Below, one piece after another: positions 1 through 64,000 of a stretch of DNA of 64,000 nucleotides. The notes beneath the pieces were generated by a model. The model had not been told where the DNA came from. It saw only the letters and a list, made by a program, of their open reading frames with translations, and ran no database searches. How positions within the stretch are numbered: position 1 is the first letter of the stretch; every line of letters begins with the position of its first letter. The stretch is from Octopus sinensis (taxonomy: Eukaryota): NCBI RefSeq assembly GCF_006345805.1, contig NC_043014.1:10664001-10728000 (forward strand). The letters run 5' to 3'. The position numbers and the translations under genes are program-made.

Positions 1-565
1 GGCCGCACCGGGAATCCAATGTGTTCGTCATTGGCGTGTCTGACATAACAGCATTCAAGCAACTCTTTTTTGTTTGCATGTTTTTAGCGTGTTTACCAGC
101 CACATGCCCTCAGTAATTACTGAGGGCGGGCAGTTGGTGACCTTTATGTCATAAAACACACACGCACACACACACACACACGTACTGAAAGAACTCAGAA
201 ACAGATCAGAGTGTTCAGCTATGCGCCGAGAAAAGCAGTTCTCATGGTTTAGTGGTTGCGTAAAATAGACACCGTCAAATGACACAAATCAGTTTCGAAT
301 CCAGCAATATATGTGTGTGTGTGTTGTGTGTGTGTGTGTGTGTATGTATGCGTGTGCGTGTGTGTGTGTAAAGAGAGAGAGAGAGAAAAAAAAAGAGAGA
401 GAGAGAGAAAGACAGACAGACAGACAGAGAAAATTATAATTAAGGGTACCGAAGAGATACCACCTTGCCAGAAATAGCAGTCAAAACCTGACTCTAAAAC
501 CACATCAAGTATTTATTTACATTATTTACATTCGACGGATATTTGTCCTCATCTTGTTTGTTGTC

Positions 566-611
566 AACACAACGTTTCGGTTGATATACCCTCCAGCCTT
601 CTTCAGGTATC
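566..611 (-). ncRNA. Minimal type-I hammerhead ribozyme
   Basis: Minus strand: gatac CTGAAGA a ggctg..caacc GAAAC GTT gtgtt. Stem III is the loopless palindrome ACGU; cleavage triplet GUU. Confidence 0.7.
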
Positions 612-850
612 TTGATGTAATGGATCCTCTCACGGACGATGGCATGTCCTGTCCTTTCGTTTATTCTTTTAGTTTTATGTAAATCGACTAGTGTCATTAT
701 ATTCAAGCTAGGCGGTATTAGCTTTGAGTCTCTACATCTACATAAGAAAGTCAGATGGTTTGAAAGACGAGCTCGTTTTTGAAGAAGTTTCTCTATATGT
801 CTCCATTGAAGTCTCATGTCGACTCCGTACCGATTAGATAATACAGTTCT
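612..850 (-). pseudogene. PLE ORF N-terminal fragment (no RT or GIY-YIG present)
   Basis: ORF 494..1006 contains EKLLQKRARLSNHLTFLCRCRDSKLIPPSL, matching the H..FL..C....LIP..L N-terminal motif of Penelope/Poseidon-type ORFs. Confidence 0.7.
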
Positions 851-922
851 ATATTTAAGAGATGAGGAATTATTTACATTATTTACATTCGACGGATATT
901 TGTCCTCATCTTGTTTGTTGTT

Positions 923-968
923 AACACAACGTTTCGGCTGGTATACCCTCCAGCTTTCTTCAGGTGTC
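923..968 (-). ncRNA. Minimal type-I hammerhead ribozyme
   Basis: Minus strand: gacac CTGAAGA a agctg..cagcc GAAAC GTT gtgtt. Confidence 0.7.
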
Positions 969-1233
969 GAATATAAATGATGTAAATAATGTACATAATT
1001 CCTCATCTCTTAAATATAGAAAAGTATTTATTTGTTCTTTTATCTTTTCACCTGTGGTTTTAGAGTCAGGCTTTGACTGCTATTTCTAGCATGGTGTTAT
1101 CTCTTAATCATAATTTTAATAATAATTATTATATAAGGTTTATTTTTCCATACTGGCCACTTGATATGATCGCTATTTTAAATTATGGTCCTATCGTCTT
1201 AGGAATGAAAACCCAGGTTCGAAATTTCCCCAA

Positions 1234-1279
1234 GACACCTGATGAGGGCAGGTGGGTATATCAGCCGAAACATTGTGTT
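1234..1279 (+). ncRNA. Hammerhead ribozyme, degenerate copy
   Basis: gacac CTGATGA gggcag..cagcc GAAAC ATT gtgtt; GTT is mutated to ATT. Confidence 0.55.
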
Positions 1280-1690
1280 GACAACAAACACGATGAAGAC
1301 AAATATCCGTCGAATCTAAATAATGTAAATAATGTAAACATTGTGTACTGGCTAATGGTTTCGGCTCTCATTTGAAAGATTCTTTTTCTTCTCAGAATTT
1401 TTGTTTTATGAGTTATTAGGTGGACCAAACAGAAAGTAGCTGAATATAGTCCTCTGCACCAAGTGTTATTGTTTAAAATCAAGATTGAAATAATGTTTGT
1501 TGAAAATATCGTACTTTACAAGTAATTATATCTCAGGTCAGAAAGGAGGTTTAAATTCTTTCGTGGAAAGTGAAATAAACAATTTAGGCTGACGGTTCAG
1601 GTAAAAACGGATGTTCCATACACTCACATATATGCATGTATGCCTGTGTTATATATATGTATATATATGTATATATATATATGTATATAT

Positions 1691-1737
<47 letters not shown>

Positions 1738-1740
1738 TAT

Positions 1741-1792
<52 letters not shown>

Positions 1793-2417
1793 TTATATGT
1801 GTGTGTGTGTTGGTGTCGGAGTCTGTGCATGCGAAAGTGTGGTGTAGTAGTAATATATACATATGTATAAACAGAACGGTGCAGTGGCGAAGGACAATTG
1901 CTGGTAAGTGTAGATAAAATGAACAAACTGCTGTACAAGAGCGAGGAAAGTAATTACGCCCTAAAACAAGCAGACGTCGAGAATATAAACTTAGGTAGAA
2001 ACGGGTCGCATGTAGAAACACGTGATGCTGGAATCCAAATAGCCTGTCATGATGAGGTCATTTACAGTAACCATCTGCGCAGTTTATTCCTATCTTCCCA
2101 TTATTTTAGGTGATTTGCAGTTGATTTATTAGCCGTCAAAATCCAAGAATCGTAAACAAAAGGTGAGCTCTCCCAAATGAGTAAGAACAAAGAATTCGGT
2201 TTCGATTTTCAGTGAAAACAAATTCATTTTAACGTAAAGTATACTAGCCATCTCAATATGGCTAACCACTAAGGGTGGTTGTTACTGTAGAGATTTATTA
2301 TTGCTCAAATTCATTTTATTTGCGTTGTAAGACGCATTATTTCTCGAACGTGCAATTTTCACAGCGTCACTTTCAAAAGTCGTTTCTACGTTGTTCATCA
2401 ACCCGTCATAAAAAGTA

Positions 2418-2922
2418 CCGTAAATCCTCGAGTATAATCCGCCCTTAAGTATAATACGCAGGGGATTTTTAGGGGGCTGAACTTCTGAAAAATCTAAACC
2501 ATGTGTATAATACGTTCCCTTTCTCTAACTTGAGTCAAGGAGGTCTATATAACGTCCTTGGTTTGTAAAAATGTATACGGTAACGTCCTTATTATTATTG
2601 TATATATAACATAATGCAAACGTGTAGCTTTTTTGTGCATTTTGTTTGAAGATAAAGAAAAATAACAGTAATAACGTTTAATAAATGTTGCTTACTGCAA
2701 GTTATGGATGATTCTTTTATGATTTCATTGCTTTCAGGCTTAGCTTAAGGTATTTTCACGCGCCCGATATCACAAAATGCTGGAGAGCAAATAGAGACTT
2801 GGACATTGCTTAGAAAATAATTAGAAAATAATTTTCATTTTTAACCTCGTACATAGTTCGCACTAAGGATTTTGACCTTTAAATTTTGGGGGAAAATGCG
2901 TATTATACTCGAGGATTTACGG
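2418..2922. mobile_element. Non-autonomous Tc1/mariner-pogo-type MITE
   Basis: TIRs CCGTAAATCCTCGAGTATAAT / ATTATACTCGAGGATTTACGG flanked by TA on both sides. Confidence 0.85.
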
Positions 2923-3332
2923 TAACCAACTCCCCCTCAAATCGCATTTTGCTATCTTTAAAAAAAATAGGTGACATTAAAAATGTCGTCCAAGATGTCC
3001 TACGTCTGGAAATAATACGTGAGAATCACAGTTAAAATTCTTTTGGACACAGGAATGAACTATCCAGTGTAACTTGGAGCTAAACAACATTGATTTCTCA
3101 TGTAAGCAGAAGGCCACATCGTTGAGAAGAGTGTTTAGTCAATAAAATCGACTTCAATACTGGACCGGCACTGTATTTTGTCGACACCGAAGGAATGAAA
3201 GCTAAACTGACTTTAGCTAAATTCGAACTGAGAACGTAGGGAATCAACAAATAGCAGAAAACTTTATTCCGACGCTCAAACTATTGTATTTTTGCAGCCT
3301 TGTAAACAGCAGACAGACAGAATCAATCAGAT

Positions 3333-3928
3333 AACAAGAGCAATCAGAGAGCACAAACCTCCGCCAAGGCAACACCAACGTTCTCTCAACGATTAGCCAG
3401 AGAGAATATCTGAGAATACCTGAAATAAACTCGACCGCTCTCACAAACTAGAATACTAAAAATGAAACCGACGGCTCTCAAAAATTAAGCAAAAAAACCC
3501 CCCAAAAAACTAGAAAAATAATCCAGAATCCTTGTCCGGTACCTGATTGATACCAATAGTAGTCATGGAATATGAAGGTGGCTGTAGAAAATTTAGTAAC
3601 ACTAGTACTTTATCTTTATCTAATACAAGCCAACGTTCACAAATTCACCATTCGAAATAGTTTGTCTAAAGGGAGATAATTGAGAAAGACTTGAAAGTTA
3701 ACGTAAGATGGTAATCATGTAAAGTAAATATAACAAATAACCCAGGATCCTTTTCCGGTACCGGATCGATCACCAAATCTAATCAGTTCGTGCCAATCAT
3801 GTGGCCAAACATCCCTGAAGGTTTCATCCGAATCCGTCCAGCGGTTCTTGAGATATCTTGTCCACGGACAAACCAACAAACAAATACTACTGAAAACAAT
3901 ACCTCTGCCTTCGCTAAGGCGGAGGTAA
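3333..3928 (-). mobile_element. Helentron-associated non-autonomous element (HINE/DINE-like)
   Basis: Subterminal ACCTCCGCC motifs (about 3357 and 3917-3926), terminal palindrome ACCTCTGCCTTCGCTAAGGCGGAGGT, and a small hairpin AGAGCAATCAGAGAGCACA at the other end. Confidence 0.6.
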
Positions 3929-4113
3929 CTAGAAAAACATATAATTCCGTTCGATATCTTAGCTATAAGTGACAATAGGAACGTAACTCCATCAGACAGT
4001 AACGAGACTAAGACTCAATCGCGGGAAAAATACTTGTAAAAATGACCAGAAAAAAAAACTGAGTCAAAGCAAGATTCAGATCTCCCCGAGGAATAGGCAA
4101 AAAGAATGTTTTA

Positions 4114-4483
4114 CTAGCAGTATCGCCCGGCGTTGCTCGGGTTTGTAAGGGAAATAACTATAAAGCATTTTTAGAGAGTTATAGCCAAAAAATAGCAAAG
4201 AAATGCATTAAAAATGGAAAAATATGATGGTAAATTTTTTTTTAAATCGTTGACTCATCGTAGACATTTTTAGAGAGTTACTTCCCTTATATAAAAAAAA
4301 TATGCATTAAAATGGAAAAAAATGATGGTAAATTATTTTTAAAATCGTAGACCCAGAAGGGCTCGATATGAATCACGACTATAAGATACCCGGTTTTGGT
4401 TAAACTGCACCGCAAAATGTGGGAGTAGTTAGGAATCTAAATCGTAGGAGACAGACACACAACCTTTCTTTTATATATAAAGA
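4114..4483 (-). mobile_element. Non-autonomous Helitron
   Basis: Minus strand begins A|TCTTTATATAT and ends with hairpin CCCGAGCAACGCCGGG then CTAG|T. Near-identical copy at 54496-54890. Confidence 0.8.
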
Positions 4484-4653
4484 TATGTACACTTTAATAA
4501 GCCTTCAATTAACTATTCATTTGTTGCATGTGGATTAGCTCAGCCATCATAAATGTGGACTAATTCAATAATTTTCAACGTAAACTAGTTCACGTTGGTG
4601 AATGGTGGTGAAAAATTATAAAAAAATAACCTAGAATCTGTTTTTTATTTACC

Positions 4654-5360
4654 TATTTCTTTACTACCCACAAGGGGCTAAACACAGAGAGAGGACAAAC
4701 AAGGACAGACAAACTGATTAAGTCGATTATATATGCTGGCCATTTCCTTTGTTTGAACCCGCACTTCCACTGAAGCATATTTGTTATCCCTGGCCAAGTA
4801 CGTAATTTCCGGCCATATAAATGCCAAGCGCTTTTCGATTTGAACCCTTGTTCCCACATCTATTTTATCTCTGACTACAAACTTTTTAAACATTACCGTT
4901 TTTCTTCAACGTATCCTGAGTAACTTTGCAAGGAGAGGCCAACTCAATTTTGCATCCTGCCTTTTTCAACATGTCCTTGTACTTCAGTAAATCTTGCATT
5001 TCAAACATTATCTCTTCCTTCGAAGCGCCGGCCGCAGCTGCAAACCTTTTGATACTTTTCCTATTGTTAACATTCATTATCCTTTTTCTTCTTGACAGCT
5101 CCTCCTCTGCATTATCCAATAATTCTATTGATTCACTTTCTGGCAAATCCACGCCAGAAAGACTTAACATGTCACAACCAGTATTCATGTTATACCAAAA
5201 GCGCTTCCCGCCTCAAACAAGGGGCAAACGATAACAGGACTGCTGCAAAGCAGGAAAACAATGGTGTATTTAAACACACACAATAACAATATTCAACAAT
5301 TCAACAACCGTAATATAACAAGCAAACAAGCGACACTGACCGTAAATATCGACACTAACT
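4654..5360 (-). mobile_element. Chimeric retrocopy: L1/Tx1-like 5' UTR + ORF1 fragment (ATG at 5188, frameshift near 4890) fused to the SINE 3' tail (4654-4732)
   Basis: ARDNKYASVEVRVQTKEMA resembles KRGKKYATVVVYFETENEA of the 55.6-kb ORF1. It runs directly into TATAATCGACTTAATC...GCCCCTTGTGGGTAGTAAAGAAATA. Confidence 0.6.
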
Positions 5361-5621
5361 CTTGGCGGACGGATTTCGAATGCCATAAGAACCTAGAATA
5401 TTAAATTCTTAGCATCTCCCAATCTGACTTCATCTAAATATATGTAAACCTATCACCAGTAGAAGTAGTTCAGTAGCTTTGTTTCAATATTCATTCCAAA
5501 CTGACATATACTACTAGCATTTTTAACACTTTTTTTTAAAAGACATGAAGCTCGTAACATCCCATCTCTTCTGCATAATACTTCAGAATTTTATGTTTTG
5601 TCAAAAGAAACTATTATATTG

Positions 5622-6000
5622 ATTTCAAAATTTGGCAAAAGCCAGCAATTTCGGAGTAAGGGGATAAGTCGATTACATCAACCCTCAGTACGCAACTGGT
5701 ACTTAATTTGTACCCGAAAGGTTGAAAGGCAAAGTCGACCTCGGCGGAATTTGAACTCAGAACGTAGCGGCAGACGAAATACCGATTTCTTTACTACCCA
5801 CAAGAGGACAAGCAACGACAGACAAACGGATTAAGTCGATTATATCGACCCCAGTGCGTAACTGGTACTTAATATATCGACCACGAAAGGATGAAAGGAA
5901 AAGTCGACCTCGGCGGAATTTGAACTCAGAACGCAGCGGCAGACGAAGTACCACTAAGCATTTCGCCCGGCGTGCTAACGTTTCTGCCAGCTCGCCGCCT
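5622..6000 (-). mobile_element. tRNA-derived SINE dimer (Meta-domain-like core): young-tail unit joined to an old-tail unit
   Basis: Head AGGCGGCGAGCTGGCAGAA, B-box-like GAGTTCAAATTCC, core GCCTTTCATCCTTTCGGGGTCGATAAATTAAGTACCAG; junction at GGTATTTCG. Confidence 0.85.
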
Positions 6001-6699
6001 ATAGCAGATATAATGCGTAAAGGTGTGAACTGCTTTTGCGATATATTGGCCGACGTAAAAACAACACACGGTTATAATCGTCGTGGAGTAGAGGCCATCT
6101 GTTATGAAGTAGGGAAAAGTAGCTGACATAGAGGGGAGAGTAACACGTTCATATTATCAGACTGGTGCTTACTTTATGTAATTACTATTAGTTTAACATT
6201 AACACTATCGAAAAGATTGCAAGCCGCAACAAAAATTTTAGAAAATTTTTTTTAGTAATAAAAAAGAAATAAATGGAAATTTTACCGATGAGTGTGTTAA
6301 ATTATAAGGCACCAAAAGAGAATGACTCTCCCAGACACAACAGAAAATGCAATGGAACTTAGTGGAAAAGAAATAATATTCATGATATCCATTTATGTGT
6401 GTTCAAAATATATGGTCGTTTTGTTGTATCTCGGTAGGAATATTATGCCAATAATCATTTCTGTTATAGGCTCACAGCCTGAAATTTGATAGTGGGAGAA
6501 GATGGTTTGTCAATTACATTAACTCCTCCTCTCCCACACCAGTATTCAATTGGTACTCATTTTATCAACCCCAAAAAGATGTAAAGTAAAATTGAGCTCA
6601 ATGGAAATTGAACTCAGAATGCAAAGACGGATGAAAGACCACTAAGTAGTCTGTCCGGTGTGCTAACGATTCTTTGAACTCAGAACATTGCGAATTTGA

Positions 6700-7555
6700 A
6701 CTCAGAACATTGCGATGGGCGAAATACCTATTTCTTTACTACCCACAAGGGGCTAAACACAGAGAGGACAAACAAGGACAGACAAACGGATTAAGTCGAT
6801 TATATCGACCCCAGTGCGTAACTGGTACTTAATTTATCGACACCGAAAGGATGAAAGGCAAAGTCGACCTCGGCGGAATTTGAACTCAGAATGTAACGGC
6901 AGACGAAATACGGCTACGCATTTCGCCCGGTGTGCTAACGATACTTATTTCTTTACTACCCACAAGGGGCTAAACAGAGAGAGAACAAACAAGGACAAAC
7001 AAACAGATTAAGTCGATTACAGTGCGTAACAGGTACTTAATTTATCGACCCCGAAAGGATGAAAGGCAAAGTCGACCGCGGCGGAATTTGAACTCAGAAC
7101 TTAGCGGCAGGCGAAATACCTAATTCTTTACTACCCACAAGGGGCTAAACACAGAGGGGGCAAACAAGGACAGACAAACGGATTAAGTCGATTACATCGA
7201 CCCAAGTGCGTAACTGGTACTTAATTAATCGACCCCGAAAGGATGAAAGGCAAAGTCGACCTCGGCGGAATTTGAACTCAGAACGTAACGGCAGATGAAA
7301 TACGGCTACGCATTTCGCCCAGCGTGCTAACGTTTCTGCCAGCTCGCCGCCTTGCCAGCTCGCCGCCTAAGCCAGACAAACGGATTAAGTCGATTACATC
7401 GACCCAAGTGCGTAACTGGTACTTAATTAATCGACCCCGAAAGGATGAAAGGCAAAGTCGACCTCGGCGGAATTTGAACTCAGAACGTAACGGCAGGCGA
7501 AATACCGCTAAGCATTTCGCCCGACGTGCTAACGATCTGCCAGTTCGCTGCCGTC
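6700..7555 (-). mobile_element. Head-to-tail array/cluster of the same SINE (about 4 units)
   Basis: Repeated units of about 185 bp, most ending GTGGGTAGTAAAGAA(A/T)TA. Confidence 0.85.
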
Positions 7556-8327
7556 GTTATACCAAAAAATAAACGCACACACTGGTTCTGCTTCACTTCT
7601 TTATTATTTGTTAATTGGTCGACTATTTAACCGATACACTAATTGATTGGTTATTTAATTATTGGGCTAATCACAGAAAGTGCAGGTCCTGGAAGGTTGA
7701 AAATGAGAACGAAAGGACTTTGATTGCTTGATTAATCAATTAGTAAACTGGTTAAAAAGTTAACCTAATGACAAATTATAAAGAAGTAAAAAAGAAACCG
7801 TGAGCGTGATTATTATTGGCATAACGACCCTCCCGAGGTACACCAAAATATATTTCAACACATGAGTTCACATCAAGAATTTTTCAAACCAATACAAAAC
7901 CCAAATATTTGGTAATTATCAAATATTATATTGGTAGCGATTCATTAACTTCAAAGCGATAATTAACTTCAATTGGTATATATTTGCGATTAGTTTCGCT
8001 TGTTGCGCATCAAGTTACATTTCTTCGTCTGTCTCTCAGTTCCACAATTCTTACATCCATCCAACATATTTGGCACAACATTCCTACGATTCTTATTGTA
8101 TGACTACGGTATATTTCAGAGAGAAAAACCCACCCCTTACTATTACATATCTATATTCTTAACTTGTATCGGGATATACCAAAACAAAGAGAATGCAATG
8201 ACGTATGTGCAAGTGTAGAATTAATGGCAGAAAATAGAAACTTTGTTTGTTGGAGGGGGCGACGACAAACATACAAATACACTCCACAAGGAATGTGTGT
8301 GTATATATAGTGATATATTAATTCATT

Positions 8328-8382
<55 letters not shown>

Positions 8383-8483
8383 GATTAGAAATATAGATAG
8401 ATACTTAGATAGACAATTAGAAAGATAAATGGATAATTAAATAGATAGATAGACAATTAAATAGATAGATAGATAGATAGATC

Positions 8484-8542
<59 letters not shown>

Positions 8543-8780
8543 CGATAGATAGATAGATAATTAGATAATTAAATCGATAGATATAGATATCATATAAATG
8601 TATATGTATGAATTACGTATGTATGTACGTATGTATGTATATGTTTATATATGTATATATGTGCGTGTATATGTACATATAAATATATACATATTTACAC
8701 CTATATACATATACATATATGTGTATATGTTTGAGTATGTATGTATGCGTGTATGTATTATGTATGTGTGTATTTATGCG

Positions 8781-8812
<32 letters not shown>

Positions 8813-8830
8813 TGTATGTATGTATGTAGA
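8328..8830 (+). repeat. (GATA)n followed by (TATG)n microsatellite
   Basis: Read directly from the sequence. Confidence 0.95.
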
Positions 8831-8957
8831 TCGAGTGAGACATAGAAAGGGGAAGAGAGAGTAAGGGTCAGTTAGAGTGAAAGAAATGGAGAAAATACAA
8901 TTAATAACACTGTCGAGAGACAGGGTGACAGCAAGAAAGGTATAGACATAAGAAAAA

Positions 8958-8998
<41 letters not shown>

Positions 8999-9772
8999 GA
9001 TAGATAAGTAGATGTGTATGAAAGATAAGCGAATAGAAAAAAATAGGAAATGAGATTGCTGTGTAAAAAATAAGGGGGCGAGCAATAAATAGATTGCTAG
9101 AGCTTAGTTTATTCTGCTCCATTCAATCAATTTCTTGTTAATGAGGAACTTATGAAGGCCATAAATAGGGTCAAGGGATTTTGAGAGATAGTTAAGACGA
9201 AAAGAAGGAGAAAAAAAAATGGAGAAAAGCAACCCAAGCGTTTTCATTAAGAATACTGAAGATAAAAGGGTTTTTGAGGGGTTTCTTTGAAAATAGAACG
9301 GGGTGGGATAACCGCGATGAGTAATACAAAATTAGGTTAATATTTGCTGACGTCAATATTCGCCTATCTGCGGGATTTGTGGCAAAGAAGAGAGAGAGCA
9401 ATATGGCGGAGAAGGAGATGTAACTATATTTAGACAAGATATTGTTGGGGAAAGGAGACGAAGAGAAGTTCATAAATTATCGCTTAAATTACTAATGCAG
9501 GTAAAGATAACTGTAATATGAGACTTACTGGTTATAATTATTTCTTTTGATGCCATATCTGTAATATCATTTGAAATATAGATTCCTCTGAGAGGAAGCC
9601 AATATCACATGTGAATTTATTTTACCGACCTGGTGTACAAGGTGGCAAAACAATACTTATATCTATAGAATTTGAAACTTGAATAGCATGACTATAATAT
9701 AACCTAGAATATTGTTATTCTTTCTACTTTAGGCACAAAGCCTGAAATTTAGTGAAACGAGACAAGTCAATT

Positions 9773-10156
9773 GGTGGCGCTCCGTCGGTTACGACGACGA
9801 GGGTTCCAGTTGATCCGATCAACGGAACAGCCTGCTCGTGAAATGAACGTGTAAGTGGATGACCACTCTACAGACACGGGTACCCTTAACGTAGTTCTCG
9901 GGGAGATTCAGCGTGACACAGAGTGTGACATGGCTGGCCCTTTGAAATACAGGTACAACAGAATCAGGAAGAAAGAGTGAGAGAAAGTTGTGGTGAAAGA
10001 TTACAGCATGGTTCGCCACCACCCCCTACTGGAGCCTCTTGGAGCTTTGAGGCGTTTTCGTTCAATAAACACTCACAACGCCTGTTCTGGGAATCGAAAC
10101 CGCGATCCTACGACCGCGCGTCTGCTGCCGTAAACACTGGGCCATTGTACCCCCAC
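9773..10156 (-). mobile_element. tRNA(Arg-like)-head SINE with tail type A, inserted into an older SINE
   Basis: Head resembles that of the 12675 copy; 11-bp TSD ACAAGTCAATT at about 9762 and 10157. Confidence 0.8.
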
Positions 10157-10864
10157 ACAAGTCAATTACATCGATCCTGGAACGACGTAAAGCAAAGTGG
10201 ACCTCGGCGACGTTTGAACTTATAATGTAAAGAGGTCGGAAGAATGGCTACTAAATATTTTGTCCGTGGCGGTAACGCTTCTGCTATTTCGCTGCCTTAA
10301 CATAGAATGCTACAATCTTTTCTACTATAGGTACAAGGTCTGGTATTTGAGGGAGGGGCTTGGAGATTACATGGAACTGTGTAAGTCACTGGTAATAATT
10401 CCATCGACAAAGGATGAAAGACAAGTCGACGTCAGAGGAATTTGAACTTAGAACCTCAATACGGACGACATGCCGCTAAGCATTTTGTCCGGTGTGCGAA
10501 CAATTCTGCCAGTACGCCGTATATTATTATACATCTCTTAAATGTTGGTTCACGGGTCATTGAGAGAGGCACTGCGTGATCATTTGACCGGCAAAGATTT
10601 ATTTTAAATCACATCCTTCCGTCGGAAGAAAGAGGCCACTGTGTATATTGCGCTCCTCGGTGCACAGTTTCCGAAGCAAATGCTTATGACTAGAACCTTT
10701 TGGTCAAAACCATATTCAATCAGGGTTAAACAATAACAATAATATAAACTCGTCAATGCATACTAGAGCAACAAGTTAACCCCAGGTCAGTCGGGGGAAG
10801 GTCCCTGCCCTGGTTCTACGTTGTAGGTGTTACAAATGAAATGTCTTCTTGCGGTATACATCCT

Positions 10865-11102
10865 TTACTCTTTTACTCTTTTGTTTGTTTCAGTCATTTG
10901 ACTGCGGCCATGCTCGAGTGCCGCCTTTAGTCGAGCAAATCGATCCCAAGACTTATTCTTCGTCAGCCTAGTACTTATTCTATCGGTCGCTTTTTGCCGA
11001 ACCGCTAAGTTACGGGGACGTAAACACAGCAGCATCGGTTGTCAAGCGATGTTGGGGACACACACACAGACACACAACATATACACACACGTACATATAT
11101 AT

Positions 11103-11143
<41 letters not shown>

Positions 11144-11177
11144 CATGTATATATATATATAGATATATATATATATT

Positions 11178-11224
<47 letters not shown>

Positions 11225-11390
11225 TATCGGCATCATTTGCCGAATCGCTAAGTTACGGGGGCGAAGCACAGGCACAGATACATACATACATATATACAAC
11301 GGGTTTCTTTCAGTTTCCGTCTACCAAATCCACTCACAAGGCTTTATTCGGCCCGAGGCTATAATAGAAGACACTTGCCCAAGCCTTAGA
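10865..11390 (-). mobile_element. CORE/V-like tRNA SINE with internal (TA/CA)n and (GAGTAAAA)n tail
   Basis: CTTGGGCAAGTGTCTTC...GTGAGTGGATTTGGTAGACGGAAACTGAAAGAA and tail GCATGGCCGCAGTCAAATGACTGAAAC. Further pieces at 11400-11710. Confidence 0.8.
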
Positions 11391-12344
11391 GCGACCAATG
11401 CCTTGTGAATGGATTTGGTAGAGGGAAACCGAAAGAAATCCGTTGTATCTATGTATGTATATATCTGTACCTTTGCTTCGCCCCCGTAACTTAGCGATTC
11501 GGCAAAAGATGTCGATTAGAATAAGCACTAGGCTTACAAAGAATAAATCCTGGGGTCGATTTCTTCGTCTATAAACCGATTAAATGGGCTTCTGTACAGT
11601 TTTCATGAACCAAATTCACTCAATCACTAAGGTGATGTCGGCTCAGTGCTATATTAGAAGGTACGGCGTCGTGAGACTGAACCCGAAACAGTATGGTTCC
11701 AAAACGAGCTTCTTAACTGCACAGCCATGCTTGCGACTTAATTCCAGTAATTTTATACTTGCTTTCAAAGCTATGTTCGGAACAGCCATCCCATCCTTCG
11801 TATACCTGGAACCAGTGTTGTATGATTAAACCACTCCAGCCTGTACATCCATCGTATTTGTGTTTGTTTATGAAGCCCTGACATGGCTTTTTCGCTTGTT
11901 GTGCCCACATAACTGTGATATATGGACAGAACCGCTTAGCGTCTCTAATCTATGTTTCGCTTGTATAACACAGAACGTAGGTCAGAGTTTATGTTGAATG
12001 ATAACATTGATTCTTTAATCGATAAATGTTTATAATGAACATTGTGACGCTGGAGAATACGAATATCCCCGTATCGTTGTCGAGATAACGCTTATGGATA
12101 ATTATTCTTTTAAGCCAGCGTCAATGAAGCTCTTTCCTTCCTACGCAGTTTCTTTAGTTGATGGAAGAGAACCATCACAACTAGGTCATTTCGTTAGGAG
12201 CACACAAAATCAATCCAGCATTCATTACGTGTTGGCCAAGGGAAAAACGCTAATAAATAAAGCGATGTAAATAGTTGGGAGCCCCTTCACGAAGAAGTTA
12301 CACATATAATATCATAAATCTCTTTATTCACACTCACACACATG

Positions 12345-12402
<58 letters not shown>

Positions 12403-12585
12403 AGAGAGAGAGAGAGAGAGAGAGATGAGAAAGTTGTTTGTGAAAGCACGTGGTTGAATATATAGAAAATAGTAAAAAGTGAAAAAACTACAGAAGGCTT
12501 GTTTTTAAAAGGTTAAAAAATAATATTTGAATCAATATGTCTGAAGTTTTTTCACTTTTACTATTTTCTATATATATATATATAT

Positions 12586-12640
<55 letters not shown>

Positions 12641-12674
12641 TAGATATAGATATAGATATATATAGATAGATAGG

Positions 12675-12961
12675 TGGAGGCGCAATGGCCCAGTGGTTAG
12701 GGCAGCGGACTCGCGGTCGTAGGATCGCGGTTTCGATTCCCAAACCGGGCGTTGTGAGTGTTCATTGAATGAAAACACCTAAAGCTCCACGAGGCTCCGG
12801 TAGGGGCCCCTGCTGTACTCTTTCGCCACAACTTTCTCTCACTCTTTCTCCTGTGGGCCTGCTCACTTAGCCAGCGAGGTAGCGTCATTTGAAGGCTAAA
12901 ACAATGCGAAGCGCATTGTGACCAGCGATGTGTGCAACATCTGATAACCTGGTCGGTCACG

Positions 12962-12965
<4 letters not shown>
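12675..12965 (+). mobile_element. tRNA(Arg-like)-head SINE with tail type B, ending in (TA)n
   Basis: A box TGGCCCAGTGG, B-box-like GTTTCGATTCC; tail AACAATGCGAAGCGCATTGTGACCAG...GGTCACGGTGAT. Confidence 0.85.
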
Positions 12966-13000
<35 letters not shown>

Positions 13001-13045
13001 GTATATAGTATTTTTGTATTTGTTTTTGTATAGTGTGTATAAAAA

Positions 13046-13131
13046 ACATCCTGATGAGGAGAGGAGTGTCAGTTTTGATAATATAAAATATATCATATTA
13101 CTTGGCACGTCTCTGAAACGGCCGTAGATGT
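13046..13131 (+). ncRNA. Type-I hammerhead ribozyme with long stem II
   Basis: acatc CTGATGA ggagag..gtgtca..tggcac.tctct GAAAC ggcc GTA gatgt. Core intact; stem III palindromic (ACGGCCGU). Confidence 0.8.
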
Positions 13132-13541
13132 AACTCTGAAATTTTTTATTTCTGTTATTTTTCGGAGGTTTTTAATACGTCCTTTTAATATTTCATCATC
13201 CCAAATTTTTAATTTTACCAATATTTTATAACTTTTAAAATGTAAATTCACTGTGTTTTATGTTTTATGTATAACACTGACTTAAATTTATTTATATATA
13301 TTTTCATATCTTTATATCTGGAATTTATACATCCGTGTTATAAATGTGGAAGAATATATGAATATCTGAATCTATTTGATTTTCGAGTGTCGATCTTAAT
13401 TATGTTCCACTAGTTTCCGCTTGCATTGCCTCCGTTCAAATTATGAAGTGAAATATAACTCATTTGGAGCACTACAACTCCAGTCTGTATTTTTTGCGAG
13501 TATTGTTAAGACTAGCAATCTCAAAATAGAGCCGTGTATTT

Positions 13542-13580
<39 letters not shown>

Positions 13581-13627
13581 CAATATGTATGTATGTATAA
13601 TATATTTGCTTATATATGTATGCCTGA

Positions 13628-13668
<41 letters not shown>

Positions 13669-13669
13669 T

Positions 13670-14020
13670 GTAAGCTTGCTTCTCAACCACATGGTCCCGG
13701 GTTCAGTCCCACTGCGTGGCACTTTGGGCAAGTGTCTTGTACTATAGCTTCGGGCCTTGTGAGTGGATTTGGTAGACGGAAACTGAAAGAAGCCTGTCAT
13801 GTATATATATATATGTGTGTGTGTGTGTGTATTTATGTGTGTGTCTATCTATCCCCAACCGCCTTATATCACTTGATAACCGACTTTGGGGTGTTTACGT
13901 ACTCGTAACTTAGCGATTCGTCAAAACAAACCGATAGAATAAGTTCTAAGCTTACAAAGGCTAAGTCCTGGGGTCAATTTCTTCGACTAACCCCTTAAGG
14001 CGGTGCTCCAGCATGGCCCT
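13670..14020 (+). mobile_element. CORE/V-like SINE
   Basis: CCACATGGTCCCGGGTTCAGTCCCACTGCGTGGCACTTTGGGCAAGTGTC... through GGTGCTCCAGCATGGCC. Confidence 0.8.
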
Positions 14021-14314
14021 CACAAACCTACTAACATGATGTAGAGCGAGTTGGCAGAATCGTTACCGCGCCGGGCAAAATGCTTAGCTGTTGTTCTTTC
14101 TGCTCTTCGGGTTCTGAGTTCAAATGCCGCCGAGATCGACTCTGTCGCGTTCATCCTTCAGAAATCGATAAAATAACTATCAGTTGAGCACTGGAGCCAA
14201 TATAATCAATTAACCAAAAGTTTGAAACATTTTATTTAAAGCTTTTGAAGATTTGACACCAAGCTCCATTCTGGTTGGATTTCACGGTGAAAACAGCGAC
14301 GGTTGTAACTTAAT

Positions 14315-15476
14315 TTAAGGCGGCGAGCTGGCAGAAACGTTAGCACGCCGGGCGAAATGCTTAGCGGTATTTCGTCTGCGTTGCGTTGTGAGTTCAAATT
14401 CCGCCGAGGTCGACTTTGCCTTTCATCCTTTCGGGATCGATAAATTAAGTACCAGTTACGCACTGGGGTCGATGTAATCGACTTAATACCTATGTCTGTC
14501 CTCGTTTGTCCCCTCTGTGTTTAGCCCCTTGTGGGTAATAAAGAAATAGGTATTTCGTCTGCGTTACGTTGTGAGTTCAAATTCCGACGAGGTCGACTTT
14601 GCCTTTCACCCTTTCGGGGTCGATAAATTAAGTATCAGTTACGCACTGGGGTCGATGTAATCGACTTAATACCTATGTCTGTCCTCGTTTGTCCCCTCTG
14701 TGTTTAGCCCCTTGTGGGTAATAAAGAAATAGAAATAGGTATTTCGTCTGCGTTACGTTGTGAGTTCAAATTCCGCTGAGGTCAACTTTGCCTTTCATCC
14801 TTTCGGGGTCGATAAATTAAGTACCAGTTACGCACTGGGGTCGATGTAATCGACTTAATACCTATGTCTGTCCTTGTTTGTCCCCTCTGTGTTTAGCCCC
14901 TTGTGGGTAATAAAGAAATAGGTATTTCGTCTGCATTACGTTGTGAGTTCAAATTCCGACGAGGTCGACTTTGCCTTTCACCCTTTCGGGGTCGATAAAT
15001 TAAGTATCAGTTACGCACTGGGGTCGATGTAATCGACTTAATACCTATGTCTGTCCTCGTTTGTCCCCTCTGTGTTTAGCCCCTTGTGGGTAATAAAGAA
15101 ATAGAAATAGGTATTTCGTCTGCGTTACGTTGTGAGTTCAAATTCCGACGAGGTCGACTTTGCCTTTCATCCTTTCGGGGTCGATAAATTAAGTACCAGT
15201 TACGCACTGGGGTCGAGGTAATCAACTTAATACCTATGTCTGTCCTTGTTTGTCCCCTCTGTGTTTAGCCCCTTGTGGGTAATAAAGAAATAGGTATTTC
15301 GTCTGCGTTACGTTGTGAGTTCAAATTCCGACGAGGTCGACTTTGCCTTTCACCCTTTCGGGGTCGATAAATTAAGTACCAGTTACGCACTGGGGTCGAT
15401 GTAATCGACTTAATACCTATGTCTGTCCTTGTTTGTCCCCCTCTGTGTTTAGCCCCTTGTAGGTAATAAAGAAATA
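14315..15476 (+). mobile_element. Six-unit head-to-tail SINE array with one head and a 14-bp TSD
   Basis: TSD GGTTGTAACTTAAT at 14301-14314 and 15477-15490. Internal units restart at GGTATTTCG with a period of about 185 bp. Confidence 0.92.
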
Positions 15477-15914
15477 GGTTGTAACTTAATACAGCAATTC
15501 ATTAATACAGCAATTCAACGGTTTCCTAATGACAACGATGTTACTTTTATTCTATTAGCTTAGTAATTCATATTAGTACTCATCACTAATAGAGAGGCAA
15601 AGACAAACAGGCAGAGAGAGACAGGGTAAGAGAGGGTGATTGAGAGGGTACGAACGAGAAGTGATATATATACATATATATATACATTTGTGTGTGTGTG
15701 TGTGAGAGAGACAAATGCAGAGGTTCAACATGAAAAAGGATACGATCAATGGAAACTAACTATAGCCTTTTACAAAGATAGTTAATCTGCTAGAGTCATT
15801 TAAGCTCCGTATAGACATCTTCTCATTGGCTTGTATTATTATATTTCTGTGACTTCACGGGTAGGTACCGCTGTTCCACTCCAATTAGTACCGCGCGCAC
15901 CCATGACTCCAGCA

Positions 15915-16101
<187 letters not shown>

Positions 16102-16599
16102 AGTAGTCTGAAGATGAAAATAGCAGTGCTGTTATGTCTGCTTGCATTTCGAGTACATTCATTCAATATGGCAGCTATTTCAGGTGCTTGTTGGTATAGT
16201 TATAAAACGGTTGACTAACGTAGCGGGGGCTGTTAGTATCGTTAGTGCGTCGGAACAAATGCTTAACAGCGTTTCTTCCGTCTAAGCATTAGGTTCCGGG
16301 TTCAAATTCCGCCGAGGCCGACTCTGTCTTTCATCTCTTTCAGCGGTTGATAAGAAAAATTACCTGCTGAGGAACAAGAACACTGGTGTTGCTTTAATCG
16401 ACTTATCCCAAAATGCTTAAAATTATAGGCTTTGCGTGGAAGTTTCAAAAATAACACTGTTTAATAACATTTTTATTTTTTTAATTAAAAAAAAGAATTT
16501 TTATTGCCCACAGGGGTTAAGCATAGAGGGGACAAACAAGGACAGACAAACGGATTAAGTTGATTACATCGACCCCAGTGCGTAACTGGACTGAAGCAA

Positions 16600-17100
16600 C
16601 TAAAGAATTAAAAGACAGAAGACAGTAGGATAAAGCGAAATAAACATTGGTGCTCTGCCCAACGCAGAAACTTGTGTAGCTACTCAGAGGTATCGCAAGG
16701 TCTTCTTACTCCAACTCATTGTTGACATCATTTCTGTATTTTCAACAGACATCTCAGGATCACAAGCGGTTTGTCCCTGGGCCTGTACGCTTCGCCTGTT
16801 CAGGGCACTGAAGACTGAATTAGTCTTTGCCAGCGAAAGGGTTCCACCTGCAGTTTCTTGTAAACCACAAAAACACTGAACTGTTCTGTGCTGCGATATG
16901 ACTTTGGTGACTTTCTTAAATTTTTTCGTGTTCCAGATCAATCTTCTGCAGTTAACAGTGTATCGATTTAGCTGGAAAGCTGAAGGAACTGACTTCAATA
17001 AGGAACGAAACCGCGTGTCATCCCTTGACAAGTCCTCGTCAAGCAAGTCCCAATATTTGGTTTTCTTTTGTAATTTTCACAGAAAATATATTTGAAGTTC
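16600..17100 (-). mobile_element. HERO-like (RLE-clade) non-LTR retrotransposon 3' fragment
   Basis: Frameshift-joined translation KTKYWDLLDEDLSR/G*HAVSFLIEVSSFSFPAKS...SSVFLWFTRNCRW fits the K..KY.DL...GW....EVG.RGF...S..LW..R C-terminal motif. Confidence 0.6.
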
Positions 17101-17106
17101 CGTGCA

Positions 17107-17311
17107 ACAGCACGGAATTTTGTCAGTGAACAGGTCACGGTCACGAAACAACGAAAATATTTTGACAAATTAAATTTAAATGTTGAAGTGAATCTAACGG
17201 TTTTTCTGTGTTTCTTAAATGGCTTATAAGCACTTTCCACGCTGCAATTGTTTTCGTTCCAGAACACGATCTCAGATCAGGTCACTTGCTATGCAAGTAC
17301 ATCTCCGTAAT
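17107..17311. repeat. Unclassified ~205-bp interspersed repeat (also 21035-21241 and 21271-21472), possibly a PLE pLTR
   Basis: Three near-identical copies ending GCAAGTACATCTCCGTAATA, one next to (TA)n. Confidence 0.7.
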
Positions 17312-17339
17312 ATTTGAAGTATTTCATGATTAATGAATA

Positions 17340-18365
17340 ACTATATATTGGTGCTTTTAACGATCAGAGAATATTCTGTATTGCAAACAACTTGCACATG
17401 CAAGTGCTACCAGTAAAAAAAACTCTGCATACCGAAAGCCAGCAAGTGTATGGGGTCATCAGGAGAGAATGCGCGCCGTTTCGGGGCCTACCTGTCGACG
17501 GCATCAATGCACACCGACCACCCCTCACTGATATGAGGCTCCGCTTGCTAGATCAACTGGTTATCAAATAAAGCTCAATATTCTTTTAGCCATCGCTGAT
17601 CCAATGGTTAGCCTTCTCCACTGTAGTTTGGATATCGGTCATGGTGGTATTGACTTTACGAAGGCGGCGAGCTGGCAGAAACGTTAGCACGCCGGGCGAA
17701 ATACGTAGCCGTATTTCGTCTGCCATTACGTTGTGAGTTCAAATTCCGCCGAGGTCAACTTTGTCTTTTGTCCTTCCGGAGTCGATAAATTAAGTACCAG
17801 TTACGCACTGGGGTCGATATAATCGACATAATCCGTTTGTCTGTCCTTGTTTGTCCGCTCTGTGTTTATCCCCTTGTGGGCAATAAAGAAATAGGTATTT
17901 CTTCTGCCGTTACGTTCTGAGTTCAAATTCCGCCGAGGTCGACTTTGTCTTTCATCCTTCCGTAGTCGATAAATTAAGTACCAGTTACGCACTGGGGTCG
18001 ATATAATCGACTTAATCCGTTTGTCTGTCCTTGTTTGTCCTCTCTGTGTTTAACCCCTTGTGGGCAATAAAGAAATAGGTATTTCGTCTGCTGCTACGTT
18101 CTGAGTTCAAATTCCGCCGAGGTCAACTTTGCCTTTCCTCCTTTCGGAGTCGATAAATTAAGTACCGGTTACGCACTGGGGTCGATATAATCGACTTAAT
18201 CCGTGTGTCTGTCCTTGTTTGTCCTCTCTGTGTCTAGCCCACTGTGGGTAGTAAAGAAATAGGTATTGACTTTACGATGAGTCGGGCCTAACGATAACAA
18301 CCGTTGTCTCACACTGTGTCCAAATTTGGCCTGGAGGTTTATACCCATCAAATAATGCATGGACA
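17340..18365 (-). mobile_element. Second HERO-like 3' fragment, interrupted by a SINE array
   Basis: Removing the array plus one TSD restores the frame GHSVRQRLLSLGPTHRKVNTTMTDIQTTVEKANHWI. A structured 3' UTR follows. Confidence 0.6.
17662..18261 (+). mobile_element. Three-unit SINE array with 16-bp TSD
   Basis: TSD GGTATTGACTTTACGA at 17646-17661 and 18262-18277. Confidence 0.92.
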
Positions 18366-18907
18366 CCACTTACGTTGGAATGTCTCTATAACTTCAAGAA
18401 TATATGTTAGTTCTGCGTTATTTTAGATTTATTTTCTTTTTTCATACTCTGAATTTCATTTCCTACACAAGCTTTTATCCGGTCTGGTTTCTGTATTAAT
18501 CTTACTCCTAATAAAACCGTTAGAAGCATTCAGAGTATTCATAAAATGTTCCATTCCCATTTGGGAAAAGATTCTTCAAACGATTCTTCCTCTCCGAGAT
18601 ATAAAACAGGCAATCAGGTCTGTAATCTCGTCATTTATCACTATATTCAAAAATTTTCAACAAACATAAGTATAACATTTCAAAAAAAAAAAAAAAACAA
18701 GAATAAAAGCTAAAAAAAAGGCAAAAACAAAAATAGAAAAAGAAATAGCAACAGAAATCGTGTGAAATAGCTTGAAATTCTGTTGTAAAAAAACCAGTTG
18801 GGTTTACATATAACATACCCCAATGCATAAATATAGACAACGGGAAATGTGATAATATACGTATGTATATATGAACATAAATATATATGTATACATGAAT
18901 ATATAAT

Positions 18908-18946
<39 letters not shown>

Positions 18947-19352
18947 TTCATATTATGTATATAATATATATATAATATATATATATATTATATATATATA
19001 TATACCTATATGTGTGTGTGTATGTTTTATGCATATATACATATCACATATATATCAATACTTATATTATCGTGTGTGTGTGTGTGTATATATGTTATAT
19101 TTTTATCCGTATGTATATCTGTATCAGTTAGATTTGCAAGGCACGTACATCCGTCCTTGAGATAGACTACTTTGAAGAGTTTCCAACTTAGTCATCCTGG
19201 GGTCATGTCTCTAATAATAAACTTACATCACGCCAGCTTTCCGTATCGGTGCCAAAACTATTTCAGGTCAAGGAGAAAAAAAAATTAAACGAATTCAACA
19301 TTATTTTTAACATAGAAACGGATTCAAGACTATAATATATATATTATATATG

Positions 19353-19384
<32 letters not shown>

Positions 19385-19430
19385 ATATATAATATATATA
19401 TAATAATATATTATATATATATATATATAT

Positions 19431-19755
19431 AAAATATTATTTGAGACAAAACACTATTATTTGCAAAACAAACAGGAAAGACTTAATCAATACATAAATT
19501 TAATAAATAGTCAAAAAAACCGCCACTACAATCGTTTCTTGTCTTGATCGACAATCTTCAGGTGGACTTCCAATAATTCAGTTACAAATTACATAATTTG
19601 TAACTGAATTATTGGAAGTCCACCTGAAGATTGTCGATCAAGACAAGAAACGATTGTAGTGGCGGTTTTTTTTGACTATTTATTAAATTTTATGTATTGA
19701 TTAAGTCTTTCCTTGTTTGTTTTGCAAAATAGTGTTTTGTCTCAAATAATATTTT
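19431..19755. mobile_element. Near-perfect 325-bp palindrome (inverted PLE pLTR pair) between (TA)n tracts
   Basis: Arms are reverse complements about a centre at 19592, and each arm carries a hammerhead. Confidence 0.85.
19620..19662 (+). ncRNA. Minimal hammerhead ribozyme (mirror copy on the minus strand at 19523-19565)
   Basis: ccac CTGAAGA ttgtc gatcaa gacaa GAAAC gatt GTA gtgg. Confidence 0.85.
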
Positions 19756-19833
19756 AATATTTTACTATAAAATTGGATTTAATCCTAAATCTGATTTTTT
19801 CCCTGTAAATTTGGATATATCCCTAATATTTAT

Positions 19834-19868
<35 letters not shown>

Positions 19869-20051
19869 GATAAAAATAATGTATCCCATTTATAAATTAC
19901 TGAGAAACAGGTATAAACACACATGGTTTTTTTAAATAGAAATAGGATGTTTTAATATTAGAAAAGTTCGAGTTTTTGAACTCCTCAGGTGCAGAATTAA
20001 ATATCTAACGGCGTGGGTAGAGTAAGAGAAATGTTAGTGTCAGACTTATGT

Positions 20052-20960
20052 TATGAGACGTTTTGGCGCCGCCTTCTTGGCGTTGATAATTCGACGCTGA
20101 TTTATTTGATATCAGATGTTTTTTAATACTTCGTTTGTTTTAATTTTTCTCCCGTCCTCCTTCCGTCCCTCAGCTTTTTCTCTCTGTCTATCTGTCAGTC
20201 TGTCTGTCTGTTTATCTGTCTGTCTGTTTGTTTGTCGTTCTCTCTCCCTCTCACTTTCTCTCTCTCTTTCTTTCTATTTCTCCTTGTGCGTGTGTCTCTC
20301 TCTCTTTCTCTGTCTCTCTCTCCACCTGTATTATCTCTTGTGAAAGGTAGAAGAGTCCAGTTTGCTGGACATTGTTGCAGAGCTGAAAACGAGGCAATTT
20401 CTACTCTTCTCCTCTGGAAGCCATCTGCTTGCGATACCAGAGGGTGCACACTCTCCTACCCTGATGTAATCTCCAGGGATATAGGCATCCAGCAACAGGA
20501 CCTCCGTAATGCTATGATGGACCGTGAAGTCTGGCGTAACACAGTAAATTCCATTGTCTCGACCACGGTCGAACAATGATGATGATGATTTTCTCCCTTC
20601 TCTCTTTCTCTCCCCTCCTTCTCAGTATGTGTACGAGCATATTTCGTTATTTGTATGAGATGAAATGTACCTATGACATGTGTTCAGTTATCAAACTGTA
20701 ATCTCTTTCTCTTCCCTATCTCCATCCTCTCTCTCTCTCTCTCTCTCTCTTTTCTCTCTCTCTCTCTTTTCTCTCTCTCCCCCTCTTTGTATCTGTATGT
20801 GTATATTACTGAACGCAAAGTTGTGTTTGTGTGTGTTTGTGTGTATGTGTGTGTGCGTGCTTGTCTTTTGTGACAAAAATATTGTCCCCAACACAGAGTG
20901 TCCATTCAGCCGTGCCAAACCTTCAGCGTCGAAACAGCTGCGCCTGGTTGTCTAACTCCG
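20052..20960. mobile_element. Degenerate MITE-like element (relative of 40870-41365), interrupted by an RTE fragment
   Basis: GAGACGTTTTGGCGCC start and GCGTCGAAACAGCTGCGCC..TTGTCT end are shared with the 40.9-kb copy. Confidence 0.45.
20325..20589 (+). mobile_element. RTE-clade LINE 3' end with (TGA)n tail
   Basis: RRVQFAGHCCRAENEAISTLLLWKP...AMMDREVWR*, the FAGH..R / LLW.P / DR..W RTE C-terminus. Confidence 0.85.
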
Positions 20961-21614
20961 CAGACAAAATGCCTGATAATAGCTATGTCACTATACATTG
21001 GGTTTCAAATACCTCAAGTTCAATAATACTATAACAACAGCATGGAATTTTGTCAGTGAACAGGTCGCGGTCTCAAAGCGACGAAAATATTTTGGTAAAT
21101 TAAATTTAAATGTTGAAGTGAATCTAAAGGTTTTTGTGTGTTTCTTAAATGGCTTATAAACACCTTTCACGCTGCAATTGTTTTTGTTCCAGCACACGAT
21201 CTCAGATCAGGTCACTTGCTATGCAAGTACATCTCCGTAATATATACATACATATATATATATGTATATATAGCACGGAATTTTGTTAGTGAACTGGTTG
21301 CGGTCTCAAAGCAACGAAAATATTTTGGCAAATTATATTTAAGTGTGGAAGTGAATCTAGCGGTTTTGTGTGTTTCTTAAATGGCTTATAAACACCATCC
21401 ATGCTGCAATTGTTTTCGTTCCAGAACACGATCTCAGATCAGGTCACTTGCTATGCAAGTACATCTCCGTAATAATACTAGAAATTACTAGAAAGAAATT
21501 AAACCCTCCTTCCTGTGTAATAACAGTGATTGCATGGTCACTGCTTCTCTATATATCAATGGAAAGTAGATTTGACTAGCATGCGGTCAGTGGGTCCCTA
21601 CAGCTGATGAGGTG

Positions 21615-21785
21615 CAATTTTACAAGACTCAAACAACTCCCTAAGAGACTGAAGGATATCGGAACTGAAATATTTCGAGTTGATTTGCAGAAAAGTGCAA
21701 TCCTGTATTCTGTAAGGATTCTATGAAAGATCATTAAGCCTTGAGGAGACTTGTTGTCATTAAACATAAAAAAAAAAAAAAAAAC
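21615..21785 (+). mobile_element. R4/Dong-like LINE 3' fragment
   Basis: KQLPKRLKDIGTEIFRVDLQKSAILYSVRIL*K resembles the R4 LQK..LL....ILRK terminus; an A-rich tail follows. Confidence 0.55.
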
Positions 21786-21829
21786 AGCTAATTAAAATTA
21801 GCATGTAATAATTATATCTTTTTTTACCT

Positions 21830-22043
21830 GTTCCATTCATTAGACTGCGGCCATCCTGGAGCACCGCCTTAAAGAATTTTAGTCGAAACAATTGGCTTCA
21901 GAACTTATTCGTTTTTAGCCTGGTACTTACTGTATCGCTGTCTTTAGCAGAAACGCTAAAAGAAACGTAAACACAGCAACAGCGGTTGTCAAACAGTGGT
22001 GGTGAGAAAACATAGACACAAATACACATACACACACAGATGC

Positions 22044-22082
<39 letters not shown>

Positions 22083-22270
22083 TATATATAGAGAGAGGGA
22101 TATACATATATACGACGGGCTTCTTTCAGTTTCCGTCTACCAAATCCACTCACAAGGCTTTGGTCGGCCCAAGGCTATAGTTGAAGACACTCGCCCAAGG
22201 TGCCACGCAGTGAGACTGAACCAGGAGTTGTGTGACTTGTAAGCATACTTCTTACCACACAGCGCCTATA
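21830..22270 (-). mobile_element. CORE/V-like SINE
   Basis: Same family as 10865. Confidence 0.8.
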
Positions 22271-22464
22271 ATAGTTTCATTTTTAGCACAATGCCTGAAA
22301 TTTCAGAAGGTGGGGGTCACTCGATTACATAGACCCGAGTGCTCAACTGTTACTTATTTTATCGACACGTAGAAGATCAAAAGCAAAGACCTCGGTGGGA
22401 TTTGCACTTAGAACGTAAAGTGTCAGAAGAAATGCCACTTAACATTTTGTTTGATGCACTCTGC

Positions 22465-22720
22465 TGAGAGGAGGCTCATGGCCTAGAGGTTAGAGTAGCG
22501 GCCTCGCGGTCCAAGAATCGTGGATTCGAATCTCAGACTGGGCGTGTTTATGAGCGAAACACCTAAGTTTCATTCGGCTCCGGCAGAAGGTAATGGCGAA
22601 CTTCTGCTGAATCTTTCGTCACAACTTTCTCTCATTCTTTCCTCCTGCATCTAGCTGCTCACCTGCCACGGATCTGCGTCTCGTCCGGGTGAGAAGCTAT
22701 ACGTCAAGGAAACCGACTTT
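22465..22720 (+). mobile_element. tRNA(Arg-like)-head SINE with a third tail type
   Basis: Diverged head GGAGGCTCATGGCCTAGAGGTTAG..., departs from tails A and B after ACAACTTTCTCTCA. Confidence 0.6.
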
Positions 22721-22764
22721 GTTAAGCTATACGTAAACAAACTATTCTTTTTTTTCTTTCTTCT

Positions 22765-23133
22765 AGTTGTTTCAGTCACCGGGCTGCGGCCATGCCGGAG
22801 CACCGCCTTTAGTCGAGCAAATCAACCCCAGCACTTATTCTTTGTAAGCCTAGTACTTATTCTATCGGTCTCTCTTGCCAAACCGCTAAGTGACGGAGAC
22901 ATAAACACACCATCATCGGTTGTCAAGCGATGTTGGGGGGACAAACACAGACACACAAACATACACATACATAAATACATATATACGATGGGCTTCTTTC
23001 AGTTTCCGTCTACCAAATCCACTCACAAGGCTTTGGTCGGCCCGAGGCTATGGTACAAGACACTTGCCCAAGGTACCACGCAGTTGGATTGAACCCAGGA
23101 CCATGTGGTTGGTAAGCAGCCACTCCTGCGCCT
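22765..23133 (-). mobile_element. CORE/V-like SINE
   Basis: Same family; head GGCGCAGGAGTGGCTG. Confidence 0.8.
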
Positions 23134-23470
23134 AGTGGAGATACATCTATCAAAGATTAATTACTTTACGTACATCAGAGCTTAAGTCTTCAGTTATTTC
23201 TGTTTAGTTCCCTCAGATTCGTTTCACACTCACTGTTGACATTCTTTTGTTTATCTTCTCCTATCAGATGTCCCTTTTCTTTTCCTGCTGACCAACTTCC
23301 TTACGAGCCCGTAGCGAAGTTTCTGCCCTACACTACTTTATTTTATTTTATTGGCCCCCGAAATGGTGAAAGGCAAAGTTGACTTCGTCTTAGTTTTAAC
23401 TCAAAATGTAAAGAGCCGCAACAAGAGTCATAAGGATCTCTTTTCGACGGTCTAACGATTCTACCAACCA

Positions 23471-23514
<44 letters not shown>

Positions 23515-23515
<1 letters not shown>

Positions 23516-24250
23516 CCTTTCTACTAAAGGCACAAGGCCTAAAATATGGAGCGAAGGGACTAGTTGATTACATCGACCTCAGTGCTAAACTGGTACTTAA
23601 TTTATGGACCCTGAAAGATGAAATACAAAGGGAACCTCGGTAGAATTTGAACTTAGAACATAAAGGCGGATGAAATGCCGCTAAGCATTTCGCCCGGCGT
23701 GTTAACCATCCTGCCAATAACAATAATAACAACAATAATAATCGTTTCTATGATAGACACAAGACCTGAAATTTTGGAGAAGGGGCTAGACAAATGCATC
23801 TACCCCTGTGCGTAACTGGTACTTAATTTATCGACTCCGAAAGGTTGAAAGGCAAAGTTGACCTTGTCGGAATTTGATCTCAGAACATACTTTTCTATTC
23901 AAGGCACGAGATCCGGAATTTTGGGAGAGGGGACTAGTCGATCAGACTGACCCCAATACGCAACTGGTACTTAATTTATCCACCCCCAAAAGGATGAAAG
24001 ACAAAATCGACCTCGGTGGAATTTGAACTCAGAACATACTTTTCTATTCAAGGCACAAGGCCCGGAATTTTGGGAGAGGGGACAAGTCGATTAGATCGAC
24101 CCGAATACGCAACTTGTACTTAATTTATCGACCCCCAAAAGGATGAAAGACAAAATCGACCTCGGTGGAATTTGAACTCAGAACCTAAAGACAGACGAAA
24201 TACAGTTAAGCATTTCGCCCGGTGAGCTAACCATTCTGCCAGCTAACCAC
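23515..24250 (-). mobile_element. Cluster of old-tail Meta-like SINEs with a local tandem duplication (about 23890-24190)
   Basis: Units with tail CCCCTC..CCAAAATT(T/C)C(A/G)GG(C/T)CTTGTG..AGAAA beside (AAT)n. Confidence 0.75.
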
Positions 24251-25731
24251 AAATAATAATAAATATAATAATTTTATTTAGCACTAGGTCGCCGGATGTG
24301 AACGGGGATACAAAGACAGACATAAAGTGTGGGTGTTTACATAAAACCCAATGATAGGAAACACTTTGAAATATAAATATCCAGCGTGTAGAATATTAGA
24401 ATAAAAGCTGAAACATAAGTAAACATAAGTAAACCACATCAAAAGAAAACGACGAGGATGGTGAGGCAATCCCCTTGCATCAGATTGCTGTTGCTCTTCC
24501 ATGTAACTATGAAGTTGATGAGGAGTTCGGCTGAAGTACCTGGCAGTATGTTTAGTTGTTGTTGTTGTTGGCGCTGGATTTGGTCTTCTTTTGCTGTTTT
24601 ATTTTGAAGTTGCGGTTTTGGTTGTGGTTTTCATTGGTATTTGGTGGCTTAGTGGTTAGAGGTGCACGGTTCACAATCGCAAGGTCATTGGTTCGAAAAC
24701 AGGCGTTGCGTTGTGTCCTGAGCAAGACGATTTATTTCACGGTGCTCCAATCCATTCAGCTGGGGTCCACACAGGGTCGATAAATTAAGTGCCAGTTGTG
24801 TACTGGAGTCGATCTAATCGACTGTCCCCCTCGCCCAAAATTTCGGGCCTTCTGCCTACAGTAGAAAAGGATATATAATGTGTAATTAATATTTGAATCC
24901 GTTTTAAGGCGGCGAGCTGGCAGAATCGTAGGCACGCCGGACGTTTATGCTTAGCGGCATTTCGTCCGTCTTTACGTTCTGAGTTCAAATTGCAACGAGG
25001 ACTCCGAGAACTACAATATAAATGCTGGGATAAATTATTGCATTAAAAAGAAAATACAACATGGCAGAATAGCTGATGTTAACAATAGTTTCGGAGTCGA
25101 GAAATAAAGCAACAGTTGAGCGCTGGGTCGGGGGAATCGACTCCCCTTCTCCCACTTCCCCAGAACTCCTGGCCTTGTGCCAACATTTGAAACCAATATT
25201 TAGATCCGTTTCATAGCGGTGAGCCAGCAGAATCGTTTGCCTGCCGGGAAAATACATAACAGCATTTCGTCCGCCTTTACCTTCTGACTCGAAACGCTGC
25301 TGGAGTCGACTTCACCTTTCATCCATCTGGAGTCAATAAAATTATAACCAGTTAAGCACTGAGGTCGATGTAATCACCTTACCCCAAAATTGCTGGCCTT
25401 GTGCCAAAAAGTGACACTAATATCTGAACCCCTTTTAAGACCAGCTGGCAGGATTGCTATAGTGCCAGACATAATGCTTACAGGTATTTCTTTCGTCTAT
25501 ATTCCAAGTTCAAATGCTGCTAGAGTCAATAAAATTTGTACCAGTCGTGTACTGAGGTCGGTGTAAACGCCTCACTCCTCCCCGAAACTGTTAACTTTGT
25601 TACAAAATGTATTTCATGACAAAATAATTTTAGCATTTTCTACCTTGTCTTATTTTCCCTATACAAAACAACTCGTGTGTTATATTTCAACATGCTATAT
25701 ATATATCCCTTCTCTGGATCTTTCCTCCTAT

Positions 25732-25766
25732 GTTTCCGACGAAGAGCTCCGCTCGAAACGTTAAAC
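25732..25766 (+). ncRNA. Minimal hammerhead-like motif (U4C) in a PLE-type repeat
   Basis: gttt CCGACGA a gagc tcc gctc GAAAC GTT aaac. Confidence 0.6.
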
Positions 25767-26185
25767 CCTCCTTCTTTCCTTCTTTCCTTCTTTCCTGAGC
25801 ATCAATGATACTGTATATCACGTCCTCGCGTTGTGTTTTTTTGTGCTTTCATGTTTGGATTAACTATATATATATATATGTGTGTGTGTGTGCGCGTGTA
25901 TATAACATATACATACACCCTCTTCTATATATGTGCAAATGTATGTACACACACACACGCACACATAAGTATACGGGAGTATATGTATCCATGTATGTAT
26001 GTGTGTATGTATGTATGTATGCATGTATGTGTGTTTGTATGTGTGTACGCACGTATCATTTGTATAGTTCCACTGAACAGATAACGGATATGTATTGGAA
26101 TATTTTAAAAAATGGAAGAATATCTTAGCAACTGATTTTATTAGCAGAATGAACCACTCTCCAAAGCACGCGCACGTATCCATAA

Positions 26186-26245
<60 letters not shown>

Positions 26246-26989
26246 TTATGCATGGGGGTTTGCGTATCTGTATGTGTTTATACCTGTGTCTATCTATGCC
26301 CGTTTATTTGAATCCGTTTAATTTGAATTTTCCGTTGGATTCTATCACAGTTTTATTTAACATTTCGCAACGTTAATCGAAGGAGACAGAATAACATCGG
26401 ATATCTGCGAACGGACGCTGAACTATTTCCAATTATGGAACACGAAATGAGTTGTTTCGTCTTCGCAAACATAAAAAATAATAAATAAATAAATAAATAA
26501 CAAAACACATGGCAGATTAATTACCCATTGATTGCAAACTGTGTAAAAACAAACCGAAGATCATTCAAATATAACTTTAAATAAATATATAGTGTCTCAT
26601 GTTACGAAGAACATACCCGTGCGTAACAAGTTTTCGAACAGCGTGAAAGAAATAATAGCAAAAACAAAAACGAAAGAAAGATAATTTTATTTGGCTTCCC
26701 AAAATAAACAGATATCATCGGAGCCTTCCAAGGGAGAGTCATGTTCTGTGAACTCAAGGCAAGTCTCACGGGACTATTAGCTCAAAAGTATGACGTGTTT
26801 GCCATGATACGTCACTGAAACGAGGACTCCGAAAACTAGAATATAAATGCTGAGATCAATTATTGCATAAAAATCAACATGGCAGAATAGCTGATGTTAA
26901 CAATGGTTGCATATAACAGAATAGTCATTGATAATTATCCCTGGTTTATTTCATATTTTATTGATTAATTCTATATGCTTCTTTCTTTT

Positions 26990-27362
26990 TACTCTCTTTT
27001 ACTTGTTTCAGTCATTTGACTGCAGCCATGCTGGAGCACCGCCTTTAGTCGAGCAAATCGACCCCGGGACTTATTCTTTGTAAGCCCAGTACTTATTCTA
27101 TCGGTCTCTTTTGCCGAACCGCTAAGTGACGGGGACGTAAACACACCAGCATCGGTTGTCAAGCAATGCTAGGGGAACAAACAACACACACATACATATA
27201 TATATAGATACATATATACGACAGACTTCTTTCAGTTTCCGTCTACCAAATCCACTCACAAGGCATTGGTCGGCCCGGGGCTATAAGACACTTGCCCAAG
27301 ATGCCACGGAACCATGTGGTTGGTTAGCAAGCTACTTACCACACAGCCACTCCTGCGCCTAT
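26990..27362 (-). mobile_element. CORE/V-like SINE
   Basis: Same family as 10865. Confidence 0.8.
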
Positions 27363-27642
27363 ATATGCCTATATTTTTTATATTCTATATTTCTATTTCT
27401 ATTTCTGTTTTTTTTTCTGTAAGGGATATCGCGTTCAATTCAATCTCATCTCGTGTTTCCCTTAGATGTAGCCTTGAATCAATGTAGCTGTTTATAATAA
27501 GCTACTCCATTATGCTCATGATCACGTTTATACCACACACACACACACACCACACCACACACACACACATAAACGGGTATAGATAGACACAGGTATAAAC
27601 ACATACAGATACGCAAACCCACATGCAAACTATTGTGTGTGT

Positions 27643-27673
<31 letters not shown>

Positions 27674-28004
27674 CTTTGGAGAGTGGTTCATTCTGCTAAT
27701 AAAATCAGAGTTGCTAAGTTATTCTGCCATATTTTTTTTTATTATTTCGATTCATATCTGTTATCTGTTCAGTGGAACTATACAAATGATACATGTGTAC
27801 ATATATACATACATACATACATACATACATACATAGTACATACATGCATACATACATACATACATACATACATGCATACATATACAACATACATACACAT
27901 GCACACACTAACATACACTTATGTGTGCGTGTGTGTGTATGTATGTGTACATACATTTGTACATGTACAGAAGAGAGCCATGTACATATTATACACACGC
28001 GCAC

Positions 28005-28039
<35 letters not shown>

Positions 28040-28236
28040 AATGGATGAATGAATTAAGCTTTGTTTACAGTTAACACGGAAAATTCAATAAACAGTTACC
28101 AGGGTAGCAAAATTCACGCAAGTAACACGGATGTAGCGACCTATTCAAATGTGGAAACTCCGGGTTAATGTGCAGTCATTTGTATAGTATAAGTAAATAA
28201 ATGGAGTTGAACGCAGGTGTTATTCAAATTCTTTTA

Positions 28237-28322
28237 CTTTCGACATATGTTTCGAAGACAACATTGGTTTTATTCCAAAGAAATAGACGGTGTAAAATAA
28301 CGTAATCTTCTCATCAGGAAAG
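28237..28322 (-). ncRNA. Hammerhead ribozyme within fold-back element 28191-28420
   Basis: Minus strand: ctttc CTGATGA gaaga..tcttc GAAAC atat GTC gaaag. Confidence 0.82.
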
Positions 28323-28998
28323 AAAGAGAACCTTTGAATAAAACCGATGTTGTCTTCGAAACATATGTCGAAAGTAAAAGAATCTGATAACACCTGCGTT
28401 CACTACATTTATGTACTTATATATATATATATATATATATATTAGTATATATATATATATATATTATATAAATATATATATAGCAAAATATATATATATA
28501 GCAAAATATATAATATATGCAAAATGGCATTTCGCCCGTCTTTTAGGTTCTGAGCTCAAATTCTACCGTGGAAGACTTTGCCTTTCATTCTTTTGGCGTC
28601 GATAAAATAGTTACCAGATATGTACTGGGGTAGATGCTATTGACGTAACCCTCCTCTCAAAAATTGCCGGCTCTGTGTCTAAATTTGAAAACAGTATTTC
28701 CCCTGCTGAAGGCGGCGAGCAGGCAGAGTTGTTAAAATACCAGCCAAAATGCTTCGCGTCATTTCTTCCGCCCCTATTCATTCTGAGTTCAGATTTCGCC
28801 TAGGTCAACTTTACTTTTCATCCGTTCAGACTCGATAAAATGAGTACCAGTTGAGTGCAGGGGGCCATATAATAGACCATCTCCCCCTCCCCCCAAGATA
28901 CAGGCTTTGTGCCAACAGCAGAGAGAGAAATAAAGAAAGAAAAGAAATTTCTCGCTCGAGTATACAGAGGCAAATATCAGCAAATACAATCTGATAAG

Positions 28999-29255
28999 TG
29001 GAGGCGCGTGGCTTAGTGGTTAATGTGCCAGCATCATGATCGTAAGATTGTGGTTTCGATTCCTGGACCAGGTGACGCGTTGTGTTCTTGAGCAAAACAC
29101 TTCATTTCACAATGCTCCAGTCCACTCAGCTGGCAAAAATTAGTAACGCTGCGTTGGACTGGCATCCCGTCCGGCTGGGGAACACATAGAAACCGGGAAA
29201 CCGTGCCTATGTGCCTGGCTAGGCTTTAAAACGGCGAATTTATATTTATATACTA
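28999..29255 (+). mobile_element. tRNA-derived V-domain-like SINE
   Basis: A and B boxes; CTGCGTTGGACTGGCATCCCGTCC; TSD ATCTGATAA at about 28990 and 29256. Confidence 0.75.
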
Positions 29256-29774
29256 TCTGATAAAGCAGAAACGTTTTCAGTGCCAGTGTTACACAAACTC
29301 ATAAAACACTACAACCACAATTCAAATAACACACGCACATACACACATAGACACATACACGATCGTGCATGTGCATACGCTCCCTCACACACATACGCAC
29401 ACAAAATAGCATCATAAAATGTATTGGCTTTATAGGAAAATCTACTCCTAGCAACAGTGAAATAGCCCGGAGCCGTGTACTCGTTAGCAATCCGCTCATT
29501 CAAGGACCTACTCGTTACAGAAATTTCTTCTCTTATGCCCACCAGTTATTTCAACGTCATGCTGAATATTTCTACCTTAATTCCACTTCTGTCTGTCTTT
29601 CGTAGTTCATTAACCACTGATTGGAAACAGTTTAAACAGAACGGTAGTTGCATTCATTGCAAATAAATTCTTCCCCGACATCCTTCTCTTAGACTGAAGA
29701 AAACTGAAAAGACTTGCTATACTGTTTCACTTGTTTTGAGAACAAATAACATATGTGTGTGTATGAATGTATGC

Positions 29775-29818
<44 letters not shown>

Positions 29819-29884
29819 ATGTGTGTGTGTGTATGTGTGTATGTGTATGTGTGTATATATATATATATTATATATATCATATAT

Positions 29885-30202
29885 GGAGGCGCATGGCTAG
29901 TGGTTAGGGCAGCGGGACGGGACTCGCGGTTCGATTCCCAGACCGGCGTTGTGAGTGTTTATTGAGCGAAAAACACCTAAAGCTCCACGAGGCTCCGGCA
30001 GTGGGGGGGGGGCGATCCCTACAGTACACTTTCGCCAGCTGTACTCTTTCGTCCCAACTTTCTCTCACTCTTTCTTCTGTTGGCCTGCTCGCTTAGTCAG
30101 CGGGGTGGCGTCATTTGAAGGCTAAAACAATGCGAAGCGCATTGTGACCAGCGATGTGTAGCAACGTCCGATAGCCTGGTCGGTCACGGTGATCACGGTG
30201 AT
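29885..30202 (+). mobile_element. tRNA(Arg-like)-head SINE, tail B, in (TA)n
   Basis: Matches 12675-12965. Confidence 0.85.
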
Positions 30203-30429
30203 ATATGTATATATATATATATATATATATTGATAAAAATGGTAAGACAGCGAATGACTTAGCGGTCATTCGAATAGCTCTTTTGTCTTAATAACGGTCA
30301 ATCACACAGTAATCTCCTTTTGTATAACGGTCATTTTTCATACCATTTTCCCGATGGCTGGATAACTGAAGAGATGGCGGCGTGGATTAATAATTGTAAA
30401 ATTACATTTACAGATATATGTATATATAT

Positions 30430-30487
<58 letters not shown>

Positions 30488-30578
30488 GCCATGCTTCACC
30501 GTATATATAGAGTTGCCATGCTTGATCGCTAGATCAACAAGTGTTTTTTTTTAATTCTCTCTATATTATTTCTCTATT

Positions 30579-30617
30579 TCTTTTCTGTTGAAGAGCGTAG
30601 GCTCGAAACGTAAAAGA
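30579..30617 (+). ncRNA. Hammerhead-like motif with A6U core, in a ~220-bp PLE-type repeat (30490-30705)
   Basis: tctttt CTGTTGA a gagc gtag gctc GAAAC GTA aaaga. Confidence 0.6.
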
Positions 30618-30777
30618 CTTTCTCACATTCCGAGCGTCAAACTAATACACTGATTGTTATTCATACACCTGTCTTCGTCTTTTGTTTTTCTGTATTTCAA
30701 CTATTTCAAATATAAATATAATAATCAACCCAAGCTAGTGAGTGGATTTGGTACATGGAAACTAAAAGAAGCCCGTC

Positions 30778-30828
<51 letters not shown>

Positions 30829-30838
30829 TATATATATA

Positions 30839-31172
30839 CAGGGTGCGGTGAATACCACAGTCGTCTAAATTACGCAAAAATGAAAATAACACTGACACTC
30901 ATTTAACAGACATGTTTACTAAAATTTTATAGAATATTTTGAAATACTAAAATGTAAATTTATTCAATAAAACCTCCATTGACTTCAACCACGGCCTCAA
31001 GAGGACTTCGGAATCTCCTGCAACTCTTCGGGACGGTCTCCTTGTTTAAGTTGCTGAATGCTGCCAATAATCCTTGCCTTCAGTTCATCTTTGGTGTTAC
31101 GAGAAGTTTTGTTGGTCTTTCGCACCACGCATAATAATCAAGGAGCTTGCAGTCTGGGAAGTTAAATGCCCA
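30839..31172 (-). mobile_element. Tc1/mariner (DD37D/maT-like) 3' fragment with one TIR
   Basis: TA|CAGGGTG end; degenerate W..N.PDC..LDYY.W...NTKDELKARI..AFSNLNKETV.KSCRRFRS.LEAVVEVNGGFIE* (stop near 30960). Confidence 0.8.
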
Positions 31173-31362
31173 TAAGCGCGTATCTTTTGCCGAACCGCTA
31201 CGTTACAGGGACATTAACGCACAAACACCTGTTGTCAAACGGTGATGAGGGACATTCACAGGCCCAAAAACACACACACACACACACTGATATAGTTGAA
31301 ATTACAGAAAAATAAAAGACGAAGACAGGTGTATTAGTTTGACGCTCGGGAATGTGAGAAAG

Positions 31363-31399
31363 TCTTTCACGTTTCGAGCCTACGCTCTTCAACAGAAAG
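31363..31399 (-). ncRNA. A6U hammerhead-like motif (triplet GUG, probably inactive)
   Basis: Minus strand: cttt CTGTTGA a gagcgtaggctc GAAAC GTG aaaga. Confidence 0.5.
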
Positions 31400-32054
31400 C
31401 AATAAGAGAAATAATAAGGCATTAAGACAATATGTAGCTCCCTAGACATAACATAATTTGCTTCGAGACACGAATTCTGATAAAGAATCTTGCAAACCAG
31501 ATGCAGAAACGAAATTTAGGCACGAAAGTTGAAATATTCAACAATAACTGAGATGCTACGGTACACTAATTTTCTCGATGGAAATATCTCTCGCAGACCA
31601 TTAAATGCGAGGAATCAGGACCATTGCTTTGGTTACGATAGATTTCTCGGAATTTGCATAAATTGTTTTGTATCAAAATTATTACAAGGGCCTGTTCTTT
31701 GAAGAGGAAATTTCCAGGATGCAAGTACAATCTCTTCAGCTCATCAGACGTAAGAAGGCCCATGAATATATCAAGCCTGTATATTCTCTTTTATTCGTTT
31801 ACGTGTTTTAACCTTTCGAATGCGGCCATGCAGGAGCACCGCCTTGAAGGGTTTTAGTCAAGCAAATCGACTCCAGGACTTATTATTTGTAAGCCTAGTA
31901 CTTATTCTATCACTCTCTTTTGCCGAACCACTAAATTACAGAGATATTAACGCACCAACACGTGCAGTCAAACGACACACACAAAAGACACACATACACA
32001 CACACATACACACACACACACTTACATATATACATATATATGTACATATATTAC

Positions 32055-32108
<54 letters not shown>

Positions 32109-32216
32109 TATACCGGAGTAAACACATAAGTAAACACATAAGGTGGAAAAAAGAGTACTCAAATACCATGGTAGAGTAATATGCTTTATTTCAAAGCAGC
32201 AGAAATACAACAAAAC

Positions 32217-32254
32217 CTGTTACTCTGAGTTTCACGTTCCCGCTCGTCGGACAG
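32217..32254 (-). ncRNA. Hammerhead-like motif (U4C)
   Basis: Minus strand: ctgt CCGACGA gcg ggaa cgt GAAAC tcaga GTA acag. Confidence 0.6.
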
Positions 32255-32825
32255 TTTTTGTTAAAATAGAACCGATATGCCAATTCTATCAAGACTAGTA
32301 TAAATGCTACACCTTTAAAAATGGATTTGTTTGATTGGTCCTTTCAAATAACGGTCATTTTCGAGCGATAAACAAAAATGAGCTCAATATAAAATACAAA
32401 AAATATATAAAATTATAAAAGTCGAGGAAAAAACCTTACATCGAATCTTTGGTTAAAATACATATTGTCATTAATAAAGGAAATATAATTAATACATGGA
32501 AATTGAAATTAAAATATTAAAATGCATTAAAATATTTCACAACAGTACATACTCATACTAAACTATACATATATACATCAACATACACAGATAGATGTAC
32601 GCAGACCACATACATATACAGACATATAAATACAAAACTAAAATATACACACAAATGCATTTACGCATATGTATACGCAATCTAGCTCGCATGCAAAATC
32701 CCTGTATCCATATAGACTATAAGCTAAATTCATGGATGGGGAAGGCGCGTTCTTATTAACAACAGAAAGCTAAAGACGTAAGTAAGGGAGGGGGGCAGTA
32801 AAGTGACAGGGCTCTTGTGTAGTGT

Positions 32826-32856
<31 letters not shown>

Positions 32857-33164
32857 CTATCTGTCTGTGTGTGTGAGTTGGAAGCGTTGTTTGTATGTTC
32901 AAGAGGATGCTTAACTCTATTGATTCCTGCTCACCTCGATTTGAGTTCAAATGATGCCGAGGAGAAATTTGCAGTCCTCTTCCTCTCAGGATCGATAAAT
33001 AAAGAGCGTCTAATACTGAAGTGAAGACATCTCTCAAAACCTATCTCACTCTTTCTCTCGCTTCCCCATCCCTCTTTCTCTTTCTCTTTGTCTCTCTCTC
33101 CTTTTCCCTCCGTGTATGTGTATATCTATCTATCAATCTATCTATCTATCTATCTATGATTCTA

Positions 33165-33511
33165 TGAACCGTAAAAATTAATACAGAGAGTTGCTTATTT
33201 TCAAAAAAGAAAGAAAAAAGAAATATAACATGTGACTTCATTGACCGAGGTTACCGTGGTATTTTCCGTAGGCTTTTCTTTCCACGGGTAAACCTCACCT
33301 GTCCTCCCCTTTACACTTCATATTGACATTTTTGTGATTACGATCCCTATTGATCAACTTTTTTTCCTCTCCCCCCCCCTTTTTTTTTAATCCTCCCCTT
33401 TTTTTTGTCCTCTTTCTTTCCTTTTACGATCCCTTTTTTTACCCCCAAAAGAAAAGCTCTACCTTGTAATTTGTTCTGTCTGTGTGCAGCCCTGTGTGGC
33501 TAATAAAGAAA
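33165..33511 (+). mobile_element. L1/Tx1-like 3' UTR fragment inserted in (ATCT)n
   Basis: Pyrimidine-rich UTR ending TTGTAAT..AGCCCTGTGTGGCTAATAAAGAAA, with (ATCT)n on both sides. Confidence 0.5.
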
Positions 33512-33513
33512 CA

Positions 33514-33565
<52 letters not shown>

Positions 33566-33654
33566 AATATATATATATATATATATATTTGTCTGTCTCT
33601 GAGAAAAAAATGACTATGATAAGACCAAGAAAATTATAGACTGTCTAATTTATA

Positions 33655-33698
<44 letters not shown>

Positions 33699-34631
33699 TG
33701 CATGCGAAAATAAATTTATGAAACAGGAATTCTAAATGATGTCTATCGTATGTAAAAGCGCATCAAACAAGAATATAGATACATTCAACGTCTAATATAC
33801 GCATGTTTGCACATAGATAAGCATGCATGTGAATCCATGCATAAAAATGTGTTCTGCATGGTTGCATACATGAAATGGAAAACACCGCATACGAACACAT
33901 ACATAAGTCCATATATCTGTGTGTATGCATGCTATCTCACACATATAAGCCAATAGATCTGTGTGTATGCATACTATCTCACACACACATACATTTACAC
34001 ACACACACACACATACATACATACACACATACACTCGGACTATTCCATTCAAAGAGAGGAACACGGCCGTTGCTTTCCGAATGGGAATCGATCAGTAATT
34101 TTAGTAAGTAGTAAACGACAGCGCGTGAGGCAAGGCATTCACCGAAGTACAACAAATAATTACCATATAAAGAACACAATAAATACAGCAACAACAACGA
34201 TAACAACAACACCAACAACAAGCAATCGCCATATTTGGAGTTGGTGACGAACGGATCTTTCTAGAGAAGTCACGTGTTCTTGTTACCGTTCACGCGGTAA
34301 ATCAGTGGTGAAATGTGTTACTATATAATCTTTCTATTATTGAAATTACTCCCCTGTCTGGATATCGATGTATATTTATATCGACACAGACCTGATTGAC
34401 TAAAACTGTCAACAGCTAACGTGAAACATGCAGTTTACATTATTCAATAATGACAGGTAGAGACAGACATCAGCTAATTCTATTTGAATTTTCAAGAACA
34501 TCTTTGCATTAAACTCACGTGTTCTTTACGTAGAACGCAGTTATACTTTATCGATTCTGTACGTTCTTTCTTTTTTTTTTGACGATAAATTTTTGGCTTC
34601 ATATTACAGAATATTCTATTTTTATTTTACA

Positions 34632-34662
<31 letters not shown>

Positions 34663-34979
34663 TTTTTTTTTTTATTTATTTATTTATTACTTTTTATGCA
34701 AAATATATATTTTTTGAGTGGTTTAACATTTAATGCACTCATACCTGTATGGATGCAGAAATCTCCATTTCTATATAAATATATACATATATATGTATAT
34801 TTATGTATTTAATCTATATTATCTATATAATATATACATAAATATATTCTGCAAAAAATATATACTTGTGTGTGTGCCTGTGTGTTTAGCAAACCTCTAT
34901 GAAAATATAATGCACATCATACAGATGCTAATGTATATGTGCGTATGTATGTAATGCAAGTATTTATATATGTATATAT

Positions 34980-35380
34980 ATAGGAGTGGCTGTGTGGTAA
35001 GTAGTTTGCTTACCAACCACATGGTTCCGGGTTCAGTCCCACTGCGTGGAACCTTGGGTAGGTGTCTTCTACTATAGCCTCGGGCCGACCAAAGCCTTGT
35101 GAGTGAATTTGGTTGACGGAAACTGAAAGAAGCCCATCGTACATATGTATATGTGTGTGTGTGTGTGTATGTTTTTGTGTCTGTGTTTGTCCCCCTAACA
35201 TCGCTCGACAACGGATGCTGGTGTGTTTGCGTCCCCGTAAGTTAGCGGTTCGGCAAAAGAGACCGATAGAATCAGTACTAGGCTTACAAAGAATAAATCC
35301 TGGGGTCGATTTGCTCGACTAAAGACGGTGCTCCAGCATGGCCACAGTCAAACGACTGAAACAAGTAAATGAGTAAAAGA
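34980..35380 (+). mobile_element. CORE/V-like SINE, near full length
   Basis: A box TGGCTGTGTGG, B-box-like GGTTCAGTCCC, GAGTAAAAG tail. Confidence 0.88.
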
Positions 35381-35659
35381 ATATATATGCATGTATCTAT
35401 GTATGTATGTATGAGTGTGTGTCTAAAACATTTGCATGTTTGTGTTTTAATGTATCAATATGTATTTGACATACAGGTGCAACAATCAAAGGGTTCACCA
35501 TTTTAAATTAGGGAAATATGACAGAAATTCAACTGCAGCGATTGCAATTAAATGATTGTTGTCAGTATTCGAACCTGGATCACTAATTCAGTATGTTACT
35601 ACATAAAACCTATTCGCCAGCACGCTCAAACTTATGTAAATATATATATGCATATCCAG

Positions 35660-36055
35660 ACATATGTGTGTGCATGTATGTATGTATATACGTATGTATG
35701 TATGTATGTATGTATGTATGTATGTATGTATGTATGTATGTATGAATGTATGTATGTATGTTTGTATGTATGTATATATGTATGTATGTATGTATGTATG
35801 CATGTATGTATGTTTGTGTGTATGTATGTATACGTGCTTGTATGTATGTATGTATGTATGTATTTATGTATGTATTCTTGTATGTATCTATGTATGTATG
35901 TTTGTGTGTATGTTTGTATGTATGTACGTATATGTGCTTGATTGTATGTATGTATATGTGCTTATATGTATGTAGGTATGTATGTATGCTTGTATGTATG
36001 CATGTATGTATGTACATGAATGTGTGTGTGTGTGCGTGTGTGTGTGTGTGTGTGT
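35660..36055 (+). repeat. (TATG)n/(TG)n microsatellite
   Basis: Read directly from the sequence. Confidence 0.95.
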
Positions 36056-36496
36056 TCCTACATAATTTAATAACGAATTGCGCATTATTTAAAACAGACA
36101 TTCAAGTCCACGCCTCCAATATGAATGTACTTTTGGATATATGCATTATGTGTAATTATGTAAGCATACATATGCACACACTAGCACGAACCCATGCACA
36201 TACACACACAAATATATATGCATGCGTGTGTGTGTGAAAATATTCATATATTTATGTATGTATGTATTTTATGTGTGTATTTGTGTACACATGTGAAGCT
36301 ATCATTATGTCCATACACACATACACACACATGCGTGTACACACACATGCATACACACACACATACACGCATACATGTACACACACATGCATGTTCACAG
36401 ATACACACACGCACGTGCATGTATTTGTTGTATGCAAAACATTTGAAATGTAAAATATACCTTTTTATTAAACATGCGCAGTTGTAGTTGTGCAGA

Positions 36497-37048
36497 AGCA
36501 GGCGGAGCTGTGCAGGCGCAGGCGTGGCTGTGCATGCACAGGCGTGGCTGTGCATGCGCAGGCGTAGCTGTGCATGTGCAAGTATGGCTGTATAGCCGCA
36601 GGCGTAGCTGTGCAGATACAGGCGTAGCTGTGCAGGCGCGGGCGTGGCTGTGCAAGTGCAGGCATGGTTGTGCAACCGCAGGCGTGGCTGTACAGGCGCA
36701 GGGGTGGCTGTGCAAGTGCAGGCATGGTTGTGCAGCCGCAGGCGTGGCTGTGCAGATACAGGCGTGGCTGCGCAGGTGCAGGTGTGGCTGTGCAAGTGCA
36801 GGCTTGCTTGGGCGGAAGCAGGCGTGGCTGTGCAGGCGCAGGCGTGGCTGTGCAGGCGTGGCTGTGCAGGCTCAGGCGTGACTGTGCAGGCTCAGGCGTG
36901 GCTGTGCAGGCGCAGGCGTGGCTGTGCAGGCGCAGGCGTGGCTGTGCAGGCGCAGGTGTGGCTGTGCAGGCTCAGGCGTGGCTGTGCAGGTGCAGACGTA
37001 GTTGTGCATGCGCAGGTTTGACTATGCAGGTACAGACGTGGCTGTGCG
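36497..37048 (+). repeat. 20-bp minisatellite GGCGCAGGCGTGGCTGTGCA (about 27 units), continuous with a SINE body (37030-37360)
   Basis: The unit equals the SINE 5' end GGCGCAGG(A/C)GTGGCTGTG; the last unit runs into CACATGGTTCTGGGTTCAGTCCCACTGCG. Confidence 0.85.
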
Positions 37049-37409
37049 GTTAAAAGCTTGTTGTCAATCACATGGTTCTGGGTTCAGTCCCACTGCGTGG
37101 TATCCGGGGCAGCTATCTTCTATAGCCTCGGTCCCACCAAAGACTTGGGAGTGGATTTGGTAGGCAGAAACTGCTAGAAGCCTGCCTTATATACATTTCT
37201 GTATACATGTGTCTCTGTGTCTGTATTTCCTCCCCACCATCACCCACTGATTGACAAACAGTGTTGGTATGTTTAGTGAGAGGAAATCGCTCGATAAAAA
37301 TTCTTCAAGGCGTTGCCCCAGCTTGGCAGCGGTCTCAAAACTGAAACAAGTAAAAGTTAAAGAATTCGACTGTATCTTCGTAGTATATAAAAGAATGGAC
37401 AAAGTGGGT

Positions 37410-37558
37410 ATAGGCGCAGGAGTAGCTTGCTTACCAACTATTTGGCCCCGGGTTCAGTCCCACTGCGGGCACGTTGGGCAAGTTCTTCTTCTATAGCCTC
37501 AGGCCGACCAACGTCTGAGAGTGAATTTGGTAGACGGAAACTGAAAGAAGCCCGTCGT

Positions 37559-37600
<42 letters not shown>

Positions 37601-37970
37601 ATATATATTATCACGTGAGCACGTGACCGACCAGGCTATCAGATGTTGCTACACATCGCTGGTCACAATGCGCTTCACATTGTTTTAGCCTTCAAATGAC
37701 GCCACCCCGCTGGCTAACAGAAGAAAGAGTGAGAGAAAGTTGTGGCGAAAGTGTACAGTAGGGATCGCACCACCCCCTGCCAGGGCCTCCTGAGGCTTTA
37801 GGTGTTTTCGCTCAATAAACACTCACAACGCCCGGTCTGGGAATCGAAACCTCGATCCTACGATCGCGAATCTGCTGCGATTGTAAGGCCATTGCGCCTT
37901 CATATATATATATATTGTTGTATTTAGGAATGGTCATTTTGCCAGTTTAGCCAATAATATTATATATATA

Positions 37971-38001
<31 letters not shown>

Positions 38002-38230
38002 ATATATTTGTGTGTCTGTGTTTGTCCCCCTACCATCGATTGACAGACCGATGCTGGTGTGTTTACGTCCCCGTATCCTAGCGGTTCGGGAAAGAGGATG
38101 ATAGAATAAGTTCTAGGCTTACAAAGATTAAGTCCTGCGGTCGATTTTTTCGACTAAAAAGCAGTACTCCAGCATGGCCGCAGTCAAATGACATAAACAA
38201 GTAAATGAGTAAACAAGTTAAAGAGTAAAA
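37410..38230 (+). mobile_element. CORE/V-like SINE interrupted in its (TA)n by an antisense tail-B SINE (37610-37901)
   Basis: Head 37410-37560, nested SINE on the minus strand, 3' half 38010-38230. Confidence 0.8.
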
Positions 38231-38470
38231 GTCGTTTGTCCGCAGGTTTTATCCTTCCATTTGTGTCCACGGAGAGATTAATAGATTACAACTATTTTAA
38301 AGTTTATGCAAGCTAGGATTCAGTTGACAGGTCACTTTAACCTCAACCGTTACAGTGCATTTGGTCATAATGTGAATTGTGTTTATTCGCTGTGCTCAGT
38401 ACACTGTTTGAGAGTAGTTTAAAGCTGCCGTGTTAATTTTTCCTGCACATAAACGCCAGTTGTGTAAGTA

Positions 38471-39135
38471 CACAGACATGCAGGAAGTAAATAGACACCT
38501 TTAATTTTCAAAATTTTGTATTTGATATCAATTGGTTGAAGGAGAGGTTTTTTTCTAGCCGCTTGTCCATAATACCCAAGCTTATGCAGATATGTAACAC
38601 ACGTTGTTGGACTAACTTCTAGCTGTTTTGCAATGTCAGAAGCCTTCGAACGGGGTTCGTTTTCCACAATTCCCTTCAAACAGCGAAGCTTCCATTGCGG
38701 GGGCCCAGGTCGGCCGGGACGAGAATCTGTTGATTCTTTTCCTTGGCTTTTGAATTGCACTATAATTCTATTAAAGTGTAACCTCTCGAAAGAGCTGTTC
38801 TTCACTCCTGCTCCAGAGCGTCGGCTGCGGGGTCATTCAGAAGTGTAACCTCTCGAAAGAGCTGTTCTTCACTCCTGCTCCAGAGCGTCGGCTGCGGGGT
38901 CATTCCGAAAAGCTCTACCTGCGACGATTTCATCTCAATCGAAGGAGAGGAGCTTTCTCCGTCCGGGTTGCGGATCCGTGGAACAAGCTGCCAGACGAGA
39001 TGGTGAAGATGCCGACGACCGCTTTGTTCAAAGCCTCCCTGGACCTCAAGTGGCCTGAACTCTTTACATGAACACCACCCTGTACTTAACTCCATGTCCC
39101 CCTACATGGCCTTGCTATTTGCTTTTGAGCCAAAT

Positions 39136-39167
<32 letters not shown>

Positions 39168-39429
39168 AGTAGCAAGATGAATTTGTAGATTTTCGTTGCT
39201 TAAGACCAGCCTCAGACTGCCCAACAATACGACCTCTTTGAAAATCTGACAGTTCTGCTGAATTTTTTGTGCGAGGCATAGTTACTCTTCGCAAATGCTT
39301 AATACAATGGCACCTGGAATGAAAAAGAATAATTACATTGTAAATTCTACACCGCTGAAAACACATTAAGACGCTTAGATCAGAAATTTTGAAAATTAAA
39401 GGTGTCTATTTACTTCCTGTATGTCTGTT
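38471..39429 (-). mobile_element. Internally deleted Tc1-like transposon
   Basis: TIRs of about 45 bp (CACAGACATGCAGGAAGTAAATAGACACCTTTAATTTTC) with TA flanks; MPRTKNSAELSDFQRGRIVG and SRPGRP...ARKKPLL paired/HTH motifs; no DDE domain. Confidence 0.88.
38774..39166 (+). mobile_element. CR1-clade LINE 3' end with (TAAC)n tail, nested in the Tc1 element
   Basis: LRGHSEKL..RRGAFSVRVADPWNKLPDEMV..FKASLD motif; 67-bp duplication at the 5' end. Confidence 0.88.
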
Positions 39430-39443
39430 TATATACATATATA

Positions 39444-39491
<48 letters not shown>

Positions 39492-39792
39492 CGTGTGTAT
39501 ATGTTCGTGTGTCTGTGTTTATTCCCCCAACATCGCTTGACAACCGATGCTGGTGTGTTTACATCCCCGTAACTTAGCGGTTCGGCAAAATGGAACGATA
39601 GAATAAGTACTAGGCTTACAAAGAATAAGTCCCGGGGTCGATTTGCTCGACTAAAAGGCAGTGCTCCAGCATGGCCACAGTCAAATGACTCAAACAAGTA
39701 AAAGATATGAATGTATGTATTTATGAATTTTTTATGTAGTGAGATAAAAAAAACCATGGTTGTATAGATATTAGAGCATTTATAGATAGAAG

Positions 39793-39847
39793 GGCTTACA
39801 GCTGTTTCTAGAATATCAATTAATAATAATATCCTTTCATCGGAGAC
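39793..39847 (-). ncRNA. Hammerhead-like motif (U4C)
   Basis: Minus strand: gtct CCGATGA a aggatat..atattct a GAAAC agct GTA agcc. Confidence 0.55.
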
Positions 39848-39917
39848 AGTGTGAGAGGAAAAGTTAAATCATAGTTAGTTTCGATGTATGCATGTATTTA
39901 TGTGTGTGTGTGTGTGT

Positions 39918-39961
<44 letters not shown>

Positions 39962-40869
39962 AATATGGTTGGACATTTTAGGTATATTTCTTTTAACTAG
40001 CTACCTGCCCTGAGGCAAGACTGGAAAGAAAATTAAAATACTAAAACCCTCGTTACCATGGTTTATATGACGATTTGTCTCCCTTATAAATTATACAGTT
40101 ACATTCTTTGTGAAACATCATTTGAACTAAAACGGTTGATACATAACATTTTGATTTAGCAAAAGTGTATCATTGATACTGGATATGCAAACTTTTCATA
40201 TTGGATCCGTCAATGTTTTCTTTCTCCTGTATACCCTAACTACTTGCATGTCAAGAGAGCAGTTTACTTCCGTAGCAATATCGGACCGGTTGTGCATAAT
40301 TTCGCTGTGGTTATTCCATTGAACATGCAGCTGTGATGTATTCGTTTTATTTTGCTTTCTCATTGATGGTGTTATTCCAGATTATATAGTCGTGCCTCGA
40401 GGACATTCTCACATTTGCTTATTAAAAATGCTATTTCTTCATATCAACTTTCAATAGGTTTTCAGGATTTTGACATGTTTGTTTGTTTTTGTTTTTTGTT
40501 TTTTTGTTTTGTTATTTTTTTTTTCTCATGATGGCGTATCTTCTAGAGCGATTTTTGGCGAAGAATTTATTCATTCTTTTATTTTGTTTTGCTAAAACTA
40601 CGTTAATTTGTTTGCTTGCTGAGCTTTGAAATCTTCTGGAATATGGTTATTTTAAAAAATTTGCTACGATTCTTATTATTCTTTATTTGATAAACAACGT
40701 ATTGACTGCATTAGATTTCATAAAAATATATAAAATCTAGCAAATATTTTCCCCTTAGAACAAACATTTTATCCTGAATTAGCAGGAGTAACCTAGATCA
40801 AGAGACTTACCTATGTTTTATTTTAGCCATTGCGAGCAGTTAGTAATGTTCCGAATGTCAAGCTTAGGT

Positions 40870-41098
40870 GAGAGACGTTTTGGCACGGCAGTTTTGGCAC
40901 CGCCAATTTGGCGTCGCTGATTCAACGTTGATGGATTTGACATCAGACGTTTTAATGTTTCTCGCTTTCTCCCTATCTTTTTCTCTCCCTCTCTCTTTCT
41001 TCCTCTCCTCTCTCTATGTTAGTGAGAATATTATTGTTTATGCATATGAGAAGGACTGTGCTTATGTCAGTCATATTCAATTTATAGCTGGTAATGTA

Positions 41099-41150
<52 letters not shown>

Positions 41151-41365
41151 GTTCTCCCTCTCATAACCTCACTCTCACCGTCTCAGCCCCTCTCTCTCTC
41201 CTTCCTCTCAACTCTCGGCCCTCTCACTCTCTGTATGTACATATTTCTCGCGCACGCATGTGTTTGCCGCCAGTGTTACAAAGTTCTAACACCAAAACGA
41301 GGTAAATCTCCAACCAGCCATGCCGAATCTCCAGCGCCAAAACGGCTGCGCCCATTTGTCTCATT
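40870..41365. mobile_element. MITE-like element with imperfect TIRs
   Basis: GAGACGTTTTGGCAC... / ...GCGCCAAAACGG..TTGTCTC. Confidence 0.5.
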
Positions 41366-41789
41366 CTACACAAAAGTTCTTTCTAAATAATTCAGCCATA
41401 TTCCAGTTGAGTAATTCACTGCTATTTCAAATCCTTGTTAGAAAGGTTTATTTCCAGTACTTATATTATTTCGAAGGCGGCGAGCAGGCACAATTGCCAG
41501 CACGCCAGTCAAAACGCATAGCGGCATTTCGTCCGTCTTTGCATTCCGAGTTCAAATTCCACCGAGGCCGACTTTACCTTTCATCCTTTCGGGAGCGATA
41601 AAATAGATACCAGCTGAGTATTAGGATCGATCTAATTGACTAGGCCCTTCCCCTTAAATTTGCTGGCCTTGTGTCAAAATTTGAACCCATTATTATATTA
41701 TTTCGGACACGTTATAATCTATCGTGCATCTGATATGTTAACATGATTTGAGAGTTCAGTTATTCGTTTGGCCATGAATTGACCATCCT

Positions 41790-42298
41790 TTCCAAATTCC
41801 GCCGAGGTCGACTTTGCCTTCCATCCTTTCGGGGTCGATTAAATAAGTACCGGTTACGCACTGGGGTCGATATAATCGACTCAATCCGTTTGTCTGTCCT
41901 TATTTGTTCCCCTCTGTGTGTAGCCCCTTGTGAGCAATAAAGAAATAAGAAACGTTAGCATGCCGGGCGAAATGCTTAGCGGTATTTCGTCTGCCGCTAC
42001 GTTCTGAGTTCAAATACCGCCGAGGTCGACTTTGCCTTTCATCCTTTCGGGGTCGATTAAATAAGTACCAGTTACGCACAGGGGTCGATATAATCGACTT
42101 AATCCGTGTGTCTGTCCTTGTTTGCCCCCTCTATGTTTAGCCCCTTGTGGGTAGTAAAGAAATAGGTATTTCATCTGCCGTTACGTTCTGAGTTCAAATT
42201 CGCCGAAGTCGATTTTGCCTTTCGTCTTTCGGGGTCGATCTAATCGACTGGCCTCCTCCCCAAAAATTTCGGGCCTTGTACCTAGAGTAAAGAAGAAT
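41790..42298 (+). mobile_element. SINE array: two young-tail units followed by an old-tail unit
   Basis: Junctions GAAATA|AGAAACGTTAGC (about 41947) and GAAATA|GGTATTTC (about 42164). Confidence 0.85.
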
Positions 42299-42553
42299 AT
42301 AACCTGTCTTTATATGTATATTTATATTTATACGTAGGTGCATTATAAGTTCAAATCGATGGGCTGGCAGAATCATTAGCGCTTCGGACAAAATGCTTGT
42401 CGTCACTTTTTACGTTCTGCGTTCAAATTTCAACAAGTATTTATTTTATTGCCCCCGAAACGATAAAGACTTGAACTCAAAATATAAGGACGAAAGAAAT
42501 ATTACTAACCATATTGCCCGGCGTTGTAACCATTTTGCCATATCGCCACCTCA

Positions 42554-42590
<37 letters not shown>

Positions 42591-42595
<5 letters not shown>

Positions 42596-43058
42596 GATGG
42601 GCTACAGCAAATATTCTGCTCAATACCACAGATTTGCTTGTCAGTTGTTTGACCTTAACCAGTTGACCATGTCCCTTAGTGGCTGACACTATGTGCATCT
42701 CTGATCACGAGCAGAAGTAGTGGGGGAGCATCATAGCCATGTGTTGAGAAGGATTCTTTGGGGTTTGAATAATTCACCTCTGGAAACATGGGTGGTTCTT
42801 TCAACATCCTTAAACAACCCTTATTCAGGGACCTTTTGAGCGGGATGGGTTACTCGATCTGAAGAAAATTCTAACTGGGCTCCACCTGCAAGGTCATGTG
42901 CTGTTTATCTTGATATGAGATCACCATGTCGCGCACATATGGTTGTGATGCATGTGCCTGGTGTACCCTTATCAGACGGGTAGTCATGATGGGTATACTG
43001 GGCTTCGTATATTTTACCCCAGTGTCACTTTGATGGCATGCTCTGCTCGCTCACTCAA
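42591..43058 (+). mobile_element. 5'-truncated non-LTR 3' UTR element ending in (AAT)n
   Basis: Shares its 3' end CTCACTCAATAATAAT with the longer copy at 43702-44246. Confidence 0.7.
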
Positions 43059-43294
43059 TAATAATAATAATAATAGTCCTTTCCACTAAAGGCACAAGGC
43101 CTGGAGTTTGGTAGAGAGGGATAGTCGATTACATCGACCCCAGTACTCAGCTGGTACTTATTTTATCGATCCTGAAAGGATAAAAGGCAAAGTCGACCTC
43201 GGCGGAATTTGAACTCAGAACGTAAAGACGGATGAAATGCTGTAAAGCATATCTTCCGGCGAGCTAACGATTCTGTCATCTCGCTACCTTAGTA

Positions 43295-43354
<60 letters not shown>

Positions 43355-43559
43355 GTAATAATAATAATCCTTTCTACTAAAGGCGCAAGGCCTAAAACTT
43401 GGAGTGGAGAGGACTAGGCGATTACGTCGACCCCATTATTTCACTGGTACCTAATTTATCGATCGCGAAAGGATGAATTTGAACTCAGAACGTAAAGACG
43501 AACGAAATGACGCTAAGCATTTCACCTGGCGTGCTAACGATTCTGCCAGCTCACCACCT

Positions 43560-43590
<31 letters not shown>

Positions 43591-43611
43591 TAATAATAAA
43601 ATAATAATAAC

Positions 43612-43645
<34 letters not shown>

Positions 43646-43648
43646 TAA

Positions 43649-43701
<53 letters not shown>

Positions 43702-43703
<2 letters not shown>

Positions 43704-44244
43704 GTACCAGGCAGTGGCTCTCATGGCTTCTGATCTTAACTGATTGGAAGTGTTATCATGTACATTGTTTTGTCTTGGTATAAAAGATGGGCTACAGCAA
43801 ATATTCTGCTCAATACCACAGATTTGCTTGTCAGTTGTTTGACCTTAACCAGTTGAGCATGTCCTTAGTGGCTGACGATATGTGCATCTCTGATCACGAG
43901 CAGAAGTAGTGGGGGAGCATCATAGCCATGTGTTGAGAGGGATTCTTGGGGTTTGAATAGTTCACCTCTGGAAACATGGGTGGTTCTTTCAACATCCTTA
44001 AACAACCCTTATTCAGGGACCTTTTGAGCGGGATGGGCTACTCAACCTGAAGAAAATTCTAACTGGGCCCCACCTGCAAGGTCATGTGCTGTTTATCTTG
44101 ATATGAGATCACCATATCGCGCACATATGGTTGTGATGCATGTGCCTGGTGTACCTTTATCAGACGGGTAGTCATGATGGGTATATTGGGCTCCGTATAT
44201 TTTACCCCAGTGTCACTTTGATGGCATGAACTGCTCTCTCACTC

Positions 44245-44246
<2 letters not shown>
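43702..44246 (+). mobile_element. Longer copy of the (AAT)n-associated element
   Basis: Nearly identical to 42591-43058 with about 85 bp extra 5' sequence; (AAT)n on both sides. Confidence 0.7.
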
Positions 44247-44286
<40 letters not shown>

Positions 44287-44498
44287 TCAGACAAATACAT
44301 AACAAAAACACCAGGACTTACAAACACATATAACATACAGAAAATTGCACTACTAGGCACTGCACACATCCTACGCAGAACACTTTCCATACAATAACCA
44401 TCAGAGCATCACAACAAATCACAGCACATACCCAAGGTACACAGAGCTGCGCTCGGTAGTGAAGTGAAAGCACGCTATAAAAATAAAACTACTGAATG

Positions 44499-44500
<2 letters not shown>
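44287..44500 (+). mobile_element. Dong/R4-like LINE 3' end in (TAA)n
   Basis: SDKYITKTPGLTNTYNIQKIALLGTAHILRRTLSIQ*. The QK..LLGTAHILR terminus and TAA targeting are characteristic of Dong. Confidence 0.8.
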
Positions 44501-44531
<31 letters not shown>

Positions 44532-44534
44532 CTA

Positions 44535-44595
<61 letters not shown>

Positions 44596-44598
44596 GTA

Positions 44599-44651
<53 letters not shown>

Positions 44652-44749
44652 CAAAAGAAAAGGAAATAGATAAATATATATAGGAATAGATGAAGTGTAT
44701 TTAATGCAACATCCCTGTAAAGCACACAGCAAACAACTAACAGACATGT

Positions 44750-44950
44750 ATTCTCCTTTTCTACAATGGTAAGAATATTGTCTGCCTTCATCCGTTTCCA
44801 GATTCATTTGTTTGTCTTTCTGCCGTGATATGTTATGCCCAGAGCTGATCTTTCCATTTTGTGTCGGCACGCTGCCAGTTTCCGCTCCAGAGTTCACGTT
44901 TCCAAGCCATAGACAACTATTGGCTCTATTGAAGGGTTTCGGATTGTAGT
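44750..44950 (-). mobile_element. Old RTE-like ORF2 fragment
   Basis: IEPIVVYGLET*TLERKL...KMERSALGITY..RKTN.*IW matches the YG.ETW / MER.MLGIT..DRK.N.WI motif. Confidence 0.6.
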
Positions 44951-45240
44951 CTGAAACAGCGAGGGAGGTTTAATTACACAAGGCAGCGATCATTATTATT
45001 ATTATTATTATTATTATTTTCTTGGAAGAGGCTAAGCTTAATATTCATTTCGTATACGTTTTGTTACTTCTTTTTTTTTTTCGATTTCATTTTTCCGTCT
45101 AACTGTATTTCATCCTCTTCCATTATAAACCATTTTGCTTATTACACTACACATTCACAAAGACAGACACAGAAATACACACACACACACAGATGTGCAT
45201 GTATTTGTGTGTGTGCCTACGTGCATGCATATATACGTAA

Positions 45241-45289
<49 letters not shown>

Positions 45290-45299
<10 letters not shown>

Positions 45300-45451
45300 G
45301 GGGATGACCACTAAGTGGACATCCATATGCTAGAAGTCGACCTCCTATGGTCTTACCACTAAGAAAGGAATGTTCTTATAGTGGTAAGAACATAGGGGAT
45401 CGACTTCTAGCATATGGATGTCCACTTAGTGGCCATCCCTCTTATATGTAT
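45290..45451. repeat. Fold-back element beside (TA)n
   Basis: Inverted arms of about 72 bp (..CCACTAAGTGGACATCCATATGCTAGAAGTCGA..). Confidence 0.85.
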
Positions 45452-45685
45452 GTAATATAATTTTTCTGATAAACTAGTCTATAAATTAAAAATGACACCC
45501 CACCCCGTAATAAAACTAGATAACAGAAAAATCAGTGACAGGCAGTGTCTTCTTGAGAAAAAAAATTCAGTTACATCTATGATGTTGTTGGTAAAACATT
45601 TTCTTTGTCTAACTCTTTATATTCTTGGAGATTTTAGGTAAAATTATACTAATGTGTCCTAATTTAATTAAATTCTATGTCTTTG

Positions 45686-45777
45686 TGCAACTGAGGATGG
45701 CTCTACATTTTAAATTGATGTAATGAAATGATTGCAGTGTTCAATTAAATGGAGTCGCATGAAACGATCATACTGCA
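45686..45777 (+). ncRNA. Long-stem-II hammerhead, degenerate copy
   Basis: tgcaa CTGAGGA tg...cat GAAAC gatc ATA ctgca; paralog at 52098. Confidence 0.55.
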
Positions 45778-46601
45778 TTACCTCTGGCTATCCTTGTTGC
45801 TTATTTTGATTATATGTATATCAGAGGCAACACCAGATCATCAGCGTCATTCAAGCTCATCACAAATTTCACATGTGACATATGCCTGCTCGAAGAATTT
45901 CACGTTTTTCTGCAATATTTCTAACCTCAAATGGCTTATTTTTTTTATATCTAACACTATGTCTTTCTCCATTTCTAAGTTAAGGGTTAAAATAAAGCAA
46001 CCCTGCTAAACACGACGCACAGAATAACAACAATCAAATAACGACAGCAGAGTGCACAGCTAACATCAGCGATTTGACTGTTGCCTGTACTCTTGACAAT
46101 TGACAAGAGATACCAGTTAATCCTTTACACCTACCAGGCTCGTTCGTATTAGCACGAGTTGTTGGATAATTTTTCGTTCCTTTAAGAATATTGTAGAACG
46201 GAAACTTTTCGTAGATTGGAATTTAATTCCTAATCTATATAGAAATTTATTGTTTTAAGAAAAAATTGAATTTCAATTACTTTTAATTTTTACGATTACA
46301 GATAATAACTCGGGCTGTAACATTTAAACCCGAGTCAGGTGCGTGTGAACGATATCGAGAGAACGTCTGGTACGAATGATATTCTTTGACAGAGGGCATC
46401 TCTAAGACGACCGCCAGACGTTGAACGAAAGTAAATGAACTGCGACCGGCTCAATAAATAGAGCCCGAGTTACTGGCTGAAATTACATATTTGAAGTCAT
46501 TATTGGCAGAAATTAAATCAGCTTGCAAATTCACGTTCAATTTACTAAATTTATACTCTGGCTAAGCCCGAACAGCCCGAATGCCGGAGTCACCACTGAT
46601 A

Positions 46602-46697
<96 letters not shown>

Positions 46698-48046
46698 TTA
46701 TATTGCTATATTTTGAGATGGCCATTTTTTTTGTTGTGTCTGAGGAGAGGATTCAACCTGGAACCATATGGTTGGTAAGCAAGCTACTTAGCACACAGCT
46801 ACTCCTGTGAAATTTTGAATTTAGCTCACAGACCCCACAATACCACCCTCACGGACCACCAGCAATACGCGGGCTCCAGTTTGGGACCCACTGACCCAGG
46901 CAGTAATTTGGCTGAATCGTTAGAATGTCGGACAAAACCGCTTAGCGATATTCCTTCTGGTTCTTTACGTTTAGAGCTCGAATCCTGCTGATCCCAACTT
47001 TGCTTCTCATCCTTTGAAGGGTGCAGGTCGATAAAATACAGTCCTAGACAGGTTAGAGATCAATAGAATCGACTTGCTACCTTTATCTCTAAAATTGCAG
47101 GCTTTGTCTCAAAATTTGAAACGGTTGTATATATGTTTGTGTCTGTGTGTTTGTTTAAAATGTTTTTATGCAAACAGAATTATAAACAACAAACGAAATC
47201 CAACAGTTTTCCCGGGAATCTGCATTCCTTTATTTCCCGCTCTCTCTGTGTTTCTTTCTTCACCTCCTCCTTCTCTCTCTCTCCCTGTTTCTCCCTTTCT
47301 TCCTGCCCCTTTCTTCTCTCCCTCTGTTAATATATCCATTTGTGCGAGCGCGCCTATGTAGGTAAAGTGTCAGAGAGAGAAAGAAACGGTAGACGAAGGT
47401 AGATGCATTCATTATTTGATGCAACAGAATTTATATATGCATATTAATTTAGCTCGTCGCTCGCCATTTTCCTTATGTCAGTCAACATTACACCTGTACG
47501 AGTCAAAATCAAAGCACGGTGCTTTCGTAGCCTGGGCATTGTAGCAGCAGCACGAACAGAGCTTTCTGTTGCACTATTAGACGTACTAAAAGTACTACAC
47601 TAACAAGAACAATTGAAATCCAGGCAGACAAAATGTGACTGTTGAGCGAAGCAGCTTAAACTGCCATTGTTTGTTTTTATATCATAAAAGCTGCAAATTC
47701 AACATTTCTTAAATATTACCTGGCTGTTTCTAGAGTAAATAACACACAGGCACATGGCACTAATAGCTTCACTTCAAATGAGATTGGAAAAAAATTCATG
47801 AACATCACAAAATCCCATTTTGCCAATCTTATAATAAATGCCTCTTAATTCGAAAACATGTATTGTACATCTTACATTAATCTATTTGGTGTTATTCGCT
47901 TAAAAGGATAAACACATTTCATTTACTTTACGAAGATATCACGACAAACTGATGTTGTGGAGAGCATACATCACTCAATAAAAGTGCATATGTATGTCTG
48001 TGTGTGAGTATGTTTGTGCGCATGTATATATACTAATATATGTGTC

Positions 48047-48093
<47 letters not shown>

Positions 48094-48354
48094 ATACAAT
48101 AGGGTAATAATAAATTATTATTACCAGTCGCCTAGCACAAAAACGAATTAGTCATTAGACTATATATTATTCGTATAGAAATACAATAAGAGGCTTCCAA
48201 ATAGGAAAGCCTTGTGCTAGAAATCTTTTTAATTTTCATTCCTTTCGAAAATTTATCTTTATTTGGTGGTTTTGAGTTTTCTACTGCTCTTTCTAGCACA
48301 AGGCTTTCCTATTTGGAAGCCTCTTATTGTATTTATATATATGTATACTTATAT

Positions 48355-48398
<44 letters not shown>

Positions 48399-48510
48399 TG
48401 AATGTATATGTATATATATATAATTTCAACAATTGAGGGTAAAATTAATTAATTAATTAATCAATTTCACCAAGTATTCAGTATGCAAAGGGACCATTTA
48501 AGGCGAATTC

Positions 48511-48759
48511 AAATTATTACATTATATAAAAGGGCTTAGTAAAATAAATTACTTTGCCGCATACTGACTCGTTAGAAATAGCAGCTAAAAAAACTTTTTA
48601 TAAAACTATTTCTAACACTTAAAGTGTTAGAAACTATTCTAACACTTTAAGTGTTAGAAATAGTTTTATAAAAAGTTTTTTTAGCTGCTATTTCTAACGA
48701 GTTCAGTATGCGGCAAAGTAATTTATTTTACTAAGCCCTTTTATATAATGTAATAATTT
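48511..48759. repeat. Near-perfect palindrome with duplicated centre, beside (TA)n
   Basis: AAAAGGGCTTAGTAAAATAAATTACTTTGCCGCATACTGA... and its reverse complement. Confidence 0.85.
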
Positions 48760-48875
48760 GTATATATATATATATATAACGGGAAGCTTTATGAAAATAA
48801 ACAAAAGACGAACGCAGGTGGAATACAAACATACAATTGTATTAGTATGGCGCTCAGGAATATAAATAAAACAAG

Positions 48876-48913
48876 TCTTTAACGTTTCGAGCCTACGCTC
48901 TTCAACAGAAAGA
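48876..48913 (-). ncRNA. A6U hammerhead-like motif
   Basis: Minus strand: tcttt CTGTTGA a gagcgtaggctc GAAAC GTT aaaga. Confidence 0.6.
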
Positions 48914-49786
48914 TACACAGAAAAGAAACACAGAAAGAAACAAGGAGACAAAAAAAATGCGTGCAGAGGCTAGCGAATCAACATGGCCATTATATATATA
49001 AGTATGCATACAATTATACACACATAAATACACACACACATACACTCATACATATATATATATATATCAATATATATATCTATAATGGAACAAAAACGTG
49101 GTAGATGACAATAAAATAATCAAACAGAGAGACAATACAAAGGCGTACAGAAGAAACAACAATTAGAAGGTCAGGCAAAAAAAGACGGATCATTCGTGGC
49201 CTTCTTTCCTCAGTCAAGTAACTAAAGTCCTTACTGTTTCGGGCAGTTACACTTGAGACAGTTCAACCTGGTTGCCCTCCACAAAAAAGTCTAAGCTAAG
49301 AGCATTAGAACTTTTTGTAAGAAAGCTAGCGAATGTGTACGGCAACAAAGACAAAAAATGGAGAACATCGTACACAATTACAAATACAAACAACAAGAAT
49401 ATAAAAACAGGTGTCTTTCGACTGAGAACGAATCAAATTGAGCTGGCGTGTATGAAGTGAAAGCCTAGAGGCAGGAACACAGATGGAAATAAGAGATTAT
49501 GGCTGGCCGGACAACGGTCAAGTGGAAGGAAGAGAGAGGGTAGGGGTCAGCGGGATTGAAGGATTAGAAAAAATCAGACAAATGGAAAGGTACACAAAAG
49601 GAAAGGTACACATACATACATAGATACATACATATGTGTATGTATGTATGACCGCAGCTTTCAAGCTGAAACTACTTTAAAAGTAATATATATGTCTGTC
49701 CGATGTCAGATGCCATGATAGATCGTTAGCTACTACACACATTTTTCTTCTCTCCTTGTTTCTCTCCTTGTTTTTTTTTCTGTGTA

Positions 49787-49824
49787 TCTTTCTGTCGAAG
49801 AGCGTAGGCTCGAAACGCAAAAGA
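49787..49824 (+). ncRNA. A6U hammerhead-like motif (triplet GCA)
   Basis: tcttt CTGTCGA a gagcgtaggctc GAAAC GCA aaaga. Confidence 0.5.
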
Positions 49825-49928
49825 CTTTTTCTATTCTTGAGCGCTATACTAATACATTTGTTTGTTTGTACACCACCTGCCTTCGTCTTTTGTTTATTTT
49901 CGTAAACTTTCCCTATATATATATATAA

Positions 49929-50280
49929 AGCAATAAGAAAATGGAGGAGAACAATAGGTGATTCATCAACTTTTAGACATTATATTATGTAAACTTATTT
50001 ATCTATTTACTAAACTGATAATTACAATAATATACATACATATAACATATTATTCTTTACATATAAGATATAAGATATAAGATATAAAATATAGCAATAT
50101 ATAAGGATATAATAATTACTTGTATCTTATATATCTTATATGTAAAGAATAATATGTTATATGTATGTATATTATTGTAATATTGTATTGTAATATGTAT
50201 GTATATTATTGTAAGTTTACATAATATAATGTCTAAAAGTTGATGAACCACCTATTGATCCCCTCCATTTTCTTATTGCT
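49929..50280. repeat. Fold-back element beside (TA)n
   Basis: AGCAATAAGAAAATGGAGG..CATCAACTTTTAGACATTATATTATGTAAACTT and its reverse complement. Confidence 0.8.
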
Positions 50281-50466
50281 CTATAAATTAATGGTAAAAT
50301 ATCTCTTTATCTTCACCCATTTAATACACTAGATAATGTAATTTCAATGCAAAAAAAACCCCACTTGTGTATTAATAATTGGGTATACTACCAGCAGTAT
50401 ATTGGATAGATATTATCCCTTAGTAGGATAAATCACAACCTCTAACTTTCTTGGAGTTATATATAT

Positions 50467-50860
50467 ACTCTTTACTCTTTTACTCTTTTAATTGTTTCAG
50501 TCATTTGACTGCGGCCACGCTGGAGCACCGCCTTTAGTCGAGCAAATCGACCCCAGGACTTATTCTTTGTAAGCCTAGTACTTTTTCTATCGGTCTCTTT
50601 TACCGAACCGCTAAGTTACGGGGACATGAACACACCAGCATCGGTTGTCAAGCGATGTTGGGAGGACAAACACACACACACATATATATATATACATATA
50701 CACGACAGGCTTCTTTCAGTTTCCGTCTACCAAATCCACTCACAAGGCTTTGGTCGGCCCGAAGCTATAGCAGAAGACACTTGCCGAAGGTGCCACGCAG
50801 TGGGACTGAACCCGGAACCATGTGGCTGGTAAGCAAGCTACATACCACACAGCCACTCAT
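50467..50860 (-). mobile_element. CORE/V-like SINE, near full length
   Basis: Same family as 34980. Confidence 0.88.
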
Positions 50861-50970
50861 ATATATATATATATATATATAAAGAGCAACTCATACTTGC
50901 CAGCGCCTTCATTTCGCATGACAAATATGAATGAAGGTGTATTAAATACCATACACGTTACATGTCTGAT

Positions 50971-51018
<48 letters not shown>

Positions 51019-51371
51019 ATTAACCATATACCCATCGAGAACAAGTGAACAGATGTCTAATGGCAATCGTGAGTCATCGCAGACGGGAAGAGTGGAAAAG
51101 AAGATAATATCACATTTCACGTTTCAGGAATTTTTAAGAATCGACGTGCCATTGCTTTCTTATGTTTTGTTTTTGCTTTCTGACTGCAGTAGGGTGGAAC
51201 AGCCGATGAGATATGATCTTTCGACAATATGCAACCTCAGAACAGTTGATTCTGGCAGAAATATGACTTCGACATACAGAGAAAAGTTTGAGTATGTATA
51301 TTAATTAATAAATTAATTTGGTATTCATTGGACCTCTTCATTTTGAAACTTTAAAATATTTGATATATATA

Positions 51372-51423
<52 letters not shown>

Positions 51424-51456
51424 GTATATATGTATATGTATGTATGTATATATATA

Positions 51457-51808
51457 ACAGACCCCTGCCTCAGTAAAGCTGGACTCAAGAGTCATCTTCG
51501 TAGTCATAAAGCGAGACAGATGAGTGACAACCTGGCTACTGGTGGTGGTGTTATACACCATACTAATCATATCTGTCAGTCATGTGGAAGAAGAGTGTAA
51601 TTCGGTGAGAGGACTTAAACGACATGCAAAGGTACATGAAGCCCAGCTACAACCACAGCCGGCTATTACCGTTAAAAGTTTTAGTTGCCAATTCTGTACA
51701 AGACATTGTAGATCTTTGGCTGGGCTAAAAAGTCACATTCGATCACAGCACCAGTAACAGTTAAGCTTCGTGCAATGGCCATACTCGATAACGAGGGTGC
51801 AGCCATAA
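51457..51808 (+). mobile_element. RTE-like LINE 3' end encoding C-terminal C2H2 fingers, in (TA)n
   Basis: RPCLSKAGLKSHLRSH / CQSCG-(fs)-ECNSVRGLKRHAKVH / CQFCTRHCRSLAGLKSHIRSQH*; 3' hairpin ATGGC..CTCG.TAACGAG..GCCAT. Confidence 0.65.
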
Positions 51809-52097
51809 TATATACATATATATATAATGAAGGCTAAAAAAAACACAAAGAGTTATAGGTAAATTTTACAAATATTTTGATAATTATATACATAATTATA
51901 ACAAAGGCTTGGCTATAAGCCTCGCCATGCGCTGGTAAAAAAGACGCCAAAAGACGCTATTACCACCTTCCCCACTTTAGAAGTAACTTCTAAACTGGAG
52001 TGAGACAGCATGTTCTTTGTCTATCTCCTTAACTTCTTGGAGATTTTAGGTATAATTATACTAATGTGTTTAATCTAATTAAATTCTATGTCTTTTT

Positions 52098-52186
52098 ATG
52101 CAGCTGAAGATTACACTGCATTTTAAATTGATGCAATGACTGCATTTTTCAATTAAATGGAGTTGCATGAAACGATCGTACGGCAT
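52098..52186 (+). ncRNA. Long-stem-II hammerhead ribozyme
   Basis: atgcag CTGAAGA ...GAAAC gatc GTA cggcat. The surrounding ~200 bp is shared with 45600-45810. Confidence 0.6.
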
Positions 52187-52235
52187 TACTTCTGGATATC
52201 CTTGTTGCTTATTTTGATATATACATAACATACAT

Positions 52236-52296
<61 letters not shown>

Positions 52297-52301
52297 ACAC
52301 C

Positions 52302-52343
<42 letters not shown>

Positions 52344-52902
52344 TTTAACAATTAAGGATAATCTCTTAATAAGGGATCTTAACAAAAAGATTATCGGGTA
52401 GTTAGCGTGAAAACCTCATAAAGAAAAGAATTCGAAAATAATTTTTTTCTTTTGAACAAATTAATTATATCTATATTGTATAGAGGGCATTATTACACAT
52501 AAATGCCTCACACTAAGAGGGACAAAGTCATTACTACCAAAATTTCACTAATCATACCCAAATGCAGTTTTTCAAAGCAAGACATTTAAAAAAATGAATT
52601 TAGTTCTGTATCACCACCGTGATTTCACATTCAAACTTACGTCTTATGATCATCAGCAGAACTGATTCTGAACACATCATAAATAAACTACCAACCTTAC
52701 GTAGCGAAGACGAACAGACAACTGCTCACTCCGGCCAAGCACATGAATGTTTATAAATCACATATCCGTAAATGGCGGGCTTTTTACGAACTGCATGTCG
52801 GGTAATGAAAAGTATTTCGGAATAAGTTTAACAATTAAGGATAATCTCTTAATAAGGGATCTTAACAAGAAATTATCGGGTAGTTAGCGTGAAAACCTCA
52901 TA

Positions 52903-53002
52903 NNNNNNNNNNNNNNNNNNNNNNNNNNNNNNNNNNNNNNNNNNNNNNNNNNNNNNNNNNNNNNNNNNNNNNNNNNNNNNNNNNNNNNNNNNNNNNNNNN
53001 NN
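52903..53002. other. Assembly gap (100 N)
   Basis: Run of N. Confidence 1.
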
Positions 53003-53108
53003 TTAGCTCCATGAGGCCATCGCCTTAAGTTAGCTATTTGATACACAAACTGTATCCATAAAACCTTTGAACAAGGGAGGTCAGTCGCTCCACACTACTT
53101 GGCCGGCA

Positions 53109-53150
53109 GCTACAGACGCGTTTCGGGGTATTGCCCCTTTTCAATGCAGC
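53109..53150 (-). ncRNA. Minimal hammerhead with compensatory U3-A8 core pair
   Basis: Minus strand: gctgca TTGAAAA gggg caata cccc GAAAC gc GTC tgtagc. Confidence 0.75.
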
Positions 53151-53324
53151 GTAGCCAAACCAGTATATGCGAGAGTCTTCATTCAGTTTCCTCTACCAAA
53201 CCCACTTACAAGGCTTTGGGACCATACGGTTAGGAAGTAAGCTTCTTACCACACAGCACGCCGGCTATATAAGTGTGTGTGGTGTATATATATATAAATA
53301 TGTATATATAAATAAATATTTGTA

Positions 53325-53409
<85 letters not shown>

Positions 53410-53806
53410 CATATATATTTATACACATATATATAATAATATATAAATATATATATTACATATATACATTGTATATATTTATACATACACACATATAAAC
53501 ATAGAGAGTGAGATTGAGATGAATATAGATATATAAGTATACATGCGTACACATGCACATATATATGGATATACATATACATATACATGTATTTGTGTGT
53601 GTATATATATATGTGTGTGTACACATATTTGTACATGTAGCTACGTAAGCGTGTACGTAAGTATTATGCATCTACGAATGTATATATATTGTTTTCTTTG
53701 TATACACTAATATAACATTATGATGAATATTCTGGGTATTGAGTTCCCCTTATCTTGTTTGTAAAGTAAATATTGTGTGTATTCATGGATGTGTATATAT
53801 ACACAA

Positions 53807-53842
<36 letters not shown>

Positions 53843-54406
53843 GTGTATGTGTGTGTGTGTGTGGTGTGCGTGTGTGTATGTGCGTGTATATATATATATA
53901 TATATATATTTGTATGTATGCTTTTATGTGCGTATGTGTACTGAGTGGAGAGAGATTGTGTGGGAGACAGTGTTTGGAAAAAAAGCAAAATATATTTAGT
54001 GATGTATCTTTCATTGACGTCATCAAGAGGTTAGAACAAAGGACATTGTCTATTGATAAATAAGTATTTCATTGAATTACTTGGCGATAAATATAGATAT
54101 CTCATGCTTTAATCAATTACCACTGTCCTTATGTCAGTACCAGTTCTACACCGTCATACACAGCGAATTGAACCTTCCTTTTGACCTCACTTCAACATTG
54201 TACCTTATATCGTCATATACTTGTTTTGATCCCAGACAAAGACCTATGGTTAAGAATTTCACTTCTCATTACACGGTTCCTGGTTCTATCACAATATGTG
54301 CGCGCCTCTGCAAGTATCTTCTACCATAGGCACATGTATGTTTAAGAAATTAGCTACGTCTTCATATTGTTACGAAGGAGAAATATTCTGATAACTATAA
54401 TTTTAA

Positions 54407-54972
54407 ATGTTGTGTCCGGGGAGAGTCATTTTCTTTTTGTGCCTTATAATATAATACACTCACCGGTAAAATTTCCACTTATTTCGTAATTAAAACTAGC
54501 AGTATCGCCCGGCGTTGCTCGGGTTTGTAAGGGAAATAACTATATAAGCATTTTAAGAGAGTTATAGCCAAAAAATAGCCAAAAAAATGCATTAAAATGG
54601 AAAAAAAAATTATGGTAATTTTTTTTTAAATCGTTGACTCATCGTAGACATTTTTAGAGAGTTACTTCCCTTATATAATAGCGAAAAAATGCATTAAAAT
54701 GGAAAAAAATTATGGTAAATTTTTTTAATCGTAGACTCATCGTAGACGCGCGCTAATACCCAGAAGGGCTCGATGTGAATCACGACTATAAGATACCCGG
54801 TTTTGGTTAAACTGCACCGCAAAATGTGGGAGTAGTTAGGAATCTAAATCGTAGGAGACAGACACACAACTTCACTTTTATATATAAAGATAAGGAAAAC
54901 GTGGAAATTTTACCGGTGAGTGTGTTACATTATAAGGCACAAAAACAAAATGACTCTCCCCAGACACAACAG
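54407..54972. mobile_element. Long-TIR MITE split by a Helitron (a single arm also at about 6272-6345)
   Basis: TGTTGTGTCCGGGGAGAGTCATTTT...CCGGTAAAATTTCCAC and its reverse complement at 54900-54972. Confidence 0.75.
54496..54890 (-). mobile_element. Non-autonomous Helitron
   Basis: TC...hairpin...CTAG between A and T; paralog of 4114-4483. Confidence 0.82.
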
Positions 54973-55232
54973 AATATGCTTCAACACACGAACTCCTATA
55001 AAAATCTTGCAAACCAAATCCAAAAACGAAATAATTTTAAATGGTCCTACTCGAAATCGAAATACTGTTCTCTAGTTTTACAAAAGAAAACGAATAGTGA
55101 ATCAGTAATTAATTCTATGAGAAATAATGTCCATTGATCACGTGACTGATTTAAACCATGCTGCGTGTTTTCTTTTCGCGCGCTTTCTCTGTAGGGTGAA
55201 CTATATAAACTAGTGATTGAACATGAGGTGGA

Positions 55233-55436
55233 GGATAATTTTTTACTTCATATTTTATTTTTATTTTATGTACCCCATGTCCCGTCTTGTAATGTCCCCC
55301 TCTTCGTGGCCCCTTAGTGGGTAATAAAGAAACAGGATAATTTTTTACTTCATATTTTATTTTTATTTTATGTACCCCATGTCCCGTCTTGTAATGTCCC
55401 CCTCTTCGTGGCCCCTTAGTGGGTAATAAAGAAACC
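55233..55436 (+). mobile_element. Two tandem ~100-bp 3' stubs of the ORF1-only element
   Basis: GGATAAT|TTTTTACTTCAT...GCCCCTTAGTGGGTAATAAAGAAAC, twice. Confidence 0.8.
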
Positions 55437-55459
55437 GGATAAAAATGTGAAAATTTGGA

Positions 55460-57209
55460 GGGTTCAGACGTGTTGTTTTTCTGAGCGAGTTATTTGGAGT
55501 TATTCAGGTGTGATTATTCTGGTGTGTTTGTTTCGAGTGAGGAGGTGGTGAGTTCGAGTTCTTTGGAGGACGTGGAATAATTTTTTTTTCCGGAAAATGC
55601 AAGAACAGACTTACGCGCGAGCGGCAGGCAGAGGCCTGGTTGCCGGTGAGCTGGAAATGGAGGAGGTGGTGGTTGAACAGAGGACCCTACAGAAGTATTT
55701 CGACAGTTTAAAGAGGGAGGGTGACTGCGTAAGAGTCACACCGTCCGAGGAGGAGGAAGGAAAGCAGTGCAGAGAAGCGTACTATAACGTACAGGACGTG
55801 GTGTGTGGAGTCGAAAAAGATTGCAAGTAGCGGAAATGGAAGAAGAGTAGAAAGGTTGTCTGAAGGAAATTGAGGGAGAACCCACATTTTTCAAAAGAGG
55901 AAAGAAGTATGCCACGGTAGTGGTATATTTTGAAACAGAAAATGAGGCCAAAAAGAACGCAACAAGACTTTTGAAATCGGATAAGTGGACTCTTGCTACC
56001 AAGTTACTGCGGAAGGAGAGCAGGAGGATGAGAATCAATAGAATCTCACCCGAATTTAATATGGAAAGGTTGCTGGCAGCAGTGTGTTTAACTGCAAGGA
56101 TGATGTGGAGGTACTGAAGGTGGAGAGGAAAGAAGTCAGCGGAGGTGAAATGGTGGGGATATACGGTGCAGGTTCTCGCGCCAATTACCGTGCGAGACTG
56201 TACAACATCCCGGAGGAGCTGGTCTACCCTGACGAGACACGACTCCGAGTTGTGGTTAGAGGGAAGACCCCCAATTTGCTACAATTGTAAATCAAGGGGC
56301 CACATGAAGGATGTGTGCCCGCGGAGAAAAAACTAAAGCACCGGAGGTTGTGATGGAGGACGCGTGTGTGGAGGGAGGCGAACGGAGCGAAGAGAGGAGG
56401 AGGAAATACGAATGGAGGAGCGGTTAAGTGAGGGAAGAACGAGAGAGGCACAGAAGAAGAAAAGACGGAAGACAGGAAGAGATCAAGGGTGGAATCACCA
56501 CCGAAGGATAAAAAAAAAAGAAAGAAAAAATAAAGCAAGATAGCAGAAGAGAGAGAAGACAAAGAACAGGAAGTAAAAGAGAAGGTGAGAGAGCGGCCAA
56601 GGACAGAGTTTGAAAAAGAATGGGAGACCAGAGTGAACGAGCAATTGGAATCGTGCAGATATGGAAGAAGGCCTACAGGAAAAAACTTGAAGGCGGTTGT
56701 AATGTATATCAAGAATACAGAAGTGGAGAAGGACTTGTAGGTAAGAAAGGGTTGGTCAGGGTGAAGGTGAACCCAAAGCTGTATGGTGACGACGTGAAAG
56801 CGTCATTATAGACAAAGAGGACATACATAAAACTAAAAAAAGATGTTTAATGGTATGCACATAACGCACTATGTGCGGTATGATAAATTGCCAGATGTTA
56901 TAGAGCATACGGACCTGTTGGATATATGACGGACGAGCGTCTAATGTAAAAGAATCAGAATTATAAGATTTAAAGTTGTATTTTGAATATATGTAATGTT
57001 GACATGTAGAATTGTAAAATTATTGTAAATGTAAAATGTAATGTATAATTGTATTTTAAACGGACTGCGAGTTGGGGGCTCGTAAGCCGTTCCATCTCAT
57101 TACATCTAATTCATTTTTTACTTCATATTTTTTTTTACTCTATGTACCCCATGTCCCGTCTTGTAATGTCCCCCTCTTCGTGGCCCCTTAGTGGGTAATA
57201 AAAAAACAG
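55460..57209 (+). mobile_element. ORF1-only (HAL1-like) non-autonomous L1/Tx1-type retroelement, copy 1
   Basis: GT-rich 5' UTR, one gag-like ORF, about 280-bp 3' UTR, no EN/RT; flanked by GGA(T/C)AA.AATGTGAAAATTTGGA. Confidence 0.7.
55597..56929 (+). pseudogene. Frameshifted ORF1/gag-like protein: RRM-like region, CCHC zinc knuckle, charged tail
   Basis: MQEQTYARAA...; GKKYATVVVYFETENEA; VEGRPPICYNCKSRGHMKDVCP (CX2CX4HX4C at about 56277-56318); stitched from several track ORFs. Confidence 0.75.
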
Positions 57210-57232
57210 GACAACAATGTGAAAATTTGGAG

Positions 57233-59009
57233 AGTTCAGACGTGTTATTTTTCTGAGCGAGTTGATTGGATTTATTCAGGTGTGATTATTCTGGTGTGTT
57301 TATTTCAAGTGAAGAGGTGGTGAGTTCGAATTCGTTGGAGGACGTGGAATAATTTTTTTTTCCGGAAAATGCAAGAACAGACTTACGCGCGAGCGGCAGG
57401 CAGAGGCCTGGTTGCCGGTGAGCTGGAGATGGAGGAGGTGGTGGTCGAACAGAAGACCCTACAGAAGTATTTCGACACAGTCTAAAGAGGGAGGGTGACT
57501 GCGTAAGAGTCACACCGTCCGAGGAGGAGGAGGAAAAGCGGAAAGCAGTGCAGAGAAGCGTACTATAACGTACAGGACGTGGTGTGTGGAGAGTCGAAAA
57601 AAGAGATTGAAGTAGCGGAAATGGAAGAAGTAGAAAGGTGCTGAAGGAAATTGAGGGGAGAGAACCCACATTTTTCAAAAGAGGAAAGAAGTATGCCACG
57701 GTAGTGGGTATATTTTGAACAGAAAAATGAGGCAAAAAAGAACGCAACAAGACTTTTGAAATCGGATAAGTGGACTTTGCTACCAAGTTACTGCGGAAGG
57801 AGAGCAGTGAGGATGAGAATCAATAGAATCTCACCCGAATTTAATATGGAAAGGTTGCTGGCAGCAGTGCTGTTTAACTGCAAGGATGATGTGGAAGTAC
57901 TGAAGGTGGAGAAGTCAGCGGAGGTGAAATGGTGGGGATATACGGTTGCAGGTTCTCGCGCACATTACCGTGCGAGACCTGTACAACATCCCGGAGGAGC
58001 TGGTCTACCCTGACGAGACACGGCTCCGAGTTGTGGTAGAGGGGAAGACCCCCAATTTGCTACAATTGTAAGTCGAGGGGCCACAGAAGAATGTGTGCCC
58101 GCGAGAAAAAGCAAAAGCACCAGTGGTTGTGATGGAGGAGTGTAGAGATGCGTGTGTGGAGTGGAGGAGGCGAAAGCGGAGGAAATACGAATGGAGGAGC
58201 CAGTTGGATGAGGAAGAAGAACGAGTGAGTGCAGAAGAAGAAAAGACAGAAGACAGGAAGAGATCAAGGTGGAATCACCACCGAAAGATCAAAAAAAAGA
58301 AAAAAAAATTAAAAGCAAGATAGCAGAAGAGAGAGAAGAGACAAAGAACAGGAAGTAAAAAGAGGAAGGCGAGAGAGCGGCCAAGGACACAGAGTTGAAA
58401 AGAATGGGGAGACAAGAGTGAACGAGCAATTGGAATCATGCAAATATGGAAGAAGGCCTACAGGAAAAAACTTGAAGGCCAGTTGTAATGTATATCAAGA
58501 ATACAGAAGTGGAGAGAGACTTGTAGGTAAGAAAGGGTTGGTCGGGGTGAAGGTGAACCCAAAGCTGTATGGTGACGACGTGAAAGGCGTCATCATATAG
58601 ACAAAGAGACATATATAAAATTAAAAAAGATGTTTAATGCTATGCACATAACGCATTATGTGCGGTGATGATCATGATAAATTGCCAGATGTTATAGAGC
58701 AAACGGACCTGTTGGATTAAATGACGGACGAGCGTCTAATATAAAAGAATTAGAATTAATTGTAAAATTTAAAGTTGTATTTTGAATATATGTAATATGG
58801 ACATGTAGAAGTGTAAAAAATTATTGTAACTGTAAAATTGTATGTATAATTGTATTTTAAACGGAACTGCGAGTTGGGGGTTCGTAAGCCGTTCCATCTC
58901 ATTACATCTAATCTCATTTTACTTCATATTTTATTTTATTTTATGTACCCCATGTCTCGTCTTGTAATGTCCCCCTCTTCGTGGCCCCTTAGTGGGTAAT
59001 AAAGAAACA
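57233..59009 (+). mobile_element. ORF1-only element, copy 2 (ORF about 57369-58720, frameshifted)
   Basis: Colinear, high-identity paralog of copy 1 with different indels. Confidence 0.72.
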
Positions 59010-59031
59010 GGATAATAATGTGAACATTTGG

Positions 59032-59642
59032 AAGGCGGCGAGCTGGCAGAACCGTTAGCATGCCGTGCGAAATGTGTAGCGGTATTTCGTCTGCGTTACG
59101 TTGTGAGTTCAAATTCCGCCGAGGTCGACTTTGCCTTTCATCCTTTCGGGGTCGATAAATTAAGTACCAGTTACGAACTGGGGTCGATGTCATCGACTTA
59201 ATCCCTTTGTCTGTACTTGCTTGTCCCCTCTGTGTTTAGCCCCTTGTGGGTAATAAAGAAATAGGTATTTCGTCCTGCCGTTACGTTCTGAGTTCAAATT
59301 CCGCCGAGGTCGACTTTGCCTTTCATCTTTTCGGAGTAGATCAATTAAGTACAATTACGTACAGTTCGCACTGGGGTCGATGTCATCGACTTAATCCCTT
59401 TGTCTGTCCTGCTTGTCCCCTCTGTGTTAGCCCCTTGTGGGTAATAGAAAGAAATAGGTATTTCGTCTGCCTCGTTACGTTCTGAGTTCAAATTCCGCCG
59501 AGGTCGACTTTGCCTTTCATCCTTTCGGGGTCGATAAATTAAGTACCAGTTACGTACTGGGGTCGATGTCATCGACTTAATCCCTTTGTCTGTCCTTGTT
59601 TGTCCCCTCTATGTTTAGCCCCTTGTGGGCAATAAAGAAATA
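59032..59642 (+). mobile_element. Three-unit SINE array directly after the shared target motif
   Basis: One head; units restart at GGTATTTCG; array-specific variants GATGTCATCGAC and ATCCCTTTGTC. Confidence 0.9.
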
Positions 59643-61094
59643 AATATACTCAAATACAAGGAAGCGACCATCATGTGTATATATAGCCATCTATGAATCT
59701 TACTTAATGCAGATAAATCGCGTAAATGCAAATTAACTGCTATGTTCGTACTGAGATGACATTTCTTATTGGCGTACTATGTTTTAAAACGGATATATCA
59801 ACAGCTGACAAAGCTCGATCCAGTGTAGTGGTGAGAATGCTAGTTGCGCATGTCTGTTTCATTGGACTTTATGAGAAGGATGCACACACAGCTGGGTTAT
59901 AATTGCAGTAAGCCTATTCGTCCGACTCATTTTTACTACCCTCATCTACCGTTCAAAAACTGTATTGAGAATGGGGACAACAGTTCTCTCGCCACCCCAT
60001 CTTCCTCCCCAAATTATTCTTGAAAATTTGAAAGGAGACAGTATCCTTCTTTAGTCTTTTTCCGTCCCGTCCGCATATTTCTAGTATTTACCCCTACACA
60101 CCACCATTGTACACTTATTCTTAACTCTCTACATTGAAGATTACTACTATAGATTTATCTGCCCTTCATTTACCAATTAATAAAACTACAATAATTAAGG
60201 GTAGAATCGTTAGCGCGTCGGGCAAAATGCATAGCAGGGTTTTTTTTTTCAGCTCTTTATGTTCCGATTTCAAATTTCGCCGCGGTCGACTTCGCTTTTC
60301 ATTCTTTCAGGATCGATAAAATATCTACCAGTTGAGCGCTGTAACCGTATAATATTCTTCCACCAAAACTGCTGACCTTGAGCCGAAATTTGAATCCTTT
60401 AATTAATACTTGACCACAAATTTCCGCCAGTTATTCGTTCGTGCTACGAATTAGTAGGAAATTCAAAAATAGCATTTCTTTGATTTAGGAGAATATCTTT
60501 CTTTTTGCGTCAGTTTATGTCTAGATTATTCCGGAGAAGTTCAAGATTATCACATAATTAAATACCACACATTTTTGTGTGTGTGTGTGTGCGTGTATTA
60601 TCCCGTTAAATCTATCTTCGTAAATGCTATTAAAAGAAAAGCACTCATCTAAAAAGAAACAACACAACACACTCTTAAAAGAGCTAATTAACGAACTACT
60701 TCCTTCCGTTAATGAATCACTCCAAGCATTTTATGATCTATTGTTAAAAATTTATTAATGGAAGGGATAAAAATAGACTTTGGTCTGCGTCTATTTTTAC
60801 TGTATTGTCTAATAATAACTTTAACGATAGAACATTTAATAATTCGATGACTAGGAGAGAATGAGGGAAGCTGAAACAGGAAAATCAATGAAGTAGAAAA
60901 AAAGGGAAGGAAAGATCCAATGAGATTTCAGTGTATGTACAGCATGCAGCTGTGGGCTTAAACTAAGACTTTCTTAATTAAATTCGTTTGTTGAATCTAT
61001 TTAGAAATATATCAAGAAAACACCATGAAATTGCAACAATGATAAATTGTAAAAATAGCAGTATAAATACTGGTGTGGTTCGAATAGAGAAAAT

Positions 61095-61431
61095 CTGAGA
61101 CCCCCTTCGGTCACGACACAGACCATGGGATTGCACCTAGAAAGTTACCCTCCCAGGCACAAGTCCGGGCAAGGTTGTTTATGGAAGACCAGCAGTCGCC
61201 CACGCATACCAGCCTCCTTTCTCCACACCACTGATGTTATCCAAGGGAAAGGCAAAGGGGCCGATACAGCTTGGCACCAGTGACGTCGCAACTCATTTCT
61301 ACAACTGAGTGAACTGGAGCAACGTGAAAAAACGTGTATTGCTCAAGAACACAACACGCAGCCTGGTCCGGGATTCGAGCTCACAACCTCACGATCGTAA
61401 GTTCGACGCTCTGAGCCATGCGCCTTCACTA
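61095..61431 (-). mobile_element. tRNA-derived SINE (separate family)
   Basis: Head GAAGGCGCATGGCTCAG..GCTCGAATCCC; TSD GAATAGAGAAAAT at 61082-61094 and 61432-61444. Confidence 0.82.
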
Positions 61432-61671
61432 GAATAGAGAAAATAAGCTTATAAATAATGAAGTTATGGAAATATTTGAAATTGTGAATTATCTTAATTG
61501 ATCACTATCTCGACTTGCCGAGAACTCATCTCTTGATCTTCAGCAGACTCTTTTATTATATTATTTTTTATCTTAAACGATGTTTCACATCCTGAGCCAG
61601 CGAAGGAGCTCCTAAGGAACTGTTTAACACGCTAGAGACAGTATCCAAATCTCACCCAAATTTTGAATTAA

Positions 61672-61883
61672 CCTTTTCGTTACTGTATTTATTTTGAGAT
61701 GCTCTGTGTTTCTTTCAACTATAACAAAGAATTTAGTAAAATAACTTAGTTATCATTCAGCTAGTGTTAGGAACATAAATTGGGACTAAGGTTTGGTGGA
61801 AGATTTTAATTCAAATCTTATGTAAACAAGACATTTGTACTACACAGCCAGAGCCGGTTTCGGCCGAGTTGGTAATGAAAGGG
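61672..61883. mobile_element. piggyBac-type MITE
   Basis: TTAA|CCTTTTCGTTAC...GTAATGAAAGGG|TTAA. Confidence 0.75.
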
Positions 61884-63559
61884 TTAACCCACTCATTACC
61901 AATGAGTCGTAAATAACTCATTGCATAAAGTAGCCGTAGCTATACTGTCAGGCCTTAAGACGGTGAGTCGCTCAAATCGCATCCCACTTATTTTAAATGA
62001 ACGATATGTTAGACAATTATAGTCTTAGATCTACAAAAACGATGGACGGTTCGGCTAAAAAGAAAATAAATCTTACGATTTTAATTGTACTCTGTCAGTG
62101 CTGAACTGTTTTTACAAAACGATGCCATACAGTTTGAATTATATAATTATTGAATGGGTGAGATTAACTACAACATATAAAAAAAAAGTTGCTTTTGTAA
62201 GATATTTTCCATGGATACGATCTTCCTTTTACAGTGCATGTAGTATAAATCTAATTAGATTGCTATTTTTCTTCTGTTGATAATTTTCTTAGCTAAGAAA
62301 AGTAATAGATGTTATCTCTTAGATTTAAGGAGTGGGATAAGTGAGAGATATAATCTGTATAGTTTCGCTTTAAAATGTGTAGGTGTCCGTGATAGAAGTT
62401 ACTTAATAGATAAGAACACTGGCTTGATTCTACGTTCGGCACCGATTACACTTTCGTATTTATTGATGTCTTTAGATATAAATTAAATCACGTTAACTAC
62501 TGCGTACGTTTCTGCCTCAAGGTCGCAAACATTTACAGAAGTGAAATGGTATCAACGAAGAAGCGACCCCTCACATGAAACACAACTGGATAAAACGGAA
62601 TAGTCAAGATATTGGTTCCTTATAAAGGCCCAAATCAGAGCTTTTGCCGGTCGGAGACTTTAGTATTGGCCAAATATAAACTAGAGTTAAATACGGAAAT
62701 CAAATGGATGGAAGCCAACATTAATTTTTAATATAAGCGTAAGGCCACAAATTTTAGGAGGATATTATCTTTCACTTGTTTCGGTCATTAGACTGCGGCC
62801 ATGCTGGGGAACCACCTTGAAAGAAGTGGCCAGCAATCGCTATAGAGAATCGAAATTTGTATCTCCCAAATTCAAGTTGAGCACTCTGTTTTGTTGTTGT
62901 TTGATCCTGTCTGGCTTGGATATTAATAGACTAATGACGCCAAACAGGTCATAATGAAGATGAACTATCACTGAGTGGAATATGTTTTCACTTATAAATA
63001 TTTAATAAATGTTATTTCTATTCAGATTAAGAGACTTGAAGCTTATCTGACATGTAATACGTTTTTAAATTTGCTTTATGAAAAATCATATGCATTTAGT
63101 TATTTGCATGTTATTGACACGCCCACGTAGAAACGGAAATTTATCCTGCATCGCAATTTTATTTCTTAACTTAATCGTGGTTCAAATCATTATACCTGAG
63201 AAAGTGAAGGAACGATAACGTTATTACATATGCGGCATATATTGCATATGTAGCATAACGTTGTATGTAATATGGAATAAATGACGTTCGTTTACAGAAA
63301 CGTTTGTAGTGTCGAGTGGGCTTCTCTTTTCCTCAGTTAAATTAGTTATTATTTACTCTGTGAAGAATATAACATGCCTGCTGGATATACATATATCGAA
63401 ATCGCGAAGTGTTCCTTTTATCATTAACTGAAGTAGAACTGGTCTTTCTTCTGTTATTGGAACACTTATATTAGCCAAGTTCTTGCATGAAGTTCTGATG
63501 TGATCAATGAACGCCTTGATTATACTTATCCCTGCAATTATTACACACCTACACACACC

Positions 63560-64000
63560 CACGCACTCACGCACGCATATATATGTGTGTGAGTATGTAT
63601 GTATGTGTGTATGTATTTATGTGTATGTATATGTGTGTCTATATATGTATGTATATGTGTATATATATCTGTACGTAGACACAAACACACACACTCATGC
63701 ACGCAATATATATGAGTGTATGTATGTGTGTATGTATGTATTTATGTGTATGTATATGTGTGTCTATGTATATGTGTGTATATATATTTGTACGTACACA
63801 CAAACACACACACTCACGCACGCAAATATATGAGTGTGAGTATGTGTGTATGTATGTATTTATGTGTACGTATATGTGTGTCTATGTATATGTGTGTATA
63901 TATATCTGTACGTACACCCACACCCACCCACACATTCACGCACGCAATATATATGTGTGAGTATGTATGTATGTGTGTATGCATGTATTTATGTGTATGT
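63560..64000 (+). repeat. Compound (TATG/TG/CA) repeat with ~120-bp higher-order period
   Basis: Recurring CACGCAATATATATG(A/T)GTG...GTACGTACAC units. Confidence 0.8.

What the first reader, a model, noticed from the sequence alone, without database searches (positions are those of the whole stretch)
14301..15490. Self-extending SINE arrays: one head, one TSD, fixed re-entry point
Seen: six units here and three each at 17662 and 59032. Every internal unit starts at GGTATTTCG right after ...AAAGAAATA, and the genomic TSDs start with similar bases (GGTTGT..., GGTATT...). Units share array-private variants (ATACCTATGTC here, ATCCCTTTGTC at 59 kb). Inference: the endonuclease prefers GGTA/GGTT-like sites and the SINE carries its own target, so it is re-cut and re-primed repeatedly, or whole multimers are retrotransposed. 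Units 2 and 4 share extra variants, so later duplication also contributed.
Basis: partly seen in the sequence, partly recalled or inferred. Interest (0 to 1): 0.78.

Follow-up and report, generated by a model that had tools for sequence, protein, structure and literature searches.

The report
Self-inserting SINE arrays, SINE-targeting LINE
This is a six-unit chain of a short jumping element, one of tens of thousands of such joints in this animal genome, likely begun when new copies inserted into older copies at one fixed base and likely lengthened by local DNA duplication; a young long retrotransposon sits at that same base, so the small element itself serves as a landing pad.

Summary
Observation confirmed: one 48-nt head, six 183-189-nt bodies starting at SINE nt 49, and one 14-bp TSD (14301-15490). 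The pattern is genome-wide: 39,661 exact tail-to-nt-49 junctions. TSDs of 55 insertions give a (C)|GGTA motif, and nt 48|49 is the best match in the SINE. A young full-length Tx1-like LINE sits at this base with a visible 14-bp TSD: 27 of 28 loci checked, base 49 concordant on both sides in 20 of 20. Dimers are as divergent as random copies. Many chains end in an older SINE family, are enclosed by its TSD, and carry the youngest unit beside the head. Arrays therefore likely start by target-primed self-insertion with a homology-guided 5' joint that drops the new head. This six-mer was then mostly expanded by DNA duplication (units 2 and 4 differ at one base). Corrections: the two cited 'private' variants are subfamily markers, and a second entry point exists at nt 16. 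The exact partner LINE was not found. Verdict: new variant of known kinds (Alu self-insertion hotspot, SINEU/Tx1, clam SINE multimers).

The parts
14301..14314 (+). Left target-site duplication GGTTGTAACTTAAT (followed by 3 extra bases TTA, 14315-14317)
14318..14365 (+). Single SINE head (nt 1-48), with a box-A-like motif at 14329-14339 and the minor entry site at nt 16
   Evidence: box consensus recalled
14366..14548 (+). Unit 1 body and tail (nt 49-231). Starts at AGC|GGTATT, the best target-motif match in the SINE; box-B-like GTTCAAATTC at 14392-14401; LINE-derived 3' tail of about 60 nt ending AATAAAGAAATA
14549..14737 (+). Unit 2 (nt 49-231 plus 6-nt GAAATA tail repeat)
14738..14920 (+). 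Unit 3
14921..15109 (+). Unit 4, one base different from unit 2 and with the same tail repeat: local duplicate
15110..15292 (+). Unit 5
15293..15476 (+). Unit 6 (last); its end, the TSD and the unique flank are bridged by contigs of two other runs
   Evidence: X1 record 8, X4 record 23
15477..15490 (+). Right target-site duplication
17646..18277 (+). Three-unit array (17662-18261) with 16-bp TSD GGTATTGACTTTACGA; C-type head but G at both internal junctions
59033..59642 (+). Three-unit array, private mark GATGTCATC, no outer TSD found; abuts an ORF1-only element
5665..6000 (-). Composite: head + young unit + last unit (from nt 49) ending in an older tail type
6548..7552 (-). Complex chain of the same SINE, units entering at nt 1, 49/50 and 21
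41793..42239 (+). Chain with one unit entering at nt 16 and a last unit from nt 49 with an older tail
55459..59009 (+). Two head-to-tail 1.75-kb ORF1-only non-LTR elements (frameshifted here), sharing the SINE's 3' tail and separated by copies of a 22-bp spacer

Best explanation
The array is a tRNA-type SINE chain with one head and six bodies that was likely seeded by target-primed insertion of new SINE copies into an existing copy at nt 48|49, and was likely expanded afterwards by local DNA duplication. Step 1 (motif shown, enzyme inferred): a Tx1/L1-type partner endonuclease prefers (C)|GGTA-like sites, and the SINE's best such site is nt 48|49. Step 2 (shown for a LINE, inferred for the SINE): the second cut falls about 14 nt downstream, so the left target end carries SINE nt 49-62. 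Step 3 (inferred): because the incoming cDNA contains the same nt 49-62, it anneals there and primes the second strand. The new head is discarded or sometimes replaces the old one, and the TSD is hidden inside the homology. Each round adds one body next to the head and leaves a new tail|GGTATT site. Step 4 (pattern shown, mechanism inferred): once two or more bodies are in tandem, unequal crossing-over or conversion lengthens and homogenises the chain; one 372-bp duplication accounts for units 2 and 4.
For: TSD left copies, n=55: G30 G33 T43 A44 at +1..+4 and C22 at -1, with no homology between the tail and the upstream target (58 of 90 elements had a TSD, 1 of 90 in the null; 3 simple-repeat TSDs dropped). 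That matrix ranks nt 49 first on both strands, 8.77 bits. LINE beta (APE endonuclease + RT + zf-RVT): 92 of the first 100 listed tails are followed by SINE nt 49 (counted by eye); 27 of 28 LINE loci by BLAST; 20 of 20 fetched copies read [SINE..62]-LINE-[SINE 49..] with base 49 equal on both sides; one sits at an internal junction. 19 of 33 young-on-old composites are enclosed by an old-family TSD (null 0). Mutation load rises from first unit 0.043 to middle 0.069 to last 0.091; head load tracks the last unit (rho 0.50, p=0.03), not its own body (0.02). 7 of 24 first units keep the old host's nt 62-66, against 2 of 97 readable young monomers. Dimer distance 0.105 against 0.110 for random pairs, p=0.45; all 4 arrays of 6 or more units hold identical pairs. 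This array: mean 0.027 against 0.059 for same-subfamily pairs.
Against: The general hidden-TSD test is weak: only 3 of 46 variants at nt 50-61 are shared with the left copy in non-duplicate pairs, the same rate as the body control, 15 of 248. 8 of 24 old-tail last units begin with young-type nt 62-66 (controls 2 of 36 typed A or Y, p=0.004), and 2 dimers are swapped; a clean nick at nt 49 does not predict this. SINE junctions carry G about 130 times more often than C (39,661 against about 300, scaled from 11 C among the first 100 of 2,733 non-G), although 36 of 83 young monomer heads are C-type and LINE beta uses C and G about equally. The age gradient in all-young arrays is only a trend (18 vs 10, p=0.08). 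The LINE with the exact SINE tail was not found. For this particular six-mer the insertion seed is inferred from the genome-wide pattern, not seen. The sample comes mostly from the start of contig C1, and part of it was chosen by junction patterns.
Confidence: 0.7

Rival explanations
1. Junction-bearing read-through RNAs propagate the structure. Transcripts from existing arrays carry tail|GGTATTTCG, anneal to a homologous SINE and prime at or downstream of nt 49, or whole multimers are retrotransposed, so the fixed entry point is inherited rather than re-cut each time.
For: No TTTT terminator lies inside the array; the first is at 15545. G excess at junctions; C-type heads over G junctions, as in the 17662 array; young-type nt 62-66 at the start of 8 of 24 old last units, and swapped dimers.
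Against: No second locus carries this array's haplotype (12 matches to its rare double variant: 3 here, 3 unrelated singles, 6 in three near-identical contigs of one unrelated 8-mer). Mixed-age chains inside an old TSD are not whole-multimer insertions. The site is an independent endonuclease target. This route can add to the best explanation but does not start the process.
Confidence: 0.16
2. Purely DNA-level origin: a monomer whose right TSD starts GGTATT recombines or slips against its internal GGTATTT, giving head + 2 bodies, then expands.
For: Long arrays are clearly duplicated (the 8-mer L341 propagates a mutated junction); 12 of 24 adjacent pairs in trimers are unusually close.
Against: Only 8 of 55 dimer pairs fall under the random 5th percentile; composites join two different SINE families of different age.
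Confidence: 0.06
3. Template jumping in one reverse-transcription event: the RT leaves one SINE RNA at nt 49 and restarts on the 3' end of another, or of the same or a circular RNA.
For: One head and one outer TSD; 7 of 50 composites ending in a non-young unit have a young C-type head, several with the old outer TSD intact. R2 jumps templates in vivo (PMC3414825, passages).
Against: All units would be the same age, but first < middle < last in mutation load and the head tracks the last unit. Gives no reason why a LINE sits at the same base with a TSD.
Confidence: 0.06
4. Assembly or read artefact.
For: No public contig spans the whole array.
Against: Units differ by 1-7 substitutions with CpG-type changes. 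39,661 junctions. The right end is bridged to unique flank in two other runs.
Confidence: 0.02

Closest known systems
Alu self-insertion hotspot (Levy, Schwartz & Ast 2010, PMC2836564; passages read)
   Same: A SINE inserts into its own family at one nucleotide, in sense orientation, at the best endonuclease-like site in the element.
   Different: Those are nested Alus within a target Alu, driven by L1 and poly(A). Here the added unit has no head and no visible TSD, about a third of tails are affected, and the site is G-rich.
Blood clam TSD1-(SINE)n-TSD1 multimers (Martelossi et al. 2024, PMC11481361; passages read)
   Same: First unit with a full tRNA head, later units head-truncated at the same position, one outer TSD, in a mollusc.
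   Different: Their inner units have truncated tails, only 64 elements lay in arrays of 4-15 units, and unequal recombination between TSDs was suggested. The passages read give no target motif, age gradient or targeting LINE.
SINEU-3 and target-specific Tx1 LINEs of crocodilians (Kojima 2015, PMC4494074; passages read)
   Same: SINE with target preference, tandem copies by sequential insertion, Tx1 LINEs that target other repeats.
   Different: The target is a foreign element (Mariner-N4), and tandem copies sandwich a TSD. Here the target is the SINE itself. Targets listed in the passages are DNA transposons, LTR elements, U2/U5/5S, satellites and microsatellites, not a SINE.
R2 homology-guided 5' joining (Eickbush et al. 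2013, PMC3774820; passages read)
   Same: cDNA that carries target sequence anneals to the target and gives uniform 5' junctions; this is the proposed step 3 and fits the uniform, full-length LINE-beta junctions.
   Different: R2 uses a restriction-like endonuclease and rDNA. Here the homology is the element's own body, and the step is inferred, not assayed.
SINE-derived satellites in squamates (Vassetzky et al. 2023, PMC10702118; passages read)
   Same: Tandem repeats of part of a SINE, more uniform in longer arrays.
   Different: Explained there mainly by unequal recombination. Here the repeat boundary is an insertion target and dimers are not duplicates.

Membership tests
tRNA-derived SINE | Short (<700 bp), interspersed, at least 100 copies | tested here: met
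   231 nt; 91,341 exact tail 24-mers; definition from PMC3531059 passages
tRNA-derived SINE | tRNA-related head with Pol III boxes A and B | tested here: inconclusive
   Box-A-like at nt 12 and box-B-like at nt 75 against a recalled consensus; ARAGORN and Rfam found no tRNA
tRNA-derived SINE | 3' tail shared with a LINE | tested here: met
   Tail aligns with three LINE families and an ORF1-only element; an autonomous LINE with the identical tail was not found
tRNA-derived SINE | Variable-length TSDs | tested here: met
   58 of 90 elements, 12-24 bp
tRNA-derived SINE | Transcribed by Pol III | not testable with these tools
   Only contigs were served; no RNA run held more than 0.14 of the words
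Named octopus SINE families (OK/OR1/OR2) | Identity to a published consensus | not testable with these tools
   SINEBase supplement not readable; no Repbase or Dfam; resemblance is recalled only
Tx1 clade LINE (for LINE beta) | ORF1 with zinc knuckle; ORF2 with APE endonuclease, RT and C-terminal zinc motif; L1-group affinity | tested here: met
   PF00098, PF03372, PF00078, PF13966; best solved relative human L1 ORF2, E 2e-64
Tx1 clade LINE (for LINE beta) | Sequence-specific insertion with fixed TSD | tested here: met
Tx1 clade LINE (for LINE beta) | RT phylogeny groups with reference Tx1 elements | not tested
   No named Tx1 reference among 23 homologues; 'Tx1-like' is an inference from architecture and targeting
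SINEU-3-type tandem insertion | Tandem copies separated by a visible TSD | tested here: not met
   Tail joins nt 49 directly
Alu-type self-insertion hotspot | Single-nucleotide, sense-orientation hotspot at the best endonuclease site | tested here: met
   antisense self-insertions were not counted
Alu-type self-insertion hotspot | Inserted copy keeps its own 5' end (nested, two heads) | tested here: not met
   0 head-TSD-head structures in all loci held; only 4 of 218 internal units start at nt 1-8
SINE-derived satellite | Tandem units from part of a SINE, homogenised within long arrays | tested here: met
   True for the 4 arrays of 6 or more units, not for dimers

The most novel reading that the evidence does not exclude
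This genome holds a guild of young site-specific Tx1-like LINEs that use SINE heads as their multicopy safe target: beta at nt 48|49 of this SINE, between promoter boxes A and B, and delta at a fixed site in a second SINE. The SINE, mobilised by this machinery, extends itself seamlessly at that site, and read-through RNAs from arrays carry the junction into new rounds. A SINE would thus be both parasite and landing pad of its LINE, and one subfamily's G49C change would be an escape from self-insertion.
Probability: 0.45. Interest if true: 0.75.

Novelty: new variant of a known kind. Interest (0 to 1): 0.62.

Why it matters
It gives a concrete, testable route from an interspersed repeat to tandem repeats at genome scale, about 40,000 junctions and roughly a third of young tails, in a lineage where SINEs are a major genome fraction. 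It adds a SINE to the known targets of site-specific APE-type LINEs, with intact copies 99% alike that could be assayed. Head-less, TSD-less self-insertions would be miscounted as truncated or duplicated copies, which biases SINE copy numbers, subfamily trees (head and body come from different donors) and age estimates.

Tried and rejected
Array-private status of ATACCTATGTC and ATCCCTTTGTC: rejected. Microhomology between the tail AATA and the upstream target as the cause of site choice: rejected, mismatch 41-46 of 55 at -1/-2. RNA-templated GGT in right TSD copies of unique-site insertions: 4-5 cases against 1, not significant (read). The 1.75-kb element at 55-59 kb as the autonomous partner: rejected; it has ORF1 only, and none of 20 diverged relatives fetched showed an intact linked ORF2. 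Longer-protein search with its ORF1: nothing. Two negative-pattern searches for a LINE with the exact SINE tail returned, judged from the listings, mostly SINE mutants; the 3 candidates fetched were an internally deleted SINE subfamily. tRNA and Rfam scans: nothing useful. Public runs were contigs only: none spans the array; the left flank was covered only by X2, which may be this DNA's source; no empty allele was seen. The tail hairpin folds but is not significant alone (z -0.8 and 0.2). Earlier-findings look-up: empty. Literature searches showed no paper on these arrays or on a SINE-targeting LINE in octopus. Subscription journals, Repbase and Dfam were not searchable, and the SINEBase supplement could not be seen, so the families may already be catalogued.

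Full report
Observation. The sequence shows one 48-nt head (14318-14365) and six bodies starting at GGTATTTC (14366, 14549, 14738, 14921, 15110, 15293), enclosed by a perfect 14-bp duplication at 14301-14314 and 15477-15490. The arrays at 17662 (16-bp TSD) and 59033 (no TSD found) are real, and the window holds further chains at 5665-6000, 6548-7552 and 41793-42239. The monomer is 231 nt with box-A-like and box-B-like motifs at nt 12 and 75 (consensus recalled); no tRNA or Rfam family was detected. The genome G000 is 2.72 Gb. Its repeats look octopus-like (recalled, not tested).

Scale. Exact counts in G000: young tail 91,341; tail joined to nt 49 with G 39,661, with A/C/T 2,733; tail joined to nt 16 2,875. 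Reversed controls were 0. Among 97 exact tails in tail-ascertained loci, 31 were followed by nt 48-49, 4 by nt 16, 3 by other SINE positions and 59 by other sequence, a few of which are degraded or tail-duplicated junctions.

Target preference. 58 of 90 elements with both ends had a TSD (null 1 of 90), 12-24 bp long. In 55 left copies (3 simple-repeat TSDs dropped) positions +1..+4 are G30, G33, T43, A44 and -1 is C in 22; the tail end does not match the upstream target. A matrix from these outer TSDs ranks AGC|GGTATT at nt 49 first on both strands of the SINE (8.77 bits). The regenerated junction scores 6.16, the C-type head 5.65 and nt 16 only 1.7, so the matrix does not explain the minor site.

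A positive control. ORF2 fragments in the fetched loci led to LINE 'beta': 158 exact tails, of which 92 of the first 100 listed are followed by SINE nt 49 (counted by eye). Of 30 loci cut out, 2 were SINE copies; 27 of the 28 LINEs were followed by nt 49-51 and one by a degraded copy; 26 extended at least 1.5 kb. I fetched 20 of those 26, mainly the least diverged. All were full length (about 5.3 kb). Nineteen read SINE head to nt 58-62, LINE, then SINE from nt 49. One sat at an internal tail|GGTATT junction. Base 49 matched on both sides in 20 of 20, C or G, and the host SINE's own TSD often enclosed the whole. Three copies keep a 1134-aa ORF2 with APE endonuclease, RT and zf-RVT, and ORF1 has a zinc knuckle. 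So nt 48|49 is a real insertion site with a 14-bp stagger. Some left TSD copies carry variants shared between loci, which suggests the cDNA brings target sequence with it, as proposed for R2 (PMC3774820, passages). Beta's tail is similar but not identical to the SINE's, and it uses C49 targets freely while SINE junctions are almost all G, so beta is probably a relative of the main partner, which I did not find.

How arrays start. Many chains end in an older SINE family with the same head and body but another tail. 19 of 33 such composites are enclosed by an AATAT-type TSD like that of old monomers (13 of 20; null 0). Mutation load at nt 68-124 is 0.043 in first units (young monomers 0.041), 0.069 in middle and 0.091 in last units. 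Head load (0.093) lies between young (0.060) and old (0.133) monomers and correlates with the last unit, not with its own body. 7 of 24 first units keep the old family's nt 62-66, against 2 of 97 readable young monomers; in L192 the first and last units share private bases there. Dimer partners are as distant as random copies (0.105 vs 0.110). No head-TSD-head structure was found. These results fit repeated insertion at nt 49 with the cDNA joined through the homologous overhang; that joint is inferred. Young C-type heads on 7 of 50 composites ending in a non-young unit show the head is sometimes replaced.

Results against. The general test for shared variants at nt 50-61 gave 3 of 46 in non-duplicate pairs, no more than the body control (15 of 248); strict target selection would blunt this test, since hit copies have few mismatches at nt 50-55 (0.015 vs 0.093). 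8 of 24 old last units start with young-type nt 62-66, and two dimers are swapped. G exceeds C at SINE junctions about 130-fold. The array has no TTTT, so read-through RNAs carrying the junction could exist and contribute; conversion between neighbours could also explain these cases. The age gradient in all-young arrays is only a trend (p=0.08). Samples came mostly from the first part of contig C1, and some were chosen by junction patterns, so the start counts (160 at nt 49-51 and 46 at nt 16-17 of 218) are not genome frequencies.

How this array grew. All four arrays of six or more units contain identical pairs over nt 68-225. Here the mean distance is 0.027 against 0.059 between same-subfamily copies; units 2 and 4 differ at one base and share a 6-nt tail repeat; the 372-bp period scores 97% against 94% for 183 bp. 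One 372-bp duplication with a breakpoint early in a unit fits, with later CpG changes (inference). The rare double variant occurs elsewhere only in unrelated loci, so there is no sign that this multimer transposed. Contigs of two other runs bridge unit 6, the TSD and the flank; none spans the array.

Comparison. It works like the Alu self-insertion hotspot (PMC2836564), SINEU-3/Tx1 sequential insertion (PMC4494074) and R2-type 5' joining (PMC3774820). It resembles clam TSD-(SINE)n-TSD multimers (PMC11481361) and SINE-derived satellites (PMC10702118). All were read as passages only; PMC13282606 was read for its first third, PMC3414825, PMC4758252, PMC8967140 and PMC3531059 as passages. It fails the nested-copy and sandwiched-TSD features of the first two. 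Nine searches showed no description of these arrays or of a SINE-targeting LINE here; Repbase, Dfam, subscription papers and one supplement were out of reach.

Verdict. Real, genome-wide, mechanistically coherent: a new variant of known kinds. Best explanation 0.70; interest 0.62, owed mostly to the SINE-targeting LINEs and the scale.

Noticed in passing
L323 (G000:C1:181451900-181461899) and L285-L334: Young full-length Tx1-like LINE 'beta', copies up to 99.9% alike, inserted at nt 48|49 of this SINE with a 14-bp TSD; 20 of 20 fetched copies were full length, unusual for a LINE.
   Followed up: yes
L347-L376: Second Tx1-like family 'delta' (ORF2 65% identical to beta): 30 of 30 tails are followed by AAGTAGCTTG-like sequence, 26 continuing into the head of a second tRNA-like SINE. 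That SINE occurs in the window near 34996 (+), 46792 (-) and 50846 (-).
   Followed up: partly
L069, L109, L118, L276: Third Tx1-like family 'alpha' with a related tail, each followed by (TATC)n-type sequence, i.e. microsatellite-targeting.
   Followed up: partly
window 55459-59009; L001-L012, L225-L284: 1.75-kb ORF1-only non-LTR element (440-460 aa, zinc knuckle, ZCCHC3-like features) with the same terminal 25 nt as the SINE, in head-to-tail arrays at many loci; 11,127 first-look candidates genome-wide. Resembles half-L1 (HAL1) elements (recalled).
   Followed up: partly
tails of SINE, alpha, beta, delta: All end in a 4-bp stem with a 5-6 nt loop just before an A-rich end, with stem changes between families (GCCC/GGGY, AGCC/GGCT, TGCC/GGCA); candidate ORF2 recognition hairpin.
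   Followed up: partly
SINE nt 44 and 49 (e.g. window 17705-17710): A common young subfamily has G44/C49, which lowers the self-target score from 8.8 to 5.7 bits; it is rarely seen at SINE junctions but is hit by LINE beta.
   Followed up: partly
L341-L346 (G000:C613, C614, C11699): Eight-unit array present on three near-identical small contigs, with a mutated junction (GTTATTT) copied through six units and a two-unit period.
   Followed up: partly
L377-L379: SINE subfamily with an internal deletion of about 28 nt between body and tail, each with a TSD.
   Followed up: no
window 36489-37047: 20-bp minisatellite, 28 copies, resembling the 5' end of the second SINE (resemblance recalled).
   Followed up: no
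window 21039-21478 and about 17090-17300: 232-bp tandem repeat with a related copy near 17.1 kb; identity not examined.
   Followed up: no
window 52903-53002: 100-N assembly gap.
   Followed up: no

Follow-up and report, generated by a model that had tools for sequence, protein, structure and literature searches.

A 3' end signal of about 45 bases is common in octopus to a SINE, to an element having ORF1 but no ORF2 and to several full LINEs, and insertions of one of these LINE families (C) and of the ORF1-only element, together C-type insertions, frequently lie some 30 bp downstream of a TATA-like box. The TATA spacing is the more important of the two results. On balance we favor the view that the tail is an RNA signal for the reverse transcriptases of the lineage comprising LINE families A, B and C, and that family C and ORF1-only particles are steered to Pol II start sites. 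If true, a target-primed retrotransposon at Pol II starts would be the Pol II counterpart of TRE5-A and Ty3, there would be a concrete reason for ORF1-only LINEs to retain ORF1, insertions would flag which promoters of the genome are active in the germ line, and there would be a natural promoter-seeking insertion system. With the shared tail, an animal example joins the few L1-clade elements that seemingly read a specific RNA end. Is poly(A) recognition in mammals derived? The tail bears on that question.

The window, i.e. the whole 64,000-nucleotide stretch of Octopus sinensis contig NC_043014.1 that was analysed, has the following features.

33155..33513, +, 5'-truncated family A copy with last ORF2 codons, stop and 3' UTR, (TATC)n on both sides; other copies extend upstream into a reverse transcriptase (RT) ORF2
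33165-33167, +, ORF2 stop TGA of this copy
33488..33511, +, terminus of family A, with candidate stem AGCC/GGCT around a 6-nt loop, then AATAAAGAAA
55202..55209, +, TATATAAA box, 30 bp upstream of the target-site edge of the ORF1-only array
55232..55239, +, target/leader AGGATAAT, putative host transcription start
55334 and 59009, +, recurrences of AGGATAAT after units, with variants at 55436 and 57208
55240..55435, +, two 5'-truncated ORF1-only 3' ends of ~95 nt, head to tail
55436..57207, +, ORF1-only unit 1: ORF1 ATG at 55597, CCHC knuckle, frameshifted
57208..59008, +, ORF1-only unit 2: ATG at 57369, frameshifted, terminal GGCCCCTTAGTGGGT-AATAAAGAAA
59032..59642, +, SINE trimer, a full unit and two units from SINE position ~49, inserted into the target/leader on the 3' side of the ORF1-only array
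14316..15476, +, SINE hexamer, a full unit and five units from position ~49, with one 14-bp target-site duplication (14301-14314 / 15477-15490)
17661..18261, +, SINE trimer, tail as in the other SINE units
41793..42164, +, SINE dimer, second unit from SINE position ~18
6729..7353, -, SINE units with the shared tail

The shared terminus and its carriers

The original prediction was of a 3' terminal signal common to the SINE, the ORF1-only element and an element at 33.5 kb, and the three termini are where it located them (33462-33513 for the last of these; 55332, 55434, 57206 and 59007 for the ORF1-only ends; 59261 and 59640 for the SINE), with additional SINE ends bearing the terminus at 14.5-15.5, 17.9-18.1 and 41.9 kb. 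That the signal is a common one was upheld, GCCC-N4-7-GGSY-AATAAAGAAA having 11 matches in the window versus none in 100 shuffles. When the last 50 nt of SINE, ORF1-only element and families A, B and C are compared, every pair gives a z-score of 4.5-11 with 0/300 shuffles equal; these scores and the lack of shuffled matches led us to reject chance similarity. In the three window pairs similarity persists after deletion of AATAAAGAAA (z 2.7-4.9; 0-5/500 shuffles as high). Conservation of the tail while the ORF1 proteins diverged to 30-41% identity argues for a selected signal. The predicted absence of poly(A) also held: an A-run longer than 5 within 20 nt past the terminus is present in none of the 320 termini counted, the single exception to poly(A) absence being A13 at a locus-edge copy (L146).

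The piece at 33.5 kb is a 5'-truncated L1/Tx1-type LINE of which the 3' end is left. This family, A, is ~6.5 kb at full length (L042/L043/L046) and has 1857 candidate copies. A search for full-length elements found the autonomous carriers whose existence had been anticipated, LINEs of L1/Tx1 type with endonuclease (EN), RT and zinc finger, and sister families B and C end in the terminus too (RT identity to B in the comparison of the three is 63-80%). What found no support in the form given is the proposal that one RT mobilises all three element types, since at least three LINE families bear tail variants and the 33.5-kb element, with a microsatellite target of its own, is a piece of such a LINE. 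The variants in A, B and C, together with mixed arrays and an ORF1-only tail that matches C best (43/51) and A poorest (35/52), point to one LINE lineage, rather than one enzyme, as the likely mover of SINE, ORF1-only and LINE elements.

All three families have the APE endonuclease, RT and C-terminal zinc finger of L1 group LINEs. ORF2 of B is open for 1133 aa (PF03372, PF00078, PF13966), the N-terminal part of A ORF2 has EN and RT domains, and C has an open EN-RT frame with its C-terminal part matched by tblastn. Among solved structures human L1 ORF2p is the best relative (E 2e-65, versus 1e-25 for R2), and in a quick tree A, B, C and an Argonauta protein form one group (SH-aLRT 99). No named Tx1 sequence is among the 120 homologs listed, the 10 clusters or the atlas neighbours, and the families are putatively Tx1, from traits of that clade. 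Two such traits are present, a Gag-like ORF1 with a CX2CX4HX4C knuckle (atlas neighbours zf-CCHC and ZCCHC3-like, 0.91-0.93; no match in a Pfam profile search of ORF1) and target preference, (TATC)n following 18/20 family A copies and the TATA spacing being found at 20/32 C-type sites.

The ORF1-only element consists of 1.7-kb units without ORF2 and with target duplications (across the elements studied these measure 10-22 bp), and other copies have an intact ORF1 of 442-454 aa; ORF1 dN/dS, at 0.11-0.21 in 10/10 pairs, places it under purifying selection. All the HAL1-like features, ORF1 only, target duplications and a maintained ORF1, are present. A plain deletion derivative of A, B or C is rejected by the ORF1 identity of just 30-34%; the parent may be extinct or unsampled. 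Arrays constitute 18/39 ORF1-only loci, family C LINEs and ORF1-only elements alternate within mixed head-to-tail arrays, and both occupy site H1. Single flanking duplications and 5' truncation exclude an LTR or satellite origin of the arrays, and A-to-G hyper-edited copies occur, which fits an RNA intermediate.

Families A, B and C resemble the SINE tail to about the same degree (36-42 identical out of 50-54 columns). The duplications start with GGTA at 11/30 SINE sites (15 when register variants are included), GGTA being the bases right after the terminus in tandem SINE units, and after 41/133 SINE ends another unit begins, at position 49-51. The SINE head has A- and B-box-like strings, judged by eye, with no tRNA match by ARAGORN or Rfam, and its core may be that of the Deu/Nin or CORE superfamily (OR1/OR2). 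The octopus tRNA-SINEs OK, OR1 and OR2 were described by Ohshima and Okada (1994, as cited in PMC4758252 and PMC4824008), and the SINE here is probably the same as, or kin of, these abundant elements, for which the excerpts of the two citing papers name no partner LINE.

A stem-loop ahead of the motif had also been predicted, and it fared less evenly. Folding predicts the small hairpin in 4/6 termini, but in none is the fold more stable than in shuffles (z -0.24 to -1.5). Covariation is weak: in the MAFFT register 96% of stem cells are paired with three one-sided G-U to G-C changes and no double change, and in the folded register a C-G to G-C swap between family A and the ORF1-only end makes at most one compensatory pair. 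The candidate stem-loop is thus weakly supported. Might the end be just an inherited 3' UTR retained for AATAAA processing, with relaxed enzymes and no reading of structure? The AATAAAGAAA-type motif does contain the canonical AATAAA, and the folding scores and covariation just given are what that explanation would predict. However, copies stop 4-6 nt past AATAAA without poly(A), tail similarity survives removal of the AATAAA part, a polymerase III-type SINE acquired the same 60 nt, and the stem is unchanged across elements while the loop varies, so that we regard this as improbable. Still less can be said for family A, the 33.5-kb element, as the one mover of both SINE and ORF1-only element. 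It is abundant, and the SINE tail fits it and C similarly well (38/53 and 40/52), but its (TATC)n setting is found at 1/30 SINE sites and at no ORF1-only site; that absence and the poorest ORF1-only tail match are the grounds on which A as sole partner was rejected, and we give the idea very little credence.

TATA-like boxes at C-type insertion sites

A TATA-like box stands 29-32 bp before the insertion at 20/32 resolvable C-type sites (9 exact), the test being for TATAWAWR with at most one mismatch starting at -35..-26 from the duplication edge, an interval set from the usual TATA position but after the first sites had been seen. Local background is 9.1% (p 1e-13 for the excess), and the boxes are at positions -32..-29, with a mean of -30.4 and SD of 0.9. 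The 32 sites, two of which share a host (L065/L251), derive from 86 loci by leaving out 30 without a usable duplication and collapsing 24 into shared hosts; with the 30 scored as negative the count is 20/62. At 12/32 sites there is no TATA within -35..-26.

SINE sites gave 1/30 in the same test (Fisher p 4e-7 versus C-type). Single 5'-truncated C-type copies, incapable of acting as donors, gave 8/15 (p 2e-5). A later set of sites, from an exact-pattern listing, gave 5/9 (p 6e-4). At the mirror position on the opposite side there are 0-2/30, and exact matches number 9 forward versus 1 reverse. TATA-like strings are partly self-complementary, 15/32 sites also matching the reverse strand with at most one mismatch, and the motif being near-palindromic, reverse-strand TATA in the same interval is invalid as a control. 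Family B sites gave 2/11, most B loci being arrays in two multi-copy hosts and left out of this count. The family B histogram, read post hoc and with n=11, hints at TATA less tightly placed, at -35 to -45, and B junctions start with ACATG-like bases.

Upstream CCAAT, at 9/32 C-type sites, is not above its frequency at SINE sites (7/30). A sequence-specific target of C-type elements is rejected as the duplications have no common motif. TRE5-type insertion upstream of tRNA genes was not seen: the sites are downstream of TATA-like boxes, and no tRNA gene was detected in the window or, by Rfam, in 10 downstream flanks. The sole Rfam match in these flanks is 5S rRNA ~370 bp below site H5, no hammerhead family being found there by Rfam; a regex picks out one hammerhead-like string at H5. 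A ‘Penelope promoter’ as H1/H5 host is a guess. Across 29 flanks, ORF scans turned up no identifiable cellular gene immediately below a site. Contigs from 4 presumed RNA runs, compared with L128, consisted mainly of repeats, which do not reveal start positions.

Proposed start-site targeting and its rivals

Four daughters at unrelated sites (L018, L050, L061, L073) have as their 5' end the base that opens the H1 donor duplication, 29 bp after its TATA, and L065 starts with the L018 duplication. For daughters to start at the donor's insertion base implies transcription from that base. Family C and the ORF1-only elements are likely to borrow host transcription starts for their recopying, and they probably target Pol II start sites through ORF1p, judging from the sequences. 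Family B also encodes ORF1p yet has TATA at 2/11, so ORF1p alone is not predictive of targeting.

In the mechanism we propose ORF2p would bind hairpin plus AATAAAGAAA and begin cDNA there on read-through RNA, with the result that poly(A) is not copied. A few bases past the terminus would pair with nicked target DNA, an outcome of which would be the GGTA bias of the SINE, the (TATC)n sites of family A and the homing of daughters into donor-like repeats. ORF1p, made in cis, would anchor its particle at TBP or at the pre-initiation complex and thereby place the first nick near +1; lacking an ORF1p of its own, the SINE would go unsteered. The copy at +1 would be transcribed from the host promoter, its 5' end being the host leader, and by recreating the target with that leader would let arrays grow at the site. 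Joined into one picture, an animal LINE lineage would have base-precise Pol II start-site targeting in which ORF1p has TBP or the pre-initiation complex as its docking point, nicking occurs at +1 and the captured promoter transcribes a promoterless element; ORF1-only parasites would retain ORF1 as a targeting device, the structured tail would let sister enzymes, ORF1-only element and SINE trade machinery, and read-through tags would pass on target memory. That whole we advance tentatively, its being correct in every part falling somewhat short of probable.

R2 proteins recognise an upstream DNA motif. Could family C ORF2p likewise read TATA-like DNA ~30 bp upstream of its nick directly, with host factor and ORF1p unneeded? 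The tightness of the spacing suits this, the difference between C-type and B-type sites is what a property of ORF2p would give, and the promoter status of several TATA-positive sites is presumptive. Nevertheless the SINE is at 1/30 although its tail is as near to C as to the other families, TATA-less sites that look like promoters are used too (L074, GC-rich with TCAGTT; L140, with CCAAT), and the daughters start at the donor's insertion base; we hold direct reading to be rather unlikely. Alternatively there would be no promoter targeting at all, insertion being guided by pairing of read-through RNA, and the TATA link arising from sub-promoter copies alone being transcribed and then homing into similar repeats. 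Such pairing accounts for the SINE GGTA bias, A in (TATC)n, the ACATG-like B junctions and the many copies in hosts H1-H3. It does not account for single truncated copies, at unrelated sites and with duplications unlike donor leaders, that still have TATA at -30 (8/15), and we consider it highly unlikely that pairing is the entire story.

Relation to known elements

A close parallel to the proposed steering by ORF1p is in Dictyostelium, where TRE5-A.1 and TRE5-A.2 combine an APE-RT-zinc-finger LINE, a required structured 3' end (in octopus a candidate structure) and an ORF1-only derivative (PMC3159450, PMC5006619). The C-module of TRE5-A is a tested structured 3' signal (PMC3159450), its ORF1-only derivative is moved in trans with a cis-acting ORF1p, and this ORF1p binds TFIIIB subunits in vitro (PMC3159450, PMC5006619). 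The insertion distance is fixed in both, there from a TBP-containing complex and here from a TATA-like box. TRE5-A, unlike the octopus LINEs, inserts ~50 bp upstream of tRNA genes (Pol III), carries a promoter of its own and ends in poly(A); octopus C-type elements follow TATA by ~30 bp in the sense orientation, apparently at +1 of Pol II, are without poly(A) and seemingly use a host promoter. Structure-dependent L1-clade elements are already known from TRE5-A and maize, and with Chlamydomonas as a further precedent (PMC3159450, PMC3747384) the predicted contrast with mammalian L1 stands as to poly(A) but is not new in kind.

Stringent SINE/LINE pairs are known from the L2 clade (PMC4176376) and from the L1 clade of maize and Chlamydomonas (PMC3747384), and the octopus elements resemble them in a common 3' tail, here with a putative small stem-loop, shared too with an autonomous LINE. 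‘TX1’ in the PMC4176376 excerpt is a mutant name and was rejected as that of a clade. Unlike in known pairs the octopus partner is of animal L1/Tx1 type, there is no terminal simple repeat or poly(A), and one tail serves three LINE families with different targets. No description of an octopus SINE/LINE pair with a shared tail, or of LINE targeting of Pol II start sites, was found in the literature searched (subscription papers, Repbase entries and supplements may hold one), and the excerpt of PMC9341512 has neither.

Tandem growth is familiar too, HeT-A forming head-to-tail arrays. HAL1, HeT-A and Ag-Sponge are ORF1-only non-autonomous LINEs (PMC5786205, PMC5753468); unlike these, the octopus elements fall into several ancient lineages whose ORF1 shares just 30-41% identity with that of present partners, and their arrays are dispersed at promoter-like sites. 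Ty3 also inserts at or near transcription starts but is an LTR element with an integrase and is tied to Pol III (PMC5006619).

Tf1, another LTR element with an integrase, inserts at or near transcription starts and is not known to be base-precise. Target-specific Tx1-clade LINEs (Tx1L in Tx1D, Keno, Kibi/Koshi, Tx1-Mar, Tx1-9_AMi) share with the octopus families a liking for microsatellites (compare family A), fixed spots in transposons (compare hosts H1-H3) and a SINE partner, SINEU (PMC4494074). Their targets, in the excerpt of that paper, are sequence preferences, whereas unrelated octopus C-type targets share TATA spacing alone; SINEU ends in poly(A), whereas octopus SINE and LINE have a common tail. 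The same start-site phenomenon may underlie the Tx1 elements reported close to 5' ends of other transposons.

The shared 3′ terminus and its carriers

The termini of the SINE, the ORF1-only element (an enzyme-less LINE derivative) and the element at 33.5 kb lie where, and read as, the original prediction described, and their likeness is above chance: the core pattern has 11 matches in the window and 0 in 100 shuffles, pairwise tail similarity exceeds that in all 300 shuffles and, for the three pairs from the window, it persists after removal of the AATAAA part (z 2.7–4.9). Poly(A) is absent, as anticipated, with an A-run of more than 5 after the signal in 0 of 320 termini.

The 33.5-kb piece is a truncated LINE of a family, A, with 1857 first-look candidates in the 2.72 Gb of genome searched; other copies extend upstream into an RT ORF, full copies being ~6.5 kb, and 18 of 20 family A copies have (TATC)n after them. 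Two further autonomous families with the terminus were reached through the flanks of ORF1-only arrays. Family B (5.2 kb; 2202 candidates; 327 exact terminus matches, B-tailed ORF1-only elements included) has an ORF2 of 1133 aa with EN, RT and zf-RVT, and family C has 671 candidates. RT identity to B is 79–80% for C and 63–64% for A. A quick, preliminary RT tree puts A, B, C and a protein of Argonauta hians, a close named relative, in one group (SH-aLRT 99); the best solved relative is human L1 ORF2p. The label Tx1 is tentative, as the homologue look-ups yielded no named Tx1 sequence beside which to set these families. Of the proposal that one L1/Tx1-type RT moves all three elements, what stands is that autonomous EN-RT LINEs carry the terminus; a single enzyme is not supported, since at least three families have variants of it.

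The ORF1-only tail matches that of C at 43/51 positions, B at 38/52 and A at 35/52, with the SINE tail about equidistant from A, B and C. Mixed head-to-tail arrays contain B, C and several ORF1-only families in alternation and, since the ORF1 proteins of these partners are only 30–41% identical, the tail appears to have been kept or exchanged under selection rather than to be a leftover of recent deletion.

The small stem-loop expected before the end is borne out to the extent that folding predicts a GCCC/GGGY hairpin for 4 of 6 termini and that, among 363 termini, the stem hardly varies, unlike the loop, and shows G-U to G-C changes. Its stability, however, is not unusual, and the formal covariation count gave 96% paired but 0 double changes; in the folded register there is one C-G to G-C swap between the family A and ORF1-only ends. 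A structured terminus is plausible from these alignments.

Older families at six loci (L261, L263, L264, L266, L289, L322) carry a GGGC form of the terminus, and after several of them come AATTTCTT-like flanks that resemble one another and make up another type of target. Near family A copies, locus L047 has at ~1256–4333 (minus strand as oriented) a 1026-aa open frame without introns that resembles a cyclic-nucleotide phosphodiesterase with a GAF domain (named by eye).

Spacing of insertion sites from TATA-like boxes

The ORF1-only array in the window begins 30 bp after TATATAAA (55202). Of the 86 C-type loci (family C and ORF1-only) examined, 24 collapsed into shared hosts, 30 lacked a duplication or 5′ end that could be used, and the remaining 32, two of them in one host, were scored. 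With the consensus TATAWAWR at no more than 1 mismatch, starting at −35 to −26 from the duplication edge, a range picked after the first sites had been viewed, 20 of the 32 have a match (9 exact), at positions −32 to −29, over a background of 9.1% in the upstream windows of the same sites. The box is missing at 12/32, and counting every unresolved locus as negative gives 20/62. Matches were found at 1/30 SINE sites (the full SINE arrays, out of 49, for which there was a duplication), 2/11 B-type sites and 0–2/30 for the mirror position; single truncated C-type copies have the box in 8/15 and a later pattern-derived C-type set in 5/9. CCAAT was not enriched at C-type over SINE sites.

Features noted at or near host sites and in the window

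G000:C30, 11.42 and 11.69 Mb: truncated C copies L329/L330 and L366, TATA ~28 bp above the 5′ junction, no duplication; 2–3 kb from histone H2A/H2B genes
L376, 5511–5629: 5S rRNA match (70 bits), lying ~370 bp below H5, a host site at which a hammerhead-like string also occurs
G000:C4, 53.97 Mb: start of L129, below the L018 site; an acidic reading frame, presumably like a piggyBac transposase N-terminus, opens the sequence
Multi-copy host H2 (L133–L137, L142, L147, L148): octamer-like ATTTGCAT, CCAAT-like and TATTTAAA motifs, 39–70 bp above stacked leaders of B and C arrays
L049, 5′ flank: 474-aa fragment of a Helitron-like helicase, together with an inverted duplicate of the host H1 promoter region
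Window 54495–54893: ~400-bp insertion that interrupts a different repeat a short distance upstream of the TATA region; its ends we take to be Helentron/DINE-like
Window 36395–37140: 20-bp minisatellite array

Probable promoter use and a candidate mechanism

Daughters at four unrelated sites start at the first base of the H1 duplication, 29 bp below the H1 TATA, and L065 starts with the L018 duplication; the simplest reading of these sequences is that transcription of a donor starts at the point where it inserted. GGTA begins 11/30 SINE duplications, the same bases following the terminus in tandem SINE transcripts; ACATG-like bases often begin B junctions, and family A inserts into the very repeat found after its terminus. 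Together these suggest pairing between read-through RNA and the nicked strand. Such pairing would account for both homing and arrays, yet it does not explain why single truncated copies show the TATA spacing. In the likeliest scheme, ORF2p would recognise the structured end of a read-through RNA, and ORF1p acting in cis would tether particles of the C type to the machinery of Pol II initiation; the first nick would fall near +1 and the new copy would then be driven by the host promoter. The main rival has ORF2p reading DNA directly at the target. The tethering scheme, for its part, leaves the weak TATA signal of family B unaccounted for.

TRE5-A needs a structured 3′ end and has an ORF1-only derivative, a cis-acting ORF1p and in-vitro TFIIIB binding (PMC3159450, PMC5006619); that element, however, targets tRNA genes, whereas C-type elements sit after TATA-like boxes. 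Tx1-clade elements are described as favouring microsatellites, snRNA genes or particular spots within other transposons, and one inserts ~300 bp from Harbinger 5′ ends (PMC4494074). Stringent L1-clade pairs are on record in maize and Chlamydomonas (PMC3747384), ORF1-only LINEs are known (PMC5786205, PMC5753468), and in O. vulgaris 13 L1-Tx1 families are annotated as recently active, in passages that name no targets for them. Searches of the openly available literature turned up no description of a LINE inserting at TATA+30. The observation first made is confirmed and its interpretation supported in part: by itself the shared tail is a further case of known SINE/LINE tail sharing, and the proposed start-site targeting would be the new aspect.

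The SINE and the ORF1-only element

The SINE unit is ~231 nt, and we take it to resemble cephalopod repeats. Its ends run directly into a next unit in 52 of 133 cases, starting at 49–51 in 41 and at 16–21 in 11, and the hexamer at 14.3 kb is enclosed by a single 14-bp duplication. Fixed positions in the SINE head, ~49 and ~16–18, receive insertions of both SINEs and C-tailed elements, and the SINE end is able to pair with its own positions 51–56. Other SINEs share positions 1–168 but have differing tails, which points to tail exchange.

SINE features

Window 14316–15476, 59032–59642 and 41948; L180, L271, L272: SINE-head insertions
Window 23562–24244, 41474–41641, 43123–43561 and others: SINEs with different tails

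The 1.8-kb ORF1-only element forms a dispersed family, its 78 matches being spread over 39 loci, of which 18 are arrays. It has a single ~445-aa ORF bearing a CCHC knuckle, with a dN/dS of 0.11–0.21. Copies in the window are frameshifted, which may in part be assembly error. Five of the 11 units compared (two at L080, and those at L075, L077 and L052) have 85–219 A-to-G and 1–18 G-to-A changes, with 0–2 changes in the last 300-nt bin, a pattern that fits ADAR-edited RNA copied into DNA.

What the first reader, a model, noticed from the sequence alone, without database searches (positions are those of the whole stretch)
55460..59009. ORF1-only retroelement (HAL1-like) in an invertebrate
Two 1.75-kb copies have a defined 5' start, one gag-like ORF (RRM-like region, CCHC knuckle, charged region, distinct C-terminal domain) and the shared 3' signal, but no endonuclease or RT. 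ORF1-only L1 derivatives (HAL1) are known mainly from vertebrates. Frameshifts differ between the copies and often fall in homopolymers, so they may be sequencing errors in an intact ORF.
Basis: partly seen in the sequence, partly recalled or inferred. Interest (0 to 1): 0.72.

Follow-up and report, generated by a model that had tools for sequence, protein, structure and literature searches.

The report
Half-LINE stacked behind a TATA box
Two decayed head-to-tail copies of an octopus jumping element that keeps only the RNA-binding gene of its LINE relatives and likely borrows their copying enzyme; its family lands again and again about 30 bases behind TATA boxes, which would let it run on foreign promoters.

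Summary
The two ~1.78-kb copies are real (94% alike), but both are truly decayed: 17 and 19 frameshifting indels, few in homopolymers, plus substitution stops. Elsewhere in the same 2.7-Gb genome the family keeps an intact 439-aa ORF under purifying selection (dN/dS 0.14-0.26). The protein is a LINE ORF1 homologue (tandem RRM-like folds plus CCHC) with a disordered charged linker and a confident C-terminal domain without a clear solved relative. No copy examined carries EN/RT. A partner LINE with intact ORF1 and ORF2 (APE endonuclease, RT, zf-RVT) shares the last ~50 bases and the same landing site. TSDs of 10-19 bp, 5' truncation and TSD copies between array units show target-primed insertion, repeated at one nick. 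So "ORF1-only, HAL1-like" is supported as a way of working; membership in HAL1 is not. New here: most copies sit at fixed sites in three promoter-bearing host repeats, and a TATA box lies 24-34 nt upstream of the nick in 7 of 14 distinct targets, the window included (background 3%). Whether this is targeting or survivorship is open.

The parts
55202..55209 (+). TATATAAA in the flank; its first T lies 30 nt upstream of the first-nick site at 55232
   Evidence: read; spacing counted by hand; immediate flank 55040-55240 is unlike R, R2, R3 and other fetched loci
55232..55238 (+). AGGATAA: left copy of the short target duplication; the same heptamer follows each of the four tails
55239..55334 (+). 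tail-only stub 1 (extreme 5' truncation)
   Evidence: (family D7)
55341..55436 (+). tail-only stub 2
55436..55461 (+). 26-nt block X, copy 1 (local target duplication, inferred)
   Evidence: same block at 57208-57233 and 59009-59034
55462..57208 (+). unit A: ~26-nt leader inherited from an earlier landing site (R2 type), 5' UTR, broken ORF 55597-56949, 3' UTR, tail 57116-57208
57208..57233 (+). 26-nt block X, copy 2
57234..59009 (+). unit B: leader, broken ORF 57369-58744, 3' UTR, tail 58917-59009
59009..59034 (+). 26-nt block X, copy 3, closing the array
59035..59645 (+). tRNA-SINE: one head and three bodies, each ending in the same tail as the units
   Evidence: (D9, D10, D14)

Best explanation
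The window holds two decayed copies and two tail-only stubs of a non-autonomous non-LTR retroelement that encodes only a LINE ORF1-type RNA-binding protein and is likely copied by the endonuclease and reverse transcriptase of a partner LINE family that shares its last ~50 bases. Shown: intact 439-aa ORFs elsewhere under purifying selection; homology of residues 4-243 to ORF1 of LINEs that carry APE endonuclease, RT and zf-RVT; the common tail in element, LINE and tRNA-SINE; target-site duplications of 10-19 bp; 5'-truncated copies; arrays in which each unit is separated by a copy of the local duplication, so the same nick was used repeatedly (four times in the window). Shown: most copies sit at one fixed position in three host repeats (R, R2, R3), 24-33 nt downstream of a TATA box, and copies elsewhere (the window's) carry a short 5' leader copied from such a site. 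Inferred: transcription starts in the host promoter, so the RNA carries the upstream duplication copy as a tag; the AATAAA in the tail ends the transcript; the element's own protein coats its RNA in cis; ORF2 protein made by the LINE recognises the tail (a short GC hairpin before AAUAAAG is kept by compensatory changes) and primes on the nicked target. The C-terminal domain has no assigned role.
For: Intact ORFs: (28 of 98 listed matches full length without stop). Selection: 18 intact ORFs, 134 pairs with dS above 0, median dN/dS 0.14-0.26 in every dS bin; every domain 0.11-0.26. ORF1 homology: 32-37% identity, E 1e-35 to 5e-39 to ORF1 of three LINE copies. LINE domains: Exo_endo_phos 1.1e-9, RVT_1 3e-18, zf-RVT 5e-10; intact ORF1 349 aa and ORF2 1128 aa in L079; many ORF2 frames of 1128-1176 aa open. 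Tail; 29 of 30 closest LINE 3' ends have it. TSDs: 19, 12, 17 bp at single copies; 17 and 16 bp around and inside two arrays, staggered in a third; 16 bp for the LINE at the R site. Chains of element and LINE: L081, L078. Fold: RRM matches to residues 49-137 (Z to 9.3, rmsd 1.9, 75 aligned) and ferredoxin/RRM-like to 134-220 (Z about 7.5); tandem-RRM proteins by Foldseek, E about 1e-4. Units of one array are mostly not sisters.
Against: No experiment or RNA evidence: the runs that hold the family are of guessed kind. The partner's ORF1 is only 32-37% identical, so the LINE found is a relative that shares tail and site, not a proven helper. Element subfamilies with the second tail type (GGGCC..GCCYATAATAAAGA) have no LINE with that tail among the 30 LINE 3' ends examined. 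The SINE arrays do not follow the sandwich rule (no duplication copy between units), so not every array here arises the same way. Two truncated units in the C4 array share one truncation point, which fits DNA-level duplication as well. The tree was read without support values.
Confidence: 0.8

Rival explanations
1. The TATA-to-nick spacing is survivorship, not targeting: insertion is near random, but only copies that land behind a promoter are transcribed, multiply and stay recognisable, and my samples (best BLAST hits; copies keeping a conserved 23-mer) favour such copies.
For: Samples were chosen by similarity. tRNA-SINEs with the same tail and their own internal promoter show no TATA at the one duplication checked. 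Misses exist: L084, L104, L096 (doubtful duplication), L029 (TATAAG at -41).
Against: Dead-on-arrival copies show it too: 5'-truncated L024 (TATATA at -31), truncated L103 at the exact R site, the window's two tail-only stubs at the same nick. 18 of 37 newly fetched loci share one nick in R3 and 11 of 19 earlier loci one nick in R, which random insertion cannot give. The LINE itself sits at the R site in L073, L125 and R-like sites in L143, L145.
Confidence: 0.35
2. The arrays, the window's included, grew by DNA-level tandem duplication (unequal crossing-over or replication slippage) of one inserted unit, not by repeated insertion.
For: Two identically truncated units with a 1,172-nt period in the C4 array; four very similar units in the C5 array; both window units carry the same unusual leader.
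Against: Window units A and B differ by 6% with different indels and fall apart in the tree; units of the C17, C30, C7 and C8 arrays are not sisters either; the C30 array has staggered duplications and different leaders in successive units; tail-only stubs in the window have a 7-nt, the full units a 26-nt duplication at one nick. Sequential insertion sandwiching a duplication is described for Tx1-mobilised SINEU-3 (PMC4494074, passages).
Confidence: 0.15
3. A host gene family (a domesticated ORF1, as L1TD1 in mammals) arranged in tandem, not a mobile element.
For: dN/dS well below 1 in all domains; relatives are annotated as ordinary 'uncharacterized' or 'CCHC-type domain-containing' proteins in three Octopus species.
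Against: At least 63 dispersed clusters among 100 listed motif hits, duplications at each insertion, 5' truncation, LINE/SINE tail, many decayed copies such as the window's.
Confidence: 0.04
4. A local internal deletion of a full LINE, or one locus mis-assembled into two.
Against: Same ORF1-only layout at every locus examined, down to about 50% protein identity; 35 neighbour spacings, 30 of them 1.69-1.82 kb; A and B differ at 214 of 1,935 columns.
Confidence: 0.02

Closest known systems
HAL1 (half-L1) of mammals
   Same: Non-autonomous LINE derivative that keeps ORF1 only and depends on a full LINE for ORF2 functions (PMC5753468, passages read).
   Different: HAL1 descends from mammalian L1 and arose several times there; this family is octopod, its ORF1 has a CCHC knuckle and an extra C-terminal domain absent from the partner LINE's ORF1, it ends in a specific tail instead of poly(A), prefers fixed sites and forms arrays. 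It is old: subfamilies reach about 50% protein identity.
HeT-A of Drosophila telomeres
   Same: Invertebrate gag-only non-LTR element, non-autonomous, thought to use the RT of TART or TAHRE, found in head-to-tail arrays where neighbouring sequence supplies the promoter (PMC5537684, passages read).
   Different: HeT-A adds to chromosome ends and takes its promoter from the 3' end of the upstream element; here arrays are interstitial (window at 10.7 Mb of a 55-Mb contig), flanked by duplications, and the promoter-like sequence is in the host flank. Clade relation not tested.
Tx1-clade site-specific LINEs with their SINEs (crocodilian Tx1-Mar / SINEU-3)
   Same: Partner LINE and short element share a 3' tail, prefer one site inside another repeat, and tandem copies sandwich a duplication through sequential insertion (PMC4494074, passages read). 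L1-Tx1 LINEs are listed as recently active in Octopus vulgaris (PMC13282606, passages read).
   Different: The dependent element here is protein-coding (ORF1); targets are positions just behind TATA boxes in several unrelated sequences. Tx1 membership of the partner LINE was not tested by phylogeny.
Start-site-directed retroelements: Ty3 of yeast, TRE5-A of Dictyostelium (recalled, not read here)
   Same: Integration positioned by a transcription complex at or near a start site.
   Different: Those use Pol III genes; here the mark is a TATA box at Pol II-like spacing, and targeting itself is only inferred.

Membership tests
LINE ORF1 protein of the RRM + CCHC kind | sequence homology to ORF1 of elements that carry EN and RT | tested here: met
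   BLASTP E 1e-35, 9e-35, 5e-39 over residues 4-243 against ORF1 of L073, L079, L080
LINE ORF1 protein of the RRM + CCHC kind | RRM fold | tested here: met
   predicted model only: residues 49-137 match RRMs, Z 9.3 (rmsd 1.9, 75 aligned) to about 6.5; second ferredoxin/RRM-like domain 134-220
LINE ORF1 protein of the RRM + CCHC kind | CCHC zinc knuckle | tested here: met
   C223, C226, H231, C236 nearly invariant in 27 sequences; Pfam zf-CCHC below cut-off for P0001 (18.7 against 20.8 bits), above it for the LINE ORF1 (25.3 bits); profile hits to nucleocapsid knuckles
Non-autonomous non-LTR retroelement moved by target-primed reverse transcription | target-site duplications of variable length | tested here: met
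   10-21 bp proposals at 27 of 37 new loci (the shortest may be chance) and hand-checked 12, 16, 17, 17, 19 bp
Non-autonomous non-LTR retroelement moved by target-primed reverse transcription | 5'-truncated copies | tested here: met
   L024, L088, L103, L104, C4 array units from ORF position 426, window stubs
Non-autonomous non-LTR retroelement moved by target-primed reverse transcription | no RT of its own; 3' end shared with an autonomous LINE | tested here: met
Non-autonomous non-LTR retroelement moved by target-primed reverse transcription | mobilisation in trans by the LINE's ORF2 protein | not testable with these tools
   needs a retrotransposition assay
HAL1 | descent from mammalian L1 by loss of ORF2 | tested here: not met
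   octopus genome; relatives only named from Octopus species among 10 looked up; ORF1 carries a CCHC knuckle; tail-specific, no poly(A)
Tx1 clade (partner LINE) | APE endonuclease, RT and C-terminal zinc-binding domain in ORF2; ORF1 present | tested here: met
   nearest solved relative is human L1 ORF2p (E 2e-15 and 1e-4)
Tx1 clade (partner LINE) | preference for a specific site in another repeat | tested here: met
   LINE at the R site in L073 and L125, R-like sites in L143 and L145; another subfamily at a SINE-head site in L080
Tx1 clade (partner LINE) | placement inside the Tx1 clade in an RT phylogeny | not tested
   no reference RT sequences were at hand; the name rests on earlier unchecked notes and on the RepeatMasker class used in PMC13282606
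HeT-A-like telomeric elements | addition to chromosome ends only | tested here: not met
   63 clusters at interstitial coordinates, with flanking duplications

The most novel reading that the evidence does not exclude
This LINE family and its ORF1-only dependant choose landing sites by the Pol II start-site machinery: the first nick falls about 30 bp downstream of a TATA box, in host repeats and in unique DNA alike, so each new copy is born with a promoter and carries a short tag of its last landing site. That would be a Pol II counterpart of the Pol III-directed Ty3 and TRE5-A, in an animal, with a protein-coding parasite riding on it.
Probability: 0.4. Interest if true: 0.85.

Novelty: new variant of a known kind. 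Interest (0 to 1): 0.62.

Why it matters
Gag-only LINE dependants are few (HAL1, HeT-A), and why a parasite of a LINE should keep ORF1 is unsettled. Here is an old, diversified family with the ORF under selection in all domains, with an added confident domain of unknown fold, in a genome where LINE activity is under study. The landing pattern gives a testable answer to the standing problem of how a LINE lacking an internal promoter stays expressed: land just behind someone else's TATA box. For annotation, these units are currently called ordinary genes in three Octopus species.

Tried and rejected
Hammerhead/retrozyme or Penelope-like reading of the tandem layout: no Rfam match at E up to 1 in 54000-61000; dropped after duplications and the LINE were found. 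LTR-like reading of the 100-nt repeat: it is the element's own tail, also alone as stubs. RNA evidence: no RNA holder listed; contigs of runs of guessed kind cover the unit, the region upstream of the predicted start and the empty R form alike, so nothing follows on expression or start site. Test of the window's indels with other data: the contigs laid were short, high-depth family words, not locus-specific. The search for homologous proteins: one weak hit for the LINE endonuclease part, none for P0001, probably swamped by low-complexity words. ESM Atlas on the C-terminal domain: no usable hit. C-terminal domain alone (pLDDT 91.9): Foldseek best E 0.044 (BLUF, acylphosphatase, HMA-like sandwiches); VIA-align wide, 0 of 48,161 chains at Z 5 or more, best Z 4.8; no family assigned. 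No similarity of residues 244-439 to the LINE's ORF1 or ORF2. Consensus fold of the tail: only 2 pairs, energy -0.33 kcal/mol, one compensatory pair between two tail types, plus a second change seen by eye: a hint only. A LINE with the second tail type: not among 30 LINE 3' ends. Nick-site consensus: none seen by eye. Class of host repeats R, R2, R3: not resolved. No complex prediction was run.
Full report
WHAT IS IN THE WINDOW. The window is G000:C18:10664001-10728000 of a 2.72-Gb assembly. Relatives of the encoded protein are named from Octopus bimaculoides, O. sinensis and O. vulgaris, so I call it an octopus genome. From 55232 to 59034 the + strand reads: heptamer AGGATAA, a 96-nt tail-only stub, AGGATAA, a second stub, a 26-nt block X, unit A, X, unit B, X, then a tRNA-SINE head with three bodies. 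A and B are identical at 1,721 of 1,935 aligned columns. Each unit has a leader, one long broken frame, a 3' UTR and a ~90-nt tail ending GGGTAATAAAGAAACA.

THE COPIES HERE ARE DEAD, THE FAMILY IS NOT. A DNA search found 68 matches among the 40 scored of 218 first-look candidates. In the 30 loci returned, many frames of 431-463 aa are open. I took one naturally open frame (L002:1614-2930, 439 aa, P0001). A protein search listed 98 matches (96 of 52,038 loose candidates scored), from 100% to about 50% identity; 28 cover residues 1-437 or more without a stop. A 23-mer at the zinc knuckle occurs 129 times with at most one mismatch, against 0 for the reversed control. Copy number is thus in the hundreds, not tens of thousands. 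Against the intact copy, unit A has 41 substitutions in 1,305 aligned bases and 20 indel events (17 frameshifting, 2 in homopolymer context). Unit B has 53 in 1,312 and 22 events (19 frameshifting, 4 in homopolymer context). Each has 2 premature stops made by substitution. Indels of 2-14 nt and intact copies in the same assembly argue against sequencing error. Reads could not test this.

SELECTION. For 18 distinct intact ORFs from different loci, Nei-Gojobori dN/dS has medians of 0.14-0.26 in all six dS bins (134 pairs). By domain the medians are: N-terminus 0.11, RRM-like 0.13, knuckle 0.12, linker 0.26, C-terminal domain 0.23. Choosing open frames biases against stops, not against replacements.

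THE PROTEIN. Pfam gives only a weak zf-CCHC. An HMMER scan of 1.84 billion representatives found 385 relatives at E up to 0.001, none of the 15 longest with an RT domain. The AlphaFold model (27-row alignment) has mean pLDDT 76.5: residues 20-242 confident, 243-321 below 50, 322-439 at 91-96. Residues 49-137 match RRMs (best Z 9.3, rmsd 1.9, 75 aligned). Residues 134-220 match ferredoxin/RRM-like domains at Z about 7.5. Foldseek ranks tandem-RRM proteins first. The C-terminal domain folded alone (pLDDT 91.9, pTM 0.83) has no clear solved relative: Foldseek best E 0.044; 0 of 48,161 chains at Z 5 or more. It is conserved in distant octopus relatives and has no counterpart in the LINE's ORF1 or ORF2.

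THE PARTNER LINE. While checking what lies upstream of array-leading units I found a host repeat, R. In one R copy a different element sits at the same spot. That element (L073) has an ORF1 that is 37% identical to P0001 residues 55-243 (E 1e-35) and an ORF2 with Exo_endo_phos, RVT_1 and zf-RVT. Its 16-bp duplication is CTTAGGTTTCCAGTCC, and its tail aligns with the unit's and the SINE's over the last ~50 nt. L079 is a copy with open ORF1 (349 aa) and ORF2 (1,128 aa). Many ORF2 frames of 1,128-1,176 aa are open among the 100 scored of 13,318 candidates. Of the 30 LINE 3' ends closest to L079, 29 have this tail. The nearest solved relative is human L1 ORF2p. Earlier notes of this scan call the family Tx1; I did not test that. 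Units and LINEs occur in one chain at L081 and L078.

HOW COPIES ARRIVE. Single copies have duplications of 19 bp (L029), 12 bp (L006) and 17 bp (L024, which starts inside the ORF). In the C4 array the 17-mer before the first unit recurs between full units and after the last tail. The C7 array does the same with a 16-mer. In the C30 array successive units have staggered duplications and different leaders. Of 100 listed motif hits, 56 lie within 3.6 kb of another on the same strand. Of the 35 neighbour spacings, 30 are 1.69-1.82 kb, two are 1.17 kb, two 1.48 kb and one 3.42 kb. In a FastTree of 37 units, units of one array are mostly not sisters (window, C17, C30, C7, C8); the C5 array and three C4 units do cluster (no support values read). 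Repeated insertion at one nick, as described for SINEU-3 (PMC4494074, passages), fits best. Some DNA-level duplication is not excluded.

WHERE THEY LAND. Eleven of the 19 distinct loci among L001-L030 lie in R. R is a ~1.2-1.3-kb repeat with a sharp 5' end, CCAAT and TATAAAA, 52-nt monomers and about 820 nt more. The insertion duplicates the first ~18 nt of the first monomer. Of 30 distinct R 5' regions, 7 carry the unit, 1 the LINE and 22 are empty. Subfamilies with a second tail type sit at one site of another repeat, R3, in 18 of 37 further loci. A third target, R2, is seen at C7:38.86 Mb and C2:29.61 Mb. The window's units carry, between block X and the element proper, ~26 nt that align with the R2 duplication, although the window's flank is not R2. 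The leader therefore came with the RNA from a master in an R2 site.

THE TATA PATTERN. I counted by hand from the printed sequences. A strict TATAWA starts 24-34 nt upstream of the nick in 7 of 14 distinct targets: window -30, C4 array -30, L006 -32, L024 -31, R -29, R2 -30, R3 -24. AATAAATA, ATAAATAG and TAAATAAA variants at -31, -31 and -25 add three (C7 array, C30 array, L115). The misses are L029 (TATAAG at -41), L084, L096 (doubtful duplication) and L104. Over 1.15 million positions of the fetched DNA the strict motif is so placed at 3.3% and the relaxed one at 4.2%. The binomial tails for 7 and 10 of 13 were 7e-8 and 4e-12 (run before the L104 miss; not recomputed). Truncated copies L024 and L103 and the window's stubs share the pattern. 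Caveats: the samples favour young copies, host repeats may be related to each other, and counting was manual.

WHAT IS KNOWN. HAL1 is the mammalian ORF1-only L1 derivative (PMC5753468, passages). HeT-A is a gag-only, array-forming element of flies (PMC5537684, passages). Full-text searches for octopus with LINE, ORF1 and retrotransposon (11 papers, listing seen) and for octopus with Tx1 and SINE (7 papers) showed no description of an ORF1-only octopus element. The 2026 O. vulgaris repeat paper has no occurrence of 'ORF1' or 'non-autonomous' in its main text; its supplements were not read. A search for non-LTR elements, TATA box and start sites listed nothing relevant by title. These searches do not prove absence from print or from Repbase.

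VERDICT. The reading 'ORF1-only retroelement' holds; 'possibly intact here' does not. The element is a new variant of a known kind. The landing rule is the part worth following.

Noticed in passing
window 14320-15478 (also 17.8-18.3 kb, 59035-59645, minus strand 4.6-7.2 kb): tRNA-SINE arrays: one full head followed by up to six headless bodies, period about 184-189 nt. The whole 14-kb array is flanked by one 14-bp duplication GGTTGTAACTTAAT with no duplication copy between units. Junctions alternate between AAATAG and AAATAGAAATAG, a higher-order pattern. This is built differently from the ORF1-only arrays.
   Followed up: partly
L004:1190-1500 with L039:130-950; 30 further copies in L043-L072: Host repeat R: about 1.2-1.3 kb, starts TGTAGCAATA, has CCAAT and TATAAAA, 1-4 monomers of about 52 nt beginning CGTCTTAGG, ends CCTATTTTTATA with a ~4-bp flank repeat. 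Tandem R-R with 1,318-nt period in L060/L062; head-to-head pair in L020. No long ORF; class unknown.
   Followed up: partly
L087 and 17 other loci of L083-L117; L082; L078: Two more TATA-bearing host repeats used as fixed landing sites. R3 has duplication AATATCACCAGCYGACC, for subfamilies with the second tail type. R2 has duplication AGTTCAGACTCGTTATT.. / GTGTTATTTTTACGCGCG. Neither was classified.
   Followed up: partly
L143-L148 (LINE 3' ends, 74-76% group): Tail variant AATCCTTATGGATAATAAAGAAA: the CCC/GGG stem before AAUAAAG becomes TCC/GGA. This is a second compensatory change besides CCC/GGG to GGC/GCC in the second tail type.
   Followed up: partly
L080:6185-6400: A LINE subfamily with open ORF1 (490 aa) and ORF2 (1,134 aa) ends directly on a SINE at the internal point GTATTTCG, the same point at which SINE bodies repeat in arrays.
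   Followed up: no
L088:1690-1715, L006, L029: The 12-mer AGTCTGCTATCA is the duplication at L006, recurs twice in tandem before a truncated copy in L088, and in diverged form is the leader of L029. It is either another shared target or an inherited tag.
   Followed up: no
L115 and L116 (C2:138.78 and 138.80 Mb): Same insertion with identical duplication and flanks about 19 kb apart: a segmental duplication carrying a unit.
   Followed up: no
window 35600-36970: Long frames open on both strands through microsatellite-like (TAYA/CAYA)n and a ~45-nt proline/alanine-reading tandem repeat; compositional, not followed.
   Followed up: no
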